This document shows, piece after piece, positions 1 to 64,000 of a DNA stretch of 64,000 nt. Under the pieces are notes generated by a model. The model did no database searches. It was not told the DNA's origin and saw nothing but the letters and a program-made list of their open reading frames with translations. Positions within the stretch are counted from its first letter, which is position 1. Each line of letters opens with the position of its first letter. The translations under genes and the position numbers were made by a program. Origin of the DNA: Candidatus Omnitrophota bacterium (GTDB lineage: Bacteria > Omnitrophota > Gorgyraeia > Gygaellales > Profunditerraquicolaceae); assembly GCA_028712375.1 (NCBI GenBank), contig JAQTQG010000004.1, positions 5,303 to 69,302 of the forward strand, read 5' to 3'.

Positions 1-2618
1 AAAATGATTTAAATAAAGTTGAATCAACATTAAATGATCAGCTGGCCGCTTTAACTAAGTCTAATCAGGAAACGGAAAACCGCCTGGTTCTTCTGGAAAA
101 GGATAAAGTTTCTTTAAAAGCCCAGCTTTTGCAAACAAATGATAACGCCAGATACGCGGAATTAAAACTGAATAATCAAATCAACGTTTTAGGCAAAGAA
201 GCTACTTCTTTAAAAGAACAGCTCGCCCAGGCAGAAAATAATTTAAAAGATACTAAGGCGCAATTAAGCGGACAGCTGGCAGCTTTAACTAAATCTAAGC
301 AGGAAACCGAAAACAACCTGGTTCTTCTGGAGAAAGAGAGAGATTTTTTAAAAGCCCAGCTTTTACAGGCCGCGGACAATGCCAGGTACGCGGAATTAAA
401 ACTGAACAGCCAAATTGCCGCTTTGAGCAAGGAATCGCTTTCTTTAAAAGAACAACTCACCCGGGCGGAAACTAATTTAAAAAATACTGAATCAGAATTA
501 AACGGCCAACTGACAGTTTTGACTAAATCCAAACAAGAGGTTGATGCCAAGCTTTCCCGCTTAGAAGCCAAGGTTATTCTGCAGGAAAAAGAGGCAGCTT
601 CCTTAAAAGAGCAGCTGGCGGCTTTAGATAAAACCAGGCTTGATTCCGAAAAGCAGCTGAAAGCCGAACTTTCCGGCTTGAGAGAAAAGCGGGCTTCCTT
701 AAGTAAGCAGTTGGCTGAATTGGGGAAAATTAAACTTGATTCAGAAAATAAATTAAGAACAGATATCGAGAGCCTGGAAAAAGAAAGGGCTTCTTTAAAA
801 GAATTGCTTATGCAGGCGGATGAGCGGTTAAAGAAGACAGAAGAAAGGTTAAATGATCAGTTGGCAGTTCTAACTAAATCTAAGTTGGAAACCGAAAGCC
901 GCCTGGCCGCCTTGGAAAAAGAAAAAATTGCTTTAAATAAACAGCTTACGGATTTAACCAAAGCTAAACTTGATTCTGAAAAGGAATTAAAAGGCGATTT
1001 GGATGACTTGCAAGCGGAAAAGAGTTCTTTAAAAGAACAGCTTTCGCAGACAGAGGCCAGCCTAAGGGATACTGATGCCAGATTAAATGAGCAGTTGGCA
1101 TCCTCCGCCCGGTACAAAGAAGAATCCGGCTCAAGAATCAGCCTTTTGGAAAAAGAGAAATACGCTTTGAAAGGGGATCTTTTCCAGGCAGAGAAAGCTG
1201 CCCGGGAAAAAGAAACGGAACTAAGCGATCAGTTGGCAGCTTTGACTAAATCCAAGCAGGAAGTGGAGGCCAGGCTTACTTTGGTGGGCAATGAAAGGAA
1301 TTCTTTAAAAGAGCAAATCGGTGTTTTGGAAAAGGCCAAGCTTGATTCCGAAAATAAAGCCAAGGCGGACCTGGCGATTGCCGCCGAGGAGAAATCTTTA
1401 TTAAAGAGGCAAATCAGCGCTTTGGAAGAAGATAAGCGCGATGCTGAAAATGAGCAGAATAATCTGATCAACTTTTTTAATAAACAGATCAGCGCCCTGG
1501 ATAAAGCTAAAACTGATTCCGAAAATAGATTAAAGGCGGATTTAGCCGCTTTAAGCCGTAAAAGCAAGGAAAGTGAAGATAAGTTAGCTGCGAAAATTTC
1601 TACCTTAACCATCGGCGAAGCTAACTTCAGGTCGGATATTGAACTGTTAAATAAAAGTAAAAAAGAAGCTGAAGATAAAATTAAGGCTTTAAAAGATGAA
1701 GCATCTTCTTTACAGGCGGGGTTTGATGAACAGATTGCTTCTTTAAATACCAGGATCAGCGCGCTTAATGATAAAAACACGGATTTACAGAATGAGCTGC
1801 AGACTAAGACAGAGGTGCTTAATTCTACTATGCGTTCGTCGAGCGAGGCAAAAGCCGGGGTAGAAACGTTGCTGCAGAATGAGATTGCCTCTAATACGGA
1901 AAAAGAACTTAGAATAAAAGAACTGGAAGCCAAAGTGAATGCTTTATTAAAAGAGGCGCCGGCTTATAAGGAACAGCTGGATGCTGTCGATAAAGCCAGG
2001 GAAGACGCAGAGTCAAAAGCGGCTTCCATAATTAAGTCTAAAGAAGATCTGGCTGCGGAATTTAACCGGCAGCTGTCAATACTCAAAGATGAAAAAAGGG
2101 AAGCGGAAATAAAATTAAAAAAGGAACTGATTACTCTTAAAAAAGAAAAAATAGAAATAGAAAGCCACTTAAAAAGCAGGATTGCCGGGTTGGAGAAGGA
2201 ATTAGAGAACAAAAAAATGAATATTGATCTGCCCGTGAATACTCCGGTGGTGATTGAGGAAAATATTGTAATAGATGAAACTGATGCGCAACCGGAGAAA
2301 CTAAAAATAGAGGCTATTGTGATTAAAGAGCCGGGGGCGGAATCTAAGAGCCAGCTGAAGCCGGATAAGAAGGCGGCCGGGAGGATAGTTTCTGGTTCCG
2401 TAATAAGCAAAGATCCGGCAAGCAAGGAAATTTTAGTCGATCTGGTAAAAGCTGATGGCGTGGTTTTAGGCCAGACTCTGGTAGTAGCGCATGAAAATGA
2501 AAAAGTCGCGGAGTTAAAAGTAATTAAGGTTTTGGATAGTTTTACGGTCGCCAGGGCCATATCGGATAGCGATTTTAAAGATATTGAATTGTTTGATAAG
2601 GTTGAGCTTACGCTTTAA
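1..2618 (+). CDS. Large coiled-coil repeat protein, 5'-truncated by window edge. The frame is open from nt 3, and the track start at 129 is an internal TTG.
   Basis: Continuous ORF in the frame of 129..2618, open back to position 3. Heptad-rich, Lys/Glu/Leu-rich translation with a recurring ~78-aa unit (NARYAELKLN..., LAALTKSKQE...). The C-terminal ~150 aa are non-coiled. Confidence 0.6.
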   Translation, partial: NDLNKVESTLNDQLAALTKSNQETENRLVLLEKDKVSLKAQLLQTNDNARYAELKLNNQINVLGKEATSLKEQLAQAENNLKDTKAQLSGQLAALTKSKQETENNLVLLEKERDFLKAQLLQAADNARYAELKLNSQIAALSKESLSLKEQLTRAETNLKNTESELNGQLTVLTKSKQEVDAKLSRLEAKVILQEKEAASLKEQLAALDKTRLDSEKQLKAELSGLREKRASLSKQLAELGKIKLDSENKLRTDIESLEKERASLKELLMQADERLKKTEERLNDQLAVLTKSKLETESRLAALEKEKIALNKQLTDLTKAKLDSEKELKGDLDDLQAEKSSLKEQLSQTEASLRDTDARLNEQLASSARYKEESGSRISLLEKEKYALKGDLFQAEKAAREKETELSDQLAALTKSKQEVEARLTLVGNERNSLKEQIGVLEKAKLDSENKAKADLAIAAEEKSLLKRQISALEEDKRDAENEQNNLINFFNKQISALDKAKTDSENRLKADLAALSRKSKESEDKLAAKISTLTIGEANFRSDIELLNKSKKEAEDKIKALKDEASSLQAGFDEQIASLNTRISALNDKNTDLQNELQTKTEVLNSTMRSSSEAKAGVETLLQNEIASNTEKELRIKELEAKVNALLKEAPAYKEQLDAVDKAREDAESKAASIIKSKEDLAAEFNRQLSILKDEKREAEIKLKKELITLKKEKIEIESHLKSRIAGLEKELENKKMNIDLPVNTPVVIEENIVIDETDAQPEKLKIEAIVIKEPGAESKSQLKPDKKAAGRIVSGSVISKDPASKEILVDLVKADGVVLGQTLVVAHENEKVAELKVIKVLDSFTVARAISDSDFKDIELFDKVELTL

Positions 2619-2647
2619 AGTTAATTAAGTTTATTTAAAATTAAAAT

Positions 2648-2687
2648 GGGCGTTTCCTTTGGTTTATAGAGGAAGCGCCCTTTTTTA
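2648..2687 (+). terminator. Rho-independent terminator after the coiled-coil gene
   Basis: GC-rich hairpin gggcgtttcc...ggaagcgccc followed by a tttttt tract. Confidence 0.5.
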
Positions 2688-2734
2688 GTTAGATTTGTTC
2701 TATCTCTGCGTCAATTGTAAGAGAGAGGATAAAA

Positions 2735-3415
2735 ATGGCTATTAATAATTGGCCTATAGAAGACCGGCCCAGAGAGAAATTAATTAAGTATGGTGAGCAC
2801 GCTTTAAGCAATTCTGAGTTATTGGCGATTATTTTGCGGACAGGCAGAAGCGGACAAAGCGCTTTAGATTTAGCAAGGGCGATCTTAGCCGTTTTTGGTT
2901 CATTCCGCCGGATTGGCCGGGCAGATTTATGCCATTGGAATAAAATAAAAGGTTTAGGCAATGCGAAAATCAGCCAGATTAAAGCCGCGATTGAAATAGC
3001 CAGAAGGTTTAGCGAAGAGAAGCTTAAGGAAAAGCGGGTAAAAATAAAATCCTCAGAAGACATTATTGCTATCCTTATGCCCAGGATGCAGGATTTAACC
3101 AAAGAAATATTTAAGGTTTTGTTTTTGGATTCGCAAAATAGAATAATCGCTATCGCGGAAATAGAGGAGGGCTCAGTGGATCAGGCAAAACCCATCATCA
3201 GGGAGGTGTATCAAAAAGCCCTGCAGAAACAGGCATCGTTTATTATCTGCGTGCATAATCATCCTTCGGGTAGCCCCCGGCCCAGCCGCCAGGATAGGCA
3301 GTTTACCCGGGCTTTAGTGACAGCCGGAGAGAGCTTATCTATAAAATGCCTGGATCATATAATTATCGGAAATGGGCGGTATTTTAGTTTTTCGGATCAG
3401 GGAATTATTCGATAA
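2735..3415 (+). CDS. radC: RadC-like JAB-domain protein (UPF0758/DUF2466), copy 1
   Basis: 226 aa. N-terminal HhH-like LSNSELLAIILRTG and a C-terminal JAMM-type motif HNHPSGSPRPSRQD, typical of RadC. Confidence 0.85.
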   Translation: MAINNWPIEDRPREKLIKYGEHALSNSELLAIILRTGRSGQSALDLARAILAVFGSFRRIGRADLCHWNKIKGLGNAKISQIKAAIEIARRFSEEKLKEKRVKIKSSEDIIAILMPRMQDLTKEIFKVLFLDSQNRIIAIAEIEEGSVDQAKPIIREVYQKALQKQASFIICVHNHPSGSPRPSRQDRQFTRALVTAGESLSIKCLDHIIIGNGRYFSFSDQGIIR

Positions 3416-3626
3416 AATAGCGAAGGGTTTTCTTATAGACCGCCGCGAATTCATTCAGCTGGACGGTGTCCACGCGGCGCTGCCCGGCTTCAATCTTGGA
3501 GACGTAGGATTGTGTCTTGCCTAATTTCTTAGCCACATCTGCCTGTTTAAGCTTAGCGTTTTTACGCGCCTTGATTAAACGGGCGACTAAATCCTGATGC
3601 GCTTTCGTAAAAATCGTTTTATCCAT
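3405..3626 (-). CDS. XRE-family helix-turn-helix transcriptional regulator
   Basis: 73 aa with a KQADVAKKLGKTQSYVSKIEAGQR HTH_3 signature. Convergent with radC and divergent from the S74 gene. Confidence 0.8.
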   Translation of the reverse strand: MDKTIFTKAHQDLVARLIKARKNAKLKQADVAKKLGKTQSYVSKIEAGQRRVDTVQLNEFAAVYKKTLRYFIE

Positions 3627-3668
3627 CTGCTTGACACCTCTTGTTTTTTATGATAACTTGTTTTAGTT

Positions 3669-3689
3669 AATATTCCAAAATGGAATATT
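3669..3689. promoter_or_regulatory. Perfect 9-3-9 palindromic operator AATATTCCA-AAA-TGGAATATT in the divergent intergenic region
   Basis: Exact inverted repeat seen in the sequence between the XRE regulator start (3626) and the S74 gene start (3729). Confidence 0.5.
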
Positions 3690-3728
3690 AGATTTTAGCA
3701 GAAAATCCTAGAGCAGGAGGCTTAAACT

Positions 3729-4787
3729 ATGTCAAATTTAAGGTTTGTGATGATTTTACTTTTATTGTTTTTTCCGGTTTTTATTTTTGCCGAGGAAGTT
3801 ACAATTACTACTTATTATCCTGCGCCTTATGGAGTCTATCGGGAATTAAGAGCTACGCGTATTGCCATCGGAGATAATTATATTCAAAGCGGTACTTATG
3901 ATTGGGAGATTACCGACGGAGATGGAGGGGAGGTTGACTCCCTGGCGGACTTAGTGGTGGAAGGCAATGTTGGTATTGGGACAGCGAGCCCCGGAACGAA
4001 GTTAGAGTTAAAGGGTGGGCATGGGGATACTTTACTAAAGCTTTATTCGATTGGAGACGGTGCTTCTGGTGACGCGACACTTAATTTATGGGCGAGTGAG
4101 CCAGGTTGGACTTATACTGGGGCAGGGATTGGTAATAATATAAATAAAAGCGCTTATTATGGAAGATTGAATACGGCTAGAGGAGCATCTTATATAAGGT
4201 TATTAGATAATGCTATTTATTTTGATACTATTAATAGTGCAGGAGCAGATGTGGTCAATTTATTTCTTTCGGCTGGCAACGTTGGCATCGGCACGACGAG
4301 CCCTACCTATCAATTACAGCTTTCGACAGACTCCGCAGCTAAGCCTTCCACTAATACCTGGACGGTTGCCTCTGATATGCGGATTAAAAAAGATATCCGT
4401 CCCTATACGAACGGCTTAGAAATAATCAAAAAGATCAAGCCAGTTTGGTTTAAATACAATGGTAAGGGCGGATTTGCCCAGGACAACCAGGATCACGTGG
4501 GAGTTGTTGCGCAGGAGATTGTTAAAGCCGCTCCTTATACTATTAATACTTTTCGGGCGAAATTGAATCCTGAAGATAAGGAAGAAACCGAGCTTTTAAA
4601 CTTCAATTCCCATGCTTTAACCTTTGACCTGATTAACGCAGTCAAGGAGTTGGATGGTAAGGTTACCGATCTTGCCCGGGAAAACCAGGAATTAAGAGAA
4701 GCGAATAAATGGTTAAAATCTGCGATTGAAACTTTAAAATCCCAAGTAACCTGCCTGGAAGCAAATATGGCATCGGGATTATTCTAA
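3729..4787 (+). CDS. Secreted tail-fibre-like protein with a Peptidase_S74 (intramolecular chaperone / endosialidase chaperone) C-terminal domain
   Basis: N-terminal signal peptide (MSNLRFVMILLLLFFPVFIFA). Duplicated GNVGIGTxSP...L motif typical of tail-fibre repeats. SDMRIKKDIRPY auto-processing-site-like motif followed by a C-terminal coiled coil. Confidence 0.7.
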   Translation: MSNLRFVMILLLLFFPVFIFAEEVTITTYYPAPYGVYRELRATRIAIGDNYIQSGTYDWEITDGDGGEVDSLADLVVEGNVGIGTASPGTKLELKGGHGDTLLKLYSIGDGASGDATLNLWASEPGWTYTGAGIGNNINKSAYYGRLNTARGASYIRLLDNAIYFDTINSAGADVVNLFLSAGNVGIGTTSPTYQLQLSTDSAAKPSTNTWTVASDMRIKKDIRPYTNGLEIIKKIKPVWFKYNGKGGFAQDNQDHVGVVAQEIVKAAPYTINTFRAKLNPEDKEETELLNFNSHALTFDLINAVKELDGKVTDLARENQELREANKWLKSAIETLKSQVTCLEANMASGLF

Positions 4788-4945
4788 TTTAAAAAAGAAA
4801 ACAGATAAATGTAGAACTTATTAAAAAAAGTATTAGCCCGAGAAGTTATAATTAGGTTTGCGGCAGGCCAAAAAAGATAGAAAATAAATCTGGCCCCATT
4901 ATTGCAGCTGTAAGTTGTAAGTGAGCTTACGGCCATTTTTTTTGT

Positions 4946-4973
4946 TTGCTAAACGGCGTTTTTTTGCTATAAT
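4946..4973 (+). promoter_or_regulatory. Sigma70-like promoter for purB (-35 TTGCTA, 16-nt spacer, -10 TATAAT)
   Basis: Seen in the sequence about 30 nt upstream of the AAGGAG RBS (4991-4996) and the ATG at 5004. Confidence 0.4.
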
Positions 4974-5003
4974 TAAACTCTCAAAAACAAAAGGAGCCCG
5001 ATA

Positions 5004-6296
5004 ATGATTGCTCGATACAGCCTGCCGAAAATGTCCGCGATTTGGCAGGAAGAGTTTAAATTTCAGACCATGTTGGCCATCGAAATCCTGGCTTTAGAGG
5101 CTTACGCTACCAAAAAAATTGTTCCCCTTCAGGCGGTAAAACGCATTAAACAAAAAGCTAAATTCAACATTTCCCAAATCCAAAAAATTGAAGAGAAGAC
5201 ACAACATGATGTTGTGGCTTTTGTTTCCAATGTAGCCCAATATATAGGCAAAGACGCGCAGTATCTGCATATGGGGCTGACCTCTTCCGATATTTTAGAC
5301 ACTACGCTAGGGGTGCAGTTAAAGAGCGCATCTGAAATATTGATCGCAGATTTAGAGCAATTGCTCAAAGTCATCGCCCAGAAAGCCCGCCTTTATAGAG
5401 AGATGGCTTGCATTGGCCGCACACACGGAGTGCATGCTGAACCGACTACTTTTGGTTTGAAGCTGGCACTCTGGTACGATGAAAGCAGAAGAAATTTAGA
5501 CCGGCTTAAACAAGCCAAAGATGGTATATGCCTGGGTAAACTTTCCGGCGCGGTGGGCACATATTCTAACATTGAGCCTTATGTGGAAAGCTATGTTTGT
5601 AAAAAACTCGGGCTTAAGCCGGTAAACATTGCCACGCAGGTTATACAAAGGGATGTATACGCACAATATATGGTTACTTTGGCGGTCATCGGAGCATCCT
5701 TAGAAAAATTCGCTACCGAGATCAGGCATTTGCAGAAAACCGAAGTGCTGGAGGTAGAGGAGCCTTTTGGCAAGGGGCAGAAAGGTTCCAGTGCCATGCC
5801 ACATAAACGTAACCCGGTGATTTGTGAAAGGATTTGCGGCCTGGCCCGTCTTTTACGTTCAAATTCTCTGGTGGCTTTAGAAAATGTGGCGCTCTGGCAT
5901 GAACGGGATATCAGCCATTCTTCCGTGGAGCGGGTGATTTTTCCGGATTCCACTCTGGCTTTAGATTATATGCTGAATAAATTTATCCAGGTAGTTTCGG
6001 GGATGAAGATTTATCCGGAGAATATGCTGGCTAATCTGGCTAAGACGCGCGGATTAATATTTTCGCAGCGGGTTTTAATTGCTTTAATGAATAAAGGGCT
6101 GCCCAGGACCCGCGCTTATGATTTGGTGCAGGCAGCGGCGATGCAGACCTGGAAGGGCATCGGTAATTTTAGAGACAATCTTTTATCTGTCCCGGGAGCA
6201 GCTAAATATTTAACGGTTAAAGAACTGGATAAAATATTTGATTTGGATTATTATTTGCGCAACGTTGATAAGATTTTCCATAAGGTCGGTTTGTAG
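5004..6296 (+). CDS. purB: Adenylosuccinate lyase
   Basis: 430 aa. Fumarate-lyase signature GSSAMPHKRNP and overall PurB-like N-terminus (MIARYSLPKMSAIW). Confidence 0.9.
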   Translation: MIARYSLPKMSAIWQEEFKFQTMLAIEILALEAYATKKIVPLQAVKRIKQKAKFNISQIQKIEEKTQHDVVAFVSNVAQYIGKDAQYLHMGLTSSDILDTTLGVQLKSASEILIADLEQLLKVIAQKARLYREMACIGRTHGVHAEPTTFGLKLALWYDESRRNLDRLKQAKDGICLGKLSGAVGTYSNIEPYVESYVCKKLGLKPVNIATQVIQRDVYAQYMVTLAVIGASLEKFATEIRHLQKTEVLEVEEPFGKGQKGSSAMPHKRNPVICERICGLARLLRSNSLVALENVALWHERDISHSSVERVIFPDSTLALDYMLNKFIQVVSGMKIYPENMLANLAKTRGLIFSQRVLIALMNKGLPRTRAYDLVQAAAMQTWKGIGNFRDNLLSVPGAAKYLTVKELDKIFDLDYYLRNVDKIFHKVGL

Positions 6297-6336
6297 CATT
6301 AACTAACCCTTCCTTTTTTAAGAAACTTCTTTAATT

Positions 6337-9237
6337 ATGCAGTACAAAATCGAAGTAGTAGATAAGCCTGGTATTTTTGATGCTGTGGGCCAGGGTGTAA
6401 GCAGGGATATTGCTGACCTGGGTATTAACGGCGTTAAAGACGTTAAGTTTATCCAGGTTTATATCCTAGACGGCGACCTGGCGCAAGGCCAGGTGACCAG
6501 TATCTGTCAGGAGCTCTTGATCGATAAGGTGGCGCAGGATTACAAGATTTTGCCTGAGGGATCCCTGCCGGCTGCTAAATCCAGCCAGCATGTTGTGGAA
6601 GTCGCGTATAACCCGGGAGTGATGGATCCGGTAGAGGCTTCCGTGTTAAAAGGTATTAAGGATTTAGGGATTGGCGGGGTAGGCTCAGTGAAAACCGCCA
6701 AGAAATATATAATCTCCGGAAAACTTTCCGCGGCACAATTAAGAACCATTTCCGATAAACTCCTCTATAATAAACTTATCCAGCATATTGTTAATCCGCA
6801 AATTACTGAATCAGGCATCAAGCAGCTTCCCGCGTATAATTTTAATCTTGTTACCGTAGATTTATTAAATGCTTCTGATCGCCGGCTTCTGGAGATCAGC
6901 AAAAGAGGCCAGCTTTTCTTGAATTTAAATGAAATGCGCCAGATCCGGGATTATTTCCGTAAACTTAAGCGTAATCCTACGGATTGCGAATTGGAGACTG
7001 TGGCGCAGACCTGGAGTGAACATTGCTATCACAAGACTTTCCGCGGCAATATAACCTATAAAGAAAAATCAGCTACTCCTTGCCTGGGAAACATGGCGAT
7101 TAAAAACCTGCTTAAGTCCACAATTATGAAGGTGACCCGGGAACTGGATAAGAGCTGGTGTGTTTCCGTATTTAAAGATAATGCCGGAGTAATCAAATTT
7201 GATCGAAAAAATAATATTTGTTTTAAGGTCGAGACGCATAATCATCCGTCGGCCCTGGAGCCGTTTGGCGGAGCCAATACCGGTATCGGCGGGGTAATCC
7301 GCGACGCGATGGGCACAGGGCTGGGTGCTAAGCCGATTTTAAACAGCGATATTTTTTGTTTTGCTCCCGTGGATTTGCCGTTTAGCAAAGTTCCTTCCGG
7401 CGCGCTGCACCCTAAGCGGGTGATGAAAGGGGTGGTGAGCGGCGTGCGCGATTATGGCAACAAGATGGGGATTCCTACGGTGAACGGGGCGGTATTGTTC
7501 CATGAAAATTTCGCCGGGAATCCGTTGGTATATTGCGGGACCGCCGGGATTATCCCTAAAGATAAATCTTTTAAACAAACTAATCAAGGTGACCTGGCGG
7601 TGGTGGTGGGAGGAGCAACCGGCCGCGACGGCATACATGGGGCAACTTTTTCCAGCGGTGAATTGACGCATGAATCTGAAACTGTCTCCAGCGGCGCCGT
7701 GCAGATCGGCAATCCTATTCAGGAGAAAAAAGTTTTAGATACAATTCTACAAGCCCGCGATCAGAATTTATATAGCGCGATTACCGATTGCGGAGCCGGA
7801 GGATTATCCAGCGCGATCGGAGAAATGGGCGCGGAATTAGGCGCCCGGGTTTATCTGGATAAAGTGCCTTTAAAATATTCCGGCTTAAGTTACATGGAGA
7901 TTTGGATCTCTGAATCGCAGGAAAGAATGGTTTTATCTGTCCCGCCTAAGAATATTGATAAATTAATCAGCGTGTTTGCGAATGAAAATGTGCAGGCAAC
8001 CGTGATCGGTGAATTTACCGGCACCAAGCGCTTAGAGCTTTATTATCAGGATGAGCTGGTTTGCGATTTAGATATGCAATTTTTGCATGAAGGCATACCG
8101 CAGATTGCCAAGCAAGCCGAATATATTCAAGTTAAGCATCATGAGCCAAAAATTGCGCGGAAAAAAGATTATACCGGCGACTTGCTAAAATTATTAGGGC
8201 ATTTGGATATTTGTTCTAAGGAATGGGTGGTGCGGCAGTATGACCATGAGGTGCAGGGCGGCTCAATCATTAAGCCCCTGGTGGGTATTAAAAACGACGG
8301 GCCGTCTGATGCCAGCGTAACTAAGCCGCTATTTGATTCCAATAAAGGGATTATTATTTCTAACGGTATAAATTTCCGTTTTGGTTTTATTGATCCTTAC
8401 TGGATGGCAGCTGGCTGCATTGATGAGGCTTTGCGCCAAATTATCAGCGTGGGCGGTGCGTTAAAAGAAGTGGCAATTTTGGATAATTTCTGTTGGGGTA
8501 ACCCGGATAAGCCCGACCGTTTAGGCGCTTTAGTGCGCGCGGCTTTTGGTTGCTATGATACGGCAAAAGCATACGGCGTGCCGTTTATTTCGGGTAAAGA
8601 TAGTTTTTATAATGAATTCAGCGTGCGCGGTAAATCTACCCCGATTCCCGGAACACTGCTTATTTCGGCCATTAGCGTAATGGATGATGTAAATAAAGCC
8701 GTTTCCATGTATGCTAAAGAGCCGGGTAATTTGATTTATGTTCTGGGTAATACCCGCGATGAGTTGGGGGGGAGCCATTACTATGATTTGCATAAATCTA
8801 TCGGAAATCAGGTGCCGAAAGTATATCCTCAGGAATCTTTAGCTTTATTTACTGCTTTAAGCAAGGCGTCTGAAAAAGGCCTGGTTAAATCTATTCATGA
8901 TTGTTCCGACGGAGGGCTGGCTGTGGCTTTGGCGGAGATGGCTTTTAGCGGCGGTTTGGGCATGCAGGTATTTTTACAAGAGGTTCCTTACGTTAAATCT
9001 CCCGGGATTAGTAACGAGTCAATTTTATTTTCAGAATCAAATTCGCGTTTTGTGGTGGAAGTAGAAAAAGCCAGGCAGAAAGATTTCGAAAAACAATTAA
9101 AAGGCCGCCCGTTTGGACTGGTGGGATGTTTAACTGCTAAGGCTGATTTTAGAGTGCATGGTTTAGACGGGAAAATCTGCGTGGATGCGGATGTGAGTAA
9201 ATTGAAGGAGGCTTGGAGGGCGCCGTTAAGATGGTAA
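6337..9237 (+). CDS. purL: FGAM synthase subunit PurL with two N-terminal PurS-like domains (PurS-PurS-PurL fusion)
   Basis: 966 aa. PurL core starts near residue ~175 (WSEHCYHKTF, AIR-synthase-like repeats). It is preceded by two ~80-aa PurS-like repeats (MQYKIEVVDKPGIFDAVGQGV... and HVVEVAYNPGVMDPVEASV...). Confidence 0.9.
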   Translation: MQYKIEVVDKPGIFDAVGQGVSRDIADLGINGVKDVKFIQVYILDGDLAQGQVTSICQELLIDKVAQDYKILPEGSLPAAKSSQHVVEVAYNPGVMDPVEASVLKGIKDLGIGGVGSVKTAKKYIISGKLSAAQLRTISDKLLYNKLIQHIVNPQITESGIKQLPAYNFNLVTVDLLNASDRRLLEISKRGQLFLNLNEMRQIRDYFRKLKRNPTDCELETVAQTWSEHCYHKTFRGNITYKEKSATPCLGNMAIKNLLKSTIMKVTRELDKSWCVSVFKDNAGVIKFDRKNNICFKVETHNHPSALEPFGGANTGIGGVIRDAMGTGLGAKPILNSDIFCFAPVDLPFSKVPSGALHPKRVMKGVVSGVRDYGNKMGIPTVNGAVLFHENFAGNPLVYCGTAGIIPKDKSFKQTNQGDLAVVVGGATGRDGIHGATFSSGELTHESETVSSGAVQIGNPIQEKKVLDTILQARDQNLYSAITDCGAGGLSSAIGEMGAELGARVYLDKVPLKYSGLSYMEIWISESQERMVLSVPPKNIDKLISVFANENVQATVIGEFTGTKRLELYYQDELVCDLDMQFLHEGIPQIAKQAEYIQVKHHEPKIARKKDYTGDLLKLLGHLDICSKEWVVRQYDHEVQGGSIIKPLVGIKNDGPSDASVTKPLFDSNKGIIISNGINFRFGFIDPYWMAAGCIDEALRQIISVGGALKEVAILDNFCWGNPDKPDRLGALVRAAFGCYDTAKAYGVPFISGKDSFYNEFSVRGKSTPIPGTLLISAISVMDDVNKAVSMYAKEPGNLIYVLGNTRDELGGSHYYDLHKSIGNQVPKVYPQESLALFTALSKASEKGLVKSIHDCSDGGLAVALAEMAFSGGLGMQVFLQEVPYVKSPGISNESILFSESNSRFVVEVEKARQKDFEKQLKGRPFGLVGCLTAKADFRVHGLDGKICVDADVSKLKEAWRAPLRW

Positions 9238-9911
9238 AGAATAAACATTGTGCGAATAAAGATATTCTGAAAGAAGACGATTTCACTAAAGAAGATACCT
9301 GGCGGATATTCAGGATTATGTCGGAATTCGTGGACGGTTTCGAGGTGCTTTCGAAAGTGGGTAAAGCTGTTTCTATTTTTGGGTCGGCCAGAACCAAACC
9401 GGATACCAAATTTTATAAATTAGCCGAAGAGGTCGCCTATCATATCGCTAAAGCCGGGTTTGCGGTAATTACCGGCAGCGGGCCCGGCCTGATGGAGGCG
9501 GCCAATAAAGGCGCCCGGCGGGGGAAAGGGCTATCTATCGGGTTGAATATCCATTTGCCCTGTGAGCAAAAACCGAACCAGTACGTGGATACGGTTTTAG
9601 GTTTTCGCTATTTTTTTGTGCGCAAGGTGATGTTTGTAAAATATGCCAAGGCTTTTGTAATTTTGCCCGGAGGTTTCGGCACGCTGGATGAATTTTTTGA
9701 GGCGATTACGCTTATTCAGACCGAAAGGATCGCTAAATTTCCGGTAATTCTTTTTAACAGCCAATACTGGAAACCGTTATTGGAGTGGTTAAAGAAAACA
9801 GTTTATGCTCACGGTAATGTGGATAAAAATGATTTGGATATATTTATTTTAGTGGATGACCCTAAAGAAGTAGCTTTAGCGATCAAGAAATTCTATGCTC
9901 AAAAATCCTAA
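9231..9911 (+). CDS. LOG-family (TIGR00730) nucleotide 5'-monophosphate nucleosidase-like protein, copy 1
   Basis: GSGPGLMEAANKGA and PGGFGTLDEFFE motifs. The ATG at 9231 overlaps the purL stop (ATGGTAA). The track start is 9213. Confidence 0.8.
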   Translation: MVKNKHCANKDILKEDDFTKEDTWRIFRIMSEFVDGFEVLSKVGKAVSIFGSARTKPDTKFYKLAEEVAYHIAKAGFAVITGSGPGLMEAANKGARRGKGLSIGLNIHLPCEQKPNQYVDTVLGFRYFFVRKVMFVKYAKAFVILPGGFGTLDEFFEAITLIQTERIAKFPVILFNSQYWKPLLEWLKKTVYAHGNVDKNDLDIFILVDDPKEVALAIKKFYAQKS

Positions 9912-10692
9912 GGTTTGTATTTTAAGAAGCGCGGGGACAAATTGCGACCAGGAAACTGCCGCGGCATTTTCGCTTGCCGGCGGGGCGCCGGAATTGCTGC
10001 ATATTAACAGCCTGGTCAGCGCAAACAGGCAGCTGGATGATTTTCATATTCTGGCTTTGCCCGGCGGATTTAGTTATGGCGATGATGTGGCTTCGGGGAA
10101 GATTTTTGCCAATGAATTAAGATTTAAACTGGCAGAGGCATTGCGTAAATTTATTGCCGACGGTAAATTGATTATCGGTATTTGTAATGGTTTTCAAATC
10201 CTGGTAAAAAGCGGTTTTTTACCCGGCAGCCCTGCGCGCAGCAAAGAAGAACTGAATCAGGAAACCAGTTTAATCCTCAATGATTCAGCGAAATTCGAAG
10301 CACGCTGGGTTTATCTGAAACCCGGCGGACGGTGCGTCTGGACTAAGGGGTTAAAAAAAATAATCTATCTTCCGGTGGCTCACGGTGAAGGTAAATTTGT
10401 AGTGCAGGATAAAAATGTACTGAACCGCCTGAAGAAAAATAACCAAATTGTTTTTGAATATTGCGACGCGCAGGGGCAGCCCGGCGGGTATCCGGTTAAC
10501 CCCAACGGTTCTTTGGAAAATATCGCGGGCATTACCGACCCCACCGGCAGGATTTTAGGTTTAATGCCCCATCCGGAAAGGCATCTATTGCCCGCGCATC
10601 ATCCGCGAAAGGACCAAATAAAGTTTAAGCAGGAAGGCGACGGCTTACAAATATTTAAGAATGGAGTGAAATATGTTAAAGAAAATTTCTAA
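9895..10692 (+). CDS. purQ: FGAM synthase glutaminase subunit
   Basis: 265 aa. Class-I amidotransferase with GICNGFQIL catalytic Cys motif and HPE(R)H near the C-terminus. Confidence 0.9.
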   Translation: MLKNPKVCILRSAGTNCDQETAAAFSLAGGAPELLHINSLVSANRQLDDFHILALPGGFSYGDDVASGKIFANELRFKLAEALRKFIADGKLIIGICNGFQILVKSGFLPGSPARSKEELNQETSLILNDSAKFEARWVYLKPGGRCVWTKGLKKIIYLPVAHGEGKFVVQDKNVLNRLKKNNQIVFEYCDAQGQPGGYPVNPNGSLENIAGITDPTGRILGLMPHPERHLLPAHHPRKDQIKFKQEGDGLQIFKNGVKYVKENF

Positions 10693-12121
10693 TGATGAGC
10701 CGAAAGAGTATTGCGGATTATTCGGGATAACCAATAACCGCCAGGCGATTTGGCTTACTTATTTAGGGCTTTTTGCCCAGCAGCATCGCGGCCAGGAGGC
10801 TTGCGGTATTGTGGCCAATAACCAGGGCGCGCTTTCTATTCATAAAGATATGGGGTTGGTCAGCGATGTGTTCAGCGAAAAAGTACTTAGCCGGCTTAAG
10901 GGGAATATGGCAGTTGGCCATGTGCGTTATTCGACTACCGGTTCCAGTGTTTTAAAAAACGCGCAGCCGCTTCTGATTGATTATGCTAATGGTTCGATTT
11001 GTATCGCGCATAACGGTAATTTAGTGAATTCTTTTGAGCTGCGGCAGAAACTGGAAAAATCCGGTTCAATATTTCAGACTACTACCGATTCAGAATTAAT
11101 TATTCACCTGATGGCGCGCAGCAATAAGCGCAGTCTGGAAGACAGTCTGGTTTATGCTTTAAAAAGAGTCAAGGGCGCGTATTCTTTGGTAATGATGAAC
11201 AGCGAGTATTTGATGGGGATGCGGGATCCGCATGGTTTCCGGCCGTTGGCTTTAGGTAAGCTGGGTTCTTCGTATTGTTTTGCTTCAGAGACATGCGCTT
11301 TTGATTTAATCGGCGCTAAATTTATCCGCCAGGTTGATCCGGGAGAGATAGTTTTTATTAATAATCAGGGGGTGGTAAAATCGATTAAACCCCGGGAGTT
11401 AGTTGCCAGCCATTACGCGTTTTGCGCTTTTGAACATGTTTATTTTTCCCGCCCGGATTCTAAAGTATTTGGTGATACGGTGCATACTGTGCGCAGGAAA
11501 TTCGGAGCGCAATTGGCTAAAGAGCATCCGGTCCAGGCGGATTTTGTAGTGCCGGTTCCGGATTCCGGATTTTCCGCGGCGTTAGGTTATTCGCAGGAAT
11601 CCGGTATCCCCCTGGAAATGGGGATTATTCGTAATCACTATGTCGGCAGGACTTTTATCCAGCCGGCGCAGGACGCCCGGGATATGGGGGTGCGGGTAAA
11701 ATTCAATACCTTAAGGGATGTTTTGAAAGGCAAGCGTATTATTGTCGTGGATGATTCCATTGTACGCGGGACTACCTCTAAAATCCGCGTGCGTAATCTG
11801 CGTAAAGCCGGGGTTAAAGAAGTGCACTTGAGGATTTCCTGCCCGGCGCACCGCTACCCGTGTTTTTATGGGATTGATTTTCATAAATCCAGCGAGTTGA
11901 TTGCGAATAAATATGAAACACTGGAGAAGATCAGTAAATATTTGGAAGTCGACAGCCTGGGTTATTTAAGTTTACCCGGGATGCTTAACTGTTTGGCCAG
12001 TGGTAAGGAGAATTATTGTACTGCCTGTTGGACAGGTAAATATGCGGTAAGGGCCGAAAAGAAACACAGTAAATTTTCTTTAGAGAGGCGCTGCTGCGGG
12101 CAGGGGGAAATTCAAAAATAG
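10673..12121 (+). CDS. purF: Amidophosphoribosyltransferase
   Basis: 482 aa. N-terminal Ntn nucleophile CGLFGI, a PRTase domain (VDDSIVRGTT) and C-terminal Cys residues. Confidence 0.9.
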   Translation: MLKKISNDEPKEYCGLFGITNNRQAIWLTYLGLFAQQHRGQEACGIVANNQGALSIHKDMGLVSDVFSEKVLSRLKGNMAVGHVRYSTTGSSVLKNAQPLLIDYANGSICIAHNGNLVNSFELRQKLEKSGSIFQTTTDSELIIHLMARSNKRSLEDSLVYALKRVKGAYSLVMMNSEYLMGMRDPHGFRPLALGKLGSSYCFASETCAFDLIGAKFIRQVDPGEIVFINNQGVVKSIKPRELVASHYAFCAFEHVYFSRPDSKVFGDTVHTVRRKFGAQLAKEHPVQADFVVPVPDSGFSAALGYSQESGIPLEMGIIRNHYVGRTFIQPAQDARDMGVRVKFNTLRDVLKGKRIIVVDDSIVRGTTSKIRVRNLRKAGVKEVHLRISCPAHRYPCFYGIDFHKSSELIANKYETLEKISKYLEVDSLGYLSLPGMLNCLASGKENYCTACWTGKYAVRAEKKHSKFSLERRCCGQGEIQK

Positions 12122-12201
12122 TATATTAGCGGGTCCCCGCCACAAAGCTTGGCGGGCAGGCTGCCGATGATGCAGTTATCGTCATGCGCTAATATCTATG
12201 T

Positions 12202-13224
12202 TTGGTGATAGGAGGAGTGGTGAAAAAGATTACTTATAAAGATTCAGGAGTAGATATTAAAAGCGCCAGCATCTTTAAATCTAAAATTAAGCCTTTGGTG
12301 CGCAGTTCTTTTCGCCCGGAAGTCTTAACAGATATCGGAGGTTTCGGAAGCTTCTTTAAGTTAAATAAGAATAAATATAAGGATCCGGTTTTAGTTTCTT
12401 CCAGCGACGGAGTGGGCACGAAATTGATGATCGCCAAGTTGGCGAATAAACACGATACCGTGGGTATTGATGCGGTAGCGATGAATGTGAATGATATTCT
12501 GTGCACCGGAGCCGAATCTCTATTTTTTCTGGATTATATTGCTTTTACCAAGGTTAAAGAAAGCGTCTTGGTGGATATCGTGAAAGGGATTAATGACGGA
12601 TGCCGCCAGGCAGGTTGTTCTTTAATCGGCGGGGAGACTGCCCAGATGCCGGGGATGTACCGGAATGGCGAGTATGATATCGCCGGTTTCTGCGTGGGGG
12701 TAGTGGAAAGAGAAAAGATTATTAATGGCTCAAAAATTAAACCTACGGATGCGGTAATCGGAATTGCTTCCAGCGGCCTGCATTCCAACGGTTATTCTTT
12801 AGTCCGGAAAGTTTTAGGCCCTGCGGAACAAAAAAGGATGAGCGCGCAATTACTGGAACCCACGCGTATTTATGTCCAGCCGGTACTTAATCTGCTTAGC
12901 CGTTACGTCGCCGCGATCCATGGTATCAGCCATATTACCGGCGGGGCTTTTTACGATAAGATCAGCCGGATATTGCCGCAGAATATTGATGTGTGTATCG
13001 AGAAAAGCTCCTGGAAAGTGCCTGAAATATTCAGGCTTATTCAATATAAAGGCAATATCGCTGATTTGGAAATGTACCGCACCCTGAATATGGGGATTGG
13101 CCTGGTTTTAATTGCGCAAAAGCAAGAAGCCGGGCGGATTATGAAAAGTTTAGCGGAATTAAAATTGAAATCCTGGATTATCGGGGCGGCGGTAAAAGGG
13201 CATAAACAGGTGAATATACTTTAA
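12202..13224 (+). CDS. purM: Phosphoribosylformylglycinamidine cyclo-ligase (AIR synthetase). The true start is probably the GTG at 12217/12220, after AGGAGG.
   Basis: KKITYKDSGVDI N-terminus and an AIRS/AIRS_C fold. Confidence 0.9.
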   Translation: MVIGGVVKKITYKDSGVDIKSASIFKSKIKPLVRSSFRPEVLTDIGGFGSFFKLNKNKYKDPVLVSSSDGVGTKLMIAKLANKHDTVGIDAVAMNVNDILCTGAESLFFLDYIAFTKVKESVLVDIVKGINDGCRQAGCSLIGGETAQMPGMYRNGEYDIAGFCVGVVEREKIINGSKIKPTDAVIGIASSGLHSNGYSLVRKVLGPAEQKRMSAQLLEPTRIYVQPVLNLLSRYVAAIHGISHITGGAFYDKISRILPQNIDVCIEKSSWKVPEIFRLIQYKGNIADLEMYRTLNMGIGLVLIAQKQEAGRIMKSLAELKLKSWIIGAAVKGHKQVNIL

Positions 13225-13282
13225 GTCAACCGGCGCTAATCTAAATGCGTCGATACGGTGTTTACGCACAAAGGAGGCAGGG

Positions 13283-14152
13283 ATGAGTTTAATTGGATTA
13301 ATTATTGTCGGAGCAGTGGTGATTTTCTTTATGGGAATTAGAATTGTGCGGCCGACTCACCGCGGCCTGGTGGAAAGATTAGGTAAATATAACCGTTTTG
13401 CTAATCCGGGATTTAATTGGGTAATCCCGATAGTTGAGAATCTCTACCAAATTAATATTACCGAGCAGATGGTTGATGCGGAACCGCAGGAGATTATCAC
13501 TAATGATAACTTGAATGCGAAAGTGGATGCGCAGGTTTATTTTAAAGTAAAAGCTGATGAGGAAAGCGTAAAAAGCACGCAGTATAACGTGAATAATTAT
13601 CAGTGGCAGATTGTAAATTTAGCGCGGACTACCTTAAGGAATATCATCGGTACCCTGACTTTGAAGTCGGCTAACAGCGAGAGGGGTAAAATCAACGCAG
13701 AGTTGCATAAAACGCTCTGCGAGGAGACCGCCAGCTGGGGATTGGAGATTGTCCGGACCGAACTTAAAGAAATTGATCCGCCTAAAGATGTCCAGGAAAC
13801 GATGAACAAAGTAGTCAAGGCGGAGAACGAAAAACTTTCCGCGGTGGATTATGCCACGGCCACGGAAACGGTTGCCGACGGGCAGAAGCGCGCGGAGATC
13901 AAAAAAGCCGAAGGTATTAAGCAGGCCAGGATCCTGGCGGCCGAAGGCGAGGCGGAAGCCATCCGGTTAGTTAATGAGGCAGCGGAGAAATACTTTACCG
14001 GCAATGCGCAGGTACTGCGTAAGTTAGAAGCGGTGGAGAAATCTCTGGAGCATAATGCCAAGATCGTGGTTCCGGCCAATACCGAATTAGTCAATGTCAT
14101 TGGAGAGATGGCCGGTTTTTTACCAATCAAAACCAAAGAAGATAAGAAATAA
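13283..14152 (+). CDS. SPFH/Band-7 (stomatin/prohibitin-like) membrane protein
   Basis: N-terminal TM segment followed by a Band-7 core (RFANPGFNWVIP..., TLKSANSERGKIN...). Confidence 0.8.
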   Translation: MSLIGLIIVGAVVIFFMGIRIVRPTHRGLVERLGKYNRFANPGFNWVIPIVENLYQINITEQMVDAEPQEIITNDNLNAKVDAQVYFKVKADEESVKSTQYNVNNYQWQIVNLARTTLRNIIGTLTLKSANSERGKINAELHKTLCEETASWGLEIVRTELKEIDPPKDVQETMNKVVKAENEKLSAVDYATATETVADGQKRAEIKKAEGIKQARILAAEGEAEAIRLVNEAAEKYFTGNAQVLRKLEAVEKSLEHNAKIVVPANTELVNVIGEMAGFLPIKTKEDKK

Positions 14153-14204
14153 ACCGTAGATCAGTATTATTTAGTAAAACAAGTTAACCATAAGGAGCCA
14201 GCAG

Positions 14205-14630
14205 GTGTCTGGAGCAAGCATTGTTAACAGTGAATCTATAAAACCCAAATCAGTAATTATGGGAGTGCGTTTTTTGTATGCTGCCATTATTGTCAGTTTT
14301 TTGCGCGGGATAATTGTGGGGCGGCAAATAGGTGAGGTTGAAAATATTCCGTTTGTTTCTGTAATTTTGGTTTTGATTTTTGTTTCATGCCTAACATGGT
14401 TTTTGGTATATAAAATCAGCCTGGGGAAAAATTGGGCCAGAATTCTTTATACGATATTGTTTATTATCGGCAATGGGCTTACTATTTTTCCGTTAATTGC
14501 TTCTGTAGTAAAACATCCTGTCTCCGGGTTGTTAGGGATCGGGCAGGCTGTTTTAGAATTAATCGGAATGATGATGCTGTTTTCCGTTTCATCTAATCAA
14601 TGGTTTAAGTTAAGCAGGATAAAGGAGTAA
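14205..14630 (+). CDS. Hypothetical multi-pass membrane protein
   Basis: 141 aa with hydrophobic segments. No recognisable family. Confidence 0.4.
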   Translation: MSGASIVNSESIKPKSVIMGVRFLYAAIIVSFLRGIIVGRQIGEVENIPFVSVILVLIFVSCLTWFLVYKISLGKNWARILYTILFIIGNGLTIFPLIASVVKHPVSGLLGIGQAVLELIGMMMLFSVSSNQWFKLSRIKE

Positions 14631-14636
14631 CGCCTG

Positions 14637-15020
14637 GTGAAGCCGCTTAAGTTGTGGTTGCCGGTCATTATTTGGGCAGGCATTATTTTTTTATTTTCCA
14701 GTATACCAAATTTAAAAACAGACCTTGAATATGATTTTTTCTTAAGAAAAGTAGCCCATATTACCGAATATTTTATTTTTACTTTTCTTTTGTTTAGGGC
14801 ATTTGCCGGTTCTTTCAGGATGGGCGGAGTTTCTTTTATTTGCCCGGCTGTTTTTTCGTTCCTTTATGTTATTTCCGATGAAATCCATCAATATTTTGTC
14901 CCGGGCAGGCATTGTTCTTTTGCGGATATTTTGATTGATAGCACAGGTATTATTTGTTTCTATATTCTGGTTGTTTATCAAAGAAGGGCCCGGGGCCGTT
15001 TGTTTAGTGAGGCAAGATGA
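14637..15020 (+). CDS. VanZ-like family membrane protein
   Basis: 127 aa, 4 TM-like segments. VanZ-like pattern (RKVAHITEYFIF...). Confidence 0.55.
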   Translation: MKPLKLWLPVIIWAGIIFLFSSIPNLKTDLEYDFFLRKVAHITEYFIFTFLLFRAFAGSFRMGGVSFICPAVFSFLYVISDEIHQYFVPGRHCSFADILIDSTGIICFYILVVYQRRARGRLFSEAR

Positions 15021-15499
15021 AAATAATTTTACTAGCAGTTTCGGGGATTATATTTTTTGCCAGCCTGTGTTTTGCCCAGGATCATTATGCTTTGGTGGAA
15101 GTGTTGATTAAAAATGACGCGGGTTTAGCTTTTACCATGAATACGATCACTAAAACTCCGGACCAGGAAACCTGCCAGAGCGTATTGCTGCCGATAGAGC
15201 AGTTAAAAAATAAATATACAGTGAGAACCGGATGTGTCAGCGGGCCGGAATGGGATAAAATTTTGGCGGATACTTTCGCGAATAAGCCCACCTCGTCATT
15301 ATATATTTCTTATAAAGACCCCAAGGGCCATGAAACCAGGATTAATACGAAAGTGTTATCAGGCTCAGGCTCCCAGACTCCCGGTTTACCGGTAGATCCG
15401 CCGGCAGGAGAGATTGTGCTTTGGGCCAGCGCGATGATGGATGCGCTGGAAAAAGGCGGGATTAAAAATGCCAGGATAATCTATCCGGCTAAAAAATGA
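15017..15499 (+). CDS. Hypothetical secreted protein
   Basis: Signal peptide MKIILLAVSGIIFFASLCFAQ. No family recognised. Confidence 0.4.
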   Translation: MKIILLAVSGIIFFASLCFAQDHYALVEVLIKNDAGLAFTMNTITKTPDQETCQSVLLPIEQLKNKYTVRTGCVSGPEWDKILADTFANKPTSSLYISYKDPKGHETRINTKVLSGSGSQTPGLPVDPPAGEIVLWASAMMDALEKGGIKNARIIYPAKK

Positions 15500-15509
15500 A
15501 AGGATAATT

Positions 15510-15806
15510 ATGTTTGATAAAATGAAGGGGTTGTTTGAAATGCAGAAAAAGATGCAGGAGGTCAAGCGTGTATTAGAAGAGACAAATTTTGACATACAAA
15601 GCTCTGATGGCCTGGTAAAGATTACGATGAACGGCGCGCAGGAGGTGCAGGCAATCACGGTTAAAGATAGCCTTACGGAACAAGATAAAGCCCGCCTGAA
15701 TGCCGCGCTAAAAGATACCTTTAACCGTTCTATTAAACGTTCACAGGAGATCGCCGCTTCGAAGATGCGGGAAGTTACCGGAATTAATATCCCGGGCCTT
15801 ACATAA
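15510..15806 (+). CDS. ybaB: YbaB/EbfC nucleoid-associated protein
   Basis: 98 aa with a GLFEMQKKMQEV...VKITMNG pattern. Confidence 0.85.
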   Translation: MFDKMKGLFEMQKKMQEVKRVLEETNFDIQSSDGLVKITMNGAQEVQAITVKDSLTEQDKARLNAALKDTFNRSIKRSQEIAASKMREVTGINIPGLT

Positions 15807-16114
15807 TGTTTATTTTAGCTAATTTTATATCCGCAGCTGCCCATATTTTTGATGTTTTACTGAACATCGCTTATTGGCTAGTGCTCATCCGGGCATTGAT
15901 CAGCTGGGTAAATCCGGATCCGAATAGCCCGATTGTGCAGTTTCTTTATAAAACTACCGAGCCGATTTTAGAGCCGATCAGAAGGCGCCTGCCTTTGAGT
16001 TTTCGATTCGGCTTGGATATTTCGCCGGTAATCGTAATCCTTGCCGTGATGTTTTTAAAGTCATTTTTGATAAAATCCCTGTTTGACCTTAGTATGTGGA
16101 TAAGATTCAAATGA
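15806..16114 (+). CDS. YggT-family membrane protein
   Basis: 102 aa. The LIRALISWVNPDP motif is characteristic of YggT. Confidence 0.7.
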   Translation: MFILANFISAAAHIFDVLLNIAYWLVLIRALISWVNPDPNSPIVQFLYKTTEPILEPIRRRLPLSFRFGLDISPVIVILAVMFLKSFLIKSLFDLSMWIRFK

Positions 16115-16812
16115 AAAACTGGATAAAAAGTATTTTTCTTGCTGTGGTAATGGTTCTTTCTTCTTTGGTTTCGTCCTGGGCGCAGGATTGGGAAAAGCAG
16201 GGGGATTATTATTACCTTACCAAAAATAACCGGGATAGTTTCAGCCTGCCTGGGGCAGGGCCGAATAAATTCGCCAGTAAATATCTGCAATATGACGGGA
16301 TTGATTTTTTGGTGCGGGGAGCCGGCGATTGGCAGGATTATGGCAGGCTTAATCTTGAGTATGATAATATTTTTTCTGTGCCGATACGCCATGGAATGAA
16401 GGTCGATGAGCTGCATCTATTGGCGGGAGGAAACTACAGCAATAGTTATGAGCATGACGGGTTAATGCGCCTGTATGGAGATAAATATTTTTACGCTACC
16501 CTGACGGTGATTTTTGTTTACGAAGACGGCGCATACCAGGAGCTTTCTGTGCCGGTTTTTTGGGATTGGTTTCATATCGGGCCGGGTTCGTGGGGTAAAA
16601 ATGGGGCAAAGATCAAATCTTTAGGTGAGAATCCCGTCCGCAAGGATTGCAATATGTTTCAAGTCAGTTTTGTTAATCCCCGGCCGGCAGAAGCGCTAAA
16701 GGATATTTTAATTACGGATAGCTGGATCAGCGACCGTCCTTTTTCAGATGTTTTTGCAGTGACCTTGAAATCCACAGATATTTTGGAAGCATTACCGAAA
16801 GAAGGAAGGTAG
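16111..16812 (+). CDS. Hypothetical secreted protein
   Basis: Signal peptide (MKNWIKSIFLAVVMVLSSLVSSWAQ). Aromatic-rich. No family recognised. Confidence 0.4.
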   Translation: MKNWIKSIFLAVVMVLSSLVSSWAQDWEKQGDYYYLTKNNRDSFSLPGAGPNKFASKYLQYDGIDFLVRGAGDWQDYGRLNLEYDNIFSVPIRHGMKVDELHLLAGGNYSNSYEHDGLMRLYGDKYFYATLTVIFVYEDGAYQELSVPVFWDWFHIGPGSWGKNGAKIKSLGENPVRKDCNMFQVSFVNPRPAEALKDILITDSWISDRPFSDVFAVTLKSTDILEALPKEGR

Positions 16813-18111
16813 ATGAGAATCTTAGTGATTGGCTCAGGCGGACGCGAACATGCTTTAGCCTGGAAGATCAAACAGTCTAAATTGTGCGATAAATTGTTTT
16901 GCGCACCCGGTAACGGCGGGATAGAGCAAATTGCCGAATGTATTGATATTAAGGCCGATGATGTTGCCGGGTTACTGGATTTTGCCAGAAAAGAAAAAAT
17001 CGATCTTACGGTGGTAGGGCCGGAGAAGGCTTTAGCGCTGGGGATTGTTGACGAATTTACTAAAGCCGGGTTAAAAATTTTCGGGCCGAATAAAAAAGCG
17101 GCGAATTTAGAGGCGAGCAAAGTTTTTTCTAAAGAGTTGATGGCTAAATATAATGTTCCTACCGCCAAATTTAAAATTTTCGATAGCCCGGATGCGGCGA
17201 AAAAGTATATTGAAGAAAATGGCGCTCCCTGCGTAGTGAAAGCAGACGGCCTGGCGGCGGGCAAAGGGGTGGTGGTGGCTAAAACCGTGGATGAGGCTAA
17301 AACCGCTGTCACTTCTATGATGCAGGATAAAATCTTCGGGGATGCCGCCAAAAAGATAATTATTGAAGACTGCCTGATCGGGCAAGAGGCCTCGATTTTA
17401 GTAATTACAGATTCTAAAGCAGTGTTGGCTTTGGCCAGCGCGCAGGATCATAAAAGAATATTTGATGATGACCGGGGGGCAAACACCGGCGGAATGGGCG
17501 CGTATTCTCCGGCGCCGATTGTGACGGATCTCATCTTAAAAGAAGTAATGGATAAGATAATTTTTCGTACTATCGATGGGCTGGCTAAAGAAGGGATTGA
17601 TTACCGCGGAGTTTTATATGCCGGCGTAATGTTGACTAAAGACGGCCCGCAGGCTTTGGAGTTTAATGTGCGTTTCGGTGATCCGGAGACGCAGGCTATC
17701 CTGCCCAGGTTAAAATCTGATTTAATAGAAGTAATGCTGGCAGCCGGCGCGGGGAAGCTTTCTAAGATCGGCGCTTTAGAATGGGACAGCAGGGCTTGCG
17801 TGTGCGTAGTTTGCGCTGCCGGCGGTTATCCCGGGAATTATGCAAAAGGAAAAGTAATCAGCGGTTTAGAGGAGGCAGAGAGCATAAAAGATGTAGTGGT
17901 TTTTCACGCCGGCACAGAGTTAAGGACAATCAATGACGTGGGGCAGAGGCAGGAGCGGGAATATTTAACCAGCGGCGGCAGAGTATTAGGTGTGACCGGC
18001 TTAGGCGCGACAATTAAAGAGGCGATTAATAAAACTTATCAGGCAGTGGATAAAATTAAGTTCGAAGGGATGCAATATCGTAAAGATATTGGTAAAAAAG
18101 CTGTGAGTTAA
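16813..18111 (+). CDS. purD: Phosphoribosylamine-glycine ligase
   Basis: 432 aa. N-terminus MRILVIGSGGREHALAWK and an ATP-grasp fold. Confidence 0.9.
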   Translation: MRILVIGSGGREHALAWKIKQSKLCDKLFCAPGNGGIEQIAECIDIKADDVAGLLDFARKEKIDLTVVGPEKALALGIVDEFTKAGLKIFGPNKKAANLEASKVFSKELMAKYNVPTAKFKIFDSPDAAKKYIEENGAPCVVKADGLAAGKGVVVAKTVDEAKTAVTSMMQDKIFGDAAKKIIIEDCLIGQEASILVITDSKAVLALASAQDHKRIFDDDRGANTGGMGAYSPAPIVTDLILKEVMDKIIFRTIDGLAKEGIDYRGVLYAGVMLTKDGPQALEFNVRFGDPETQAILPRLKSDLIEVMLAAGAGKLSKIGALEWDSRACVCVVCAAGGYPGNYAKGKVISGLEEAESIKDVVVFHAGTELRTINDVGQRQEREYLTSGGRVLGVTGLGATIKEAINKTYQAVDKIKFEGMQYRKDIGKKAVS

Positions 18112-18168
18112 GGCACCCGGCGCTAATCGGTATTGCGCCGGTGTCGTTTAGGTAAACGAGGAGGATAA

Positions 18169-18651
18169 ATGAAAAAAATCAGCATTCTTATGGGCAGCCA
18201 GTCGGATTTAGAAACAGTGAATGAAGCGGTTAATGTCTTAAAGGAATTTAAAGTTGATTTTGATCTGAAGGTTTTATCCGCGCACCGGACTCCGCGGGAA
18301 GTGGCTGCATACGTGGAAGCGGCTCCGAAAAGGGGAACGAAAGTATTTATTGCGGCTGCCGGAATGTCGGCGGCTTTAGCCGGTGTGGTTGCGGCACACA
18401 CTACTTTGCCGGTTGTCGGTATTCCTATTGAAACGAAAAACTTAAAAGGCATTGATTCTCTTTTATCTACCGTGCAGATGCCTCCGGGAATTCCCGTGGC
18501 TTGTATGTCAATCGGTAAGGCGGGGGCCAAGAATGCCGCGCTTTTTGCTTTGGAAATATTAGGAACCAGTGATGCTAAAATCAGCACTAAGCTGGTTAAT
18601 TATAAAAAACAGATGCGCCTTAAGATCATCAAAACAAAAATTAAGTTATGA
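18169..18651 (+). CDS. purE: N5-carboxyaminoimidazole ribonucleotide mutase
   Basis: 160 aa. ILMGSQSDL and AAGMSAALAGVVAAHTTLPVVGIP signatures. Confidence 0.9.
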   Translation: MKKISILMGSQSDLETVNEAVNVLKEFKVDFDLKVLSAHRTPREVAAYVEAAPKRGTKVFIAAAGMSAALAGVVAAHTTLPVVGIPIETKNLKGIDSLLSTVQMPPGIPVACMSIGKAGAKNAALFALEILGTSDAKISTKLVNYKKQMRLKIIKTKIKL

Positions 18652-19709
18652 GTTTAACAAAAATTATTAAAGTCGATCCTTTATCCCTGCAGGATGATAT
18701 TGTGCGCCAGGCAGCCAGGGTTTTAACTGACGGCGGTTTAGTGATCATTCCCACGGAAACGGTTTATGGGATCGCCGCGAATGCCTTGAACAAAAAAGCG
18801 CTTAACCGGCTTTATAAGATCAAGAACCGGCCGAAGAATAAGCCGTTTGCTATTTTGATCGGGCAGGAGCAAAAAGTGCGGGAGCTGGCAGCGGAGGTTC
18901 CCGTAGCCGCTTATAAATTAATGCATGCATTTTGGCCGGGCCCGTTGACGGTAATATTAAAATCTTCTGTTCAGGGTAAAGTCGGGTTGCGCATGCCGGA
19001 TCATCCGGTGGCTTTAGCGATTGCCGCGCAAGCCGCTGTTCCGTTGGCTTGCCCTTCCGCGAATATTTCAGGCCAGCCGGCGCCGGCAGATTTTGAGCAG
19101 GCAATCAAAGATATGAATGGCCTGGTAGACCTGGCGATTGATGCCGGAGCGGCTAAAGTGGGCTTGGAATCGACGGTGGTGGATTTAACGGTTGAGCCCG
19201 CGCAGATAGCCAGAAGCGGGGCAATTAAAGATGACGAAATAATGCGGGTAATTAAATCTAAAAATGTGCTTTTTGTCTGTACGGGAAATTCCTGCCGTTC
19301 GGTTATGGCGCAGGAGTATTTAAAGAAGATTTTGCAGAATGAACACCGGACAGATATTCAGGTTAGCTCTGCCGGGATCATGGCGCTATCCGGTATGGGC
19401 GCCAGCGAAGGCACGCGGGAAGTTTTAGCCAGGGAAGGAATTGATGCCGGTGCGCACCGCAGCCAAAAGGTAACCCAGGAACTGCTGGATCGTTCCGATA
19501 TAATTTTAGCGATGGAAGATGTGCACGAGGAGCAAATATTGCATCTTGCCCCGGAGGTTAAAAATAGGATGTTTTTATTAAAAGAATTTGCTAAAATAAA
19601 AGATAATAACTTAAATATTTCTGATCCTGCCGGAGGTTCTTTGGAGTTTTATCAGGATACTTTTTTAATGATTAAGGATGCTGTAGAAAGAATAAGCAAA
19701 ATATTATGA
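18648..19709 (+). CDS. Fusion of L-threonylcarbamoyladenylate synthase (Sua5/YrdC/YwlC-like) with a C-terminal low-molecular-weight protein tyrosine/arginine phosphatase (YwlE-like)
   Basis: N-terminal YrdC domain (GGLVIIPTETVYGIAANA). C-terminal LMW-PTP P-loop VLFVCTGNSCRSVMAQ (CX5R motif). Confidence 0.8.
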   Translation: MSLTKIIKVDPLSLQDDIVRQAARVLTDGGLVIIPTETVYGIAANALNKKALNRLYKIKNRPKNKPFAILIGQEQKVRELAAEVPVAAYKLMHAFWPGPLTVILKSSVQGKVGLRMPDHPVALAIAAQAAVPLACPSANISGQPAPADFEQAIKDMNGLVDLAIDAGAAKVGLESTVVDLTVEPAQIARSGAIKDDEIMRVIKSKNVLFVCTGNSCRSVMAQEYLKKILQNEHRTDIQVSSAGIMALSGMGASEGTREVLAREGIDAGAHRSQKVTQELLDRSDIILAMEDVHEEQILHLAPEVKNRMFLLKEFAKIKDNNLNISDPAGGSLEFYQDTFLMIKDAVERISKIL

Positions 19710-19779
19710 GCCCCGCACCTTCAGATATTTTAATATTTAATGTGCCGGGTTTAACTGAAAATAAGAAAGAGGGTGCGGG

Positions 19780-20223
19780 ATGGATAAGTTGTTAATTGCT
19801 TCAGATCACGCCGGATTTGTTTTAAAAGAAAAGCTGAAAGCTTACCTGGAGAAAAAATCAATCGGCGTAGAAGATTTAGGTACCTATTCCAAGGATCGCT
19901 GTGACTATCCGGTTTATGCTTATGCGTTGGCCAAAAGAATTTCCGACGGTAAATCCAAGCGCGGGATACTGATTTGTAAAAGCGGGATCGGTAATTCTAT
20001 CGTCGCTAACCGGCTGAGCGGCGTGCGCGCGGCGCTTTGCCATAATCTTAAAATTACCAAGCTTAGCCGCCAGCATAATGACAGCAATGTTTTAGTTTTA
20101 GGTTCAGGATTTGTAAAAGCGGATTTAGCCAAGAGAATGGTTTCAGCCTGGTTAGAAACTAAGTTCGAAGGCGGCAGGCATTTAAAGAGAGTAAAATTAA
20201 TTGACCAGATTAAAAAAAGATAA
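19780..20223 (+). CDS. rpiB: Ribose-5-phosphate isomerase B
   Basis: 147 aa. RpiB/LacAB N-terminus [14 protein letters not shown]. Confidence 0.85.
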
Positions 20224-20236
20224 GGAGCAAGATAAA

Positions 20237-21484
20237 GTGAAACATTTAAAACAATCAGACCCGGAGATTTACGCAGCGATTCAAAAAGAGTTAGGCAGGC
20301 AGAATGATAATTTAGAGTTGATTGCCTCGGAGAATTTTGCGTCACTAGCGGTTTTAGAGGCGCAGGGTTCGGTCTTAACGAATAAATATGCCGAAGGATA
20401 CCCGGCTAAACGCTGGTATGGCGGATGCGAATATGTGGATATCGTGGAAACTTTGGCGATTGAACGGGCCAAAAGTATTTTTGGCGCCGAGCATGTTAAT
20501 GTCCAGCCGCATTCCGGCTCGCAAGCTAACATGGCAGTTTATTTTGCCGCGCTTAATCCCGGAGACACAGTGCTGGCGATGGACCTGGCAGCCGGCGGCC
20601 ATCTTACCCACGGCCATCCGCATAATTTCTCCGGTAAACTTTTTAATATGGTCGGCTACGGGGTGGATAAGAAAACTGAGGCTTTAGATTATGATGTTAT
20701 CCAGGAATTAGCTAAACAACATAAGCCAAAAATGATCCTGGCTGGAGCTTCCGCTTATCCCCGGACAATTGATTTTAAGCGGTTCCGCCAGATTGCCGAT
20801 AGCGTGGGGGCATATTTATTTGTGGATATGGCGCATATTGCCGGTTTAGTGGCAGCCGGATTGCATCCGTCTCCGGTGCCTTATGCGGAGTTTGTCACTT
20901 CCACCACCCATAAAACTTTACGCGGCCCGCGCGGCGGGTTTATTCTTTGTAGACAGGAGTTTGCCAAAAAAATTGACAGCCAGATCTTCCCCGGGATCCA
21001 GGGCGGCCCGTTAATGCATGTGATTGCGGCCAAAGCGGTAGCTTTCGGTGAAGCGCTGACTGCGGAATTCCGGCAGTATCAGACGCAGCTATTGCATAAT
21101 GCCGAAGAGTTAGCCAAAGCCTTAGAGAAAAAAGGTTTCCGGATTGTCTCCGGAGGCACGGATACGCATTTAATGCTGGTGGACCTAAATCCTAAGAATG
21201 TTACCGGCAAGGATTCCTCCCGGATATTAGGCGAGGTGAATATTACCGTCAACAAAAACATGATTCCTTTTGATGATAAAGGCCCGTTAGTTACCAGCGG
21301 TATCCGCTTAGGTACTCCGGCGGTAACTACGCGTAATATGAAAGAGGCGGAAATGCAAAAAATAGCCAGCCTGATTAATGATGCGCTGGAAAATCCGGCT
21401 AATTCTGAAAAGCTGGAGCAGGTGAAAAAAGAAGTAATTGCTTTAACCAGGAAGTTTCCATTATACGCGGAGTTATTTAAATAA
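20237..21484 (+). CDS. glyA: Serine hydroxymethyltransferase (probable GTG start at 20237 after AAGGAG; track start 20201)
   Basis: SHMT signatures [11 protein letters not shown] and [12 protein letters not shown] (PLP lysine). Confidence 0.9.
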
Positions 21485-21485
21485 A

Positions 21486-21947
21486 ATGAAAAAGAAAATC
21501 CAGCAGCATAAACGCCCTAGTTGGGATGAATATTTTTTAGAGATGGCCGGGTTAGTGGCTAAACGTTCCACCTGCTTGCGCCGCAGCGTGGGCGCAGTTT
21601 TAGTCAGAGACAAAAGAATTCTGGCTACCGGTTACAATGGCGCTCCCAGCGGACTGGAACATTGTTTTGAGGTCGGCTGCCTGCGTTTAAAATTAAAAGT
21701 TCCTTCCGGAGAGCGCCATGAATTATGCCGCGCCCTGCATGCAGAGCAGAATGCGTTAATCCAGGCATCTTTACACGGGATAAGCGTTAAAGGCGCTACT
21801 TTATATGCTACCACGCAGCCCTGTGTGATTTGCGCTAAAATGCTGATTAACGCCGGGATAAAAGAGATTGTAATTACTGAAGGCTATCCGGATAAAATGG
21901 CGATGGATTTTTTAAAACAGGCGAAAATTAAAGTAAGGAAGTTATAA
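21486..21947 (+). CDS. dCMP deaminase (ComEB-like)
   Basis: 153 aa. Zinc-binding HAEQNAL and PCVICAKML motifs. Confidence 0.85.
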
Positions 21948-22414
21948 TGCGTTGTCCTTTTTGTGGATTTAAAGAAGATAAAGTAGTCGATTCCCGCGCA
22001 ACCGCCGAGGAGTCCGCGGTCAGGCGCAGAAGAGAGTGCCTAAAGTGCGGCAAGCGTTTTACTACTTATGAATATGTCGAAGAGACTTCTTTGCTGGTAA
22101 TTAAGAAAGACGGCCGCCGCGAAGCTTGGGATCGTAAAAAAGTTTTAGCCGGGATTATCCGGGCTTGCGAGAAGAGGCCGGTGAGTGTGGAGAAGATGGA
22201 AGAAGTGGTGACGCAAGTGGAGCACGCCATTCAAAAGAAAAGCGACCGGGAAGTGCAAGCCAGCCGGATTGGCGAGCTGGTCATGGAACGCTTAAAATTA
22301 ATTGATGATGTAGCTTACGTGCGTTTTGCCTCCGTGTACCGACAGTTTAAGGATGTGGGGCAGTTCATGGTAGAGTTGAAGGATATTCTGGGTAAAGATA
22401 AAAAGAAGAAGTAA
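21947..22414 (+). CDS. nrdR: Transcriptional repressor NrdR
   Basis: N-terminal zinc ribbon MRCPFCG...CLKCGKRF followed by an ATP-cone. Confidence 0.9.
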
Positions 22415-22420
22415 ATCTTT

Positions 22421-22520
22421 GGCGGGTCCTGTCTTGGGTATTATTGCATGGACACACCTCGCGCTAATTGGAATTGCGCGAGTGTTCGCCAGGTGGCGAA
22501 AAATACCCAAGCCACCCGCC
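22421..22520 (+). ncRNA. Candidate structured RNA or regulatory element (three-way-junction-like), unclassified
   Basis: Long closing stem ggcgggtcctgtcttgggtat / atacccaagccacccgcc. It encloses hairpin ctcgcgc-TAATTGGAATT-gcgcgag and hairpin ttcgcc-aggt-ggcgaa. No ORF. Strand is uncertain. Confidence 0.3.
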
Positions 22521-22671
22521 ATTTAATTTTTAAGCTTTACTCAGAATAAGGGCTGGGAGATAGGGGCGAGATGCTATTGTGAGGAGTCTGCCTAGGTTCT
22601 GTGGCGGACGACGCCTGCCCGTCACGGTTTGTGGCGGGAAGCAATCTAATAAAACCTAATAAAGTTTAAGT

Positions 22672-22708
22672 AAAAAAAGCCGTTTCTTTTAAGGAAACGG
22701 CTTTTTTG
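22672..22708 (+). terminator. Rho-independent terminator (looks bidirectional)
   Basis: aaaaaaa-gccgtttc-ttttaa-ggaaacggc-tttttt hairpin flanked by A and T tracts. Confidence 0.5.
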
Positions 22709-22789
22709 TTGTTATTTTGTTAGATTTGACCTTTTTTTGCGTCAATTATTGTAGGAAAAGAATAATAACGCGAGAAAGGAGAGGGCAAA

Positions 22790-23818
22790 ATGAAAAGCGC
22801 AATAAGCGAAGAATATATTGATTTCTTGAATGAAATAAAATCGCGCATTGTTACGGCGCGGGTTCAAGCGATTAGGTCGGTCAATAAAGAGCTTATAAAA
22901 TTATATTGGGATATTGGCAAAACTATTGTACAGAGGCAGAAGAAATATAGGTGGGGAGATGCGGTAGTTGTGAAACTCGCCAACGATTTGAAAGAAGATT
23001 TTAAAACAACATTTGGCTTTTCAACCCAAAATCTCTGGTATATGCGTCAATTTTATCTTGAATACAAAGAAGACTCAATTCTCCAACAGCTTGTTGGAGA
23101 ATTACCGTGGGGGCATAATATACTTATTTTCTCCCGGATCAAAAACAAAATAGAAAGAGAATATTATTTAAAGTCATCGGCACAGATGGGTTGGTCAAGA
23201 AATGTCCTTCTTAATCAGATTAAGGCCGGCGCCTATCATTATCAAAAAAGTATGTTGAAACAGCATAATTTTTCAAAAGCTCTCCCGGTTTATCTTAATG
23301 AGCAGGCGGATGAATCCATCAAAAGCGTTTATAACCTGGATTTTCTGGATATCACAAAATCCGTAGTGGAGCGGGAGCTAGAACGCCGCCTTGTAGAAAA
23401 AATTAAGCGTTTTATGCTCGCATTGGGTAAAGGGTTTTCATTTCTTGGCCACCAATATCGTCTCGCGTTGAGGAATAATGAATATTTTGTTGACCTTTTG
23501 TTTTTTAACCGGGTATTGAAATGCTTGGTGGCGGTTGAGCTTAAGACTGGCAAGTTTGAGCCTGAATATGCCGGGAAGATGGATTTTTACCTGCAGCTAT
23601 TGGATGAACAAATAAAGCTGAAAGATGAGAATCCGTCAATAGGCATTATTCTGTGCGCGGCTAAGGATAATATTGTAGTTGAGTATGCCTTGCGCAGTGT
23701 TAAAAAGCCGATAGGAGTTGCTGAATACTATCTTACTAATAAACTTCCTAAATATTTGGCTGGAAAACTTCCTGATGCCAGCGCATTGAGGCTACCGATA
23801 CGAGAGGAATTAAGATAG
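22790..23818 (+). CDS. DUF1016/YhcG-family PD-(D/E)XK nuclease
   Basis: 342 aa. N-terminal region ELIKLYWDIGKTIV...FGFSTQNLWYMRQFYLEY is typical of DUF1016. C-terminal D...ELK motif (VDLLFFNRVLKCLVAVELKTGKF). Confidence 0.75.
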   Translation: MKSAISEEYIDFLNEIKSRIVTARVQAIRSVNKELIKLYWDIGKTIVQRQKKYRWGDAVVVKLANDLKEDFKTTFGFSTQNLWYMRQFYLEYKEDSILQQLVGELPWGHNILIFSRIKNKIEREYYLKSSAQMGWSRNVLLNQIKAGAYHYQKSMLKQHNFSKALPVYLNEQADESIKSVYNLDFLDITKSVVERELERRLVEKIKRFMLALGKGFSFLGHQYRLALRNNEYFVDLLFFNRVLKCLVAVELKTGKFEPEYAGKMDFYLQLLDEQIKLKDENPSIGIILCAAKDNIVVEYALRSVKKPIGVAEYYLTNKLPKYLAGKLPDASALRLPIREELR

Positions 23819-23838
23819 TTACAGTAGAAGGATAAGCT

Positions 23839-24522
23839 ATGACGAGGCAAAACCTAACTATCCGCGATCTGCCCAGGATTGAGCGCCCGCGGGAGAAACT
23901 TATAAAATACGGAGCAAGCAGGCTTTCAAATATAGAATTGTTAGCGATTCTCTTGCGTACAGGTAAACAAGGGGAGAGCGTTTTAGCTTTTGCTGCTCGC
24001 TTTCTGCGTCTGATCAGCTTAGAAAAAATAACCGATCTATCATTTGAAGAATTTAGAAAGGTCTCAGGCATTGGCCCGGCTAAAGCTTGTGAATTGCTTT
24101 CTTGTGTGGAGCTTGGCCGCAGGATTTTTGAGCATAAAAAGGCCCAAATCTCCCAATTACTTTCCCCGGAGGATGTATTTAACAATCTAAAGGATGTCCG
24201 TTTAAGTAAAAAGGAACACTTTGTGGTTTTCTTCCTGGATTCCCGTAATCAGGAGATTAAGCGTGAGATCATTTCGGTTGGCACGATTAATGCCAGCCTG
24301 GTCCATCCGCGGGAGGTTTTTGAGCCGGCAGTGAAATACTTGGCGGTACAGATCATTCTTGCGCACAACCATCCTTCCGGCACCCTGGAGCCATCCGAGG
24401 ATGATTTGGCGGTGAATAAGCGTTTAACTGAAGCCGGGAAAATCCTGGGGATAGAAGTCCTTGATCATATTATCGTTACTAAAGACAGCTTTATTAGTTT
24501 TAAAGAAAAGGGGCTATTATGA
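23839..24522 (+). CDS. radC: RadC-like JAB-domain protein, copy 2
   Basis: 227 aa. LSNIELLAILLRTG HhH and HNHPSGTLEPSEDD JAMM motif. Paralogous to 2735..3415. Confidence 0.85.
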   Translation: MTRQNLTIRDLPRIERPREKLIKYGASRLSNIELLAILLRTGKQGESVLAFAARFLRLISLEKITDLSFEEFRKVSGIGPAKACELLSCVELGRRIFEHKKAQISQLLSPEDVFNNLKDVRLSKKEHFVVFFLDSRNQEIKREIISVGTINASLVHPREVFEPAVKYLAVQIILAHNHPSGTLEPSEDDLAVNKRLTEAGKILGIEVLDHIIVTKDSFISFKEKGLL

Positions 24523-24845
24523 AGAAAAAAGAATTTGACAAGGCACATAAAAGTATATACAATTGTATATACTTTGAATCGGGGAAAATGCTCTCTGGCC
24601 CAATAAGGTGGAATGCGTTAAAGAATATCCGCTTGAAGCTAACCCGGCGTATATCTTTTGAAGAAATTATACATGCTAGATTATTAGATCTTACTGATCA
24701 TCCGAATCGAAGTGACCAAAAAATCTTGGTATGTGAATATAAGGGATATGTGTGGGTAGTGCCATTTATTTTTGAAGAGGATGGTGTTTTTCTAAAAACC
24801 ATATATCCAAGCCGTAAGTATAAAAAATCTTATGAGAAAGGTTAA
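24519..24845 (+). CDS. brnT: BrnT-family (DUF497) ribonuclease toxin
   Basis: 108 aa. W..KN....ISFEE...D...HPNR...EYKGY.WVV.F..EED..FL.TI.PSRK..K.YE pattern resembles DUF497. Start overlaps the radC stop. Confidence 0.6.
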   Translation: MKKKEFDKAHKSIYNCIYFESGKMLSGPIRWNALKNIRLKLTRRISFEEIIHARLLDLTDHPNRSDQKILVCEYKGYVWVVPFIFEEDGVFLKTIYPSRKYKKSYEKG

Positions 24846-25116
24846 TCTTATGAAAAAGAAAGATGATTTTATTAAAAGTATTAAATTAACTAAAGAAGAG
24901 CAGTGGATAGAAGATCATATGGAAGAATTCGTCCCAATAAAAGGCCCGGAGTATGATTTTATCGTAGCTTCCATAGAGCGCAAGAAGAAGGAAATGGTTT
25001 TGAATATGCGCATTAACCGGGACGATCTGGAAGCGATTAAGCAAAAAGCCCGCAAAGCCGGGATTAAATACCAGACGCTTATCTCCGAGATTCTGCACAG
25101 GGTCGCCCAAAATTAA
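24832..25116 (+). CDS. brnA: BrnA-family antitoxin (ribbon-helix-helix C-terminus)
   Basis: 94 aa. Overlaps the brnT end. C-terminal LEAIKQKARKAGIKYQTLISEILHR matches the BrnA GIPYQ.LI..LH signature. Confidence 0.6.
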   Translation: MRKVNLMKKKDDFIKSIKLTKEEQWIEDHMEEFVPIKGPEYDFIVASIERKKKEMVLNMRINRDDLEAIKQKARKAGIKYQTLISEILHRVAQN

Positions 25117-25137
25117 GGTGTTATCACGAGTCTGAAT

Positions 25138-25240
25138 GGATTAGGCTAGTTTTTAGCTTGTGTCATTGCGAGCCCCGCAGGGGCGAAGCGACGAGGGCGA
25201 AACGCCCGAGGAAGTGCCTAGCCCAGAGAGGCTAGGCTAA
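25138..25240. repeat. GC-rich cluster of three near-perfect hairpins in an otherwise AT-rich spacer
   Basis: Hairpins gagcccc-gca-ggggc, gagggcg-aaa-cgcccgag and gcctagcc-cagaga-ggctaggc. The last is a perfect 8-bp inverted repeat. Confidence 0.3.
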
Positions 25241-25296
25241 TCTATCTTTTAAAACTATAATCTTCTACGTTTTTCCTGTCATTTTCCCTCCAAAAG

Positions 25297-25400
25297 TGCT
25301 ATAATTTAAGCTTCTTAGGAGAAATTATGTCTTTATTTAAGTTTGCGTTTAATTTATATTTATAGCTATTTTTAACCCAGCCGTATAAGCTGGGTTTTTG
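25297..25400 (+). promoter_or_regulatory. Putative extended -10 promoter (TGcTATAAT), 12-codon leader ORF (MSLFKFAFNLYL, 25327..25365, RBS AGGAG) and intrinsic-terminator-like hairpin (25376..25400). Forms a candidate attenuator immediately upstream of the PLD-SNF2 gene.
   Basis: All elements seen directly in the sequence. Hairpin cccagc-cgtataa-gctggg is followed by ttttt, 19 nt before the ATG at 25419. Confidence 0.35.
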
Positions 25401-25418
25401 TTTAAGAAAGGTAGTTAA

Positions 25419-28400
25419 ATGCATACAGATCTAACATTCTTTACTAATGAGAAAGATTCAACCTTGCTCCAGCGTTTTAAGGTAACTCTAGAGAATAACA
25501 CTCAATTTTTTGATGTCTTAGTTGGTTATTTTCGCACTAGCGGTTTCTTTCATTTGTATAAATCGCTGGAAAAAGTTGAGAAAATTCGTATTCTCGTTGG
25601 AATTAATGTGGACAGGCAGACTCACGACCTCACCGTGAAAGCCAAAGAAGATCAGCTATCGATTAAATTCTCCCACAAAGAAGCTAAGGATACTTTTTCT
25701 GAGCAAGTAGCGCGTGAAATGGAAGAATCTGAGGATAATGTCGATGTTGAACTTGGCGTCCAAAAGTTTATTGAGTTTATTAAATCCGGAAAACTCCAAA
25801 TCCGCGCTTATCCCTCCGGAGATATTCACGCCAAGGTTTATATAATCCGCAAAGATATTAATAAAAGTGAGGATTATGGGCGGGTGATTACTGGTTCAAG
25901 CAATTTTTCATATTCCGGCCTGCATGATAATTTAGAGTTTAACGTCGAACTTAAAGATAGTAGGGATGTTAAATACGCCCTGGAGAAGTTTGAAGAACTC
26001 TGGAAAGACGGAGTTGATATCTCCGAAAAATATGTTGAAACCATTAATGAAAAGACCTGGCTTAATGATACCATTGTGCCTTACGAACTTTATCTGAAAT
26101 TCCTTTATGAATATTTTAAAGAAAAGATCAACGAGGATATGGACTCGATCTACAAAGATAAGCGTTTCCTTCCTGAGGGATTCATGGATCTAGAATATCA
26201 GGATGAAGCGGTCAAGGATGCTTTAACTAAGCTGGGTGATTACGGTGGGGTATTTCTGGCTGATGTTGTCGGTTTAGGTAAAACTTACATTTCTGCTTTA
26301 CTTGCTCAGCAGTTAGAGGGCTATACTTTGGTTATTTGTCCGCCGGTACTTATGGATTACTGGCACGATACGTTTAGAGACTTTGGCGTTCGTGGTTTTG
26401 AAGTTGAATCTTTAGGGAAATTAGACAAACTTATTGAGAATGGGGTTGAGAAATACCGGAACATCTTCATCGACGAAGCGCATCGCTTTAGAAACGAAAC
26501 CAATCAGACTTATGAGAAGCTTAAACAAATTTGTTGGGGAAAAAGGATAATCTTGGTGTCCGCAACTCCATTGAATAACACGCCGTTTGATATCTTGAGT
26601 CAGATTAAACTTTTTCAGAAAGGCCATAACAGTACCATCCCTAATGTTCGCGATCTTGATAAGTTCTTTGCTGGATTGCAGAAGAAACTAAAATCCGTAG
26701 ACCGTAAGGAAATTAAGAATTATCTCAAATTGGTCAAAGAGAACTCTTTGATTATCCGGGAAAATATCCTTAAATATCTTATGGTAAGAAGGACCAGGAC
26801 TGAAGTTTTGAAATATTTTAAGAAAGACCTACAACAGCAGAGGTTGAAATTCCCGGAAGTTGCCGAACCAAGACGAGTCTATTATCAGTTTGACGCGCAG
26901 CTTGATAAAATCTTTATGCGTACTATTGAGTTGATTAAAAATTTTAAATACACCCGCTATATGCCGCTGTTATATTTAAAGAACCCTGATCCACAGGAAG
27001 TATCCGGTCAGCGCAACCTCGGGCGTTTTATGCGTATATTGCTAGTCAAGCGATTGGAAAGCAGTTTCTACGCTTTTAAGATGACCCTGGATAGATTTAT
27101 TCATTCTTACGATGTCTTCATCAAAATGCTTGATAAAGGTACAATTTATATCAGCAAGAAACACAGTGAGAAGATCTACGAAGCCTTAGAAAATGATGAC
27201 ATAGACAGGATCATGGAATTGGTTGAGCAAGATAAAGTGCAGAAATACGAAGCCAATGATTTTGGTAAACCGTTTAGAGAGAATCTAAAAGATGATTTGG
27301 ATATTCTTCTTGAGATGAAGAAGCTGTGGGATGGTGTTCAAGCTGATCCCAAGATTGATCAATTTAAATCAATTCTTACCAAGGATAAGATACTTAAAGA
27401 AAATAAGCTGATAATTTTCACTGAATCCAAGGAAACTGCCGAGTATTTAGATAGGAATTTAAGGCAAGAATTCGGTGATAAAGTTATATCTTATTCCAGT
27501 AAATCCAGCGCATCGGTCCGTGAAACGATAATTGATAACTACGATCCGAAGCACAAGAACCAAAAAGACGATATCCGTGTTCTTATCACTACCGATATCT
27601 TGGCCGAAGGCGTTAATTTGCACCGCGCCAATGTAGTTATTAATTATGATATCCCCTGGAATCCTACTCGAGTTTTGCAACGTGTAGGCCGCGTTAACCG
27701 TGTTGATACCAAATTTGATGATATCTACGTCTATAACTTCTTTCCCTCGGTTCAGGGCAACAATGAAATCAAGCTGGAAGAAGCGGCCATAGCTAAGATT
27801 CAGGCTTTTCATGATACGCTTGGCGAAGACGCACAATATCTAACCGAAGGCGAGGAGTATACTTCTCATGAGTTGTTCAATCGTTTGAATTCCCAAAAAC
27901 TCTTGGCAGAAGGTGGGGAGGAAGATGAAGATTCAGAATTGAAATATCTTTCTGAGATCAGGGATATCCGGGATAACAATGCTGCTTTATATGAAAAGAT
28001 AAAACGCCTGCCCAAGAAAGCCCGCAGTGCCAAAGTGTATCCTGATTTTAAGGAAGCAGTGGTTACGTTCTTTAAGAAAGGCAAATTGCGAAAGATTTAT
28101 ATTGCTGACGCGAAGGAAGCTAAAGAACTCGATTTCTTCAATGCCGCCGTAATTTTAAAATCTGAAAATACGAAAAAGAAAGAAAAGCTTGCCGCCGATT
28201 TTTACAAGCTTTTGGCTCAAAACAAGGATCAGTTCAAGCTTGCCACTACCGAAGAAGCGCGTGAATTCAAGCAGGAAGGCGGCCGCAGCAATGAGATAAC
28301 GCTTGTTAGAACAATTAAAGCCATTAAGAAGTTTTCTGGGTTTACGGATGAGGACGAAGAATACTTGGAAAGAGTGTTAAAAGCCTTAGAAGAGGGAGCT

Positions 28401-28586
28401 TTACCTAAACAGACTAGTAAAACTCTAGTTAAACAGATAAAAGGGGAAAGCAATCCTTTGAAAATTCTTTTCAAGTTTAAGCAGGGGATCCCGCATAATT
28501 TCTTCTCTGAAGGATTTGTAGATAATCCATATTATAACACGGCTCCCAGAGAAGTTATTTTGTCAGAATATTTGATTAATAAATAA
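25419..28586 (+). CDS. Fusion of an N-terminal PLD-family (HKD) nuclease domain with an SNF2/SF2 helicase (DEAH box)
   Basis: 1055 aa. HKD motif DIHAKVYII...ITGSSNFS. Walker A LADVVGLGKTYI. DEAH box IFIDEAHRF. Helicase-C motifs ITTDILAEGVNLH...NYDIPWNPTRVLQRVGRVNR. Confidence 0.85.
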   Translation: MHTDLTFFTNEKDSTLLQRFKVTLENNTQFFDVLVGYFRTSGFFHLYKSLEKVEKIRILVGINVDRQTHDLTVKAKEDQLSIKFSHKEAKDTFSEQVAREMEESEDNVDVELGVQKFIEFIKSGKLQIRAYPSGDIHAKVYIIRKDINKSEDYGRVITGSSNFSYSGLHDNLEFNVELKDSRDVKYALEKFEELWKDGVDISEKYVETINEKTWLNDTIVPYELYLKFLYEYFKEKINEDMDSIYKDKRFLPEGFMDLEYQDEAVKDALTKLGDYGGVFLADVVGLGKTYISALLAQQLEGYTLVICPPVLMDYWHDTFRDFGVRGFEVESLGKLDKLIENGVEKYRNIFIDEAHRFRNETNQTYEKLKQICWGKRIILVSATPLNNTPFDILSQIKLFQKGHNSTIPNVRDLDKFFAGLQKKLKSVDRKEIKNYLKLVKENSLIIRENILKYLMVRRTRTEVLKYFKKDLQQQRLKFPEVAEPRRVYYQFDAQLDKIFMRTIELIKNFKYTRYMPLLYLKNPDPQEVSGQRNLGRFMRILLVKRLESSFYAFKMTLDRFIHSYDVFIKMLDKGTIYISKKHSEKIYEALENDDIDRIMELVEQDKVQKYEANDFGKPFRENLKDDLDILLEMKKLWDGVQADPKIDQFKSILTKDKILKENKLIIFTESKETAEYLDRNLRQEFGDKVISYSSKSSASVRETIIDNYDPKHKNQKDDIRVLITTDILAEGVNLHRANVVINYDIPWNPTRVLQRVGRVNRVDTKFDDIYVYNFFPSVQGNNEIKLEEAAIAKIQAFHDTLGEDAQYLTEGEEYTSHELFNRLNSQKLLAEGGEEDEDSELKYLSEIRDIRDNNAALYEKIKRLPKKARSAKVYPDFKEAVVTFFKKGKLRKIYIADAKEAKELDFFNAAVILKSENTKKKEKLAADFYKLLAQNKDQFKLATTEEAREFKQEGGRSNEITLVRTIKAIKKFSGFTDEDEEYLERVLKALEEGALPKQTSKTLVKQIKGESNPLKILFKFKQGIPHNFFSEGFVDNPYYNTAPREVILSEYLINK

Positions 28587-28587
28587 G

Positions 28588-31500
28588 ATGAAAAATCTGG
28601 TAAGGCAGACCTTAGAGAGAGATTTTGATCTTCCGCAATATACCGAATTCGTAAAAAATCTATTTAATGAGATTCAAATTCAGCCCCAAGAAATCAAAGT
28701 CCCTGACAGCTCTCAAGAATTTATCAAGAAAATAACATTTCTTTCTGAATTCTCTGATACTCAGAAGAAAACCATAGATGTTTATGCAGTTGAGCTTGTC
28801 GGCGGCACAAAAGTAGAGCGCGCCCGTTCCTTTCAACGTAACATTATTTCAAAACTGCTCAAGGATAACACTAAAGACGCTGGATTAGTGGCTTTTTACT
28901 CTAAGGATAACCCTGACTGGCGGCTATCTTTTATTAAACTGGACTATAAACTGACTGAAAAGGGCGTTAAAGTTGAAGTCGGTACTCCCCCTAAGCGTTA
29001 TTCCTTCCTGGTAGGCAAATCAGAGCCTTCTCACACTGCTCAGAAGCAACTTTTGCCAATCCTGGAAGATCAAAAGAGTAATCCGCTACTTTCAGATTTG
29101 GAAGTAGCTTTCAGTGTTGAAAGAGTAACCAAGGAATTCTACGAGCGCTACAGAAAATTATTCGAAGAGCTCTCTAAAGACTTAAAGAAAAATAAAGCAT
29201 TTCAGATCATTGCTGAAAAAGAAAATATTGATATTGATAACTTTGCTAAGAAATTACTTGGTCAGATAGTATTTTTATATTTTCTGCAGAAAAAGGGTTG
29301 GATAGGAGTGCCCCAGGATAAGTCATGGGGTCAGGGAGATAAGTTCTTCTTGACGCATCTGTTTAGCAAAGCGAAAGCCGGGAAACAAGATTTCTATGAT
29401 CATTATCTTGAGCCTCTTTTCTACGATACGTTGAATAATCCACGTCGCGATGAGGTCGACCCCGCATACTCGCGTTATTTTGACTGTAAAATCCCATTCT
29501 TAAACGGCGGTTTATTTGAGCCTGACTATGATTGGAAAAATACCCTTGTTTATCTTGGAAATGATATTTTTGAAGAAATCATTGATACTTTTGATCTTTA
29601 TAACTTCACTGTTAAAGAAGATGAACCGCTGGAAAAAGAGGTTGCGGTTGACCCGGAGATGTTGGGTAAGGTCTTTGAGAATCTTCTTCTTGAGAACATG
29701 CGCAAAGGCCAGGGCGCGTATTATACGCCCAGAGAAATTGTGCATTATATGTGCCAGGAAAGCCTCATTAATCATTTAAATACGGAAACTAAAGTTGATG
29801 CCGACAGAATAAGAAAGTTGATCGCTTTTAAAGATGAAGATTTGGTAAATGGCAATGGTTCGCGAAAAAAAGCCTTGGGATTTTCTGATGGTGAGGCTCA
29901 AAGCCTTGACTGGGCCTTAGCAAATATTAAAGTGTGCGATCCTGCCTGTGGTTCAGGAGCTTTCTTAGTGGGTATGCTTAATGAAATCGTCAGCGCCAGG
30001 CGAATTCTAGAACCGCGCTCGGAATATAAGCTCAAGAAGGAAACGATTCAGGAATGTATCTATGGCGTTGATATTGATCCCGGCGCAGTAGATATCGCGA
30101 AACTTCGCCTTTGGTTAAGTTTAGTTGTTGATTTCGAACTCAGGGATATTGAGCCTTTACCGAATTTGGATTATAAGATAATGTGTGGCAATAGCTTAAT
30201 TGAAGAGTTGATTGTTGGGGAAGAATCAATCAAGTTATTTGACGAGCGGCTGTTAAACATTAAAGAATTTAAAAACACTCCTCCGCAAGATGTGAGACTG
30301 GAAGAATTAAAAGAACAGTTTAAGGAGAAGCAGAAAGAATTACTTGAACTGCATGCCATGAATAAGCTTAGTATGGTGAAGAAAAATGAGCTTGATCTTC
30401 AGATTCGAACAATCAGTAAGGAACTTAACCCTATAGCGAAAAAAACAAAGTCTGAACCGTATCATCCGGTTTTATTTACTGATCAGGCAGATATATATTT
30501 TCAACGTCTTCGAGAGTTGCATAGACAGTTTTTTACCGAATATGATCCAATCAAAAAGAAGGGTCGGCGTAAGCAGATTGAAGAGATTGAGCTCGAGTTT
30601 ATTAAAAGCTCGATTAAAGAAAAAGTGGATGAGCTTGACTCAAAGATTCAAAATCTGAATATGCAAGATTCGCGAGATAGAAATAAACAAGCAGTATTGA
30701 TGAAAAAAAAGCTTGAATATTTAGCTGTTCCGGATCAGATGCGCAATTCAAAAACGAAGCCATATTTCTTGTGGAAGATGAATTTTTTCGAAGTATTCCA
30801 GGAAAAAGGTGGATTTGATGTTGTAATAGCTAATCCACCGTACGATGTTTTAAATGAAGCAGGAAACAATAGAGATCAAAGAAATTTCCTAGATTTAATT
30901 AAAAGGGGGAGATTATTTGAACATTCCCTCGGAGGAAAAATTAATCTATTTAGACTATTTATAGAAAAGGGATTTTATTGCACAAGAAAAAATGGTTTCC
31001 TGACCTATATAGTACCAAGTACGATATTAGCAGATAAAGGAACTACAAATATACGAAAATTGTTGGCGAATAATACAACAGTAAGGTTCTTTTTAGAGTT
31101 TCCCGAAAAAAGTAAAGTGTTCGAAAGCGTTACGCAGGCAGTAGCTATTTTCTTGTTTCAAAAAAAAATCGAGAATAATAATTTCTTTATCTCAACAAAC
31201 ATTCAATCTCAAAACTTGCCTCCGGAAGAAAAATTTTTTACTAACTGGTTAGAAATAAAACAGATTTCAGGAGACGACTTAGCCATTCCTTTGGTCAAGA
31301 ATGCTAAAGAATACGCAGTTTTAGGTAAAATGCTGACCAATAATATACCTTTGGGCAAACTAGTGGAAATTAAGCAAGGCGATATTAATTTAACTTTTCA
31401 TAAAATGTTTCTGTCCGATAAGCCATCGGAAAGAATTTTGGTAAGAGGAGAACATATTCAAAGGTTTCGCGTTAATTTAGATACATTAGATAAGGATCGT

Positions 31501-32028
31501 AGATGGGTCGATTGGGAAGCAATGAAAAGAGAATTAGGGGAACTTAAAATTGAAACAATAAGGATAAATTCTAGCGTTGAACGTATTGTTCTCCAGCAGG
31601 TTGCAAATATGGGTCTAGAGAGAAGGATTGTTGCTTCAATTATTCCCCGAGACGTTATTGTCGGAAATTCAGCTAATTTTATAATACCTAGGAAAGATTA
31701 TGAACGTGTTGATATGCAATCGATATTAGCCATATTATCATCCAAAGTTATAAACTGGAAATTTAAAAAAACTAGTACAAATAATCATGTAAATATATAC
31801 GAATTAGAAAATCTTCCATTTCCCAAGCAGCTTTTAAAAGAGAAAAATGATTATCTTGGTAAATTGGTTACAGAAATTCTTAATATTACGCGAGAGGAAA
31901 GCTATTTGGCTAATGCCAGCATGCAAGCTAAGGTCAAAGAATATGATCGTCTGATCGACCAAATCGTATATAAACTTTATGGACTTACTCTTGATGAAAT
32001 TAAACTAGTAGAGAATTTCAATAAATGA
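28588..32028 (+). CDS. Large gamma-class N6-adenine DNA methyltransferase with C-terminal TRD-like region (Eco57I/PglX/DrmMI-like)
   Basis: 1146 aa. IPFLNGGLFE helical-domain motif. Motif X GAYYTPREIV, motif I DPACGSGAFL, LPNLDYKIMCGNSL, and motif IV VIANPPYDV. Start is 1 nt after the upstream stop (translational coupling). Confidence 0.85.
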   Translation: MKNLVRQTLERDFDLPQYTEFVKNLFNEIQIQPQEIKVPDSSQEFIKKITFLSEFSDTQKKTIDVYAVELVGGTKVERARSFQRNIISKLLKDNTKDAGLVAFYSKDNPDWRLSFIKLDYKLTEKGVKVEVGTPPKRYSFLVGKSEPSHTAQKQLLPILEDQKSNPLLSDLEVAFSVERVTKEFYERYRKLFEELSKDLKKNKAFQIIAEKENIDIDNFAKKLLGQIVFLYFLQKKGWIGVPQDKSWGQGDKFFLTHLFSKAKAGKQDFYDHYLEPLFYDTLNNPRRDEVDPAYSRYFDCKIPFLNGGLFEPDYDWKNTLVYLGNDIFEEIIDTFDLYNFTVKEDEPLEKEVAVDPEMLGKVFENLLLENMRKGQGAYYTPREIVHYMCQESLINHLNTETKVDADRIRKLIAFKDEDLVNGNGSRKKALGFSDGEAQSLDWALANIKVCDPACGSGAFLVGMLNEIVSARRILEPRSEYKLKKETIQECIYGVDIDPGAVDIAKLRLWLSLVVDFELRDIEPLPNLDYKIMCGNSLIEELIVGEESIKLFDERLLNIKEFKNTPPQDVRLEELKEQFKEKQKELLELHAMNKLSMVKKNELDLQIRTISKELNPIAKKTKSEPYHPVLFTDQADIYFQRLRELHRQFFTEYDPIKKKGRRKQIEEIELEFIKSSIKEKVDELDSKIQNLNMQDSRDRNKQAVLMKKKLEYLAVPDQMRNSKTKPYFLWKMNFFEVFQEKGGFDVVIANPPYDVLNEAGNNRDQRNFLDLIKRGRLFEHSLGGKINLFRLFIEKGFYCTRKNGFLTYIVPSTILADKGTTNIRKLLANNTTVRFFLEFPEKSKVFESVTQAVAIFLFQKKIENNNFFISTNIQSQNLPPEEKFFTNWLEIKQISGDDLAIPLVKNAKEYAVLGKMLTNNIPLGKLVEIKQGDINLTFHKMFLSDKPSERILVRGEHIQRFRVNLDTLDKDRRWVDWEAMKRELGELKIETIRINSSVERIVLQQVANMGLERRIVASIIPRDVIVGNSANFIIPRKDYERVDMQSILAILSSKVINWKFKKTSTNNHVNIYELENLPFPKQLLKEKNDYLGKLVTEILNITREESYLANASMQAKVKEYDRLIDQIVYKLYGLTLDEIKLVENFNK

Positions 32029-32072
32029 ATTGGAGAAGCCTAGGGCATAGTTTGTAATAAAGGAGGAAGTTG

Positions 32073-32930
32073 ATGCTTAATTTGCTTTTGACGGATAAGC
32101 CAGAGATCCGCAAGATGGAATTTGTATTTTGTCGGTTTCATTTCGAAGGATTATTCTCTCAGGATGTACTTACCAGAATGAAGGAATTCTTAATGAAATC
32201 AGAAGAAAAATCAATAGAAGAAGAAAGATTTAAGTGGGCTTTTGGAGATGTTGGAATCCAAAGCATCAATAATGATGAAATAATCTATGGAAGGCTTGGT
32301 AGGACGATTAAACAGAAATTCGGGACAGTATACGATCAAAATAAGCACTCCTATAAGAAAGATCTAATAAAAAGTAGTGAAGCGGCATATTCAAACTTTT
32401 TTATAATGCCAAAATTTAACATAATAGCTTTAGAGGATAAGTATAATTTAACTAAAAAGTTATTCATTAGTAAGTTTAAGGAATTTTGGGATAAAAATGA
32501 CTATACCGACATAAAATTTGAATTTTTAAAAGATGAAATAGAAATATTTGATTTAGTCAAGAGCTGGGATAGGCTTTCTCGCGCAACATTTGATTTGGTT
32601 CCTTCTAATCCTAGTTCACGAGACGACTGGAAAGAAGTTGATGAAATAATCCGAAAAGCTGAGGCCAAAAGAGCTAAATTAGAATTTGAAAATAGAGAAA
32701 AGGGTTTAGCGAAACAAGGAAGCGTTATTCAAAAAAGCATGTCTATGGCAGCAGATGGGTATGGAGAATTTAAGTTAAAAGGATGGATAGGTAATGTTGG
32801 CCAAACCTTCAATTCTTTATCAACAATAATCAAAAAGGAAATACATAGTGTAGATGAATTACCTGCGATTTTAGGGCAGCTATATAAAGAAATCAAAAAG
32901 ATTTTGGAAAGGAAAAAGGAGAATGGGTGA
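32073..32930 (+). CDS. Hypothetical protein (unknown family), first of four small genes downstream of the MTase
   Basis: ATG at 32073 with AGGAGG RBS. The track lists a TTG at 32070. Lys/Glu-rich soluble protein. No motif recognised. Confidence 0.4.
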   Translation: MLNLLLTDKPEIRKMEFVFCRFHFEGLFSQDVLTRMKEFLMKSEEKSIEEERFKWAFGDVGIQSINNDEIIYGRLGRTIKQKFGTVYDQNKHSYKKDLIKSSEAAYSNFFIMPKFNIIALEDKYNLTKKLFISKFKEFWDKNDYTDIKFEFLKDEIEIFDLVKSWDRLSRATFDLVPSNPSSRDDWKEVDEIIRKAEAKRAKLEFENREKGLAKQGSVIQKSMSMAADGYGEFKLKGWIGNVGQTFNSLSTIIKKEIHSVDELPAILGQLYKEIKKILERKKENG

Positions 32931-33468
32931 AAGCAATTATGATTTAAAAAATTTATTCAAAAAATATGGGGGTTGGGTTAGAATATTCAAGTCTTTTGAT
33001 TTCATTTTTGCTTTCATCTTTGCTATGTTTGTTTTTTGTTATATGACATGGCCTGATGCTACTGGTCGGGGTTATTTCGCCAAAGAATTGGCCTCAGTTT
33101 TATTAAACATCTCTGCCAGTTTATTCGGAATATTATTTGCAGCCTTCGCAATTATACTTTCGCTATCTGATGAAAAATTCATAAAATTCCTAAGAAAGCA
33201 TAATGTGTTGGATAAGATTCTATTTCCATTTTGGTTTATTTCTTTTTTGTACATAATTAATATAGCTCTCGATATTTTAATAAAATTCTTTCCTGATAAT
33301 ATTGCCAAATATTTTACTACTATTTCTATTTTACTATTCTTTTGGGCTATTTTTGGTACGGCATATCTTATTAGTGATACAGTTTCTTTCGGGATAAGAA
33401 GGGCAGATTATTTAGAATTTGAGAAAGAAATAGGGGAATTAACGAAAGATACAAAGCAGACGCGATAA
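32923..33468 (+). CDS. Hypothetical multi-pass membrane protein
   Basis: 181 aa. About 4 hydrophobic segments. Overlaps the upstream gene by 8 nt. Confidence 0.4.
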   Translation: MGESNYDLKNLFKKYGGWVRIFKSFDFIFAFIFAMFVFCYMTWPDATGRGYFAKELASVLLNISASLFGILFAAFAIILSLSDEKFIKFLRKHNVLDKILFPFWFISFLYIINIALDILIKFFPDNIAKYFTTISILLFFWAIFGTAYLISDTVSFGIRRADYLEFEKEIGELTKDTKQTR

Positions 33469-33522
33469 ATGTACGCTTTACGTCTTAATGTAAAAATGTC
33501 TTATAGCTGAGATGGAGGGGGT

Positions 33523-34140
33523 ATGGACGAAAAATTACAGAATATCACAGTATTAGAGAATATGCATAAGTTATTTCTTGAAGCTTTGCGTCATCGTGAA
33601 CAAGAAATTTTTCATTATCTTGCCATACTCGGCCCAGCACTTGTTGGTTTTGGATGGATTTTATATTATCGAGAAGGGCGTGCTGTTGAATTCGCTTGTG
33701 TGACAATAGTAGTTTTAGCACTTTTATTGCTAGGAGCGATTTATTCTTTGGCTTTAGGATACAACTATCGGTATATTGTTCTGGAATTAGCCAAATTGGA
33801 AGCGGTGTTAAAGATTAAGAATGCTATGCTTGTTGGTTGGCCTAGATCGAGAGAAGAATTTCTCTTGCGGTACAGGTTTTTACGCTATATCCCATGGTGC
33901 ACACCTCCCGAGATAATTAAAGTCTTTTGGTGGGCTTTCTTAGTAGCGATAATTTTAGTAATGATGATAGCTTATAAACTTAATCATAGTTATAATAATC
34001 TGATGCTTGGATTTGGGTTACTTTGTTTAGTACTAGGTTCTTTTCTGTTTCCAATCTATTTCGGTCGTAAGTTACGAAAAAATTGTAAACAAGAACCAGA
34101 AGCTTGGATAGAAGAAAGTACAAAAAGCAAGATTGCATGA
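33523..34140 (+). CDS. Hypothetical multi-pass membrane protein
   Basis: 205 aa with ~4 predicted TM segments. Basic C-terminus. Confidence 0.4.
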   Translation: MDEKLQNITVLENMHKLFLEALRHREQEIFHYLAILGPALVGFGWILYYREGRAVEFACVTIVVLALLLLGAIYSLALGYNYRYIVLELAKLEAVLKIKNAMLVGWPRSREEFLLRYRFLRYIPWCTPPEIIKVFWWAFLVAIILVMMIAYKLNHSYNNLMLGFGLLCLVLGSFLFPIYFGRKLRKNCKQEPEAWIEESTKSKIA

Positions 34141-34209
34141 GATTTTCGATAGACAAAATAAGTAAAATTAGCATTTTAGTCTAAGTAGTTATCGTAGAGA
34201 GCGCTTATT

Positions 34210-34680
34210 ATGGGACGATGGGAACGAAAAGACGTGCCTCATAAAGGATGGATTTGCGTTGATTACTATGATTTACATGCAAATGGAGAAGTAGGGTATG
34301 CTACTTGCGAGATGTGTAACAATGAAAGAATTAGATATATTCATATAATGCGTCATGAAAGTTATGCTAAAGAGTTAAAAGTTGGTTGTATATGTGCAGA
34401 AAAGATGGCTGACGACTATGTGGGGCCTAAAAGTCGGGAAAAACTACTCAAAAATCGATCAATTCGCCGCAAGAATTGGTTAAAAAGAAATTGGAGACAA
34501 TCTTCGCGGGGGAATGATTATTTGAATGTAGACGGGCACAATGTTACTATTTTTCCAGATAAAAACAGGGCTGAGCATTGGAAATTTAAGATAGACGATG
34601 ATTTTAGTTTAAAAAGCTATGTCGAAAAGAATCAGGCGAAGATAGCGGCTTTTGATGCGTTAATGAAGAAGCGAGAATGA
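34210..34680 (+). CDS. Hypothetical Cys-containing protein (possible zinc-binding)
   Basis: 156 aa. C...CEMC...CIC spacing. No family recognised. Confidence 0.35.
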   Translation: MGRWERKDVPHKGWICVDYYDLHANGEVGYATCEMCNNERIRYIHIMRHESYAKELKVGCICAEKMADDYVGPKSREKLLKNRSIRRKNWLKRNWRQSSRGNDYLNVDGHNVTIFPDKNRAEHWKFKIDDDFSLKSYVEKNQAKIAAFDALMKKRE

Positions 34681-34747
34681 TTGCTCACCAAAAGGGAGTA
34701 TCCCTTTTTCATATACAACTCAAAGGGTATATGTTAAGTGGGGCTTT

Positions 34748-34826
34748 GGGCGGCTGGTGGAATGGCAGACACACAAGCCTTGAAAGCTTGTGGACTTAGG
34801 TCCGTGAGGGTTCGACTCCCTCGCCG
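34748..34826 (+). tRNA. tRNA-Ser (anticodon TGA)-like gene with a non-complementary 3' acceptor strand. Possibly truncated, a pseudo-tRNA, or an att junction.
   Basis: 5' acceptor gggcggc, then tg. D-arm gtg/gaatggcaga/cac. Anticodon arm caagc-cttgaaa-gcttg (TGA at positions 34-36). Long variable arm ggac-tta-gtcc. T-arm gaggg-ttcgact-ccctc. The following 7 nt are gccggaa, not the expected gccgccc. Confidence 0.55.
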
Positions 34827-34884
34827 GAAATTATTTGAAAGATTAACATAGATTTTTCAATTGATTCAAGCAGGAGGCATAGGA

Positions 34885-36153
34885 ATGGCCGAACAAACTA
34901 TCATTTGTCCTTTTTGTAAGAAAGAAATTCCGTTAACTCAGGCTATCACTCAGAAAATTGGAGCAGACCTGCGTAAGGAGATGGAGGAAGATTTCGCTAA
35001 GCGTGACAGTGAATTGTCAGGCCGAGAAAATACGCTGGTTGCTAAAGAGCAGGCAGTAGCTAAGTCGGCGCAAGAGGTAGATAAGAAAATTGAGGATGAG
35101 GTCGCTCGAAAACTTGTCCTTGAGAGAGAAACAATACTTAAAGAGGCAAAAAAGAAAGCAGAGGAAGAAAATTCCTTGCAACTCAAGGTTCTTCAGGAAG
35201 ATTTGCATTCGAAAGATAAGCAGCTTCAGGAAACGCAGAAAAACGAACTTCTGCTTAGAAAACAAAAGTCTGATTTGGAAGCAAGAGAAAGAAATGTAGA
35301 TTTGGAAGTTGCCAGAAAGATTGATTCTGAACGGGCTAATATTTTCTCCGAAGCGTCCCAGAAGGTTGCTGAAGATTTTCAGTTAAAGGATAAGGATAAA
35401 GACAAGAAAATAGCGGATTTGAGAAGCCAGATAGAAATACTTAATAGAAAGATGGAGCAAGGATCGCAACAGGCCCAGGGAGAGGTTTTAGAGATTGAAT
35501 TGGAGCAGATGCTTAAGTCCGCTTTTCCTTATGATGTTATCGAGGCGGTGCCTAAAGGGATTAAGGGCGCAGATGTTTTGCAGAAAGTTAATAATCCTAT
35601 GGGGCAGTATTGCGGAACAATCATTTGGGAGTCTAAGCGGACAAAAGGCTGGAACGACGATTGGATAGACAAGCTAAAAGATGACCAAAGGGAAGTTAAA
35701 GCGGATATCGCGGTTTTAATGAGTATCACGCTTCCTAAAGAGATTAATGGTTTTGCTCAAGCAAAAGGTGTCTGGGTGACAAGTTATCCTTTGGCTATTG
35801 CGCTTGCCGTGGCATTGCGAGGAAGTCTTGTGGAAGTTGCCAATGCCAAGCAATCTGCGGTCGGTAAGGCCGAGAAGATGGAAGCGATTTATAACTATCT
35901 TTCCGGCACAGAATTTAAGCAAAAGGTCGAGGCTATTGTAGAGGCCTTTGCAACCATGCATTCTGATTTGGCTAAAGAAAAAGCTGCTATGGAGAAGCTT
36001 TGGGGAAAACGAGAGCAGCAGATTAAGAAGGTTATGCTCAATACGGCTAGGATGTATGGAGATATGCAAGGTATAATTGGTGCGTCTTTACCGGAGATTA
36101 AGAGCTTAGAGTTAAAATCTTTAGCTGATGAAACAGAAGAAAAAGCAGAATAA
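34885..36153 (+). CDS. DUF2130-like protein (N-terminal zinc ribbon, central coiled coil, conserved C-terminal domain)
   Basis: ATG at 34885 after AGGAGG. CPFCKKEIPL zinc ribbon. Long K/E-rich coiled coil. C-terminal IIWESKRTKGWNDDWIDKLKDD block recalled as DUF2130-like. Confidence 0.5.
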   Translation: MAEQTIICPFCKKEIPLTQAITQKIGADLRKEMEEDFAKRDSELSGRENTLVAKEQAVAKSAQEVDKKIEDEVARKLVLERETILKEAKKKAEEENSLQLKVLQEDLHSKDKQLQETQKNELLLRKQKSDLEARERNVDLEVARKIDSERANIFSEASQKVAEDFQLKDKDKDKKIADLRSQIEILNRKMEQGSQQAQGEVLEIELEQMLKSAFPYDVIEAVPKGIKGADVLQKVNNPMGQYCGTIIWESKRTKGWNDDWIDKLKDDQREVKADIAVLMSITLPKEINGFAQAKGVWVTSYPLAIALAVALRGSLVEVANAKQSAVGKAEKMEAIYNYLSGTEFKQKVEAIVEAFATMHSDLAKEKAAMEKLWGKREQQIKKVMLNTARMYGDMQGIIGASLPEIKSLELKSLADETEEKAE

Positions 36154-36538
36154 AATTAATTGCTTAAAACGGAAGGATATACCTGTGATCACGTTAAAGG
36201 TATATGGAGAAACACGTTGTTCAACAAAAGAAAATTGGCAGAAAGTCATTTGTTTTGTTTCTTATTGTTGTTTCTCTAAGCATAGACAGATTGTTGAGAA
36301 CTCGTTTCAGGATTATCTAAAGTTAGATTTAGATGACATGAGGGAAAATCATTCCGAGCTTTTTTTAGAACCGCACAATATTGGGAGAGCGATATTGCTC
36401 TATCATTATTTTAGGGAAAGACACCGTTTCTTTAAAGATAATCATTGGGAATATGAGAATCCTGAATCAATACCTATTCGTGAGCCCGATACTGAAGGGG
36501 AAGATTATAAGCTTTGGGTTTGTGAAGATGAAAATTGA
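36128..36538 (+). CDS. Hypothetical protein
   Basis: 136-aa ORF overlapping the previous gene's end. No recognisable motif. Confidence 0.3.
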   Translation: MKQKKKQNKINCLKRKDIPVITLKVYGETRCSTKENWQKVICFVSYCCFSKHRQIVENSFQDYLKLDLDDMRENHSELFLEPHNIGRAILLYHYFRERHRFFKDNHWEYENPESIPIREPDTEGEDYKLWVCEDEN

Positions 36539-36585
36539 GTTGTTTAATTTGAAAATAATGAAGACTTTTTATTTAAAATGATAAG

Positions 36586-37071
36586 ATGAAAAGAAACGCA
36601 ATTCCCGACAGTTTAAGGCAACTTTTATTTCAAGAGGCTAATTTTCAGTGTGCTTATTGTGGGCATCGTGATGGCTTAAATTTAACCTGTCATCATATTA
36701 AATCTAGCGGGGAAAAGGGAGAAACTCATTACAATAATTTGATAGCTTTATGCTATAACTGCCATAATAGGATACATGAGTCCAAAACAATAAACGATAG
36801 CGATATTAGAAGAATAAAACGACACTTAGTCCATAATTTTTTAACTCAATCTGGAGTAAACGCATTAAAGATAGCATATAATGATATAGACGGTTTTGTT
36901 TATGCCGTGCCTTCTTTATTGGATCATCTTGAGGAAAGGGGTTTAATAGAATCTGAGAGCATAGGGTATTCAGCAAAGATAAAAATAAGTACCCCGGCCA
37001 TTAATAATGTTCGTTATAGAATTACTGATGAAGGTAAAAGATTGTATGAAATTTGGCTTAAATCAAAATAA
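36586..37071 (+). CDS. HNH endonuclease
   Basis: CAYCGH...CHHI...NLIALCYNCHNRIH HNH/zinc motif. Confidence 0.75.
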   Translation: MKRNAIPDSLRQLLFQEANFQCAYCGHRDGLNLTCHHIKSSGEKGETHYNNLIALCYNCHNRIHESKTINDSDIRRIKRHLVHNFLTQSGVNALKIAYNDIDGFVYAVPSLLDHLEERGLIESESIGYSAKIKISTPAINNVRYRITDEGKRLYEIWLKSK

Positions 37072-37135
37072 ATTAATAGTTGTTTTGTATCTAACTGGTA
37101 GAAAGCATATTCGTAGGTTTTAGTAGACGAGAACC

Positions 37136-37507
37136 ATGCAAATTAAAATTACCATAAATAAACTTACAGTTTTCGCGGAACTCAATGCCTCTAAAACCGC
37201 GCAATTGATTTGGGATAGTCTACCGCTTGAGGCTGATGCGGAGCTTTGGGGCGATGAAGTTTATTTTTATATTAAACCCAAGACGGGTATTGAAAAAGAA
37301 TACGCGCGCCAGGTGGTTGAGGTTGGTGATGTTGCCTATTGGCCGCAAGGGCCTTGTATGTGCTTATTTTTTGGCATGACTCCCAATAGCCGGGATGGTA
37401 AGATTATGCCGGCGAGCGCGGTAAATGTATTTGGTAAGTTAAAAACTGATCCTTTAGTGTTAAAGCAGGTTAAAGAGGGGCAGCGGATTAAGGTTGAGCA
37501 AGCCTAA
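37136..37507 (+). CDS. Cyclophilin-like-fold protein (DUF3830-like)
   Basis: 123 aa. The pattern KITINKLTVFAELNASKTAQ...VAYWPQGPCMCLFFG resembles the uncharacterised cyclophilin-like family. Confidence 0.45.
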   Translation: MQIKITINKLTVFAELNASKTAQLIWDSLPLEADAELWGDEVYFYIKPKTGIEKEYARQVVEVGDVAYWPQGPCMCLFFGMTPNSRDGKIMPASAVNVFGKLKTDPLVLKQVKEGQRIKVEQA

Positions 37508-37592
37508 GTAAATATATAAAACGGCCTGTCCATATTTGTTCTGTAGTTAAAAGAACTGCAAGTAGCTAAGTAATCGTTTATTATCTTATCCT

Positions 37593-38915
37593 ATGAAACT
37601 TTTCTCCCACCAAACAATCGCCAATGATCAGCTTCCGGAAAATCTTGATATCAACGATGAGTTTGAAAAGGCGTTTGAGCTGATGGAGCATACCAAAGAA
37701 TGCCTTTTTATCACCGGTAAAGCGGGCACCGGAAAATCTACGCTTTTAAAATATTTTAAAGCTAATACCGGAAAGAATATCATTGTCTTGGCTCCCACGG
37801 GGGTTGCCGCGGTGAATGTCGGCGGCCAGACAATTCATTCCTTCTTCAGGTTTCCTCCTAAAATCATTCAAAAGGAGACGATAAAACGCCTGCGGGATAG
37901 GAGCTTATTCGAAAACCTGGATATGATTATTATTGATGAGGTCTCCATGGTGCGTTCAGACCTGATGGATGGGATAGATTACGCGTTACGCCTTAACCGC
38001 GGCCGGATGAAAGTGCCTTTTGGCGGAGTGCAGATGGTATTTTTCGGAGACCTTTTTCAATTGTCTCCGGTAGTAGAACATGAATCCAGAAAACTTTTAG
38101 GAGAGCGGTATTTAAGCCCTTATTTTTTTAGCGCTAAAGTATTTGACGATTGCCACCTGAGGACCATTGAACTATCGACGATTTACCGGCAAAAAGATAG
38201 CGCGTTTATGGAGCTTTTAAACCGGGTGAGGAATAAAGAGCATACCGGAAAGGACTTGGCGATATTAAATAAGAAGGTGCAAAAAGATGTTACCGTTTCC
38301 CGGAAAGATTCAACCGTGATTCTGACGACGACTAACAGCCTGGCCAATGCGATTAACCAGGAGCGTTTATCCAAGCTGCCCGGTAAAGAGATGGTGTATA
38401 AAGCTAATGCTACCGGTAAATTTGAAGAGTCGGCATATCCTACGGAATCATCGCTCAGGCTTAAAAAAGGCGCGCAGGTAATTTTAATCAAAAATGATCC
38501 TGATAAAAGATGGGTCAACGGTACGCTGGCCAAGGTTGCCGCTTTATCGCCAGATTCAATCGTCGTGGAGATCGATGGTTTTACCTATGATGTCCCGGTG
38601 GTAAAGTGGGAGAAAGTTGAATATAGCTATAATGAAGATGAAGATAAAATAGAAGATGAGGTGGTGGGGGAGTTCGCGCAGTATCCCTTAAAGCTGGCCT
38701 GGGCAATTACTATTCATAAAAGCCAGGGGCAGACTTTTGATAAGGTGATTATTGACCTTGGATATGGTGCTTTTACCCACGGCCAGTTATATGTTGCTCT
38801 TAGCAGATGCACTTGCCTGGACGGTATAAAGCTTAAACGCCCGGTGGCCCACAGCGATATCATCTTTGATGAGCGTATTTATGAATTTAACCAGCGGTTT
38901 GCCAGCTTATTTTAA
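37593..38915 (+). CDS. Pif1/RecD-like SF1 DNA helicase
   Basis: Walker A ITGKAGTGKSTLLK. Motif II IIIDEVSMV. C-terminal ITIHKSQGQTFD typical of Pif1/RecD-like helicases. Confidence 0.8.
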   Translation: MKLFSHQTIANDQLPENLDINDEFEKAFELMEHTKECLFITGKAGTGKSTLLKYFKANTGKNIIVLAPTGVAAVNVGGQTIHSFFRFPPKIIQKETIKRLRDRSLFENLDMIIIDEVSMVRSDLMDGIDYALRLNRGRMKVPFGGVQMVFFGDLFQLSPVVEHESRKLLGERYLSPYFFSAKVFDDCHLRTIELSTIYRQKDSAFMELLNRVRNKEHTGKDLAILNKKVQKDVTVSRKDSTVILTTTNSLANAINQERLSKLPGKEMVYKANATGKFEESAYPTESSLRLKKGAQVILIKNDPDKRWVNGTLAKVAALSPDSIVVEIDGFTYDVPVVKWEKVEYSYNEDEDKIEDEVVGEFAQYPLKLAWAITIHKSQGQTFDKVIIDLGYGAFTHGQLYVALSRCTCLDGIKLKRPVAHSDIIFDERIYEFNQRFASLF

Positions 38916-38930
38916 AATAAGCTGGTTTAA
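38902..38930 (+). terminator. Terminator hairpin overlapping the helicase stop codon
   Basis: ccagcttatttt-aaaataagctgg inverted repeat followed by ttt. Confidence 0.4.
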
Positions 38931-39060
38931 TCTCCGGCTGCAAAAAGCCATTTTTATTTAATAAATATTTCTGAGAATTTTCCGTATTTGTTCTATAATA
39001 CTATGTAGCATAAGTATCTATATGAACTGTCTGTTATGGCCGCATAGTTGCTGAAAGGTT

Positions 39061-39642
39061 TTGCGATTGATGAAGGATAAAAATAAGACAGTTAACTTTG
39101 GAAAAAATACAGTTTTATTTATTATCGCAATCCTGGCTTTTTCCTGTGTTTTCTTTTTTAATCCTGCTATTTCTCCGGCACAGGATGAAACAACAGAGAT
39201 TTACGCGGATAAAAACAATTTCTTTATCTTTACTCCGCCTGCGGGGTGGACAAAAAAAGAGATGGCAAATGATACTTCTTCCCAGGTAGCCTTTCGTTCC
39301 TCTGACGGCAAGGCCGAGCTGGCGGTAATTGCCCAGTTTAACGAAGGAGAGTCCAATGAGCTTTTCTCCCAGAAAAAATCCTATATTAAAGACTTCCAGC
39401 AGCGGTTTCCTAACGGCACTTTTACTCTTACCTGGGATAGATTGGGTGAACGCAAGGCAATTAAAATAAATTTTGAAATACCTAAAGTAATAAAACAGGA
39501 GCAATATTTTCTCTTTGAGCAGGGAATGCGTTTTGATTTGATCTATGGCGTAGGAAATTCCGCGGATTTTAAAAAATACCGGCAAGCAGCTTTAGATGCT
39601 TTTGTTACTGTGCAGCGTCAGGAACCGGTTAAGGGTAAATAA
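39061..39642 (+). CDS. Hypothetical secreted protein
   Basis: N-terminal hydrophobic signal/anchor (LFIIAILAFSCVFFF). No family recognised. Confidence 0.4.
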   Translation: MRLMKDKNKTVNFGKNTVLFIIAILAFSCVFFFNPAISPAQDETTEIYADKNNFFIFTPPAGWTKKEMANDTSSQVAFRSSDGKAELAVIAQFNEGESNELFSQKKSYIKDFQQRFPNGTFTLTWDRLGERKAIKINFEIPKVIKQEQYFLFEQGMRFDLIYGVGNSADFKKYRQAALDAFVTVQRQEPVKGK

Positions 39643-39674
39643 AACAAAAACACAGCCTTTAAGGATGCCTCCCC

Positions 39675-40697
39675 ATGAAAAATAAACTTCTCCAGAAACG
39701 CGCACTGGTTACCGGCGGATCCGGATTTATCGGTTCACATTTGTGCGAAGAACTGCTTGCCCGCGGTTTTAAGGTTACCGTGGTGGATAATCTGGCCACT
39801 TCTGCTAAATCCAATCTTTCCGCGATAATTAAAAACAAAAATTTTAAATTTTATAAAGGCTCGGTTCTTGACGTAAAGCTGATGCGCCGGCTTATCCGTA
39901 GTTGTGATATTGTCTATCATATGGCCGCGGCGGTGGGGGTAAAATATATTCTGGATAATCCTTTGGGCTCGATACTCACTAATATTAAAGGCACGGAAAT
40001 AATTTTTGAGTTAGCCGATAAATACCATAAAAAAGTCGTTTTAGCTTCCACTTCTGAAGTTTACGGTAAACACGCCTGCGAGCCTTTTAAGGAAGAAGAT
40101 GACCGGATATTGGGCCCGGTAAATAAAAGCCGATGGAGTTACGCGGAAGCCAAGGCGATGGATGAATTTTTAGCTTTGGCTTATCTTAAAGAGCGTAAGC
40201 TGCCGGTAGTCATTGTACGGTTTTTTAACACGGTTGGCCCCCGCCAAACCGGCCGTTACGGCATGGTCCTGCCGGGATTTATTTTGAAGGCCATCCAGAA
40301 TAAGCCGATTACCGTCTATGGCGACGGCGCGCAAATGCGTTCATTTACCTTCGTTAAAGACGCGGTGGATGCGGTAGTGGAACTTAGCCTTAATGCACAA
40401 GCCGAAGGCCAGGTGTTTAATGTGGGCGGCGCAGCCAATATATCAATTAAGGATTTGGCTTATAAAGTAAAAGAAAGGGCAGGTTCATCTTCGCAGATAA
40501 TTTTTGTGCCTTATGCGGAGGCTTATAAAGGAAATGCCGAAGATTTTGAGGATATGGTTTGCCGGATTCCGGATGTCAATAAACTGCAGAAGATGATCGG
40601 GTTTAAACCGGAATTTTCGATTGATGAAATAATTGACCGGACTATTGATTACTTTCGGAAGGTGAAAAAATGCGATTTAGGCGGCTGTTTGCGTTAG
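39675..40697 (+). CDS. NAD-dependent epimerase/dehydratase (UDP-glucuronate decarboxylase/UXS-like SDR)
   Basis: Rossmann fold VTGGSGFIGSHL and catalytic YxxxK (YAEAK). Confidence 0.8.
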   Translation: MKNKLLQKRALVTGGSGFIGSHLCEELLARGFKVTVVDNLATSAKSNLSAIIKNKNFKFYKGSVLDVKLMRRLIRSCDIVYHMAAAVGVKYILDNPLGSILTNIKGTEIIFELADKYHKKVVLASTSEVYGKHACEPFKEEDDRILGPVNKSRWSYAEAKAMDEFLALAYLKERKLPVVIVRFFNTVGPRQTGRYGMVLPGFILKAIQNKPITVYGDGAQMRSFTFVKDAVDAVVELSLNAQAEGQVFNVGGAANISIKDLAYKVKERAGSSSQIIFVPYAEAYKGNAEDFEDMVCRIPDVNKLQKMIGFKPEFSIDEIIDRTIDYFRKVKKCDLGGCLR

Positions 40698-41494
40698 CTC
40701 TAACTGTAACAGTATCTATTTATACTTTGGCGCTGGCTCAAGACCGGCCGGAGGCAGCGGCTAAACTTAGAGAAGAGCCAGCCAGGTATATTGAAGATAA
40801 CCACCTGTTTTTTAATTCTTATTATGAGTACAGCGCGGTAAAACAGGGCGGAAGAAAAGGCCAGTGGAGGCTTTTTACCAATACCGTAGGGTATTCGTTT
40901 GCTAACGGTTTTGTTCCTTATCTTGAGGTGGATTCCTGGGATCGTTTTCATAATAACGATCAGCTTTTTAATTTAGGCGCGTATCTTAAATTTAAGGATT
41001 TTTCCTATTTTCATTCTGAAATCGGTTTTGGTAACGATTTGACTTATCTGCCCAGATTCCGGTTTTTGCAGGAGTATGAACATAAACTTTCCGGCGGCTT
41101 GTCCTGGCAAGCCGGATTTAAATACCTGCATTATCCGGTTAATGACGTGTATCTGGCTTATCCGGGATTAATTTATTACTTCGGAGATAATTACCTGAGT
41201 GCTTTTTATAATATTGGTTTTACCGAAAGCCGGGGCGCAGCCAGTTCCGCGTTATTCAAGGGCAGCGTTGCTTTAAATAAATTTATCGATTTTTGGTTCG
41301 GCGGGGCAGTGGGAGACAGGCTTTATGATATCGATCTGTTGAAATCATCAAAGCAATACGGCTATATAATGTTTGCCGGTATTGATTTTAAAGTTTACAA
41401 GGATCTAAGGCTGCGTTTAGGGTATTCTTACGGCATGGAGAAGCCGGCTTTTATAACCAGGAGCATCGATTACGGGCTTTCAATAAAATTTTAA
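40670..41494 (+). CDS. Putative outer-membrane beta-barrel protein
   Basis: Signal peptide, alternating aromatic/hydrophobic pattern, C-terminal ...YGLSIKF ending in Phe. Confidence 0.4.
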   Translation: MRFRRLFALALTVTVSIYTLALAQDRPEAAAKLREEPARYIEDNHLFFNSYYEYSAVKQGGRKGQWRLFTNTVGYSFANGFVPYLEVDSWDRFHNNDQLFNLGAYLKFKDFSYFHSEIGFGNDLTYLPRFRFLQEYEHKLSGGLSWQAGFKYLHYPVNDVYLAYPGLIYYFGDNYLSAFYNIGFTESRGAASSALFKGSVALNKFIDFWFGGAVGDRLYDIDLLKSSKQYGYIMFAGIDFKVYKDLRLRLGYSYGMEKPAFITRSIDYGLSIKF

Positions 41495-41499
41495 GAAGT

Positions 41500-42456
41500 A
41501 TGAATAATTACCATATTGATTTTATCTGGCAGCTGAATAAATTTCTTATTGCTGCCTCTTTTTTTATGAGCGCTTTCATTATTGTTTATGTTGTCTCAAA
41601 AGGATTTTTGCTAAGGAGGAGGATAAGGCATCTGGTTCTTTTAAAAAAGCGGCTGGAGGCTCAGGCGGCTTCCCCAGAGCTGAGTGTTCAGGATAAATGC
41701 GATCTATTTATTGATAGGATTGACCCGCTGGAAGCAGCGGAAGTAATTAGTAATAAAAAGTTAGTTTATTCTGAAAAGTTGAATTCGGAATTGAAGGCTT
41801 GTTTTATTTCGAAGAATAAAATCCGTCAGATCGAGAAGATCGCTTTAAGCTCCAGGAACAAATGGCGCAGGATCCAGGCGATTATCAGCCTGGGTACTTC
41901 CGGGGATCCCTCTGCGCTGCAAGTTATTGAAAGCTGCCTGTCGGAGAAAGACGAAGATATTTCATATTTTTCCATGCTGGCTTTAGGGCAGCTAAAGATT
42001 GTGCCGGCAGCAACAGCCCTCCTGAACTATTTAGGTAAACATATCTACAGCGGCAATCGGATTGTTTCTTTATTAGAAGATTATCCTGAGGTAATCACAA
42101 CAGAGGTGATAAAAGCAACCCAAAGCCCTGATCCGTTTGTGCGTTTTTGGTGTGTTAAGCTTTTGGCTAAATTTAAGCCTGTAGAATATTTAAGCCGGAT
42201 AGTGGAGCTGACTCAGGATTCCTCCGCCGATGTGCGCGCTGCCGGATGTGAATGCTTGGGAAATATCGGATCCGTCCAGGCAAAAGATGCTCTAGCGCGA
42301 TGCTTAAAAGATGAAGCCTGGTTTGTCAGAATGCACGCGGTGAGAGCGTTGGCGAAGATTTTAAAAAGTGAATGCGTTACCCTGGTTAAGCCGCTATTAG
42401 AAGATAAGGAGTTATTAGTCCGGGAGAGCGCCAAGTGCGCAATTTTAGTTAAATAA
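41500..42456 (+). CDS. HEAT-repeat (PBS-lyase-like) protein with N-terminal TM anchor
   Basis: Repeated DxxVRxxAxxALGxI-type HEAT/PBS units in the C-terminal half. Confidence 0.6.
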   Translation: MNNYHIDFIWQLNKFLIAASFFMSAFIIVYVVSKGFLLRRRIRHLVLLKKRLEAQAASPELSVQDKCDLFIDRIDPLEAAEVISNKKLVYSEKLNSELKACFISKNKIRQIEKIALSSRNKWRRIQAIISLGTSGDPSALQVIESCLSEKDEDISYFSMLALGQLKIVPAATALLNYLGKHIYSGNRIVSLLEDYPEVITTEVIKATQSPDPFVRFWCVKLLAKFKPVEYLSRIVELTQDSSADVRAAGCECLGNIGSVQAKDALARCLKDEAWFVRMHAVRALAKILKSECVTLVKPLLEDKELLVRESAKCAILVK

Positions 42457-42462
42457 TTTTAT

Positions 42463-43866
42463 ATGCAGCCAAATAACGTTATCTATATTATTTTTCTTCT
42501 ATTCTTTTTTTATTTTATCATCCTGAATATTTATTATATTGGTTTGACATTTATCGCTTTATTCGAAAGCAAAAAAAGGGCCAGGGAAAATGCATCCGAA
42601 GATTACCAGCATCTGGCGGTTTCGGCTTTTACTCTGCCGGTGAGTTTCATTATCCCGGCGCATAATGAAGAAATCTGGATTTTGGATTCTTTGAAATCAG
42701 TTTTAAACCAGGATTACCCGGAGTTTGAAGTGATTGTCGTAGATGATTGTTCGACGGATAACACCTTTAAGGTTTTAGATGAGTTTTTGAAGCTGGAATT
42801 GATTAAGAAAGATTCTGCCGAGCGTTTTTCCTGCGGCGGGGAAATAGACGGGATTTTTATCTCCCGTACGCATCCTAATGTCCTGGTGGTTAGTAAAGTC
42901 GCCGGATGCAAGAAGGCGGGTGCGGTAAATTCTGCTTTAAACCTGGCAAAGTATAAATATGTTTGTTCCATTGATTCTGATACGATACTAGAGCCGGATG
43001 CTTTGTTGAAGGTGATGGCTCAGGTGGAGAAAGACCCGGATAAAATTATCGGGGCAGGTGGTTATTTTGGGCTGGTGAACGGTTTTAAGCTAAAAGACGG
43101 CCGGATCATCGAAAAAAGTTTTTCACTGAATCCACTGGTCGCCTATCAGAATGTTGAATATATCCGCTCGCTGGCGGTACATCGGATTGCCTGGAGCAAA
43201 TATAACGCAATGCCGATTGTCGCCGGAGGATTCAGCATTTGGCGCCGGGATATTTTTCTGGAGTTGGGTGGTTACTCTTCAGATTACAGTTCAGAGGACC
43301 TGGAGTTTACTTTGCGGGCACATGATTATATTATTGAAAAAAAGAAAGAGGGCTACCGGATATTGATGCTGCCGTATTTAGTCGGCTGGACAGAGGGGCC
43401 GGCGACATTAACCTCTTTTATTATCCAGCGGGACCGTTGGCAGCGGGTTACCAATGAAGCGGTTTGGAAATACCGGCACATGATCTTACGCCCCAGCCAT
43501 AAGGCCTTGGCTTTTTTGACGCTGCCGTATTTTTTATTCTACGAAGTCCTGGGAATATTTGTGGAATTAGCGGCCGTGGCTTTGGTAATCTGGGGTGTTT
43601 TTAAGGGGGTGCTAGATGTGCGGATATTTTTGACCTATCTGGTTTTTATGATCTTGTGCAATACCGTTCTTTCTTTGTCGGCGTTATTTATTTTTGTCCG
43701 TGACCAGGCGGTCTTAAGGGCCCGGGATGTAATCTATTTTATCATTCTTATTTTCCTGGAGTTTTTCTGGTACCGGTGGCTGATGGCGATTGCGAAATTA
43801 TCAGGCACGGTTCATTATTTTAAAGGGGTGCGCACTTTTGATAAGTATGAACGCCTGGCAAGATAA
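42463..43866 (+). CDS. Family-2 glycosyltransferase, processive type (cellulose/PNAG-synthase-like) with C-terminal TM helices
   Basis: VVDDCSTDNT, DSDT and QRDRW (QxxRW) motifs. N- and C-terminal TM segments. Confidence 0.75.
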   Translation: MQPNNVIYIIFLLFFFYFIILNIYYIGLTFIALFESKKRARENASEDYQHLAVSAFTLPVSFIIPAHNEEIWILDSLKSVLNQDYPEFEVIVVDDCSTDNTFKVLDEFLKLELIKKDSAERFSCGGEIDGIFISRTHPNVLVVSKVAGCKKAGAVNSALNLAKYKYVCSIDSDTILEPDALLKVMAQVEKDPDKIIGAGGYFGLVNGFKLKDGRIIEKSFSLNPLVAYQNVEYIRSLAVHRIAWSKYNAMPIVAGGFSIWRRDIFLELGGYSSDYSSEDLEFTLRAHDYIIEKKKEGYRILMLPYLVGWTEGPATLTSFIIQRDRWQRVTNEAVWKYRHMILRPSHKALAFLTLPYFLFYEVLGIFVELAAVALVIWGVFKGVLDVRIFLTYLVFMILCNTVLSLSALFIFVRDQAVLRARDVIYFIILIFLEFFWYRWLMAIAKLSGTVHYFKGVRTFDKYERLAR

Positions 43867-44023
43867 ACCGGAAAAAGTTTTAGTGAGGTTTTGGCGAGAA
43901 ATTTTATAATACCCGGCGCGCAGAATTCTCTTGCCTTGAAATAAAAATTGTGAGAATCTGAAATAACTGATAAAAATAGATTAGCAATACAGTGATTGAT
44001 TATTAAATATCCGGTAAAAATTT

Positions 44024-44575
44024 ATGATTAAAAAAGTCTGTATTTTCGGCAGTTATAAGGATCTAAGCAAAAAAGAAAAAGCTGATGTTGTCCGCCTGGG
44101 GCAATTGCTGGCGCAGCAAGGCGCTACTGTTATCTCCGGAGGCTTTGGCGGGACGATGGAGGATATTTCACGCGGCGCTAAATCTGCCGGCGGTAAAACA
44201 ATCGGGGTAACCTGGTATAAATGGGAGAAGCCTATTTATAAAGGGGCAAACGCCTTTATCGATGAAGAAATTGTTGCGGATACTCTTTTTGAGCGCATTG
44301 ATATCATGCTTAAAAAAGCGGACGCTTTTATTGTCCTTCCCGGCGGCACGGGGACACTATTAGAGTTATCTGCGGTATTGGAGCATTTGAACAAAGGGTT
44401 AATTGATCCTAAGCCGATAATTATGCTGGGTGATTTTTGGAAGCCGGCTTTGGCTTGTTTAAAGAAAGAGCCGGTATTGAGTGAAAAAACCAGAAGCAAG
44501 CGTAGGATTTCTTGCTGTAATGAGCTGGTTACTTTTGTTAGCAATGTAGATGAGTGTATTAAAAAGCTCAAATAA
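44024..44575 (+). CDS. LOG-family (TIGR00730) Rossmann-fold protein, copy 2
   Basis: ISGGFGGTMEDISRGA and LPGGTGTLLELSAV motifs. Confidence 0.75.
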   Translation: MIKKVCIFGSYKDLSKKEKADVVRLGQLLAQQGATVISGGFGGTMEDISRGAKSAGGKTIGVTWYKWEKPIYKGANAFIDEEIVADTLFERIDIMLKKADAFIVLPGGTGTLLELSAVLEHLNKGLIDPKPIIMLGDFWKPALACLKKEPVLSEKTRSKRRISCCNELVTFVSNVDECIKKLK

Positions 44576-44603
44576 TGTAAGGATATTTTAAGGGATAATC
44601 GGC

Positions 44604-44765
44604 ATGAACATGAAGCAATTGATGTTTATTTGCTTAATAGCAGCTTTTTTATGCTCCGGCTGCGGCGGCAAGCCCGCTCTTGCCAAGGGTGGAGGTAAAT
44701 ATACGATTCCTTTTGATCTTCCTTATGATAACGATGAGTTGAGCAGCGGAAGAATCGATAGATAA
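44604..44765 (+). CDS. Small lipoprotein (53 aa) not in the ORF track
   Basis: Translation MNMKQLMFICLIAAFLCSGCGGKPALAKGG... has a signal peptide and LCSGC lipobox. Confidence 0.4.
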   Translation: MNMKQLMFICLIAAFLCSGCGGKPALAKGGGKYTIPFDLPYDNDELSSGRIDR

Positions 44766-44838
44766 ATAGGTATCCCGCTTTAACCGGTAAATGTTCATTG
44801 GTTTAATTGGAAAGCGCGTTCTTTAGCAAGAAAGGAAG

Positions 44839-45171
44839 GTGGATATGGATATTTTGCACAATCTTATTAATAACATAAATCTTTTATTAAATATTACCGG
44901 CGCTTTGATTATTATCTGGGGCGTGGTTATTGCTTTGATTGAATTTCTAAAAAAAGAGATTGGGAATAGAGATAAAACCATGCAGGTAAATGAAGCGATC
45001 CGGATCCGCTTGGGAGGGTATCTGGTTTTAGCTTTGGAATTCTTTATTGCCGGGGATATTATTAAGACAATTATTACCCCCACCTGGGAAAGCCTGGGAA
45101 TGTTGGGGACGATTGTGGTTATCCGGACGGTATTGAGTTATTTCTTAACTATGGACTTAAAAAAGATTTAA
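44839..45171 (+). CDS. DUF1622-like small membrane protein
   Basis: 110 aa, two TM segments. Pattern (ALIIIWGVVIALIEFL...RIRLGGYLVLALEFFIAGDII) resembles DUF1622. Confidence 0.5.
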   Translation: MDMDILHNLINNINLLLNITGALIIIWGVVIALIEFLKKEIGNRDKTMQVNEAIRIRLGGYLVLALEFFIAGDIIKTIITPTWESLGMLGTIVVIRTVLSYFLTMDLKKI

Positions 45172-45226
45172 TGAGCAAATACCTGAAAAATAAAAAATAG
45201 AGCGATTAGCAGGAGGGAGAAGTTAA

Positions 45227-46321
45227 GTGGCTGACAAACGCAGCAGGGTGGTTTTGATGGCGGTATTTTTATTTTTTACTTTAGCGATGAATTTGTCTTT
45301 TGCCTGCACGGATTTTCAGGTTAAAGCCGAAGATGGCACGGTGGTAATTGGCCGTTCCATGGAATTTCCGGTTGATCTTCATTCGAATGTGGTTATTGTG
45401 CCGCGCGGAGAAAAGTTCATCAGTATTAATGATAAGGGTGTTGAAGGCGTAACCTGGATGAATAAATACGGCTTTCTGGGGGTAGATGCTTATAATCTTA
45501 AAAATTGTTATGTAGAGGCGTTTAATGAAAAAGGTCTGGCTTTTGACGCTTTGATGTTTACCGGCGCCAAATATCAGCCGGCAGAGCCGGGAAAATTTGT
45601 GACGATTGCCGATTTAGGCTCCTGGCTGATGGGAAATTTTGCGACGGTAGAAGAGGTAAAAGAAGCTTTAACTAAAATAAATATCACAGGTACCAGCATA
45701 AAAGAAGCCAACGGCGATTTATATATGCATATTGCCTTGCATGATGCTTTAGGAAAAAACTTAGTTATTGAGTTTATTGACGGAGAAGTTAAGGTTTATG
45801 ACAATCCTCTGGGAGTGATGACTAACCGCCCGGATTTCCAGTGGCAGATGAATAATTTGAGGAATTATATTAATTTAGATGCGCAGGACCGAAAAGACAG
45901 GATGCTTAATGGTTTGAAGTTAGAGCCTACCGGTGTGGGCAGCGGCTTGTTGGGCTTACCCGGAGACTGGACGCCCCCGTCAAGATTTGTGCGGGTTGCG
46001 TATTCTCTGGATGCGGCTTTACCGGTAAAAGATGCCGCGGGAGCGGTGAATTTGGCAGAGCATCTTTTAAACATTGTTGATATTCCTAAAGGAGCAATTA
46101 AGGAGAACCCTGCTCCTTTGATTCATATGGAAGGCTATGCTCAATGGGTAGTGATCAAAGATTTAACCAATCTCATTTTATATTACAAGACTTATGAAAA
46201 TACCGCCTGGAAAATGGTGGATTTAAAGAAATTCAGCCTTGAGCCGGGGGCTGCGCAAAAATCCATTGCCATAGATGATAAGCAACAGAAGGTTATTGAT
46301 GTAACCAGTGAGTTAAAATAA
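45227..46321 (+). CDS. Linear amide C-N hydrolase, choloylglycine hydrolase/penicillin V acylase family (Ntn hydrolase)
   Basis: Signal peptide ending ...SFA followed by a Cys nucleophile (CTDFQVKAEDG...). Family-typical length. Confidence 0.7.
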   Translation: MADKRSRVVLMAVFLFFTLAMNLSFACTDFQVKAEDGTVVIGRSMEFPVDLHSNVVIVPRGEKFISINDKGVEGVTWMNKYGFLGVDAYNLKNCYVEAFNEKGLAFDALMFTGAKYQPAEPGKFVTIADLGSWLMGNFATVEEVKEALTKINITGTSIKEANGDLYMHIALHDALGKNLVIEFIDGEVKVYDNPLGVMTNRPDFQWQMNNLRNYINLDAQDRKDRMLNGLKLEPTGVGSGLLGLPGDWTPPSRFVRVAYSLDAALPVKDAAGAVNLAEHLLNIVDIPKGAIKENPAPLIHMEGYAQWVVIKDLTNLILYYKTYENTAWKMVDLKKFSLEPGAAQKSIAIDDKQQKVIDVTSELK

Positions 46322-46334
46322 AAAGGAGGGTTAA

Positions 46335-46679
46335 ATGATGCATTTCTTAATAAGATGGGGAATCAGCGCGCTATCGATTTTTATTGTTGCCCATATCGTA
46401 AGAGGCATCGAGGTTTCCAGTACCGCCACTGTTTTGGTAATCGCTTTGGTATTGGGGATCATTAATGCTTTCTTGAGGCCTTTGATTATCCTAATCACAC
46501 TGCCGATTAATATTGTAACTTTAGGGATATTTACTCTTTTTATTAACGGAGCGCTTTTTCTTTTTGTTTCCAAGATCGTTAAAGGTTTTGTGATTACAGG
46601 TTTTTGGCCGGCTTTCTGGGGTTATATACTTTTTAGCATTATTAGTTTCTTGCTAAGTCTTTTAGTTGATTCTGTTTAA
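46335..46679 (+). CDS. Phage-holin-family-4 / DUF360 membrane protein
   Basis: 114 aa, 4 TM. The GISALSIFIVAHIV...LGIINAFLRPLIILITLPI pattern is typical of PF04020. Confidence 0.55.
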   Translation: MMHFLIRWGISALSIFIVAHIVRGIEVSSTATVLVIALVLGIINAFLRPLIILITLPINIVTLGIFTLFINGALFLFVSKIVKGFVITGFWPAFWGYILFSIISFLLSLLVDSV

Positions 46680-46751
46680 TTAAGTGATAAAAATAGGAAT
46701 GGTTTTTTTGTTCTTGTTGGGAGATGCTGAAAAGCTTATCAGGAGAGCCTA

Positions 46752-47576
46752 ATGATTACGATTGAAGTAGATAAGAAAACCTGCGCCGGAGATGGCAAGT
46801 GTGTGGAAATTTGCCCGCTGCATATATTGAAGATGAATGAAAAAGAGCACATCCCGGAATTTATCCCGGATGGCGGAGAAATTTGTATTAATTGCGGGCA
46901 TTGTTTTGCGTTGTGCCCGCGCGCATCGATTAAACTTTCTACGATGGAGGTAAAAAATTCTATTGATTTAGATCTTGCTAAGTTACCCAAAGCTGAGCAG
47001 GTGGAGCTGTTTCTTAAAGGCCGGCGTTCAATCCGCAAATATAAGGATGAGCCGGTTGCCAAAGAATCAATAGAGAAACTTTTAGATATTGCCCGCTATG
47101 CCCCCTCCGGGATTAACCGCCAGCCGGTTAACTGGGCGGTGGTTACCGGTAAGAATAAAGTATATGATTTAGGGGGATTGGTAGTGGAGTGGATGGAGGG
47201 GCTCCTGAATGCTCAATCTCAGATGGCAATTTCTTTTCGTTTTGACCGCTTGGTCATCTCCTGGAAAAATGGGGAAGATTTGATTTGCCGCGGCGCGCCT
47301 TGTATTGTGATTGCTTACGGCCTTAAAGATGATCCGATGGTACCGCAATCATGCACGATCTCGGGGACATATCTTGAGCTGGCGGCATTCGGCCTGGGGC
47401 TTGGCGCCTGCTGGGCCGGTTATGTGCAGATGGCGATTAATATGTCAGATAAGGTAAGAGAATTTACCGGATTGCCTTCCCGCGCGATGGCCGGCGCGGT
47501 GATGATGATCGGGCATCCGAAATATCGTTATAGCCGCATACCCTTGCGTAATCCCGCAAAGATTGCTTGGAAGTAA
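46752..47576 (+). CDS. Nitroreductase-family protein with an N-terminal 2x[4Fe-4S] ferredoxin domain
   Basis: CAGDGKCVEICP and CINCGHCFALCP cluster motifs, followed by a nitroreductase fold (RRSIRKY...). Confidence 0.75.
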   Translation: MITIEVDKKTCAGDGKCVEICPLHILKMNEKEHIPEFIPDGGEICINCGHCFALCPRASIKLSTMEVKNSIDLDLAKLPKAEQVELFLKGRRSIRKYKDEPVAKESIEKLLDIARYAPSGINRQPVNWAVVTGKNKVYDLGGLVVEWMEGLLNAQSQMAISFRFDRLVISWKNGEDLICRGAPCIVIAYGLKDDPMVPQSCTISGTYLELAAFGLGLGACWAGYVQMAINMSDKVREFTGLPSRAMAGAVMMIGHPKYRYSRIPLRNPAKIAWK

Positions 47577-47642
47577 GCTGGCTTTTAAAGAAAATCAGAA
47601 AATATTCTAACCGGGGTAAAGAAAAGCGGGGAGGTTGAGGAA

Positions 47643-48317
47643 ATGAAAACTAAACTTTATTTAATTGCATTGATATTTACGGTATTTTTATTGCCGGGTT
47701 GTGCTTTTATTGATAAAGCCCGCCGGGCAGACAGTCTGGAATCAGAAAATGCCAATTTAAAAAACAGGATCGCCTGGCTGGAGAAACAAAAAGTAAAAGA
47801 GGTGCAGCAGGTGGCTCAAGAGAAAGATAAAGAGGTTTCTGAACTTGAGCGCGCCAAAAGAGAGCTGGAAGCGTCTTTGAAAAAAGAGATCGGAGATTAT
47901 AAAGCTAAGCTGCAGATGACCGAACGGGGGTTGGTGATTACTTTTGTCTCGGAGATATTCTTTGATTCCGGAAAAGATAAAGTAAAAGAAGACGGCAAAC
48001 AAACTTTGGCGAAAGTGGCGGAGGTTTTAAATAAAGAAGTGCCGGATTCCCAGGTGGCTGTGGAAGGGCATACGGATAACGACCCGATAAAACATTCCGG
48101 ATGGAAATCCAACTGGGAGCTTTCTTCTTCCCGGGCGTTAGCGGTATTGCATTATCTTATTGACCAATGCCAGGTCAATCCGCAGATGCTTTCGGCAAAT
48201 GGCTATGGGCAGTATCATCCGGTAGTGGATAATGACTCTCCGGAGAATAAGCGTAAAAACCGGCGGGTGGAGATTGTTATCCTGCCCTCGAAATTAAATA
48301 AAGTAAAGGCGGAATGA
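47643..48317 (+). CDS. OmpA/MotB-domain peptidoglycan-binding protein with coiled coil (lipoprotein-like)
   Basis: Signal peptide + LLPGC lipobox. Coiled coil. OmpA_C motif VEGHTDNDPI...NRRVEIVI. Confidence 0.7.
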   Translation: MKTKLYLIALIFTVFLLPGCAFIDKARRADSLESENANLKNRIAWLEKQKVKEVQQVAQEKDKEVSELERAKRELEASLKKEIGDYKAKLQMTERGLVITFVSEIFFDSGKDKVKEDGKQTLAKVAEVLNKEVPDSQVAVEGHTDNDPIKHSGWKSNWELSSSRALAVLHYLIDQCQVNPQMLSANGYGQYHPVVDNDSPENKRKNRRVEIVILPSKLNKVKAE

Positions 48318-48324
48318 TTTAAAA

Positions 48325-49083
48325 ATGTCTAAATATTATAACGGCAGAAGGACTAAAAACCTGTTTGACCCGGCCGGCAAAAGCCCTTTCAGGTTGAGCC
48401 GTTCTAAAATCGAATTATTCATTAACTGCCCGCGTTGTTTTTATCTGGACAGAAGATTGGGCGTAGGCCAGCCCCCGGGATTTCCGTTTGCTTTGAACTC
48501 CGCTGTAGATAAATTGCTTAAAAAAGAATTTGATTTATATAGAACCAGGCAAATAAGCCATCCGTTGATAGAGGCTTCCGGGATTAAGGCGGTGCCTTTT
48601 AAGCATGAAAAGCTGGAATATTGGCGGGATGCTTTGCGCGGCGGAATAGAATATCTGCATGTTCCGACCAATCTTTTGCTTACCGGCGGTATTGATGATG
48701 TCTGGGCCGGCCCGGATGGGCAGCTTTTTATTGTCGATTATAAGAGTACCTCTAAAGAGGAGGAGGTTTCTTTAGATGCGGATTGGCAGGTTTCTTATAA
48801 GAGGCAGATGGAAATTTATCAGTGGTTGTTCAGGAAAAACGGATTTAATGTTTCTTCCGTCGGGTATTTTGTGTACTGTAACGGGATTACGAATAAAGAC
48901 AAGTTTGATGCCCGCTTGGATTTTGATATAAAAATTATTCCTTATACAGGCGATGACGCCTGGCTTGAGCAAACAATTTCAGCAATGCATCAGTGTTTAA
49001 TCAGCCCGGTGGTTCCTGAATATAGCCCGGAATGTGATTATTGTATATATCATCAAGCGTTGAAGGAAGTTCAGGGTAAGTGA
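48325..49083 (+). CDS. PD-(D/E)XK nuclease, Cas4/RecB-like with 4-Cys cluster (no CRISPR context)
   Basis: N-terminal CPRC. Central IVDYKST (D..K core). C-terminal CDYC. Confidence 0.6.
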   Translation: MSKYYNGRRTKNLFDPAGKSPFRLSRSKIELFINCPRCFYLDRRLGVGQPPGFPFALNSAVDKLLKKEFDLYRTRQISHPLIEASGIKAVPFKHEKLEYWRDALRGGIEYLHVPTNLLLTGGIDDVWAGPDGQLFIVDYKSTSKEEEVSLDADWQVSYKRQMEIYQWLFRKNGFNVSSVGYFVYCNGITNKDKFDARLDFDIKIIPYTGDDAWLEQTISAMHQCLISPVVPEYSPECDYCIYHQALKEVQGK

Positions 49084-49135
49084 ATAGGCATTTGCTAGGA
49101 TAAGAATGCTATTAAGTTAATGATCGACAGAAGGA

Positions 49136-49501
49136 ATGAAAAATAAAGGAGGTTTAAATATGCGTATAGCGCGGATAATGAGTATTTTGGTTCTATCTTC
49201 TATGGTAATTAGTTCTGGGTGGGCAGCCGATAATGCCCAGAGCCAGAAAAAGATTTCCGGTAAGATCGTGGATGTGGATCACGCCGGTTCGATTATCACG
49301 GTGCGCTATGTTGACTCCGCCGGCTCGGTGGATGAAATTAATATTATTGTTCCTGATGATGCCGAAGTCCTCAATGGCACTAAAATAAAATCTTTTTATG
49401 ATGTGCAGCAGCTTGATCCGGTTGTTGTTACTTACTACGACGACGGGGTAAGCGGCCTAAAAGCGGTACGTATAGCTGATCTTAACCAGGCAAACAGGTA
49501 G
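49136..49501 (+). CDS. Hypothetical secreted protein
   Basis: Signal peptide (MRIARIMSILVLSSMVISSGWA). No family recognised. Confidence 0.4.
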   Translation: MKNKGGLNMRIARIMSILVLSSMVISSGWAADNAQSQKKISGKIVDVDHAGSIITVRYVDSAGSVDEINIIVPDDAEVLNGTKIKSFYDVQQLDPVVVTYYDDGVSGLKAVRIADLNQANR

Positions 49502-49539
49502 TTGGCGCAGTTAAGAATAATACGGTGATATAAAGTGCA

Positions 49540-50178
49540 TTGATTTACATTATGAAAAAATTGGCATTAAAGAATAAAAATACTATTAAAAAGCTCACCG
49601 GCCATGTCGCGAAATTGCTTAGGTGCAGGAAATGCCGGAAAATGTATCCGCCGGTTGTTAGCGGAGGGGCGGTAGCCAGTAAGATTTTATTGGTGGGGCA
49701 AGCGCCGGGGGACAAGGAGCCAAAACTCGGCCGGCCGTTTGCCTGGACTGCCGGCAAAACTCTGTTTGGCTGGTTTAATGCTGCCGCCGGGATAAGTGAA
49801 GCAGAATTTCGCGCCGGGATATATATGGCCGCGGTATGCCGCTGTTTTCCCGGGAAAAATCCTGCCGGCGGAGACCGGGTTCCTTCGCCACGGGAAATAT
49901 TAAACTGTTCTACCTGGCTTAAACAGGAGATAGATATTCTTAAGCCATCTTTAGTGATCCCGGTCGGCAAATTGGCGATTGCCCAGTTTATCCCATTACA
50001 AAAACTTGACCAGATTATCGGAGAAAAATTTACAGTTACTTACTCCGGGCACGCTTTTGATCTTATTCCCTTGCCGCATCCCTCAGGCGCTTCACCCTGG
50101 CACCGTAAAGAGCCGGGTAAAAGTTTACTTAAGAAAGCTTTAAAACGGATTATTAAACATCCTGCATTTAAACGATGA
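49540..50178 (+). CDS. Uracil-DNA glycosylase superfamily protein (family 4/5-like)
   Basis: GQAPGDKE...FAWTAGK and C-terminal HPSGAS motifs. Confidence 0.65.
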   Translation: MIYIMKKLALKNKNTIKKLTGHVAKLLRCRKCRKMYPPVVSGGAVASKILLVGQAPGDKEPKLGRPFAWTAGKTLFGWFNAAAGISEAEFRAGIYMAAVCRCFPGKNPAGGDRVPSPREILNCSTWLKQEIDILKPSLVIPVGKLAIAQFIPLQKLDQIIGEKFTVTYSGHAFDLIPLPHPSGASPWHRKEPGKSLLKKALKRIIKHPAFKR

Positions 50179-50245
50179 GGATTTATTGTTGTTCGGTTAT
50201 CCGCCGGCGTTTCAGTGGCGGATAAATTTAAAAGAGGTTAAAGAT

Positions 50246-50452
50246 ATGGATTTTAAACTTAAATCTGAATTTATTGAGTTGGATAATTTACTGAAAGTAA
50301 CGGAGTTGGTATCCAGCGGAGCAGAAGCTAAACAGTATATTCAGTCAGGCCAGGTGAAAGTCAACGCCCAGGCCGAAAACCGTATCCGCCGCAAACTGCG
50401 CGCAGGAGATATTGTAGAATTCCGGCAGCAACAAATTAGTGTTATAAAGTAA
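50246..50452 (+). CDS. S4-domain RNA-binding protein (YaaA-like)
   Basis: ATG at 50246 after AAAGAGG. Short S4-like fold (VKVNAQAENRIRRKLRAGDIVEF). The track lists a longer frame from 50186. Confidence 0.55.
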   Translation: MDFKLKSEFIELDNLLKVTELVSSGAEAKQYIQSGQVKVNAQAENRIRRKLRAGDIVEFRQQQISVIK

Positions 50453-50595
50453 CAAGCAGGCAGATGCCGCTTCGTTTGTAATCTTGGGAATAACCGGTTT
50501 TTTAAAACCCCGAATTTTCTTGTAAATCTCTCCCGCAAGCCGTATAATAAATATCAATCAATATTATAACTCGCCTGGAATATAGAGGAGCAACA

Positions 50596-51009
50596 ATGAT
50601 AGAAATGGAATTAAATAAAATCGTGATTGACGAAAAAAGGCACGATCAGTTGATTGCCTTAAAAGAAAAAGGCGGCTCCAGGGTTTTACCGATTGTAATC
50701 GGCTTAAATGAAGCCTCGGCTATAAAATTAAAGATCAGCGGCTTTAATCCTCCGCGGCCGTTGACCCATGATTTGATCTTTATGATTATTAAAGAGCTTG
50801 AAGCAACTGTAGAGAAGGTGGTTATTGATAAGCTGCAGGAGAATACTTTTTTTGCCAAAATTGTTATTAAGACTGTTTCCGGGGAGTTAAAGACGGTTGA
50901 TGCCCGGCCAAGTGACAGTATTGCCCTGGCAGTAAGGTTTCATGCGCCAATCCTGGTTGATGATGAGATTATCCGGCAGTATGAACTGTTTAATAAAGAG
51001 AAGCAGTGA
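50596..51009 (+). CDS. Bifunctional nuclease family protein (DUF151/BFN)
   Basis: Pattern RVLPIVIGLNEASAI...RPLTHDL typical of DUF151. Confidence 0.7.
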   Translation: MIEMELNKIVIDEKRHDQLIALKEKGGSRVLPIVIGLNEASAIKLKISGFNPPRPLTHDLIFMIIKELEATVEKVVIDKLQENTFFAKIVIKTVSGELKTVDARPSDSIALAVRFHAPILVDDEIIRQYELFNKEKQ

Positions 51010-51084
51010 CCCCTGCTGTTTAACCATAAAAAATTTTTAGTTTAATTTTTTATGTATGATGGGATTCACTGGATTTAAATCAAG

Positions 51085-52530
51085 GTGCTCAAATTTAGCC
51101 TAAAAGATCAAAGTGTCCTAAACCCCATTTATAATTTTGCTAAAACCAAGAAAGTAAAATTATATTTAGTGGGCGGAGCCCTGCGGGATTTAATTCTGGG
51201 CAGGGGTAAAGAAAATCCGGATTTTGACTTTTGCCTGAAATCCGGAGCTTTAAAGTTTGGCGAGAAGCTGGCTTGTCAGTTAAGGTGTGCTTTTGTGGTG
51301 CTGGATGAAGAGCACGCTGCCTGCCGTTTAGTTAAAAAAATAGACCAGAAGATTTATACTTTCGATTTTTCGGATTTTCGCGCGGCCACTTTGGAAAAAG
51401 ACCTGCTGCACCGCGATTTTACGATAAACTCCATGGCCTTGGCTTTGCAGGATGTGTTTGGCCGGCAGGATTTAAATACCCTGATTGTCGACCCGTATTC
51501 CGGCAGGGTGGATTTGGCAGCCGGAATAATTAAAGTGACCGGCGCGGGTTCTTTTAAAGAGGATCCGTTAAGGATATTGCGGGCTTTTAGTTTTAGCTGC
51601 CTGCTTGGTTTTGCCCTGGACAAAGAAACATTACGCCTGGCAAAAAAAGAAAAGGATAAGATCCGCTTGGTATCCAGCGAGCGCGTCCGCGAAGAATTGT
51701 TTAAGATTCTGGACAGCTCTATGGCGTATACCTGTTTAGTTAACCTGGATAAATTAAAGATCCTGGAAATTATCTTTCCGGAGATTAAGCCGATGCGCAG
51801 GATCGGCCAGGGGCCATACCATCACCTGGATGTCTGGCAGCATACCTTGGAAACTTTGAGCCAGTTTGAATTAATTATCCAGTGGGCCAAAAAAACTCCC
51901 GGTATATATAATTATTTGCAGGAAGAGATTGCCGGCCTGCGCAAAAGATCCAGCCTTCTCAAGTTAGCCTGTATCCTGCATGACGTAGGTAAGCCAAAAT
52001 CACTGCGCCGGGAAAAAGGTAAAATTATTTTTCACGGGCATGAGCGGATAGGGCTGGGTTTGACGCGCGTAATTTCACGCCGTTTAAAATTATCTAATGA
52101 AGAATGCCGCCATTTAGAAAGAATTGTGTTATGGCATTTAAGGCCGGGGTATCTGGCGGATAATCCCCGTCCCACCGCCCGGGCGATTTTCCGTTATTTT
52201 CGGGATACCGGCACTGACGCGCTTGCCGTGCTTTTGTTATCTCTGGCCGATCAGCGTGCCACTAAAGGGCCGTTGACTACAGCGCTTTCCCGCCTGCGCC
52301 ATGAGAAAACAGTTAAAGCTTTGATCCGCAAGTTATTAAAGAAAAATGACGAAAAAAAACCGGTCCGTTATTTGAATGGCAACGATCTTATGCATAGATT
52401 TAAATTGCCGGCTTCGCCTTTGATCGGGAAGCTTCTGGCAGAGCTGGAAGAGGCGCAAGCTATCGGTAAGATTAAAAATAAAAAAGAAGCCTGGCAGTTA
52501 GCCGCTAAATTAGCCACCAACCGCAAATGA
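51085..52530 (+). CDS. CCA tRNA nucleotidyltransferase / poly(A)-polymerase-family enzyme with HD domain
   Basis: PolyA_pol head LVGGALRDLILGR and an HD motif (ILHDVGK). Confidence 0.8.
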   Translation: MLKFSLKDQSVLNPIYNFAKTKKVKLYLVGGALRDLILGRGKENPDFDFCLKSGALKFGEKLACQLRCAFVVLDEEHAACRLVKKIDQKIYTFDFSDFRAATLEKDLLHRDFTINSMALALQDVFGRQDLNTLIVDPYSGRVDLAAGIIKVTGAGSFKEDPLRILRAFSFSCLLGFALDKETLRLAKKEKDKIRLVSSERVREELFKILDSSMAYTCLVNLDKLKILEIIFPEIKPMRRIGQGPYHHLDVWQHTLETLSQFELIIQWAKKTPGIYNYLQEEIAGLRKRSSLLKLACILHDVGKPKSLRREKGKIIFHGHERIGLGLTRVISRRLKLSNEECRHLERIVLWHLRPGYLADNPRPTARAIFRYFRDTGTDALAVLLLSLADQRATKGPLTTALSRLRHEKTVKALIRKLLKKNDEKKPVRYLNGNDLMHRFKLPASPLIGKLLAELEEAQAIGKIKNKKEAWQLAAKLATNRK

Positions 52531-54959
52531 AGAAGTTTATTATAGCTTTTTCCATCCTACTTTTAATTATTTCCGGCGTTACGGTATATTTAAATAAAGT
52601 TCTTTTACCGAAAAAGATTAAAGCGCTGATTATTTCCACCTTGACTGAACAGACCGGCAAGCATGTCACTCTGAAATCCCTGGAGTTTAGCATTTTCAGG
52701 GGGCTGGTCTTGCGTGACCTGGTGATTTCTGACGGGGAAAAAGTAATTTTAAGTACGCGCCAGGCAACCTGCACGGTTTTTATCTGGCCGATTTTTAAAA
52801 AGCAGATCATTATCCCCAGCGTTAATTTTAAAGCCCCGTATATTTTTATCCAGCGCCGGGCGGATAACAGCTTTAACCTGCAGGATTTTTTTGTTTTAAC
52901 TAAACCCGCCGCTAAAAAATCCGATTTTAGCGTCGCGGTTTTTAAGCTTGTCATTTCTAGCGGGAATATTGCTTTCCAGGATGATGCTGTGGCCGGCGGT
53001 TTTAAAAAAGAACTCCGCAATATCCAGCTTAATCTGCATTTGGGCCTGCCGGTAAAGCTTAAGTTTAATCTTGCAGCAGAGCTAGCCGGCCAGCCGGCAG
53101 CTTTTATTAATGCCTCCGGAGAATATAAAATCCTGAATCGTGAGTTAACCGGCGAGTTTAATCTTAAGAATTTGTCGATACAGGAGTTGGGCGCTTATAG
53201 TAATTTAGGAGATATGATTTCAGGGTTAGTGAATCTGCAGGGGCAGGTAAATCTCAAAAACCAGCTGCTGCAGGTTAATCTATCCGCCGGGGGGCAGGGG
53301 TTTATTTTTACCAAGGAAGATTTAAAGGCCAAACTAGACTCTACCTTACAAAGCAAGATCAACTATAACCTGGATACTAAAAAACTGGAGTTTAATGGTA
53401 TTTGCGATATTCAAAAAGCAGATATTGCCGGATTGGAGTTCTTGGGCCAAGTAAAAAATTTAAATGGTAAATTTGTTTTTGATCAGCGTTCTCTGGTTGC
53501 CGACAGCTTAAAGGCTGAATTAATGGGGCTGCCTTTTAAGGTTAATCTGGGGATTAAAGATTTTAGCACCCGGGTGCTCAATATAAGTACGGATTTTGAT
53601 TTAAGCATCCTGCCGGCTGTGGCTAAAGAAAAATTTAATTTTTCCGGGATTACTTCATCCGGCGGCAGCGCGGTTTTATCCGTAAAGTTGCATCCGGATA
53701 ATCAGGGGTCCTGGGTAGTTCAGGGGGACCTGGGTGTCACCGGGGCGACTCTAAAGCTGGATAAGATAGAAGGTTTGTTCGAAGATATCCGCGCCACCCT
53801 GGAGTTTAGCAAGCAGGGTTTAAGTTGGAAAGATACGAAGTTCAGGTATAAAGGGATAAGTTATCAGACCGGCGGGACGCTTTCGAATTTTACCGCCCCC
53901 CAGATTAAAGCCAGATTTTCTTCCGACGATTTATCTTTAACCGGGGACCTTAATTTGTCAGGAAAAAGAATTAAGATCGTTCAGCTTAAAGGAAAATACC
54001 TGGATTCGCAGTTTTTAGTCAGTGGTGATATTGATCAGTCTGATCCGGCTAAGCTGCAGGCGGCTTTGACCGGAAGCGTTAATCTGGAACTGAGCAATTT
54101 AAATAAGCTGCTGGAAAAAATATACCCGGCGGTTAAAACAATCTCTCCCGCGGGCCAATTGGATACACAGTTTAGTTTAAGCGGCCCGATTGCGGATTTT
54201 AAAAACTGTTATCTGCAGGTAAAGTCGACCAGCAGTAATTTATCTTTATACGGTTTGAAAGTCACGGATTTATCTTTAGGTATTTTGCTGGAGCAGGCAA
54301 TTGCTAAAATTACCGCTGTTGATATTACTTTCTATGACGGAGTAATTCAGGGGTCGGGCGCGTTAAATCTGAGTACCAAGGATTTAGCTTATCAGCTGGA
54401 ATTAAAGGCTAGCGGAATTGATTTAGGGAAGCTTAAGCTGGATACGCCGTCGAAAAATAAAAATATTTCGGGAACTTTTGTGGGAGAGGTTAAGCTTAAT
54501 GGGGCAGGCAGTAATTTAGATAGTTTGGATGCCGCCGGCAGCTTTGCCGTCAGCCACGGGAGACTGGGTGAGTTAAATCTGCTCCAGGGGTTAGGAAAAC
54601 TGCTTTTGGCTAAAGACCTGGCCAGTATTGAATTTACAGGATGTAGTTGTGATTTTTTATTAAAAAATAAATTTATTTATACGGACCGTTTCAAAATACA
54701 TAGTAATATCGTTAATTTGACCGGCCCCGTAAAAATTGGTTTTGATAATTCATTAGAAGGGGCTTTAGACGTGGAGATATTAAGTGAAATGATCCCCTTG
54801 GATGGCACATTTAAGGATGTGACTACGGCCATTATCGGTAAGGGCGGTAAGTTTGGCGTAATCAAGTTAAGCGGCTCCTTGAGCGAACCGAAATATTCAT
54901 TTAAAACAGCGGTTGGCAGTATTATTCAAGGGTTGACAAACATGATCTTTAAAAAATAA
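52527..54959 (+). CDS. AsmA-family protein (outer-membrane assembly)
   Basis: 810 aa. N-terminal TM anchor. Long beta-rich repetitive region. AsmA-like organisation. Confidence 0.55.
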   Translation: MKKFIIAFSILLLIISGVTVYLNKVLLPKKIKALIISTLTEQTGKHVTLKSLEFSIFRGLVLRDLVISDGEKVILSTRQATCTVFIWPIFKKQIIIPSVNFKAPYIFIQRRADNSFNLQDFFVLTKPAAKKSDFSVAVFKLVISSGNIAFQDDAVAGGFKKELRNIQLNLHLGLPVKLKFNLAAELAGQPAAFINASGEYKILNRELTGEFNLKNLSIQELGAYSNLGDMISGLVNLQGQVNLKNQLLQVNLSAGGQGFIFTKEDLKAKLDSTLQSKINYNLDTKKLEFNGICDIQKADIAGLEFLGQVKNLNGKFVFDQRSLVADSLKAELMGLPFKVNLGIKDFSTRVLNISTDFDLSILPAVAKEKFNFSGITSSGGSAVLSVKLHPDNQGSWVVQGDLGVTGATLKLDKIEGLFEDIRATLEFSKQGLSWKDTKFRYKGISYQTGGTLSNFTAPQIKARFSSDDLSLTGDLNLSGKRIKIVQLKGKYLDSQFLVSGDIDQSDPAKLQAALTGSVNLELSNLNKLLEKIYPAVKTISPAGQLDTQFSLSGPIADFKNCYLQVKSTSSNLSLYGLKVTDLSLGILLEQAIAKITAVDITFYDGVIQGSGALNLSTKDLAYQLELKASGIDLGKLKLDTPSKNKNISGTFVGEVKLNGAGSNLDSLDAAGSFAVSHGRLGELNLLQGLGKLLLAKDLASIEFTGCSCDFLLKNKFIYTDRFKIHSNIVNLTGPVKIGFDNSLEGALDVEILSEMIPLDGTFKDVTTAIIGKGGKFGVIKLSGSLSEPKYSFKTAVGSIIQGLTNMIFKK

Positions 54960-54988
54960 AGCCTACTGACAAATAATAAGGAGAGAAT

Positions 54989-56383
54989 ATGCTGACCAGA
55001 AAGATCCTGCTTGCAGAAAAAGATATCCCCAGGCAATGGTATAATCTAGCTGCGGATTTGCCTACTCCCATGCAGCCGCCTTTGGGTCCGGATGGGAGTG
55101 CGCTTTCGCCTGAAATGCTGGAGCGGATTTTCCCCGCCAATATCATTGAGCAGGAGGTTTCCACTTCTCGTTGGATTAAAATCCCTGAAGAGATCCTGGA
55201 TATCCTGACTTTATGGAGGCCTGCGCCGCTGCGCCGGGCTTTAGCGTTAGAAAAGTATTTAAAAACACCGGCGCGTATTTACTACAAGGATGAAAGTGTA
55301 AGCCCTGCCGGCAGTCATAAGCCTAATACTGCCGTAGCCCAGGCTTGGTATAATAAAAAGTTCGGGATCAAAAGATTGACCACGGAAACCGGAGCCGGGC
55401 AATGGGGTTCGGCTTTGGCGTTTGCCTGTAATTTGATCGGGCTTAAATGCCGGGTTTATATGGTGCGGATTAGTTTTGATCAGAAACCGATGCGTAAAAC
55501 TATGATGCAGACCTGGGGGGCGGAATGTGTGGCCAGCCCCAGCCCTTATACGCGGGCCGGACGGGCAATCCTTAAAGAAATGCCGCATACTCCCGGAAGC
55601 TTAGGGATTGCCATCAGTGAGGCAGTCGAAGATGCGTTGTCTGATAAAAGCGGTAAATCCCGCTATACTTTAGGCAGCGTGCTTAACCATGTTTTATTGC
55701 ACCAAACGATTATCGGCTTAGAAGCGAAAAAACAGTTAAAGATTGCGCAAGAGAAAAAGCCGGACGTGGTGATTGGTTGTGTCGGCGGAGGAAGCAATTT
55801 CGCGGGAATCGCCTTTCCTTTTATTTACGATAAAATTAACGGTGACAAAATTGAAATAATTCCGGTGGAGCCGACAGCCTGCCCGACATTGACCAAGGGC
55901 CCGTTTGCTTATGACTTTGGGGATATCGCCGGGCTTACTCCGTTACTGCCGATGTATACGCTGGGGCATAGGTTTGTGCCGGAACCGATCCATGCCGGCG
56001 GATTACGTTATCACGGGATGGCGCCTTTGGTCAGCCAGGCGGCAGTGGAGGGTTTAATTAAGCCGCGGGCTTTTGATCAAATCAAATGTTATGAATCAGC
56101 TTTGCTTTGGGCAAAAACTGAAGGGACCATTCCGGCTCCGGAGACATCACATGCGATTGCCTGCGCTATTGATGAAGCAAAAAAAGCCAAGCAGGAAGGA
56201 AAGCAGAAGGTAATTTTGTTTTGTTACAGCGGGCACGGATTAATGGATCTGGCCGGTTATGATAAATTCCTTTCCGGTAAGCTTACCGCTTATTCTTTGC
56301 CGAAACATAAGATTCAGGATTCGTTATGCGCTTTGAAAAAATTCCCCCGCCCCAAAAAAGTAAAAACCGGGAGATGGCAATGA
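54989..56383 (+). CDS. TrpB-like PLP-dependent enzyme (tryptophan synthase beta, TrpB2-type)
   Basis: PLP-lysine region [21 protein letters not shown] glycine loop. Confidence 0.8.
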
Positions 56384-56796
56384 AAGTTTATACTCAGGAA
56401 CTAATTTTTAATACCGCCCAGCGCCAGGAGTTCATTAATATTACCGATCAGGTGCAGGAAGCTTTAGCCAAAAGCGGGATTAGAGAAGGACTTTGCCTGG
56501 TTAATCCTATGCATATTACTGCCAGTGTTTTTATCAATGATGATGAAAGCGGCCTGCATCAGGATTTTTCTATATGGCTTGAGAAATTAGCGCCGTTTGG
56601 AAAAGATAAATATAAACATAACCTGACCGGTGAGGATAACGCGGATGCGCACCTGAAGCGTACGCTTATGGGCAGGGAGGTGGTCGTGGCGGTAACCGGC
56701 GGTAAATTACATTTTGGCCCCTGGGAGCAGATTTTCTACGGAGAGTTTGACGGCCAGCGGAAGAAAAGAGTGCTGATAAAAATAATCGGAGAATAA
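56380..56796 (+). CDS. YjbQ/UPF0047 family protein (secondary thiamine-phosphate synthase-like)
   Basis: [10 protein letters not shown]...HITASV...MGREVVV pattern. ATG at 56380 overlaps the TrpB-like stop. The track start is 56326. Confidence 0.7.
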
Positions 56797-56875
56797 AAAA
56801 TTCGCGCTTGTTTCTATGAATAAATTTGCTTAGGCAGAACCAGAAATAACCTTATAAGGGTTAAATTGTGATTAA

Positions 56876-58048
56876 GTGAAAATAAAATACTTGAGGTGGC
56901 TGGATAAATATTTAGGGTTTTTATTTATTATCCCGCTCAGCATATTTAAAATTTTTTCTCGAAAATCCCGCCTTACTGATACCCGGAAGATCAACAAGAT
57001 ATTAATTATTAAATTTTGGGGGTTTGGGAGTATAGTTTTAGCGTATGATTTTTTCCAGGCTATCCGTCAAAAACATCCGGATGCTTATCTTTGCGTTTTG
57101 ACCTTAAAACAAAACAGCCAGATCTTTGAGCTGGCCGGCCTATTTGACCGGATAATTGGCATTGATATTAAAAACATATTCAGCTTCGGCTGTAATATAA
57201 TCAAAGTAATTTTGGAATTGAGAAAGCAGAGTTTCGATGTGTCTTTTGATTTTGAATTTACTTCCAGGTTTTCGGCGATAGTTTCCTGTTTAATTAATGC
57301 TAAAAGAAGCGTTGGTTTCGATTATGACGGAGTATGGAGGGGAAAGTTTTTTTCTGATGTCCTGCATTTTCAGGAAGATAAAAAATTAAGAGTTTCTTAT
57401 TTAGAGATGTCCCGTTTGATCGGAGGGGATAGCGATTTTGCTTTTGCCCCTTTGCAACTGCAAATAGAAAATGAACAAAAAGTAATTGTTGATAACTTGC
57501 TTAAAGAAGAGTCGCTGGATGAATTAGAATCTTTTATCGGGATCAATATTAATGCCAGCGAATTGAGCCTGCTGAGGCGTTGGCCAAAAGAGTATTTTGT
57601 GATTTTAGCCGAGGAGCTAATTAACCTGTATTCTTTGCACATCATATTTTTAGGCTCGAAAGATGACCTGGAATATGTTGATTCCGCGATTGGCCTGATA
57701 CATCAGAAGAAAAAGGCATATGTCCATGATTTTTCCGGCAGGCTTTCTTTAACGCAAATGGCTTACCTCATGGGCAAGTTCAAATTATTTATTTCCAATG
57801 ACAGCGGGCCGCTGCATTTGGCGGCATATTTAAAGATACCCACGGTATCTTTCTTCGGTCCGGAAACACCGCTTATTTACGGCCCGGAGGGGGATAAGGA
57901 CATTGTTTTTTATAAAAATTTAAGTTGCAGCCCCTGCATGCGCGTTAGAAATTATAAACACGCCAAGTGCCAGAATCATCAATATTGCCTGGTTGAAATA
58001 AAACCTTCGGAAGTCTTAAATGAAATCAAGCGAAAAAACATATTTTAA
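56876..58048 (+). CDS. Family-9 glycosyltransferase (heptosyltransferase-like)
   Basis: GT9 architecture. C-terminal ISNDSGPLHLAAYL motif. Confidence 0.7.
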   Translation: MKIKYLRWLDKYLGFLFIIPLSIFKIFSRKSRLTDTRKINKILIIKFWGFGSIVLAYDFFQAIRQKHPDAYLCVLTLKQNSQIFELAGLFDRIIGIDIKNIFSFGCNIIKVILELRKQSFDVSFDFEFTSRFSAIVSCLINAKRSVGFDYDGVWRGKFFSDVLHFQEDKKLRVSYLEMSRLIGGDSDFAFAPLQLQIENEQKVIVDNLLKEESLDELESFIGININASELSLLRRWPKEYFVILAEELINLYSLHIIFLGSKDDLEYVDSAIGLIHQKKKAYVHDFSGRLSLTQMAYLMGKFKLFISNDSGPLHLAAYLKIPTVSFFGPETPLIYGPEGDKDIVFYKNLSCSPCMRVRNYKHAKCQNHQYCLVEIKPSEVLNEIKRKNIF

Positions 58049-58739
58049 TAAAATTTCTGACAGTTTTGATACCGGTTTTAACGTTTATGGCAAGCCGGCG
58101 GGCAATCTGCGCGTGCTCAGGAGGGTGGAGTTGTTTGCCAAATATTGTAGTTTAAAAAAAGGATCCAAGATCCTTGAAATCGGCTGCGGTACCGGTGAAT
58201 ATAGCAAGGCTTTGCTCAAAGATGATTTTTCATTGCTGGCTACTGATTTGTCTATAAACATGCTGGCGAAAGCGAGGATAAAATTAAATGCCGCAAAGAA
58301 TATAACTTTTTTTGCTTCCGATGCCGGGTATCTGCCGATTTCGGATAGCAGTTGTGATGTCGTCCTGGGGAATTCAGTTTTGCATCATCTGGAGACAGAA
58401 AGCGCCTTAAAAGAAATATACCGGGTAATGAAGAAGGGCGGCCGTTTTGCTTTTTCGGAACCGAACATCTTAAACCCCTATATTTTTCTGCAGAAAAATA
58501 TAAAATTTATTAAAAAACTAACCGGTGATTCTCCTGATGAGCGGGCTTTTTCCCGCAGGAACCTAAAAAAAATGTTTGAGGGTGCGGGATTTAAAAGTGT
58601 GTTTATTAAACCGTTTGATTTTTTGTTCCCGCATACTCCGTCTTCGTTTGTGAACTTAGTTAATAAGCTGGGTTTACTTTTAGAAAAAACATTGTTGAAA
58701 GAAATTGCCGGGTCATTATTTGTAACGGGTGAAAAATGA
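58020..58739 (+). CDS. Class I SAM-dependent methyltransferase
   Basis: Motif I ILEIGCGTGEY and motif post-I LLATDLS. Confidence 0.7.
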   Translation: MKSSEKTYFNKISDSFDTGFNVYGKPAGNLRVLRRVELFAKYCSLKKGSKILEIGCGTGEYSKALLKDDFSLLATDLSINMLAKARIKLNAAKNITFFASDAGYLPISDSSCDVVLGNSVLHHLETESALKEIYRVMKKGGRFAFSEPNILNPYIFLQKNIKFIKKLTGDSPDERAFSRRNLKKMFEGAGFKSVFIKPFDFLFPHTPSSFVNLVNKLGLLLEKTLLKEIAGSLFVTGEK

Positions 58740-60154
58740 AAGTATATCTTGTTAATCCTCCTGCCTGTGATGGCATAAAAATGGTCAGAGAAGGCCGGTG
58801 CATGCAGAGAAAGGGGGCTTGGACCACGGTGTGGCCTCCGGTTACTTTGGCCACCATGGCGGCTATGTTTTTAAAAGAAGGCATCGAAGTAAAATTAGAT
58901 GATTGTATTGTGGGAAATATATCTTTTGACCAATTAAAATTAAATATCAGGCAGTTTGACCCGGATCTGTTGGTGATTAATACTGCCACTGCGTCCATAA
59001 ATTCGGACTTGAGTTGTGCAAAAATCGCCAAAGAAGTTTCTGCGCGGATAAAGACTTTGGCCTTTGGCCTGCATGTTACGGCGTTGCCGGATGAGTCGCT
59101 AAAGAGCCAGCCGGCTTTAGATTTTGTAATCCGCGGCGAACCCGAATTTTGCCTTCTAGAGACGGTTAGAGCATTAAAAGATAGCTGCCTCAAAATTAAT
59201 ACCATAAAAGGCTTGTCTTACCGTAGCCCGGGAGGAATAAGCCATAACCCGGATTTAGAATTTAACGATAACCTGGATGTTTTACCCTTTCCCGCCTGGG
59301 AGCTGATTGATGTTAATCACTATCTTTTGCCTTTAAGCGGGGAACCTTTTTTGCTGATTATGACGGCTAAAGGGTGCCCGCATGCTTGCTTATTCTGCCC
59401 GGCAAAGCCTTATTACGGAAGCCGCCTGCGGCAGCGGGATCATAAAATTGTGGTTGATGAGATGGAGTATGATAAAAGAAGATTTAAAGTCCGCCAGTTT
59501 CTTATCTGGAGTGAGTCTTTTACGGAAGACCGGGAGTATACCGTTAAATTGTGCAATGAAATAATTAACCGTAAGATTGGCGTATCCTGGGTATGTAACA
59601 GCCGCGTGGATAAGGTGGATTTAGAGTTGCTTAAGCTGATGCGGCATGCCGGCTGCTGGATGATCGGTTATGGCATAGAATCCGGTAGCCAGGAGATACT
59701 GGATGCGGCAAACAAAGGCACTACAATTAAGCAAATAGAGGATGCGGTTAATATGGCCAAATCCGCCGGGCTGGAAACTACCGGGCATGTTATTTTTGGT
59801 TTGCCGAAAGAAACAATGGAAAGCGGTTTAAAAACAATAAATTGGCTTAAAAAATTAAATATAGATTTTATTCAGGTTTATTGCGCTGTTCCCTGGCCTT
59901 CCACAGCTCTTTATCATATCGCCAGGGAGAACGGGTGGCTAAAGACGCGAAATTGGGAATTATATGAACAGAATAATTGTGTGATGGAGGCGGGAAGGGC
60001 CACTGTTAAGCAAGTCGAATCTCTAAGGAAAATGGCAATTGTAAAATTCTATTTATCTCCCAAGCGTATATTCAGGGTATTAAAAAAAATAAATTCATTT
60101 AAAAAAGCCGGAATGCTTTTTAATATGTTTAAAGAATTTGCCGATTGGATATAG
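58736..60154 (+). CDS. B12-binding-domain radical SAM protein
   Basis: N-terminal B12-binding-like domain. CPHACLFCP (CxxxCxxC) radical SAM cluster motif. Confidence 0.8.
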   Translation: MKVYLVNPPACDGIKMVREGRCMQRKGAWTTVWPPVTLATMAAMFLKEGIEVKLDDCIVGNISFDQLKLNIRQFDPDLLVINTATASINSDLSCAKIAKEVSARIKTLAFGLHVTALPDESLKSQPALDFVIRGEPEFCLLETVRALKDSCLKINTIKGLSYRSPGGISHNPDLEFNDNLDVLPFPAWELIDVNHYLLPLSGEPFLLIMTAKGCPHACLFCPAKPYYGSRLRQRDHKIVVDEMEYDKRRFKVRQFLIWSESFTEDREYTVKLCNEIINRKIGVSWVCNSRVDKVDLELLKLMRHAGCWMIGYGIESGSQEILDAANKGTTIKQIEDAVNMAKSAGLETTGHVIFGLPKETMESGLKTINWLKKLNIDFIQVYCAVPWPSTALYHIARENGWLKTRNWELYEQNNCVMEAGRATVKQVESLRKMAIVKFYLSPKRIFRVLKKINSFKKAGMLFNMFKEFADWI

Positions 60155-60157
60155 CTG

Positions 60158-62059
60158 ATGAATAAAAATAACGTTCCTAATCTTGTAATTTTTATTTTCT
60201 TTTTTGTTGTGTGTTCTATCTTGTATTTTAATGCTTTGAATAACAGTTTCATATTAGACGATAAGTTCTTGATAGTGGAAAATCAGTATGTAAAAAACTT
60301 TTCTCTGCAGAAAATATTTTCTGCGGATGTTTTTAGTTTTAAGCCTCAAGTAGCCGGTGATTCCGGAGGATACTACCGCCCGCTTCAGCTGTTAAGTTAT
60401 TCTCTGGAATATTTTATCTGGAAGCTTAATCCGCAGGGGTACCGTTTTGATAATATCCTCCTGCACAGTATTAACGGGTTTCTTATATTCCTGCTTATTT
60501 TTTTAATTCTTAAAAATAAGATTTTAGCTTTTTTAAGCGGGCTGTTTTTTTGTATTCACCCGGCGCAGGTATGCCTGGTGGCTTTTATTGCCGGCCGGTC
60601 AAACCTGCTGGAAACTTTTTTCATGTTTTCTTCGCTTTTTACTTTTATTTATTTTTTTATAAACCGGAAAAAACTGTTTTATTTTTGTTCTTTGTTTCTT
60701 TATGCCGCAGCGCTGCTTACCAGGGAGGGGGCTTTATTGCTTCCCGTTTATATTATAATATGCGCCGTATTTCTGAAGATCAGGAAGAGGGAGATATTTT
60801 TTCTTTTGCTTCCATATATTGCGCTGGCTTTAATTTATCTTATCTTGCGTAATTTATTTATGCCTTGCGATAAAATTAATATTCCTGGCAGCCTGCCTTT
60901 GGGGGGAATCGCTGATTTTGCAGTATTGCTGCAGAGTTATTTTTGGCAGCTTATTCTTCCGTTGAACCTGAAAATTGTTTTAGTAGATGCCAATGTTATT
61001 GTTAAATTTATTTTATATTGTTTTTCTTTTTTGATTTTTATCTATCTGGCGGTTAAGTCCGTTGTTACTAAGAATAAGGTAATTGCTTTTGGGTTGATAA
61101 TTTATCTTGCGGGTTTATTGCCGTTGGTAAAACTCGATGAAATTATGCGTTATTTCGGCCCGGCTCTGACCGAGCATTATGTATATAATGCCTCTATCGG
61201 GTTCTGTATTCTTTTGGCATGGTTATTTACGGGCCTATATTTACATTTCCAAAAAATTACGAAAATTTTATTTGTTTTAGTTTGTTTTTATTTTTCGGGC
61301 TTAACTGTAATAACTAACCGTTATTATAAAGATGAGGCGAGCTTCTATAAATATGTCTTAAGTATTGATAAGCACAATATGATTGCTCATCTTAATCTGG
61401 GGAATGTGTATTATTCAAATAAAGATTACAGTAAAGCGGCTGATGAAGTGAAAGAAGTTTTAGGTATTGAGCCGGATGCCTGGGATGCCTATCTTCTGCT
61501 GGGTAATATTTATAAGGAGCAAGGACAACCTCAACTAGCCATAGCGGCATACCAGAAGGCATTTTTATTGAACCCGCGCTCCGATATAGCGTTGAATAAC
61601 CTGGGTTTAATTTATAAAGAGGCAGGCAATTATGCTGCTTCTTTAGGGGCCTTTGAGCAGTCGCTTAAGATAAAGCCTGATTCACCTTTGGCGTTGGAAA
61701 ATATAGTCTATCTATTTATTAAAAATAAAGAATATGATAAGGCATTTAAAATTTGCGAAAAAATTACGGCAGTAAACCCGGACGATGATAAAGAGTTAGT
61801 TAATGTTGGTGTTTATTGGGCGCAAGCAGAGCGTTTTAAGGAGGCGGAATTTTTTCTACAGGAGGCTTTGCGGTTATTTCCATCTTCAGCCGGGGCGATG
61901 GAGAACCTTGGGTCATTATATGGGAATATCGGCGAATTTGATAAAGCGATATTCTGTTTTAAGCGGGCGCAAGAGCTCAGGCCGCTGGATAAAAAATTGA
62001 AGAAATTGCTTGATGCGGCTATAATGTTGAAGAAACAAACGCAGGCCCGAAGCGGATAA
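60158..62059 (+). CDS. Polytopic membrane protein with C-terminal TPR repeats (PMT/ArnT-like glycosyltransferase family 39/83-like)
   Basis: About 11 TM N-terminal domain. About 7 TPR units in the C-terminal 250 aa. Confidence 0.55.
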   Translation: MNKNNVPNLVIFIFFFVVCSILYFNALNNSFILDDKFLIVENQYVKNFSLQKIFSADVFSFKPQVAGDSGGYYRPLQLLSYSLEYFIWKLNPQGYRFDNILLHSINGFLIFLLIFLILKNKILAFLSGLFFCIHPAQVCLVAFIAGRSNLLETFFMFSSLFTFIYFFINRKKLFYFCSLFLYAAALLTREGALLLPVYIIICAVFLKIRKREIFFLLLPYIALALIYLILRNLFMPCDKINIPGSLPLGGIADFAVLLQSYFWQLILPLNLKIVLVDANVIVKFILYCFSFLIFIYLAVKSVVTKNKVIAFGLIIYLAGLLPLVKLDEIMRYFGPALTEHYVYNASIGFCILLAWLFTGLYLHFQKITKILFVLVCFYFSGLTVITNRYYKDEASFYKYVLSIDKHNMIAHLNLGNVYYSNKDYSKAADEVKEVLGIEPDAWDAYLLLGNIYKEQGQPQLAIAAYQKAFLLNPRSDIALNNLGLIYKEAGNYAASLGAFEQSLKIKPDSPLALENIVYLFIKNKEYDKAFKICEKITAVNPDDDKELVNVGVYWAQAERFKEAEFFLQEALRLFPSSAGAMENLGSLYGNIGEFDKAIFCFKRAQELRPLDKKLKKLLDAAIMLKKQTQARSG

Positions 62060-62159
62060 GAGAAGGCAGCCTGTTGGCTTTGGCAGTTGTTTTCGAGTTA
62101 ATATTTATGGATAAAGATGGGGATGGCGAGATTGGTTTTGAGCCTGTTTACTGATAAAT

Positions 62160-64000
62160 ATGCGTAAAATAACCTTGCTGAATTTTATTGTTTTTCTGGC
62201 ATCATTTCTGTTATTTCAAATCGAATTGATTATATCCAAAATATTGCTTCCGGATTTTGGGGGTAGTTATTCGGTTTGGGGGGCATGCGTAGTTTTTTTT
62301 CAGGCAGTATTATTCCTGGGGTATTTCTTTTCGTATTGTTGGCTTAAAAAGGCCGGGATGAAACATCTTCGGCGGTTTTATTTTGTTTTATTTTTATTTC
62401 CGTTATTCTTTTTCCCCGGTAAAAGTTTTTCCTTCGGCAATCCTGTTAATTTGGGAATTCCTCTGGTTATAAATGTCTTTTGGTACCTTTTTTTCTCTAT
62501 CGGCGCGGTTTTTTTTGCCTTGTCCACAGTTAGTGTGATACTGCAGTCTTGGCTGGGGAATTCGGATTTAGCGGAAAAAAACAATCCCTATGTTCTTTTT
62601 GCTGTTTCTAATCTGGGATCTTTTACGGCGCTAATTACTTATCCGTTATTTTTCGAAGTTTTCCTGGATCTAGATCAGCAGCTTTGGTTTTGGAGGGCGA
62701 TGTATTTTTTGCTTGCAGGGTTGATCATTCTGGCTACCTATTTGGTTAAAGTTTCCGGGCACCATAAAGCAGATAGTAAAATTTTTAAAATGAACGGGAT
62801 TTCTAAAAATAACTGTTGGGAGTGGGTGTTGTTTAGCGCCGCCGGAGTAGTGATGTTTCTTTCGGTGACTAACATTATTACTTATGAGGTTGCCCCGATC
62901 CCTTTACTCTGGGTAGTGCCTTTATGTATTTATCTGGCTTCATTCGTGTTAAATTTTAAACGTAAAAGCTGGTATCCCGCGTGGATAGAGGATAAATTTT
63001 ATTTAGTTTTTGCCTGGAGCGTCCTTTTATTTTTTATAATTTTAATGAGAATCCTGCCATTTATCCTGGAGGCGGTAGTTATCTGTTTATTTTTATTCTA
63101 TATCTGCATGTTTTGCCAGTACCGCCTGTATAAAACTAAACCGGTTGATCTGGATAATTTGCCATTATTTTATTTAATTATATCTTTTGGCGGGTTTCTT
63201 GGCGGGTTATTTGCTACCTGGGTGATGCCGGTTATTTCCACGTCGATTAATGAATATCTTGTAGGCCTTACTTTGATTGCGCTGGCTTTATCCATTGGTG
63301 TTAAGCCCCGGCTGATGGGTTGGCGTAATTTAGCTTTTGTGGTTTATATCTGGTTAACGCTTATTATTTGGCCGATGATCTTTAAAGAATATAATCTTTG
63401 GGGGTTGATTATAATTTTCTTAATTTTTAAAATATGCTATAAGCGCCTTTTTAAATATCCACGCGCGCTCTTTCTTAGCACTTTAATAATATTGTCGCTT
63501 GCTCCATTTATTGATTCCATATGGAAAGATACTAATCTTGTTTTCCGCTACCGTAATTATTACGGATTATATGAAGTGTATGTAAAAAACCAAAAGTACG
63601 TGTTAATGAACGGTACGACCATTCATGGCGTTCAATATCAGGATAAACATAGAGAAAATATCCCTTTGGCTTATTATCATAAGTTTACTCCGGTTGGAGA
63701 GCTGCTTAATTCATTCGGGGGGAATAAAAACATCGGTGTAATCGGCTTAGGCGCTGGCAGTTTGACCGCTTATGCGCAAGCCGGGCAGGAGGTTGATTAT
63801 TTTGAAATTGACCCGGATGTTTATTTTATTGCCAATAATTTATTTACTTTTCTTAAACATTCCAAAGCCAAAATCAATCTTATCTTTGGCGATGCGCGAG
63901 TGCAGATGAAAGAAGCCCCGGCTAAGCGTTATGATATGCTGGTGGTTGATGCTTTTAGCGGTGATGCTATTCCGGTGCACCTTTTAACTACTGAAGCAAT
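62160..64000 (+). CDS. Spermidine-synthase-like protein fused to an N-terminal polytopic membrane domain. 3'-truncated by the window edge.
   Basis: ATG at 62160. Long hydrophobic N-terminal half. C-terminal GLGAGSL...FEIDPDV...DAFSGDAIPVHL aminopropyltransferase motifs. The frame runs open to nt 64000. Confidence 0.6.
   Translation, partial: MRKITLLNFIVFLASFLLFQIELIISKILLPDFGGSYSVWGACVVFFQAVLFLGYFFSYCWLKKAGMKHLRRFYFVLFLFPLFFFPGKSFSFGNPVNLGIPLVINVFWYLFFSIGAVFFALSTVSVILQSWLGNSDLAEKNNPYVLFAVSNLGSFTALITYPLFFEVFLDLDQQLWFWRAMYFLLAGLIILATYLVKVSGHHKADSKIFKMNGISKNNCWEWVLFSAAGVVMFLSVTNIITYEVAPIPLLWVVPLCIYLASFVLNFKRKSWYPAWIEDKFYLVFAWSVLLFFIILMRILPFILEAVVICLFLFYICMFCQYRLYKTKPVDLDNLPLFYLIISFGGFLGGLFATWVMPVISTSINEYLVGLTLIALALSIGVKPRLMGWRNLAFVVYIWLTLIIWPMIFKEYNLWGLIIIFLIFKICYKRLFKYPRALFLSTLIILSLAPFIDSIWKDTNLVFRYRNYYGLYEVYVKNQKYVLMNGTTIHGVQYQDKHRENIPLAYYHKFTPVGELLNSFGGNKNIGVIGLGAGSLTAYAQAGQEVDYFEIDPDVYFIANNLFTFLKHSKAKINLIFGDARVQMKEAPAKRYDMLVVDAFSGDAIPVHLLTTEA

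Follow-up and report, generated by a model that had tools for sequence, protein, structure and literature searches.

In streptococci, ComX/SigX acts at the cin-box (com-box), the sequence of which is TACGAATA, and in staphylococci and lactobacilli, SigH takes this role; the genes under such control include comEA/EC, dprA, recA, radC and a DNA methylase gene. The CRP-S motif marks comEA (comE1), comM, dprA, radC and genes related to these; it is palindromic and serves as an activator site together with the housekeeping sigma factor. The SigW-type ECF promoter of Bacillus subtilis, TGAAAC-N16-CGTA, serves an envelope stress regulon. Omnitrophota are mostly ultra-small uncultured bacteria and, to our knowledge, the regulation of natural transformation is known for a few cultured lineages (ComK, ComX/SigH, TfoX-CRP) and not for candidate phyla.

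Control of scattered competence genes by a dedicated alternative sigma factor with a specific promoter has been described (PMC6560143, PMC3364868), as has the Sxy/TfoX-CRP 'CRP-S' competence regulon of Pasteurellaceae and Vibrionaceae (PMC5809987). Both the DdvS/DdvA system of Myxococcus xanthus and the craspase-linked RpoE system (Csx29 TPR-CHAT, Csx30/31) combine an ECF sigma factor, a zinc (CHCC) anti-sigma domain and a TPR-CHAT caspase-like protease (PMC11506125, PMC6061681, PMC10028731). The full-text literature, the coverage of which is incomplete, yielded no Omnitrophota competence regulon or promoter and no ECF sigma factor over competence genes; searches for Omnitrophota together with competence, ECF or comEC returned nothing relevant, and no report of transformation was found.

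Here, we analyze a short bipartite motif in a 64-kb window (the whole stretch of Omnitrophota DNA under study), where an earlier note had placed it upstream of two cassettes that contain radC. From sequence comparison, we consider it probable that this motif is the promoter of a phylum-specific ECF-type sigma factor that switches on a competence-like regulon in Omnitrophota.

The motif in the window and the genes that follow it

The 29-nt pattern GTTAGATTTG-N9-TGCGTCAATT is present at exactly two places in the window, 2688-2716 and 22719-22747, both on the plus strand, so that the identical 9-nt spacing reported for the two cassettes holds to the letter. No further copies were found in the 64 kb with up to 3 mismatches permitted, and none of 100 dinucleotide-preserving shuffles of the window contained a match (chance expectation, 0). 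Because each 10-mer half alone occurs in the window at chance frequency, the signal resides in the pair at fixed spacing. With a position weight matrix trained on 154 related sites, copy 1 scored 33.1 bits and copy 2 scored 42.1 bits; no other site in the window exceeded 8 bits, and the best score in 20 shuffles was 8.1. The features of the two motif-bearing units are as follows.

2648..2686, plus strand: intrinsic terminator at the end of the preceding coiled-coil gene (129-2618); hairpin 2648-2680 with a 14-bp stem containing 7 GC pairs, then TTTTTT
2687..2693, plus strand: copy 1, predicted −35 element AGTTAGA (consensus TGTTAGA); GTTAG is kept in every anchored site except L022
2694..2708, plus strand: copy 1, 15-nt spacer from GTTAGA to CGTC; sequence free, pyrimidine-rich
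2709..2716, plus strand: copy 1, predicted −10 element CGTCAATT (consensus gCGTCWATT); CGTC core, no TAnnnT with a conserved final T
2719..2724, plus strand: putative transcription start region of radC1, placed by ECF promoter geometry and Shine-Dalgarno offset
2735..3415, plus strand: radC copy 1 (radC1), core orthologue and first gene after copy 1; Pfam RadC 3.5e-42, NCBIfam RadC 243.9 bits (cut-off 180)
22673..22713, plus strand: intrinsic terminator closing both the nrdR transcript and a structured non-coding stretch that precedes copy 2; hairpin 22673-22707 with a 16-bp stem, T-run
22718..22724, plus strand: copy 2, predicted −35 element TGTTAGA
22740..22747, plus strand: copy 2, predicted −10 element CGTCAATT, exact pattern
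22790..23818, plus strand: DUF1016/YhcG PD-(D/E)XK nuclease gene, first of the copy-2 operon; Pfam YhcG_C 1.3e-60, DUF1016_N 9.7e-45
23839..24522, plus strand: radC copy 2 (radC2), accessory paralogue, starting 20 nt past the DUF1016 gene
24519..24845, plus strand: BrnT-like toxin gene; in another locus (L009), a BrnT-like gene with 63% identity to it carries a motif copy itself
24832..25116, plus strand: BrnA/CopG-like antitoxin gene; Pfam CopG_antitoxin and BrnA_antitoxin matches

Each copy thus follows a hairpin with a T-run, and the genes downstream are radC copy 1 and DUF1016-radC copy 2, both as the earlier note had described; the two RadC proteins, which had been estimated there to be about half identical, share 38% identity. 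The T-run of the first terminator abuts copy 1 and provides the A/T-rich stretch that is typical upstream of most sites. Copy 1 (2687-2716) fills the entire gap between the end of this terminator and the radC1 ribosome-binding site (Shine-Dalgarno at ~2722-2729, ATG at 2735). Given that the terminator ends at 2686, the motif takes up 2687-2716 and the Shine-Dalgarno sequence comes next, there is no space for another radC1 promoter; as judged from this layout, the promoter of radC1, if the gene has one of its own, must be copy 1. Downstream of copy 2, brnT and brnA overlap radC2 and each other and are, therefore, probably part of the radC2 transcript.

A scan for the sigma-70 consensus from each terminator to its gene detected no plus-strand promoter. 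Elsewhere in the window, intergenic regions show classical housekeeping promoters, for example before purB (TGCTATAAT; 5004) and before the gene at 50596 (TTGTAA-17-TATAAT). A general Omnitrophota housekeeping promoter was considered as the identity of the motif and rejected: TTGaca/TATAAT is the promoter form used in other intergenic regions and by the sigma gene described below, and there are only 2 motif sites in 64 kb. At the gathering threshold, the Rfam search of the window returned only a tRNA-Ser, and at a relaxed threshold, only sub-threshold matches at the terminator region, so that the motif corresponds to no known RNA. Exact-sequence look-up of the RadC1 and DUF1016 proteins returned no record. 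Searching the window by tblastn with ComEA, ComM, DprA, RecA, sigma, anti-sigma, CHAT, ORF6N and other regulon proteins gave no match; because the sigma query found nothing, the sigma locus lies elsewhere in the source genome.

Conservation and distribution of the motif

The generalized form of the motif is (T)GTTAGA-N15-CGTC(W)ATT, i.e. rigid, bipartite and asymmetric, and the consensus of the pooled sites is TGTTAGATTtt-N-GCGTCTATT; no palindrome, dyad, direct repeat or duplicated core was found within it. T occupies motif position 0 in 89% of the pooled sites. Several informative features lie outside the search pattern, namely, T at spacer position 17 (86%), R at +30 (the first position after ATT) and an A/T-rich tract at −9..−2. 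The purine immediately after ATT corresponds to part of the trailing (A)TTGTARG that the earlier note had included in the motif; the remainder of that extension is weakly conserved across relatives. A purine-rich Shine-Dalgarno signal occupies +35..+42, beginning 6-7 nt past the motif in the aligned sites.

Conservation was assessed in surveys anchored on proteins (RadC, ComM and the sigma factor), which are independent of scan-pattern ascertainment. A protein with 100% identity to RadC1 is encoded by a Candidatus Omnitrophica MAG, and orthologues of RadC1 are dense at 62-86% identity; where named, nearly all of these are from Omnitrophica/Omnitrophota. Orthologues with the motif span 64-86% identity. 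The motif was identified upstream of 22 of the 23 metagenomic radC orthologues surveyed, counting a variant (L022) in which GTGAGA replaces GTTAGA and which is the sole anchored site without GTTAG; one locus (L010) is the only one of the 23 in which the motif is absent. GTTAG(A/G) and CGTC(A/T)(A/G)TT were found at 21 of the 23 loci, separated by 15 nt at all of these but L014, where the spacer is 16 nt. The distance from the motif to the start codon ranges from 5 to ~76 nt, and the motif is conserved much better than the flanking non-coding DNA. No motif was detected at the genes of RadC relatives from other phyla (35-45% identity, L026-L046). Occurrence at random sites without positional bias, or absence from orthologues, had been named in the earlier note as outcomes that would speak against a functional site; the presence at nearly all radC orthologues, combined with a positional bias (see below), favors function.

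A similar survey of comM homologues, which were chosen independently of the motif, revealed GTTAGA-N15-CGTC 25-87 nt upstream of all five; four of these five sites would escape the pattern used in the genome scan. Across the anchored sites, with spacers of 14-16 nt permitted, the spacer is 15 nt in 30 of 31 cases (21/22 for radC, 4/4 for sigma and 5/5 for comM), and CGTC is present in every one.

The genome-wide search proposed in the earlier note was run over 185,579 species genomes with the pattern TGTTAGAWW-N12-GCGTCWATT (33 bits), in which 18 positions are fixed. At least 118 loci were found; among the matches listed, 99 come from 66 Omnitrophota assemblies, a count that takes in records labelled 'Planctomycetales' or 'bacterium' with the same gene families. 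About 17 of the listed loci are scattered over other phyla, as chance predicts, and two come from a 'Patescibacteria' MAG, where the downstream genes fit the regulon. Genomes have up to 5 of the listed loci each, some with several sites. Among the Omnitrophota sites listed, 71 of 95 are followed, within 130 nt, by the start of a same-strand ORF of 80 aa or more (median distance 23 nt), and only 5 of 95 are inside ORFs; the corresponding numbers for the non-Omnitrophota sites listed are 5 of 16 and 8 of 16. The motif is always oriented toward the downstream gene. The search hence bore out a positional bias, and what had been taken for a site belonging to RadC cassettes is a phylum-wide signal that precedes dozens of unrelated genes.

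To characterize these genes, the first ORFs were clustered and then scanned against Pfam and NCBIfam; the family counts given here come from the Pfam scan of 108 first ORFs among the matches listed. They comprise Y1_Tnp (IS200-like; 13), ORF6N (12), HHH_3, i.e. ComEA-like proteins of 109 aa (11), Bro-N (8), Mg_chelatase/YifB, i.e. ComM (7), N6_N4 methylase, Gp49/HigB-like and BNR/Sortilin (4 each), zf-HC2 anti-sigma-like (3 by Pfam, within a cluster of 9, in which the 7 loci checked adjoin a sigma gene), BrnT (2), RhuM/Fic (2), RecA (2, with near-identical sites) and DprA (1 as first gene). DUF1016 is also present among the listed first ORFs, and one motif-preceded DUF1016 gene is found in L075. 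Among the second genes of the listed matches, ComEC (PF03772 + DUF4131) follows comEA in 5 loci, and a CHAT+TPR gene follows the anti-sigma-like gene in 4 loci; genes further downstream include a second dprA and two dprA-topA pairs. For dprA (2 sites) and recA (2 near-identical sites), the samples among the matches listed are thin. The top Pfam families among the downstream genes sampled included neither type IV pilus or pseudopilus genes nor comF, and no cas or CBASS genes came up in the listed targets. One temperate-phage-like element carries a motif copy near its integrase.

A single motif accordingly marks comEA, comEC, dprA, comM, recA and radC, the pattern expected of a competence regulon. 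We use the label 'competence-like' because the core of the regulon consists of genes classically involved in transformation, which the ComX, SigH and Sxy regulons also contain; given how many of the targets are mobile-element or defence-like genes, the label could also be 'foreign-DNA/stress response'. Because the loci listed are a lower bound and the pattern fixes 18 positions, the regulon proportions represent a biased sample.

The sigma factor locus and the promoter reading

In seven motif-anchored loci (L052, L056, L114, L134, L140, L159 and L169), the motif lies between an ECF-type sigma gene and a zinc anti-sigma gene. The gene that ends at or overlaps the motif specifies an ECF-type sigma factor of ~200 aa at each of the seven, as a truncated ORF in the case of L052; in L114, it occupies 2458-3057. 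In several of these loci, the TAG within GTTAGA is the stop codon of the sigma gene. The protein matches Sigma70_r2/r4 and TIGR02937 (75.6 bits, cut-off 42.9); its best PDB relative is SigW (5wuq, E 4.4e-7), and the NCBIfam SigW models match it below their cut-offs. It has 664 homologues, and every named one is from Omnitrophica/Omnitrophota. When four sigma homologues (61-63% identity) were fetched without regard to the motif, the motif was found between sigma and anti-sigma in all four, within a shared gene order of H+-pyrophosphatase, usually an opposite-strand Y1_Tnp gene, sigma, anti-sigma and CHAT-TPR; in three of the four, the divergent Y1_Tnp gene has its own motif copy. Upstream of the sigma gene itself, the promoters are of the TGnTATAAT form.

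The anti-sigma protein contains an invariant H-x3-C-x2-C together with an upstream Cys, which is the zinc anti-sigma signature (C-H-C-C); its Pfam zf-HC2 matches are marginal (E ~1e-4), and it appears to be soluble. The third gene encodes a CHAT-TPR protein of ~735 aa, and a His and a Cys of its CHAT domain are invariant. Consecutive genes with Pfam matches to Sigma70_r2/r4, zf-HC2 and CHAT+TPR are what a TPR-CHAT-gated ECF module would look like. With the CHAT-TPR protein as query, a sequence search of the PDB returned only generic TPR matches, and with the anti-sigma protein, it returned nothing; no homology of either to DdvA, Csx29 or Csx30 was found by this search. Because the motif precedes the anti-sigma gene and not the sigma gene, the arrangement is not classical positive autoregulation; the placement of the motif would provide for feedback on anti-sigma only.

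The motif has the layout of an ECF promoter, with two short blocks separated by a rigid spacer within the ~14-17 nt range (GTTAGA-N15-CGTC at 30 of the 31 anchored sites) and a −10 block that belongs with CGT(C/A), not with TATAAT, and in which the final T of TAnnnT is not conserved; the geometry matches an ECF promoter when the motif is read as TGTTAG-N16-CGTC. The 'AAC' core that is typical of the −35 of most ECF promoters was not found in the −35 block, which is TGTTAGA. Because this block departs from the common consensus, the motif would be a variant ECF promoter; because the housekeeping promoters of the window and of the sigma gene are TTGaca-17-TATAAT or TGnTATAAT, it would be of a different class from those. 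The pairing of this sigma factor with this promoter is likely, on the grounds of adjacency and co-distribution. We infer that transcription starts at the motif, that the ~200-aa sigma factor reads it, that the CHAT protein gates the response and that its output is competence.

Under this model, the sigma gene would be transcribed constitutively from an ordinary housekeeping promoter, and the anti-sigma protein would hold the sigma factor inactive until a signal brings about its release, possibly via the CHAT protease with its His/Cys dyad, as in DdvA/DdvS and craspase/RpoE. The freed sigma factor would then direct RNA polymerase to TGTTAGA (−35) and gCGTCWATT (−10), 15 nt apart, with transcription beginning a few bases downstream of CGTCWATT. 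Copy 1 would give rise to a short-leader radC1 mRNA starting at ~2719-2724, and copy 2 to a DUF1016-radC2-brnT-brnA mRNA (22790-25116) starting at ~22750-22755. One part of the regulon would consist of DNA-uptake and recombination genes (comEA-comEC, comM, dprA-topA, recA and radC), and the other of the anti-sigma gene along with accessory genes, namely, ORF6N, Bro-N, Y1 transposase-like, toxin-antitoxin, DNA methylase and DUF1016 genes; the motif before the anti-sigma gene would provide negative feedback.

Several other readings of the motif were weighed. That it is a transcription-factor site (ComK/TfoX-like or XRE), with the housekeeping sigma factor using WATTAT as a weak −10 element, strikes us as unlikely. 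TATTAT or AATTAT, which resemble TATAAT, do follow CGTC in some sites, but the final T of such a −10 lacks conservation, with TATTAG, TATTAA and TATTGC all common, and the best-kept bases are GTTAG and CGTC, not TAnnnT. The XRE gene at 3405-3626 is convergent to radC1 and conserved beside it, and the earlier note had suggested its product as the binder; however, no XRE genes were found at the other motif sites, whereas the motif is carried by the ECF sigma/anti-sigma locus. The motif is, furthermore, asymmetric, lacking a dyad or direct repeat, and locked in orientation. Far less probable still is a LexA-like operator of an SOS-type DNA-damage regulon, a reading that has in its favor the presence of recA, radC and DinD-like Bro-N among the targets. 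Known LexA boxes are palindromes or direct repeats, and the motif is neither; such an operator would not be expected to keep a strict orientation and a fixed start-codon offset, SOS regulons do not typically include comEA-comEC, comM or dprA, and no lexA gene was seen near any site.

We give hardly any credence to a recombination or attachment site that mobilizes single-gene cassettes. Several loci (L075, L098, L103 and L106) do contain runs of accessory genes, each gene with its own copy, and the phage-like element with a copy near its integrase could be read in the same way. Against this, the motif accompanies core genes in conserved synteny throughout the phylum (radC, comM and anti-sigma), no inverted repeats or duplicated core flank any element, the Shine-Dalgarno offset is fixed, and the 20 kb between the window copies contain housekeeping genes (purB, purL-like, rpiB, glyA and nrdR). 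The specific case of an island bounded by the two copies, 20,031 bp apart, as attL and attR was rejected on account of these intervening genes. Just as implausible is an element acting at the RNA level, i.e. a processing or regulator-binding site in the 5'-leader of read-through transcripts: the motif does lie immediately upstream of ribosome-binding sites, but it follows efficient-looking terminators, the spacer lacks conserved pairing, the two short blocks are at a B-DNA-type spacing, and no Rfam family exceeded the threshold at the site. Among the operator, promoter and attachment options raised in the earlier note, the bipartite, oriented and conserved character of the motif thus favors the promoter, and the XRE-operator and attachment options gained no support.

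The reading as an ECF promoter can be extended to a single switch, which we offer as a tentative proposal, less probable than not in its full form: natural transformation of Omnitrophota would be under one ECF sigma factor, kept in check by a soluble zinc anti-sigma protein and released by a membrane-anchored CHAT-TPR caspase-like protease, and mobile and defence genes would have adopted the promoter, timing their expression to the entry of foreign DNA. The adopters in this proposal are ORF6N, Bro-N, the domesticated Y1 transposase, toxin-antitoxin pairs, methylases and the integrase-proximal phage gene.

Comparison with described systems

A competence regulon under an alternative sigma factor is a known kind of system, and we classify as new the combination of an ECF sigma factor, a zinc anti-sigma protein and a CHAT-TPR protein in an uncultured phylum; if the single-switch proposal is correct, this would be the first ECF-sigma-controlled competence regulon, and a protease-gated one. 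A 30-nt signature across at least 66 Omnitrophota genomes would define a regulon that is readable from sequence alone, and the candidate master regulator (sigma, anti-sigma and CHAT protease) would be open to testing in a heterologous host, with no need for Omnitrophota cultures. The motif would also provide a handle for finding in metatranscriptomes when Omnitrophota become competent. The sharing of a host DNA-uptake promoter by mobile and defence genes would bear on the interplay between transformation and genetic parasites, and the recently recognized pairing of a CHAT protease with an ECF sigma factor would be extended beyond the CRISPR and CBASS contexts.

In regulon content, the ComX/SigX and SigH systems overlap strongly with the targets of the Omnitrophota motif. 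The cin-box, TACGAATA, is, however, unrelated to the Omnitrophota consensus, and whereas ComX and SigH are under peptide-pheromone control, the Omnitrophota sigma factor belongs to the ECF type and has a zinc anti-sigma protein and a CHAT/TPR protein as partners. The ComX/SigH regulons are competence regulons; that of Omnitrophota belongs to a different phylum and is competence-like in its gene content. The CRP-S system resembles the Omnitrophota arrangement in that one motif precedes competence genes, but CRP-S is palindromic, whereas the Omnitrophota motif is asymmetric and promoter-like and shows no match to the CRP-S palindrome.

SigW promoters have the same geometry as TGTTAG-N16-CGTC, with a short CGT-type −10 and a rigid spacer. 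The two differ in the −35 core (TTAG in Omnitrophota vs. AAAC for SigW) and in the regulon, which concerns DNA uptake and recombination in Omnitrophota and envelope stress in the case of SigW; in addition, the Omnitrophota anti-sigma appears to be soluble, and the motif lies before the anti-sigma gene and not before the sigma gene. The DdvS/DdvA and craspase-RpoE systems are like the Omnitrophota module in that the output consists of genes that deal with foreign nucleic acid. In contrast to DdvA and craspase, the Omnitrophota anti-sigma and CHAT-TPR proteins are encoded by separate genes, the domain order is CHAT and then TPR, and the regulon, among the listed targets of which no CRISPR or CBASS genes were seen, is centered on competence genes.

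Genes and structured DNA around the two motif copies

The order radC, convergent XRE gene and secreted-protein gene, seen at radC1 (the radC gene behind copy 1 of the motif, a predicted ECF-type sigma promoter), is kept in the radC orthologue loci L001, L005 and L009. In the window, this secreted protein contains a Peptidase_S74 (endosialidase chaperone) domain. The large flanking ORF consists of diverged repeats of 234 nt (78 aa) each, rich in coiled-coil-like sequence, and had no Pfam match.

Genes flanking radC1 in the window
1-2618, + strand: large ORF, listed part 829 aa, may extend past the window start
3405-3626, - strand: XRE gene, convergent to radC
3729-4787, + strand: secreted-protein gene, N-terminus MKK..ITITTYYPSPYG

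Features around motif copy 2 in the window
22415-22672, + strand: non-coding stretch, 258 nt, between nrdR (21947-22414) and the terminator preceding motif copy 2
12136-12161 and 22613-22638: GC-rich 26-nt segment CCCGCCACAAAGCTTGGCGGGCAGGC, second copy inverted, 88% complementarity
25419-32028, + strand: region after the radC2-brnTA operon (DUF1016-radC2-brnT-brnA), up to tRNA-Ser at 34746-34829

The predicted fold of the 258-nt stretch (-95.9 kcal/mol) is much more stable than those of shuffled sequences (z = -3.57), and Rfam gave no above-threshold match for it. A structured 3' UTR is one possible reading of the stretch, a small RNA another. Both copies of CCCGCCACAAAGCTTGGCGGGCAGGC lie in non-coding DNA, 10 kb apart, the second within this structured region. 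Two large proteins are encoded directly after the operon, a PLD-nuclease/SNF2-helicase protein of 1055 aa and an Eco57I/MmeI-type methylase-specificity protein of 1146 aa, followed by four ORFs without family matches and the tRNA-Ser gene; with motif copy 2 as its left edge, the whole stretch resembles a defence island or an integrated one.

A recurrent conserved hairpin

Copies of the hairpin
window 18113-18145
window 22454-22486
L180 (comM locus) 1440-1480, in the comM leader
L062 near 4797, - strand

These 4 copies, the number present in 1.08 Mb of Omnitrophota DNA, share a consensus of stem arm CACC-YSGCGC, loop TWATYGGWAT and stem arm GCGCSR-GGTG. Between copies the loop is conserved, and the stems covary in a compensatory manner (CCGCGC/GCGCGG, CGGCGC/GCGCCG, TCGCGC/GCGCGA). 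Possible identities are a REP-like element and an RNA hairpin that binds a protein. Y1 (RAYT-like) transposase genes belong to the regulon, i.e. the genes downstream of the motif across Omnitrophota.

The motif in accessory-gene arrays and phage-like elements

L075 1773-6044; L098; L103 3059-4241; L106 4782-6660: runs of accessory genes
L185 353-520 (example), - strand: ORF of 53-58 aa, MISLTT.WWNWRHRKLIEETKRI..., motif 9-18 nt upstream

Each run comprises two or three consecutive genes, every one preceded by its own motif copy, from the families DUF1016, Bro-N, DUF4062-HATPase_c_4, ORF6N and BrnT, and resembles a series of cassettes, each under its own promoter. In the viral collection (IMG/VR), all seven motif matches (L182-L188) precede the same short ORF. 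This ORF is close to the end of an element resembling a temperate phage, which encodes a 1339-aa structural protein; the element may tie the timing of a switch to the sigma regulon of its host. Judged by eye, a 341-aa ORF of this element is a putative reverse transcriptase and, in L188, a neighbouring 330-aa ORF a putative integrase.

A Y1 transposase gene beside the sigma gene

L170-L176, about 3346-3843, - strand: IS200-like Y1 transposase gene, 160-227 aa

This gene is syntenic with the adjoining gene for the candidate ECF-type sigma factor in several genomes, carries the motif as its own predicted promoter, and looks domesticated rather than mobile. Y1 transposases also account for 13 first-ORF matches downstream of the motif in L052-L169. 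The substrate of Y1/HUH enzymes is single-stranded DNA, and transforming DNA enters the cell in single-stranded form.

What the first reader, a model, noticed from the sequence alone, without database searches (positions are those of the whole stretch)
22415..39060. About 16.5 kb accessory/defence island inserted after nrdR. It has no recognisable integrase or transposase.
The nrdR terminator region is followed by DUF1016 nuclease, RadC, BrnTA, the PLD-SNF2/MTase cassette, unknown genes, a tRNA-Ser-like gene, DUF2130, HNH endonuclease, a cyclophilin-like protein and a Pif1-like helicase. After that, envelope/core-looking genes resume at ~39.6 kb. Parts of the block (about 30.5-34.7 kb) are visibly more AT-rich than the purine operon. 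Boundaries and the mobilisation mechanism are unclear. A tRNA-associated island without an integrase suggests an old or decayed insertion, or one mobilised in trans.
Basis: partly seen in the sequence, partly recalled or inferred. Interest (0 to 1): 0.6.

Follow-up and report, generated by a model that had tools for sequence, protein, structure and literature searches.

The report
Defence-gene hotspot after nrdR
In this uncultivated Omnitrophota bacterium, the normally tiny gap between two housekeeping genes (nrdR and a nuclease-domain gene) has grown into a 28-kb patchwork of anti-phage genes and other accessory genes; this kind of integrase-free "defence hotspot" is known from other bacteria, and the tRNA-like gene inside it is cargo, not the insertion site.

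Summary
The interpretation needs three corrections.

1. Right boundary. In 125 of 130 related Omnitrophota loci, nrdR is followed within 300 bp (median 17 bp) by the homologue of window gene 50596-51009 (BFN domain). The non-ancestral stretch is therefore 22.4-50.6 kb. The "core-looking" genes from 39.6 kb on are also newcomers at this site.

2. Number of insertions. The block is a mosaic at a lineage-specific hotspot, not one insertion. Loci with NrdR at least 91% identical are occupied 18 to 3; those at 75-91% are empty 100 to 2. Relatives carry other cargo at the same place: two Type III and two Type II R-M systems, HEC-06, Schlafen/AbiO-like ATPases and RecQ. They share some anchors with the window: RadC, a BrnT-position gene, a 113-nt promoter-terminator unit, LOG and UDG.

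3. The tRNA. No relative has a tRNA here, no repeat of its 3' end exists, its acceptor stem is defective, and its neighbour is a phage-type gene.

The PLD-SNF2/methylase cassette occurs elsewhere at 71-95% identity. There it lies beside large serine recombinases or on a contig with a conjugation coupling-protein gene. This is a new member of a known kind, and interest is modest.

The parts
21947..22414 (+). nrdR, the conserved left anchor of the hotspot
   Evidence: Pfam Zn_ribbon_NrdR + ATP-cone. The upstream order purine gene, rpiB, glyA, dCMP deaminase, nrdR is conserved in essentially all 160 related loci.
22420..22526 (.). About 100-nt GC-rich palindromic element (termini GCGGGTCCTG...CCACCCGC). 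It is a resident of the nrdR 3' spacer, not island cargo.
   Evidence: It folds at -50 kcal/mol. Family members sit in the nrdR-BFN spacer of empty-site relatives (L011, L007, L033, L098, L090, L095, L013) and at unrelated loci.
22673..22707 (+). Strong intrinsic terminator. The left edge of the variable DNA lies between about 22443 and here.
   Evidence: 16-bp stem plus T-run. Nucleotide similarity to relatives L017, L011, L033 and L024 stops at 22431-22442.
22790..23818 (+). DUF1016/YhcG PD-(D/E)XK nuclease (PADLOC candidate system PDC-S02)
   Evidence: Pfam YhcG_C 1e-60 and DUF1016_N 1e-44. PADLOC PDC-S02 1.8e-134. Absent between nrdR and RadC in L089 and L008; L005 has an ORF6N gene in this slot.
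23839..24522 (+). Accessory RadC-like JAB protein; a second radC copy is at 2735-3415
   Evidence: Pfam RadC 5e-42. 77-87% identical copies sit at the same position after nrdR in L005, L008 and L089. GC3 is 0.47, like the host.
24519..25116 (+). Two overlapping small genes in toxin-antitoxin order: an unknown 108-aa protein, then a CopG/BrnA-like antitoxin
   Evidence: CopG_antitoxin 31 bits (cut-off 28). BrnA is sub-threshold. The 108-aa ORF hits only phrog_38250 and is 83% identical to the L089 gene at the same position.
25276..25403 (+). Mini transcription unit: extended -10 promoter, AGGAG, a 12-codon ORF and an intrinsic terminator
   Evidence: Promoter 25276-25305 and terminator 25374-25396. 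About 82% identical copies lie directly upstream of unrelated Type III R-M cassettes in L005 and L089. Only 3 copies occur in 2 Mb of related loci.
25419..28586 (+). PLD(HKD) nuclease fused to a SNF2 helicase; the predicted restriction/translocase subunit
   Evidence: Pfam PLDc_2, SNF2-rel_dom, Helicase_C. PADLOC C3a139 'HKD+Snf2' 7e-47. At least 8000 homologues across phyla (the scoring cap), best 95%.
28588..32028 (+). Eco57I/MmeI-type N6-adenine methylase with a TaqI_C specificity domain; the predicted modification/recognition subunit
   Evidence: Pfam Eco57I 2e-28, N6_Mtase, MmeI_Mtase, TaqI_C. PADLOC REase_MTase_IIG 2e-150. 87% nt identity to L165 up to 30255, then divergence, which looks like a specificity-domain swap.
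32070..33468 (+). RexA/RexB-like pair: a cytoplasmic 286-aa protein and an overlapping 181-aa protein with four hydrophobic segments
   Evidence: Homologues carry precomputed PF15931/DUF4747. The pair is co-conserved in 7 other contigs, next to hsdS in 4 of them. The AF2 model (pLDDT 70) has RdgC and lambda RexA as top PDB folds. The four transmembrane segments are read by eye from the sequence.
33523..34140 (+). Unknown 205-aa membrane protein
   Evidence: No significant family hit. GC3 0.29.
34210..34680 (+). Phage-type Cys-rich 156-aa protein
   Evidence: Hits only viral sequences: 41% to two IMG/VR contigs and 32-46% to four phage genomes. The IMG/VR homologue lies 35 bp from a tRNA-Gln.
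34746..34829 (+). Degenerate tRNA-Ser(UGA)-like gene; cargo, probably phage-derived
   Evidence: ARAGORN. Rfam 37.2 bits, matching model positions 4-67 only. In the register that keeps the T-arm, only 4 of 7 acceptor pairs form (sequence). No relative has a tRNA at this site.
34861..36153 (+). DUF2130 protein (coiled coil plus predicted PD-(D/E)XK nuclease); the likely true start is the ATG at 34885
   Evidence: Pfam DUF2130 4e-70. 89% aa and 87% nt identity to L165, where it also lies downstream of the PLD-SNF2/methylase cassette. PD-(D/E)XK assignment from PMC3424549.
36128..37071 (+). Unknown 136-aa ORF and a small HNH endonuclease, both AT-rich
   Evidence: HNH 4e-9. PHROG HNH families. 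GC 0.33-0.34.
37136..38915 (+). Cyclophilin-like protein and a Pif1/Dda-like SF1B helicase, with host-like composition
   Evidence: Cyclophil_like 1e-37 and PIF1 3.5e-29. phrog_325 Dda-like helicase 3.5e-89. GC3 0.43-0.49.
39061..43866 (+). Probable lipoprotein plus an epimerase, YaiO barrel, HEAT-repeat protein and GT2 synthase (an exopolysaccharide-type module). Also not ancestral at this site.
   Evidence: Pfam. Absent between nrdR and LOG in L004 and L089. Only the lipoprotein has a 55% homologue, in L102, about 9 kb after nrdR.
44024..50452 (+). Older, clade-shared filling of the same gap: LOG, DUF1622, choloylglycine-type hydrolase, holin_4_2-family protein, nitroreductase, OmpA, PD-(D/E)XK, unknown, UDG, S4
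   Evidence: Pfam. Subsets at 76-94% identity lie between nrdR and BFN in L004, L081, L082, L089, L101, L002, L012, L085 and L093.
50596..51009 (+). BFN-domain gene, the conserved right anchor
   Evidence: Pfam BFN_dom 5.5e-38. It follows nrdR within 300 bp in 125 of 130 loci.

Best explanation
The finding is the left 60% of a lineage-specific gene-accretion hotspot. It is not one inserted island.

Ancestral state. In Omnitrophota, nrdR and a BFN-domain gene are adjacent and probably co-transcribed. In the genus-level clade of this genome that gap has opened. It now holds:
- an older right-hand filling shared by clade members (LOG to UDG/S4, 44.0-50.5 kb);
- an exopolysaccharide-type module (39.1-43.9 kb);
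- next to nrdR, a fast-turnover stack of anti-phage modules (22.7-38.9 kb): a YhcG nuclease, RadC plus a toxin-antitoxin pair, a PLD-SNF2 nuclease-translocase with its Eco57I-type methylase (an R-M-like system), a RexAB-like abortive-infection pair, a phage fragment carrying a degenerate tRNA, a DUF2130 nuclease, an HNH nuclease and a Dda/Pif1 helicase.

How the modules work (inferred from domain content, not shown). The methylase marks self DNA at a site read by its TaqI_C domain. The PLD-SNF2 protein translocates on and cuts unmarked DNA. The RexA-like sensor would open the 4-TM RexB-like partner to abort infection.

How the DNA got there (inferred from comparisons). Modules first enter genomes of this group on elements with their own recombinase: a large serine recombinase, or a conjugative element. 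They are then moved, swapped and trimmed by homologous or illegitimate recombination between the conserved anchors (nrdR, RadC/BrnT-position gene, the 113-nt unit, the 5' half of the methylase gene, DUF2130, LOG, UDG, BFN). This leaves a block with no recombinase, no flanking repeats and no tRNA target.
For: Empty site. 125 of 130 loci that contain both genes have an nrdR-BFN spacer under 300 bp, median 17 bp.

Clade specificity. With NrdR at least 91% identical, 18 loci are occupied and 3 are empty. At 75-91%, 2 are occupied and 100 are empty.

Different cargo at the same place:
- Type III R-M of two families (L005, L089), Type II R-M of two families (L004, L082), HEC-06 (L101) and an AbiO/Nhi/PDC-S41-like ATPase (L102).
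- RecQ, ORF6N, a Gp49/HTH toxin-antitoxin pair, MazG-like, a Schlafen-type helicase, Fic and MORN proteins.

Shared anchors. RadC is 77-87% identical and the BrnT-position gene 83%, at the same position in L005, L008 and L089. LOG, the hydrolase, the nitroreductase and UDG are 76-88% identical in L004, L081, L082 and L085. The 113-nt unit precedes three unrelated R-M cassettes.

Mosaic structure. L165 matches the window at 87% nt over 25418-30255 and 34861-36165, but carries NYN, PLD and Gabija-like genes where the window has the AT-rich 30.3-34.86 kb stretch.

Mobility of the cassette elsewhere:
- 92% homologue beside a 652-aa serine recombinase downstream of serS;
- 71% homologue beside a 534-aa serine recombinase plus DUF2924, in an Omnitrophota defence island;
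- 93% homologue on a contig with a TraG-like coupling protein;
- 91% homologue after gpsA.

Composition. GC3 is 0.26-0.41 for most island genes against 0.45-0.54 for core genes. RadC, the cyclophilin-like gene and Pif1, and everything from 39.7 kb, are host-like.

No recombinase and no repeats.

Precedent. Core-gene-flanked defence hotspots without detectable mobile elements are described in E. coli and P. aeruginosa (PMC10121019, PMC10250203).
Against: - No strain-level relative was available. The best comparators differ by 3-8% in NrdR and 7-15% in GlyA, so individual gain and loss events cannot be ordered or dated.
- Many related contigs end inside the hotspot, so 'occupied' is often inferred from the absence of BFN within the available 0.6-10 kb.
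- The recombination route is inferred from shared anchors. No recombination breakpoint was shown at nucleotide resolution except against L165, whose own genomic position is unknown.
- The window appears to come from a metagenome-assembled genome, so internal joins cannot be checked against reads.
- No function of any module has been tested.
Confidence: 0.68

Rival explanations
1. One integrative element, carrying a large serine recombinase or riding on a conjugative element, delivered most of 25.4-36.2 kb (PLD-SNF2 to DUF2130) in a single site-specific event. The recombinase gene was later deleted. The rest of the block accreted separately.
For: Homologous cassettes lie immediately next to large serine recombinases or on a contig with a T4SS coupling protein. 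L165 shows that PLD-SNF2, the methylase and DUF2130 travel together at 87% nt identity.
Against: The window has no recombinase remnant and no attachment-site-like repeats. Upstream of the cassette lies the locus-resident 113-nt unit, which is shared with relatives that have other cassettes. This fits replacement by homologous exchange better than fresh site-specific insertion. The HTH gene that precedes the cassette in L165 and in the P0005 contig is missing.
Confidence: 0.2
2. An old tRNA-Ser-targeting genomic island whose integrase has decayed.
For: A tRNA-Ser-like gene is present. Its last three acceptor pairs are broken, as could happen at an old recombination junction (sequence).
Against: No relative has a tRNA after nrdR, so this was not a resident target. 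Accessory genes lie on both sides of it. No repeat of its 3' end exists within 29 kb. There is no space for an integrase pseudogene, since the gaps are at most 375 bp. Its neighbour is a phage-type gene that is also tRNA-adjacent in a viral contig.
Confidence: 0.04
3. The block is ancestral and was lost from other lineages, or it is an assembly chimera of a metagenome bin.
For: The source looks like a metagenome-assembled genome (P0123, 100% identical, is annotated 'MAG: Candidatus Omnitrophica'). Host-like composition from 39 kb on.
Against: More than 118 diverse loci share a spacer of about 17 bp, which would require very many precise independent deletions. The order nrdR ... RadC/BrnT-position gene ... 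LOG ... UDG ... BFN is reproduced piecewise in independent assemblies: L089, L004, L085 and L002. The stretch PLD-SNF2 to DUF2130 is reproduced in L165.
Confidence: 0.05

Closest known systems
Core-gene-flanked defence hotspots without detectable mobile elements (E. coli hotspot #37; P. aeruginosa core defence hotspots cDHS1/2; PMC10121019, PMC10250203)
   Same: A fixed position between conserved housekeeping genes. Highly variable sets of R-M, abortive-infection and toxin-antitoxin systems among relatives. Many instances have no identifiable means of mobilisation.
   Different: The phylum is uncultivated (Omnitrophota). The flanks are nrdR and a BFN-domain gene that are otherwise about 17 bp apart. 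The hotspot exists only in one genus-level clade. It also holds non-defence modules (exopolysaccharide-type genes, LOG, a hydrolase).
SNF2-helicase/nuclease plus methylase R-M-like systems: Hma / Type-1 BREX-related systems (PMC11232893, PMC12839542), class 1 DISARM (DrmD, DrmMI, DrmC), Type ISP enzymes
   Same: A SNF2-family ATPase joined to a nuclease and paired with an N6-adenine methylase. PADLOC gives partial hits to DrmD, DrmMI, HmaA, BrxH and PglX.
   Different: The nuclease is an N-terminal PLD/HKD domain, not a C-terminal PD-(D/E)XK domain. The methylase is Eco57I/MmeI/TaqI_C type, not DUF1156 type. There is no DUF499/BrxC ATPase and no DrmA or DrmB. It is a two-gene cassette, three genes with NYN or DUF1016 in relatives. 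PADLOC knows the family only as the candidate 'C3a139 HKD+Snf2'. No close solved structure exists.
Lambda RexAB and the mycobacteriophage Sbash gp30/31 and Gordonia phage CarolAnn gp44/43 exclusion pairs (PMC6426596, PMC7542560)
   Same: A cytoplasmic DUF4747-type protein followed by a small membrane protein with four hydrophobic segments. The predicted fold of the first matches RexA and RdgC.
   Different: No sequence similarity to lambda RexA is detectable. The pair is chromosomal, next to R-M genes, rather than in a prophage immunity region. It is untested.
tRNA-gene-targeting genomic islands and prophages
   Same: A tRNA-like gene lies within accessory DNA.
   Different: There is no integrase, no 3'-end direct repeat and no resident tRNA at this site in relatives. 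The tRNA-like gene is internal and defective.

Membership tests
Defence hotspot between core genes | The same pair of conserved flanking genes in related genomes, adjacent when the site is empty | tested here: met
   nrdR and the BFN gene are under 300 bp apart in 125 of 130 loci, median 17 bp.
Defence hotspot between core genes | Different cargo, enriched in defence systems, at the same site in different genomes | tested here: met
   Type II R-M (two families), Type III R-M (two families), HEC-06, AbiO/PDC-S41-like, toxin-antitoxin pairs and PLD-SNF2/methylase.
Defence hotspot between core genes | Presence or absence polymorphism within a species | not testable with these tools
   No same-species genome was found. 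Exact-protein look-ups for window proteins returned nothing. The closest NrdR is 97% identical and the closest GlyA 93%.
tRNA-integrated genomic island | An integrase (tyrosine or serine recombinase) next to the tRNA | tested here: not met
   No recombinase family hit in any ORF. The gaps around the tRNA total 180 bp.
tRNA-integrated genomic island | A direct repeat of the tRNA 3' part at the far end of the island | tested here: not met
   No repeat involving 34780-34835 within 21900-51100.
tRNA-integrated genomic island | The tRNA is a resident gene at the empty site of relatives | tested here: not met
   No tRNA directly follows nrdR in any of 34 scanned related loci that contain nrdR. The only tRNAs found are tRNA-Gln genes about 6-7 kb downstream in two distant loci, L066 and L072.
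Canonical tRNA-Ser | Seven-pair acceptor stem together with a regular T-arm, plus a long variable arm and a UGA anticodon | tested here: not met
   The anticodon, variable arm and T-arm are present. The acceptor stem pairs at 4 of 7 positions in the Rfam register. ARAGORN reaches 6 of 7 only by shifting and breaking the T-arm.
Restriction-modification-like system (PLD-SNF2 plus Eco57I-type methylase) | Nuclease, ATP-dependent translocase, methylase catalytic domain and target-recognition domain encoded together | tested here: met
   PLDc_2, SNF2/Helicase_C, Eco57I/N6_Mtase and TaqI_C. The gene pair is conserved in L163, L165, L166, L167 and the P0003 and P0005 contigs.
Restriction-modification-like system (PLD-SNF2 plus Eco57I-type methylase) | Methylation-dependent self/non-self discrimination and phage restriction | not testable with these tools
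   Needs methylome data and phage or plasmid challenge.
Class 1 DISARM | DrmA (DUF1998-associated helicase) and DrmB present together with DrmD, DrmMI and DrmC | tested here: not met
   Only partial DrmD and DrmMI hits. No DrmB hit, and only a weak partial DrmA hit on the PLD-SNF2 helicase core; no separate DrmA-like gene.
Hma / Type-1 BREX-related system | A DUF499 (BrxC-like) ATPase, a DUF1156 methylase and a SNF2 helicase with a C-terminal PD-(D/E)XK domain | tested here: not met
   No ATPase gene. The methylase is Eco57I type. The nuclease is an N-terminal PLD domain. Family definition from PMC12839542.
RexAB-like abortive infection pair | A RexA-type (DUF4747 / RdgC-like fold) cytoplasmic protein | tested here: inconclusive
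   Precomputed PF15931 on 15 of 16 homologues. The local Pfam copy gives no hit even for those homologues. hhalign against lambda RexA is negative. Foldseek top hits are RdgC (4e-5) and RexA 8twq (9e-4), but the TM-score is about 0.3 and the model pLDDT is 70.
RexAB-like abortive infection pair | An adjacent, co-conserved small membrane protein with four transmembrane helices | tested here: met
   The overlapping 181-aa ORF has four hydrophobic segments (sequence). It is co-conserved at 61-75% identity in all 7 contigs that carry a u286 homologue.
BrnTA toxin-antitoxin | A BrnT (DUF497) toxin and a BrnA antitoxin | tested here: not met
   The toxin-position ORF hits no BrnT model. BrnA hits are below the cut-offs (22.6 against 26.1 bits in Pfam; 16.9 against 60 in NCBIfam). 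CopG_antitoxin passes.

The most novel reading that the evidence does not exclude
The nrdR-BFN gap of this Omnitrophota clade may be a recombinase-independent cassette-exchange platform. In this reading the conserved 113-nt unit (promoter, 12-codon ORF, terminator) serves two roles. It is the fixed expression and attenuation signal for whichever R-M cassette lands behind it, and it is the left homology arm for swapping cassettes. The 5' half of the methylase gene and DUF2130 would then bracket a second, nested slot. That slot currently holds a RexAB-like pair and a phage-derived tRNA-like RNA, and this RNA might itself act in defence or counter-defence.
Probability: 0.12. Interest if true: 0.7.

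Novelty: new member of a known kind. Interest (0 to 1): 0.4.

Why it matters
Defence hotspots have been mapped almost only in cultivated Proteobacteria.

- This example shows the same architecture in an uncultivated phylum. It also shows the birth of a hotspot: two genes that are about 17 bp apart, and probably co-transcribed, in over a hundred relatives are separated by up to 28 kb in one clade.
- It supplies natural swap series that could guide experiments on an untested but very widespread PLD-SNF2/Eco57I-type R-M-like family (at least 8000 homologues) and on chromosomal RexAB-like pairs. In these series the same anchors carry different R-M types, and the same cassette occurs with NYN, with DUF1016 or with no middle gene.
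- For annotation, it is a caution that a tRNA-like gene inside an island need not be its insertion site, and that host-like genes next to an island need not be the ancestral neighbours.

Tried and rejected
- Exact-protein look-ups for window NrdR, BFN, RadC and for P0123 found nothing. No same-strain context could be obtained.
- Direct repeats and inverted repeats across 22-51 kb gave only chance-level matches inside coding regions. I rejected attachment sites and transposon ends.
- An exact search for the tRNA-like sequence in viral contigs gave no match.
- DUF2130 has no relatives in viral contigs. Plasmid hits are only about 41% identical and carry no functional annotation.
- Rfam at a permissive threshold over 22.3-39.7 kb found only the tRNA and spurious terminator-like hits. 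No known RNA family covers the post-nrdR hairpin element or the 113-nt unit.
- PDB sequence searches for the PLD-SNF2 protein and the methylase returned only generic SNF2/DEAD and TaqI methylase domains.
- hhalign of the u286 family against lambda RexA was negative. The local Pfam copy did not reproduce the DUF4747 annotation.
- I tested whether L102 continues into the epimerase cluster after its u193 homologue. The 150 bp available do not match, so this is inconclusive.
- I considered DUF1016 as a displaced middle gene of the PLD-SNF2/methylase cassette, as in L167. The two DUF1016 proteins are only 26% identical, so the idea is unsupported.

Full report
**1. What is at 22415-39060**

All non-nested ORFs of the window lie on the + strand (62 of 62).
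- NrdR, 21947-22414.
- A DUF1016/YhcG PD-(D/E)XK nuclease, 22790-23818. PADLOC files it as candidate system PDC-S02 (1.8e-134).
- A RadC-like JAB protein, 23839-24522.
- Two overlapping small genes in toxin-antitoxin order, 24519-25116. Only the second has a passing hit (CopG_antitoxin). The BrnA scores are below threshold and the first ORF hits no BrnT model, so 'BrnTA' is not verified.
- A PLD(HKD)-SNF2 fusion, 25419-28586. PADLOC calls it 'C3a139 HKD+Snf2'.
- An Eco57I/MmeI-type methylase with a TaqI_C domain, 28588-32028, starting 2 nt after the helicase gene's stop codon.
- Four ORFs without a Pfam hit, 32070-34680.
- A tRNA-Ser(UGA)-like gene, 34746-34829.
- DUF2130, 34861-36153.
- An unknown 136-aa ORF, an HNH nuclease, a cyclophilin-like protein and a Pif1/Dda-like helicase, up to 38915.

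No ORF hits a recombinase or transposase model in Pfam, PHROGs, NCBIfam or PADLOC. The only non-coding stretches are 375, 302, 180 and 145 bp, so there is no room for a decayed recombinase gene. The AT-rich stretch is real. GC is 0.32-0.36 at 30.5-34.5 kb against 0.44-0.49 in the purine/glyA region. GC3 is 0.27-0.34 against 0.45-0.54. Low GC is not exclusive to the block, because the conserved 60-63 kb region is also 0.35-0.39.

**2. Relatives define the ancestral site**

NrdR was used to fetch 80 genome loci and 80 metagenome loci with 10-kb flanks. Nearly all the genome loci are Omnitrophota or MAGs binned as 'uncultured Planctomycetales'. The best NrdR identity is 96-97% and the best GlyA identity 93%, so no same-species genome is available.

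The upstream order (purine gene, rpiB, glyA, dCMP deaminase, nrdR) is conserved throughout. It is the homologue of window ORF 50596-51009 (BFN domain). That gene is followed by the CCA-adding enzyme, an AsmA-like protein, a PALP enzyme and a UPF0047 protein, which matches window 51-57 kb.

In 125 of 130 loci that contain both genes, the nrdR-BFN spacer is under 300 bp, with a median of 17 bp. The non-ancestral stretch in the window is therefore about 22.44-50.59 kb, or 28 kb. The left edge follows from nucleotide similarity to L017, L011, L033 and L024, which stops at 22431-22442. On the right, similarity to many relatives resumes at 50579-50590.

**3. A clade-specific hotspot**

After removing duplicate loci:

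| NrdR identity | Occupied | Empty |
|---|---|---|
| at least 91% | 18 | 3 |
| 75-91% | 2 | 100 |

In the lowest bin (under 75%), six distant loci lack a BFN hit. In three of them the CCA-enzyme gene directly follows nrdR, so that is a different gene order rather than an insertion.

The cargo differs from genome to genome:

| Locus | Genes after nrdR |
|---|---|
| L005 | ORF6N, RadC, HTH, RecQ, Gp49/HTH toxin-antitoxin pair, Type III R-M |
| L089 | RadC, BrnT-position gene, RecQ, Type III R-M of another family, LOG |
| L008 | RadC, HTH, RecQ |
| L003, L059 | HTH, RecQ |
| L004 | Type II R-M, LOG, nitroreductase, hydrolase, then UDG |
| L082, L086 | another Type II R-M |
| L101 | Dam-like and N4/N6-type methylases (by sequence inspection), HEC-06, holin-family protein, Fic |
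| L102 (same organism as L017) | MazG-like, AbiO/PDC-S41-like ATPase, Schlafen-type helicase, MORN protein |
| L001 | MORN protein |
| L002, L085 | UDG (+/- S4) |
| L094 | surface-protein genes |

Several genes recur as anchors:
- RadC, 77-87% identical, and the BrnT-position gene, 83%, next to nrdR.
- LOG, the hydrolase, the holin-family protein and the nitroreductase, 76-94%, in the middle.
- UDG, S4 and w49136 next to BFN.

The region therefore has a nested structure. An older, partly shared filling lies on the right (44.0-50.5 kb in the window). A high-turnover defence stack lies next to nrdR. Between them sits a five-gene exopolysaccharide-type module (39.1-43.9 kb) that L004 and L089 lack at this place. 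It is not the edge of the inserted DNA.

**4.

(a) The segment from the PLD-SNF2 gene to position 30255, and the DUF2130 gene, match contig L165 at 87% nt identity (95% and 89% aa). Between these two segments L165 carries a NYN gene, a diverged methylase C-terminus, a PLD protein and a Gabija-like ATPase/UvrD pair. The window has instead the methylase C-terminus, the four unknown ORFs and the tRNA-like gene.

(b) A 113-nt unit lies at 25276-25403. It consists of an extended -10 promoter, AGGAG, a 12-codon ORF and an intrinsic terminator. It recurs at about 82% identity directly upstream of the two unrelated Type III cassettes of L005 and L089, and nowhere else in 2 Mb of related loci. It therefore belongs to the locus, not to the cassette. 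It marks a junction behind which cassettes differ.

(c) RadC, the cyclophilin-like gene, Pif1 and to a lesser degree DUF2130 have near host-like codon composition. The DUF1016 gene, the toxin-position ORF, PLD-SNF2, the methylase, the unknown ORFs and HNH do not.

(d) DUF1016 is absent between nrdR and RadC in L089 and L008, and ORF6N takes its place in L005.

**5. How the modules move**

The PLD-SNF2 protein has at least 8000 homologues across bacterial and archaeal phyla (8000 is the scoring cap). Close homologues lie in unrelated contexts:

| Identity | Context |
|---|---|
| 91% | after gpsA (L163) |
| 93% | contig with a TraG-like coupling protein, an Imm_superinfect gene and an HTH_17 gene |
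| 92% | downstream of serS, directly beside a divergent 652-aa large serine recombinase and an HTH gene; the methylase abuts the helicase gene as in the window |
| 71% | Omnitrophota defence island (DarTG, TIR proteins), again beside a 534-aa serine recombinase plus DUF2924 (L166) |

The cassette is thus cargo of recombinase-bearing elements elsewhere, and the window copy has lost or never had that part. No direct or inverted repeats bound the block or its parts.

My inference is that modules enter on such elements and are then shuffled between related genomes by recombination in shared anchors. Core-flanked hotspots in which most instances show no mobile element are documented for E. coli (hotspot #37, 68% without a detectable mobile element) and for P. 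aeruginosa (PMC10121019, PMC10250203).

**6. The tRNA-like gene**

Rfam aligns only model positions 4-67, at 37 bits. In that register the T-arm, the anticodon arm (UGA) and the long variable arm are regular. The acceptor stem pairs only at CGGC/GCCG, and the top three pairs are G-G, G-A and G-A (sequence). ARAGORN reaches 6 of 7 acceptor pairs only by a shifted register that damages the T-arm. A canonical tRNA-Ser is therefore not encoded.

None of the 34 related loci scanned for tRNAs that contain nrdR has a tRNA after nrdR. The upstream gene (156 aa, Cys-rich) has homologues only in viral contigs and phage genomes. In the IMG/VR contigs it lies 35 bp from a tRNA-Gln. The simplest reading is a fragment of phage DNA that carries a decaying phage tRNA. 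It is cargo, not an insertion target.

**7. The unknown ORFs**

The 286-aa protein has 16 homologues, and 15 of them carry a precomputed DUF4747 annotation. In all seven fetched contexts it is followed by an overlapping gene of about 180 aa that is the homologue of window 32923-33468. That gene encodes four hydrophobic segments. In four contexts the pair sits directly after a Type I hsdS gene. In two it sits near another PLD-SNF2/DUF1016/methylase cassette.

DUF4747 is the motif reported in lambda RexA and in the exclusion proteins of phages Sbash and CarolAnn, each of which is paired with a 4-TM protein (PMC6426596, PMC7542560). My own tests gave mixed results:
- The local Pfam copy gives no hit, even for the annotated homologues.
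- A profile comparison with lambda RexA is negative.
- An AlphaFold model (pLDDT 70) finds RdgC (E 4e-5) and lambda RexA 8twq (E 9e-4, probability 0.96-0.98) as its top PDB matches out of 350,000 chains, at low TM-scores.

I call the pair RexAB-like by architecture and probable fold. Membership is not proven.

**8. Comparison with known systems, and verdict**

- The PLD-SNF2/methylase cassette works like an R-M system: nuclease, translocase, methylase and recognition domain are encoded together.
- It is not DISARM, because DrmA and DrmB are missing.
- It is not Hma or a Type-1 BREX-related system, because there is no DUF499 ATPase, the methylase is of another type and so is the nuclease (PMC11232893, PMC12839542).
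- It belongs to a catalogued but, as far as I could find, uncharacterised family.

The locus as a whole is a new member of the known class of core-flanked defence hotspots.

Caveats:
- There are no strain-level comparators.
- Many related contigs end inside the hotspot.
- The source is probably a metagenome-assembled genome. P0123 is 100% identical to the window protein and is annotated 'MAG: Candidatus Omnitrophica', from an 83-kb contig.
- All functions are inferred.

Noticed in passing
window 22420-22526; also L011, L007, L033, L098, L090, L095 and L013 (nrdR-BFN spacers) and L013:19885-19979, L019:16062-16128, L032:604-681, L037:10606-10688, L139:1973-2093: A family of 70-120-nt GC-rich palindromic elements with conserved termini (GCGGG[T/G]CCTG ... 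CACCCGC) and variable interiors, dispersed in intergenic regions of Omnitrophota genomes. They resemble REP or MITE elements. One copy sits directly after nrdR in the window and in several empty-site relatives. No Rfam family matches.
   Followed up: partly
window 25276-25403; L005:14951-15088; L089:13847-13959: A conserved 113-nt unit: TGcTATAAT promoter, AGGAG, a 12-codon ORF (MSLFKFAFNLYL in the window, MSLSEFAITLHL in L005; the frame is broken by a 12-nt deletion in L089) and an intrinsic terminator. In each case it lies immediately upstream of a different R-M cassette. It may be an attenuator or leader, or a small RNA.
   Followed up: partly
window 1-64000: All 62 non-nested ORFs of at least 80 aa are on the + strand and GC skew is positive throughout. 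Gene-strand bias is extreme over 64 kb, including the inserted DNA.
   Followed up: no
window 2735-3415: A second RadC-type gene, 36-38% identical to the island-type RadC of relatives and 61% identical to a gene in L141. It is presumably the housekeeping copy, which makes the island RadC an accessory paralogue.
   Followed up: no
window 28588-32028 compared with L165:5146-8514 and L163:13949-16381: The methylase genes are 81-87% nt identical in the 5' 1.7-2.3 kb and then diverge sharply in the catalytic-C-terminal/TaqI_C part. The pattern suggests swapping of specificity domains. Relatives carry a NYN gene (L163, L165, P0003 contig) or a DUF1016 gene (L167) between the helicase and methylase genes. 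The window and the P0005 contig have none.
   Followed up: partly
L003, L005, L008, L059, L089 (for example L089:11940-13775): A full-length RecQ helicase (DEAD, Helicase_C, RecQ_Zn_bind, RQC, HRDC) lies inside the hotspot of five close relatives and is nearly identical among them. The window has no RecQ at this place.
   Followed up: no
L166:1-23216 (Omnitrophota contig, Logan SRR12676968): A large defence island: a DUF4011 helicase, DarT-Macro, ThsB-TIR, TIR_2, a serine recombinase plus DUF2924, PLD-SNF2/methylase, Dam, DUF7226, UvrD-like and DEAD helicases.
   Followed up: no
window 39675-43866: Epimerase/dehydratase, YaiO-type outer-membrane barrel, HEAT-repeat protein and GT2 synthase. 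This is an exopolysaccharide-type four-gene module sitting inside the variable gap. Its distribution in relatives was not resolved.
   Followed up: partly

Follow-up and report, generated by a model that had tools for sequence, protein, structure and literature searches.

Genes for a PLD-SNF2 fusion protein and a DNA methylase lying side by side have been on record since 2018, when Van Mastrigt et al. described, for Lactococcus pLd8, an ORF combining PLD and SNF2 domains beside a methylase that REBASE lists as 'Type IIG', and drew a comparison with DISARM (PMC6098607). In 2023, Milman et al. reported Bacteroides Type II restriction-modification (R-M) genes with an adjoining gene for a PLD+SNF helicase (PMC9881135). 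Judged by sequence, the pair analysed here joins this arrangement, the function of which is putative; because the same arrangement has been described twice, the pair is not new in kind, and the arrangement, of which the earlier note could not say whether it had been characterised, is already on record. The layout and gene order are the same at pLd8 orf33/orf34 and in its relatives pJM1F, Leuconostoc LK-151 and L. lactis JM3, SK110 and N41, as well as at the Bacteroides/Prevotella loci that combine a Cj0031 homologue with a PLD/SNF helicase: an ORF with PLD, SNF2 and Helicase_C domains precedes a 'Type IIG' gamma methylase with a TaqI_C target recognition domain (TRD). Gene 1 is 32% identical to the P. 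nigrescens helicase (E 1e-104) and 25-27% identical to its pJM1F counterpart (E 4e-31), and gene 2 is 34% identical to the P. nigrescens methylase (E 2e-89). The lactococcal methylase aligns to gene 2 from aa 174 only, the N-terminal alpha/beta domain being absent or too diverged there. In the Lactococcus, Bacteroides and Prevotella loci, which come from cultured relatives, TRD cassettes in inverted orientation and an Mpi invertase form a specificity shufflon, so that specificity is phase-variable, as is typical of R-M systems (PMC9881135), whereas neither cassettes nor invertase were found in the window, the 64 kb stretch of Candidatus Omnitrophota DNA that was analysed.

The closest characterised effector to gene 1 is MtsD of MANTIS (Gao_RL/Gao_29, BREX-related type 2), likewise a fusion of a PLD/HKD nuclease with an SF2 helicase-like ATPase, which works as a dimer sharing a single PLD site and targets unmethylated sites as set by an adenine methylase. 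The best PADLOC match of gene 1, the 'HKD+Snf2' model (PDLC01075, 7e-47, 158-bit), denotes kinship with the MANTIS family rather than membership of it. The MANTIS methylase is loaded by MtsA (DUF499 AAA+) and MtsB (DUF3780/3870), both missing from the window, and this methylase, MtsC, is an alpha-class DPPY enzyme whose TRD is central; the gene 2 product, in contrast, is a gamma-class NPPY enzyme with its TRD at the C-terminus. Class 1 DISARM (DrmD SNF2, DrmMI, DrmA, DrmB, DrmC PLD) has a SNF2 ATPase, a PLD nuclease and an Eco57I-type adenine methylase in common with the pair, but its core proteins DrmA and DrmB (DUF1998) are missing here, and its PLD nuclease is a separate protein, DrmC, instead of being fused to SNF2. 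Type ISP enzymes run from N- to C-terminus through the same series of nuclease, SF2 motor, gamma-class adenine methylase and TRD as the pair, and translocate from an asymmetric site by ATP hydrolysis, a mode likely common to both. They are, however, single polypeptides with an Mrr-family PD-(D/E)XK nuclease, where here the functions are divided between two polypeptides, with a nuclease of the PLD type and a motor of the Swi2/Snf2 type, and no Type ISP entry (LlaGI/LlaBIII) was among the 50 Foldseek PDB matches listed for either protein. The pair thus stands outside both definitions, as the earlier note held; its description as DISARM-like or split Type ISP-like is a fair functional analogy, although MtsD, which that note did not consider, is closer and the N-terminal domain of gene 2 had been overlooked. 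SauUSI and CglI/NgoAVII combine a PLD nuclease with an SF2 helicase-like motor and form one PLD site per dimer, as we propose for gene 1. SauUSI is a single-protein Type IV enzyme with its own TRD that targets methylated cytosine, and CglI/NgoAVII, unlike gene 1, place nuclease and motor on separate proteins. CglI/NgoAVII use a C5 methylase. The gene 1 model did not retrieve SauUSI within its 50 best structural matches.

Both genes lie on the + strand, as do all features below, with the coordinates, sizes and 1-nt spacing given in the earlier note: gene 1 (25419..28586) is an ORF of 1055 aa for a PLD/HKD nuclease-Swi2/Snf2 ATPase fusion, and gene 2 (28588..32028) one of 1146 aa for a gamma-class N6-adenine DNA methyltransferase with a C-terminal specificity domain. 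The junction reads TAA-G-ATG (28584..28590), in which the gene 1 stop (28584-28586) is followed by one base (G) and the gene 2 ATG at 28588, and translational coupling is likely. The accessory-island setting already claimed was borne out in part: a YhcG/DUF1016 PD-(D/E)XK protein (22790..23818; Pfam YhcG_C 1.3e-60; PADLOC PDC-S02) is encoded 1.6 kb upstream, and RadC and a CopG/BrnA-like antitoxin are also encoded upstream, while four unannotated ORFs and tRNA-Ser lie downstream. The pair sits within a low-GC island adjoining the tRNA gene, together with toxin-antitoxin and nuclease genes.

Could the pair be a fragment of class 1 DISARM, BREX or MANTIS/BREX-related type 2, with the other genes elsewhere in the genome? 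Partial matches exist, of gene 1 to DrmD (1.6e-37), to HKD+Snf2 and to BrxHI/HII, and of gene 2 to DrmMI (1e-29) and PglX. Curated equivalog models, however, score far below their cut-offs (DrmD 137 against 610, NCBIfam PglX 78 against 500, DrmC 19.6 against 133), and the MANTIS methylase differs from gene 2 in class and TRD position. DrmA, DrmB/DUF1998, PglZ, BrxC, DUF499 and DUF3780 are all absent from the neighbours and other large ORFs of the window, and across 73 loci from many phyla no DISARM, BREX or MANTIS partner gene is a recurrent neighbour of the pair. We therefore regard this explanation as extremely improbable.

Comparison of loci instead supports a self-contained unit. The methylase gene was found downstream of the helicase gene on the same strand at 73 of 80 genome loci, or 73 of 76 informative ones once four contig ends, among the seven loci without a downstream methylase, were left out; L083 is a decayed copy of the module that retains a TaqI_C fragment. 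Searching from the methylase side, at about 40-45% identity, returned an upstream helicase in 4/4 relatives. Adjacent homologous pairs are separated by -11 to +10 nt in 36 cases out of 40. No third gene is conserved, the largest neighbour cluster being present in only 5 of the 73 loci compared, and no fused helicase-methylase protein (Rosetta-stone support) was found. Gene 1 has more than 8000 homologues, the best 120 of which are nearly all full length (a few are shortened) and at least 56% identical, and gene 2 likewise has thousands of full-length homologues; the pair consequently extends far beyond chance. The loci are drawn from many bacterial and archaeal phyla, in which the pair is patchily distributed at 50-70% identity, consistent with horizontal transfer. 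Genes 1 and 2 hence constitute a conserved and very widespread two-gene module.

In gene 1, Pfam recovered the N-terminal HKD/PLD nuclease and DEAH SNF2-type helicase recognised earlier. The PLD domain (aa 29-195, 25503..26003; PLDc_2 9e-12, RE_NgoFVII 3.7e-4) contains a single HxK...GSSN motif (H137, K139, N162), formed by IHAKVYI (aa 136-142, 25824-25844) and GSSNFS (aa 159-164, 25893-25910), with H137, K139, G159, S160, S161 and N162 invariant in 37 sequences; much of aa 1-180 is poorly predicted in the monomer model (pLDDT < 50). ATPase lobe 1 (aa ~258-472, 26190..26834; SNF2-rel_dom 1.8e-12, ResIII, AAA_22) bears Walker A GLGKT (aa 285-289, 26271-26285), DEAH (aa 352-355, 26472-26483) and an invariant SATP (26559-26570). 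Lobe 2 (Helicase_C 1.3e-22, aa 645-762, 27351..27704) includes motif VI QRVGRVNR (aa 754-761, 27678-27701; Q754, R755, G757, R758 and R761 invariant). IHAKVYI, GSSNFS, GLGKT, DEAH and QRVGRVNR are all invariant across the 37 homologues, and the predicted structure matches the Swi2/Snf2 translocases CSB, RapA, Chd1 and ISWI (Foldseek against PDB): the motor is a true Swi2/Snf2 ATPase. The C-terminal domain (aa 840-1055, 27936..28583) has no Pfam match and is modelled as helices and a four-stranded sheet (pLDDT about 80-89), with an invariant tail E1045-x-ILSE-x-L1052 (REVILSEYL in the window). This domain and the N-terminal domain of gene 2 diverge in correlation (r=0.57), and we infer that the former is a candidate surface for contact with the methylase.

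All the gamma-class motifs listed in the earlier note were located in gene 2 (Pfam Eco57I 2e-28, N6_Mtase 6.5e-16, MmeI_Mtase, TaqI_C): FLNGGLF (aa 304-310, 29497-29517), YYTP (aa 378-381), the AdoMet-binding motif I DPACGSGAF (aa 451-459, 29938..29964; invariant in 30 homologues), GNSL (aa 534-537) and the catalytic motif IV NPPY (aa 749-752, 30832..30843), of which N749, P750 and P751 are invariant and Y752 is present in at least 90%. With the catalytic motifs of both genes intact, neither is a pseudogene. A helical bundle (aa 149-340, 29032..29607, from model secondary structure) precedes the methylase core and harbours FLNGGLF; aa 219-241 and 303-310 are invariant blocks. In the models, BREX PglX/BrxX is the closest solved structure nearly over the full length (BrxX/PglX, E 6e-18, ~1070 columns), followed by M.TaqI, CamA and M.BseCI, and it shares with gene 2 the helical N-terminal bundle (PMC12839542), the gamma methylase and the C-terminal TRD. 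BREX differs in that PglZ, BrxC, BrxA, BrxB and BrxL are absent from the window pair, and gene 2 in possessing, in addition, an alpha/beta domain at its N-terminus and, between the two methylase lobes, a long helical, coiled-coil-like insertion (aa ~567-720, 30286..30747, model helices), which is shorter in a WOR-3 homologue. The TaqI_C-type TRD spans aa 952-1077 (31441..31818; Pfam 1.9e-6). The AT-rich tail reported before was also recovered, the GC content falling from 0.397 over aa 1-540 to 0.334 over aa 541-1146.

The two halves of gene 2 have distinct histories. Divergence of aa 1-540 follows that of gene 1 (Mantel r=0.50, reached by 0/2000 permutations), and most closely so in the N-terminal domain (r=0.58), whereas the NPPY lobe and TRD, at 20-33% identity, show no such relation (r=0.01-0.08); the TRD itself has a mean identity of 0.20 among family members and is uncorrelated with gene 1. 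Identity and co-evolution collapse past aa ~540, and the helical insertion forms the border between the conserved and the shuffled half. On these alignments, the N-terminal half co-evolves with gene 1 while the NPPY lobe and specificity domain are shuffled, although genes of one operon can also co-evolve through common descent, with no physical contact involved.

The N-terminal alpha/beta domain (aa 1-145, 28588..29022; modelled, pLDDT about 80-89) may serve to dock gene 1 or may be a PD-(D/E)XK nuclease of variant type. It occurs in this methylase family alone, in 734 clusters, and always N-terminally in proteins of ~1000-1280 aa or in shorter fragments. R80, R84, W111, R112, S114 and R137 are invariant, and among 59 sequences E/D77 (55/59), D110 (58/59), K117 (52 K and 5 R, 57/59) and D/E119 (59/59) are nearly so. 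Since D110, K117 and D/E119 are near-invariant and the domain occupies the nuclease position of Type IIG enzymes, a second nuclease in the module is conceivable. Type IIG enzymes such as BpuSI and MmeI are built as nuclease domain, helical linker, gamma methylase and TRD, and gene 2 follows this order. Databases class its family as "Type IIG", and the earlier possibility that the pair is a named R-M subtype proved half right, the REBASE-derived PADLOC model REase_MTase_IIG (PDLC03596) matching gene 2 at 2e-150 with aa 2-406 covered. Gene 2 might then be an autonomous Type IIG restriction-methylase able to cut DNA without gene 1, which would be a habitual companion adding processive ATP-driven degradation or a backup against escape, not the primary nuclease. 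The residues and position of the domain, this label and the solitary Type IIG enzyme Cj0031, which restricts phage 5-1000 fold (PMC4889913) and of which Milman et al. list solitary homologues (PMC9881135), speak for such activity. The window protein even has the complete set E77/D110/D119/K121; yet position 121, the canonical nuclease lysine, is K in just 20/59 members, and 18/59 have the E..D..(D/E)xK pattern complete. Sequence searches of Pfam and PDB matched the domain to no nuclease family or solved nuclease, the best whole-protein structural match is PglX/BrxX and not any listed Type IIG/IIL nuclease-methylase, and the lactococcal methylase has no restriction domain according to Van Mastrigt et al. 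(PMC6098607). An autonomous enzyme would have no need of the near-constant helicase linkage, nor does it sit well with a family-restricted domain whose divergence follows gene 1. We thus consider autonomous cleavage by gene 2 unlikely, if deserving of attention.

We rather favour, as the probable reading, a two-subunit, ATP-dependent R-M system, for which we infer contact between both proteins, dimerisation, translocation, cleavage, hemimethylation and a defence role. Gene 2 would be reader and writer, its TaqI-like C-terminal domain recognising a short, probably asymmetric DNA site and its gamma-class NPPY methylase marking an adenine at that site on the host genome. Gene 1 would be the effector and, having one HKD motif per chain, would have to dimerise to build a single PLD active site, its motor acting as a Swi2/Snf2 double-strand DNA translocase. 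Where this site lacks the mark, the motor-nuclease would be recruited or licensed by the methylase, probably by the latter's family-specific N-terminal half, and would then hydrolyse ATP, move along DNA and cut at a distance. The logic would be that of Type ISP, Type III and MANTIS, in two proteins and without an AAA+ loader. That a methylase complex can direct a dimeric PLD-SF2 effector has a precedent in MANTIS MtsD; as reconstitution of MtsD cleavage was unsuccessful in its authors' hands and the MANTIS methylase requires two loader proteins absent here, the loader-free version is our assumption. The pLd8 orf33/orf34 operon was interpreted in the same way by Van Mastrigt et al. (PMC6098607).

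A role outside defence, in which an epigenetic-regulation methylase and a Snf2 remodeller or repair nuclease act on host DNA, has parallels in the phase-variable Type IIG methylases that alter gene expression (PMC4889913) and in the Snf2 proteins RapA and CSB, which work in transcription and repair. We deem it very improbable given the patchy cross-phylum distribution, the island setting, the hypervariable, shuffled TRD and the conserved nuclease fused to the motor. Defence-type genes are moreover inserted within the operon: variable inserts between the two genes encode YhcG, Fic/DOC, AbiEii, PIN, NYN, Schlafen-like, Bro-N and ORF6N proteins. They resemble the accessory genes inside Type I R-M operons, and YhcG, upstream of the pair in the window, is an optional accessory that lies between helicase and methylase in L001/L002 and L007.

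Two co-oriented ORFs lie on the forward strand at 25419..28586 (gene 1, 1055 aa) and 28588..32028 (gene 2, 1146 aa), exactly where the earlier note had placed them, and gene 2 does start 1 nt past the stop of gene 1 (TAA at 28584-28586, one base, then ATG at 28588). All the motifs it had named are present in the sequence, and the domains agree with Pfam. The single gene 1 ORF joins a PLDc_2 domain (aa 29-195), an SNF2-related/ResIII ATPase and a Helicase_C domain (aa 645-762), followed by 215 final residues without family assignment in Pfam. An alignment of homologues revealed invariant catalytic residues, namely H137/K139/N162 of the lone HKD motif, GLGKT, DEAH and QRxGRxxR. The predicted structure (mean pLDDT 70, the PLD part being weakly predicted as a monomer) matches the Swi2/Snf2 translocases CSB, RapA (1103 columns), Chd1 and ISWI. 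Homologues of this motor-nuclease number in the thousands; the best 120 come from widely differing phyla, with at least 56% identity and, in nearly every case, full length.

Gene 2 matches Eco57I, N6_Mtase, MmeI_Mtase and TaqI_C (aa 952-1077) in Pfam, and its motif order, with motif I ahead of NPPY and a C-terminal TaqI_C target recognition domain (TRD), is that of gamma-class methylases. DPACGSGAF and the NPP of NPPY are invariant among homologues, the tyrosine being found in at least 90% of them, and a protein from a Candidatus Omnitrophica MAG is 100% identical to the gene 2 product. The model (mean pLDDT 76) displays, from N to C terminus, an alpha/beta domain (aa 1-145), a helical bundle, a bilobed methylase split by long helices, and the TRD; its best match among solved structures is BREX BrxX/PglX (approximately 1070 columns, E 6e-18), followed by CamA, M.BseCI and M.TaqI. 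The earlier note had considered that degenerate motifs might betray a pseudogene, but neither gene is degenerate, their catalytic residues being intact and invariant.

The pair is real, intact and very widespread. Scanning one genome per species identified relatives in at least 554 species-representative genomes, including CPR bacteria, Omnitrophota, Chloroflexota, Nitrospirota, Bacteroidota, methanogens, DPANN and Asgard archaea. For neighborhood comparison, 80 loci were retrieved from Omnitrophota, Actinomycetota, Chloroflexota, Nitrospirota, CPR groups, Bacteroidota, Deltaproteobacteria, methanogens, DPANN and Asgard archaea. A gene 2 homolog follows the gene 1 homolog on the same strand in 73 of the 80 (73 of the 76 informative loci); of the others, four end at the helicase, two have too little sequence left and one is decayed. 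In the reverse direction, a PLD-SNF2 gene lies upstream of all four methylase relatives examined at approximately 40-45% identity. The split into two ORFs is conserved among homologous loci; where helicase and methylase are direct neighbors, the possible start of the methylase ORF falls at -11 to +10 nt relative to the helicase stop in 36 of 40 cases.

About 20 loci carry an insert of 0.6-1.7 kb between helicase and methylase, with variable content: YhcG/DUF1016, Fic/DOC, ATPase, ORF6N, Schlafen/AlbA_2, Bro-N, AbiEii with DUF6922, NYN or PIN. Passenger genes of the same assortment occur inside Type I R-M operons. Because the inserts represent such a Type I-like passenger assortment, YhcG can stand upstream of the pair in the window and be intergenic elsewhere, namely in two other lineages represented by loci L001 (13185-14214) and L007 (7357-8490), and also in L002. 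A DUF1016 variant of the loci combining a PLD+SNF helicase with Type II RM genes in Bacteroides was listed by Milman et al. 2023 (PMC9881135), and a YhcG/DUF1016 accessory has been reported at Type I and Cj0031-like loci; the gene may be a recurrent accessory of the pair. A conserved third gene was rejected, since clustering the neighbors of the 73 loci revealed no family in more than five of them. The 286-aa downstream ORF was likewise discarded as a partner, being dissimilar to its positional counterpart in WOR-3.

Two loci depart from the intact arrangement. In the Thermodesulfovibrionia locus L083 (13192-14735), the helicase-nuclease is intact, and the place of the methylase is taken by a Bro-N gene and, after it, a TaqI_C remnant of 237 aa, by its sequence a decayed methylase. 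This suggests that the motor-nuclease can be tolerated as an orphan. In a single MAG (L054, 2784-5966), the helicase gene is interrupted in its N-terminal, PLD-bearing part (the ORF has 782 aa and the protein match begins 830 nt earlier) and the methylase is intact, which could reflect decay or an assembly error.

A pair of this layout has been published before. In 2018, Van Mastrigt et al. (PMC6098607) described plasmid pLd8 orf33, with PLD, SNF2 and helicase domains, and orf34, a REBASE Type IIG methylase with TaqI_C and without a detectable restriction domain; these authors proposed that orf33 performs restriction, pointed out the likeness to class 1 DISARM and reported the same operon in further Lactococcus and Leuconostoc strains. 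Milman et al. 2023 (PMC9881135) found Bacteroides Type II RM genes beside a PLD+SNF helicase gene. Gene 1 shares with the orf33/34-type operon (PMC6098607) the combination of PLD, SNF2 ATPase and Helicase_C in one ORF, and gene 2 is likewise a directly adjacent, co-oriented gamma N6-adenine methylase with a TaqI_C TRD. The likeness to pLd8 is by description; in direct comparisons, gene 1 is 32% identical to the P. nigrescens helicase (1e-104) and 25-27% to that of pJM1F (4e-31), and gene 2 is 34% identical to the P. nigrescens methylase (2e-89). Cultured carriers include Lactococcus dairy plasmids, Prevotella, Thermoflavifilum thermophilum and Stygiobacter electus; the homologous genes are K8O81_RS10350/10355 in P. 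nigrescens and LLJM1_RS14050/14045 on L. cremoris pJM1F, and the T. thermophilum strain is DSM 14807.

The earlier note had proposed a module resembling a minimal DISARM or a split Type ISP enzyme while fitting neither definition, and the misfit is confirmed by the absence of DrmA/DrmB, the two ORFs and a PLD domain in place of Mrr. Class 1 DISARM requires DrmA and DrmB; neither the DrmA helicase nor DrmB (DUF1998), as the note had stated, nor PglZ, BrxC, DUF499 or DUF3780, was matched in the neighbors or other large ORFs of the 64 kb window, and no such neighbor recurs in the 73 loci, which argues against a fragment of canonical DISARM or BREX. The DISARM equivalogs also failed (NCBIfam DrmD 137 bits vs a cut-off of 610; DrmC_I 19.6 vs 133), and DrmMI gave only partial PADLOC matches to gene 2 (1e-29). 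As for BREX, the NCBIfam PglX model reached 78 bits on gene 2 against a cut-off of 500. In MANTIS/Gao_RL (BREX-related type 2), a dimeric PLD-SF2 effector is accompanied by a DUF499 AAA+ ATPase (MtsA) and a DUF3780 protein (MtsB), which load an alpha-class DPPY methylase. MtsA and MtsB have no Pfam or PADLOC match in the upstream genes or the four downstream ORFs and are absent from related loci, and MtsC, with its central TRD, differs from gene 2, which features NPPY and a C-terminal TaqI_C TRD. Gene 1 has the architecture of MtsD, to which it is likened by description, and its PADLOC 'HKD+Snf2' score (7e-47, aa 16-796) indicates a putative sister family of MtsD. Type ISP enzymes are single chains with an Mrr nuclease; gene 2 resembles them in having a gamma-class adenine methylase followed by a TRD, whereas here a TAA stop parts two ORFs and PLDc_2 occupies the motor N-terminus, in place of the Mrr-family PD-(D/E)XK domain. 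With the defining parts of DISARM, MANTIS and Type ISP missing, the pair therefore belongs to none of them, although by analogy it plausibly works like them. Type III R-M systems combine a beta-class Mod with a Res bearing a C-terminal PD-(D/E)XK nuclease, unlike the gamma-class motif order of gene 2 and the N-terminal PLD nuclease of gene 1. The LlaGI paper was set aside as a source on PLD-type Type ISP relatives, since it mentions PLD in general terms only, and YprA/ARMADA helicases were rejected as relatives, belonging to different helicase families.

The main rival reading, which we consider unlikely, makes gene 2 a Type IIG enzyme sufficient in itself and gene 1 an added processive nuclease. 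It draws on the REBASE-derived PADLOC model REase_MTase_IIG (PDLC03596), which names gene 2 Type IIG at 2e-150, and on the solitary Cj0031, which restricts phage by itself (PMC4889913). The N-terminal domain of gene 2 also occupies the nuclease position of Type IIG enzymes, and its residues were counted over 59 helicase-linked methylases. R80, R84, W111, R112, S114 and R137 are invariant, D110 is found in 58, D/E119 in all 59, E/D77 in 55, and position 117 is K in 52 and R in five; K121, the lysine of the canonical (D/E)xK, is present in 20 and the whole E..D..(D/E)xK pattern in 18. Gene 2 of the window itself has all four canonical residues. The domain obtained no Pfam match up to an E-value of 5, nuclease families included, and its profile found only chance-level matches among PDB sequences (E at least 0.18). 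An exhaustive search recovered it only at the N-terminus of proteins of approximately 1000-1280 aa or of shorter fragments, and the best 150 matches contained no Rosetta-stone fusion to a helicase. The earlier note had left room for a known, named R-M subtype: the Type IIG match and the published layout speak in part for this. No experimental study of any family member was found in the searchable literature.

Gene 2 is modular in its relation to gene 1. Pairwise divergence over aa 1-540 follows that of gene 1 (Mantel r=0.50, 0/2000 permutations), the correlation being highest for the first 145 residues (r=0.58), and the NPPY lobe and TRD show none (r=0.01-0.08), with a mean identity of only 20-33%. 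The break between the two halves falls within the long helical insertion at aa ~567-720 and, in the window, coincides with a fall in GC from 0.397 to 0.334. In L. cremoris pJM1F and P. nigrescens, partial methylase/TaqI_C cassettes in inverted orientation and an Mpi-family invertase come after the pair (cultured-relative loci L091, 8763-10230, and L092, 10578-14915), a specificity shufflon that matches the programmed-inversion arrangement of Milman et al. (PMC9881135). A TRD shufflon was rejected for the window, where neither inverted repeats nor an invertase were found.

We thus favor the reading of the pair as a two-subunit ATP-dependent R-M system, which is probably correct and finds its strongest support in the mutual linkage of the genes, the lack of a conserved partner and the division of the methylase into a conserved half that co-evolves with the motor and a specificity half that is freely exchanged. 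The methylase/TRD would read the site and mark it, and the PLD-Snf2 protein, which would have to dimerise to build one PLD site, would be recruited to unmarked sites, translocate and cut. More tentatively, with the odds slightly against it, the pair would be a separate class of ATP-dependent R-M lacking formal recognition, a 'Type ISP in trans' whose nuclease is of the PLD type. It would occur in at least several hundred bacterial and archaeal species and be mislabelled by current tools as single-gene Type IIG. Here the dimeric Swi2/Snf2-PLD motor-nuclease would be licensed directly by a PglX-like methylase, through an N-terminal domain specific to its family, with no need for the AAA+ loaders on which BREX and MANTIS depend.

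The components are familiar and a two-subunit system would not surprise a specialist. To annotation pipelines the pair appears as no more than a "Type IIG" methylase plus a generic "helicase"; it is systematically mis-annotated. If the two-subunit model is true, many Type IIG calls represent one half, for modification and recognition, of a motor-driven system. The simplest available model of the step in which a methylase passes an unmodified site on to a Snf2-PLD effector, relevant to MANTIS, DISARM and BREX as well, would then be this pair, and the conserved breakpoint in the methylase would account for the exchange of specificity cassettes with the motor interface left undisturbed.

The genes around the pair are all on the + strand, and GC drops from approximately 0.45 to 0.33-0.39 over ~23 to 35 kb of the window. 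On the 5' side lie NrdR, a YhcG/DUF1016 PD-(D/E)XK protein (22790-23818, +; PADLOC candidate PDC-S02, 1.6 kb upstream of the pair), RadC and a small gene pair. The accessory island with nucleases proposed in the earlier note is supported by YhcG, HNH and the low GC; its toxin-antitoxin pair is less certain. Two small overlapping ORFs (24519-25116; 108 and 94 aa), the second CopG/BrnA-antitoxin-like, are a toxin-antitoxin pair or else a regulator of the CopG type; an Arc/CopG repressor, MtsR, is encoded in some MANTIS operons. Immediately 5' of gene 1, within 25276-25418, a promoter-like site (CTGTCA-18-TATAAT with TG, 25276-25305), a 12-codon ORF (MSLFKFAFNLYL, 25328-25366) and a terminator-like hairpin with a T-run (25374-25396) resemble, in sequence, a possible leader or attenuator. 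A conserved regulatory leader was rejected, the region not being kept in the 92%-identical relative L007, as was the GC-rich 'TCATTGCGAGC' upstream element as a repeat, its count being reached in 32 of 100 shuffles.

On the 3' side, four co-oriented ORFs (286, 181, 205 and 156 aa; 32070-34680, +; GC 0.337) occupy the space between gene 2 and a tRNA-Ser (34746-34829), beyond which come a DUF2130 protein and an HNH protein. The four ORFs have no Pfam or PADLOC match and are not kept beside the pair in other genomes; the 181-aa ORF (32923-33468) displays weak PHROGs matches, only to families of unknown function. Past the tRNA gene, the region 36586-38915 encodes an HNH endonuclease-like ORF (36586-37071) and a RecD-like helicase (37593-38915) that matches PADLOC candidates PDC-S68 and PDC-M16A; defence-type content may therefore reach further.
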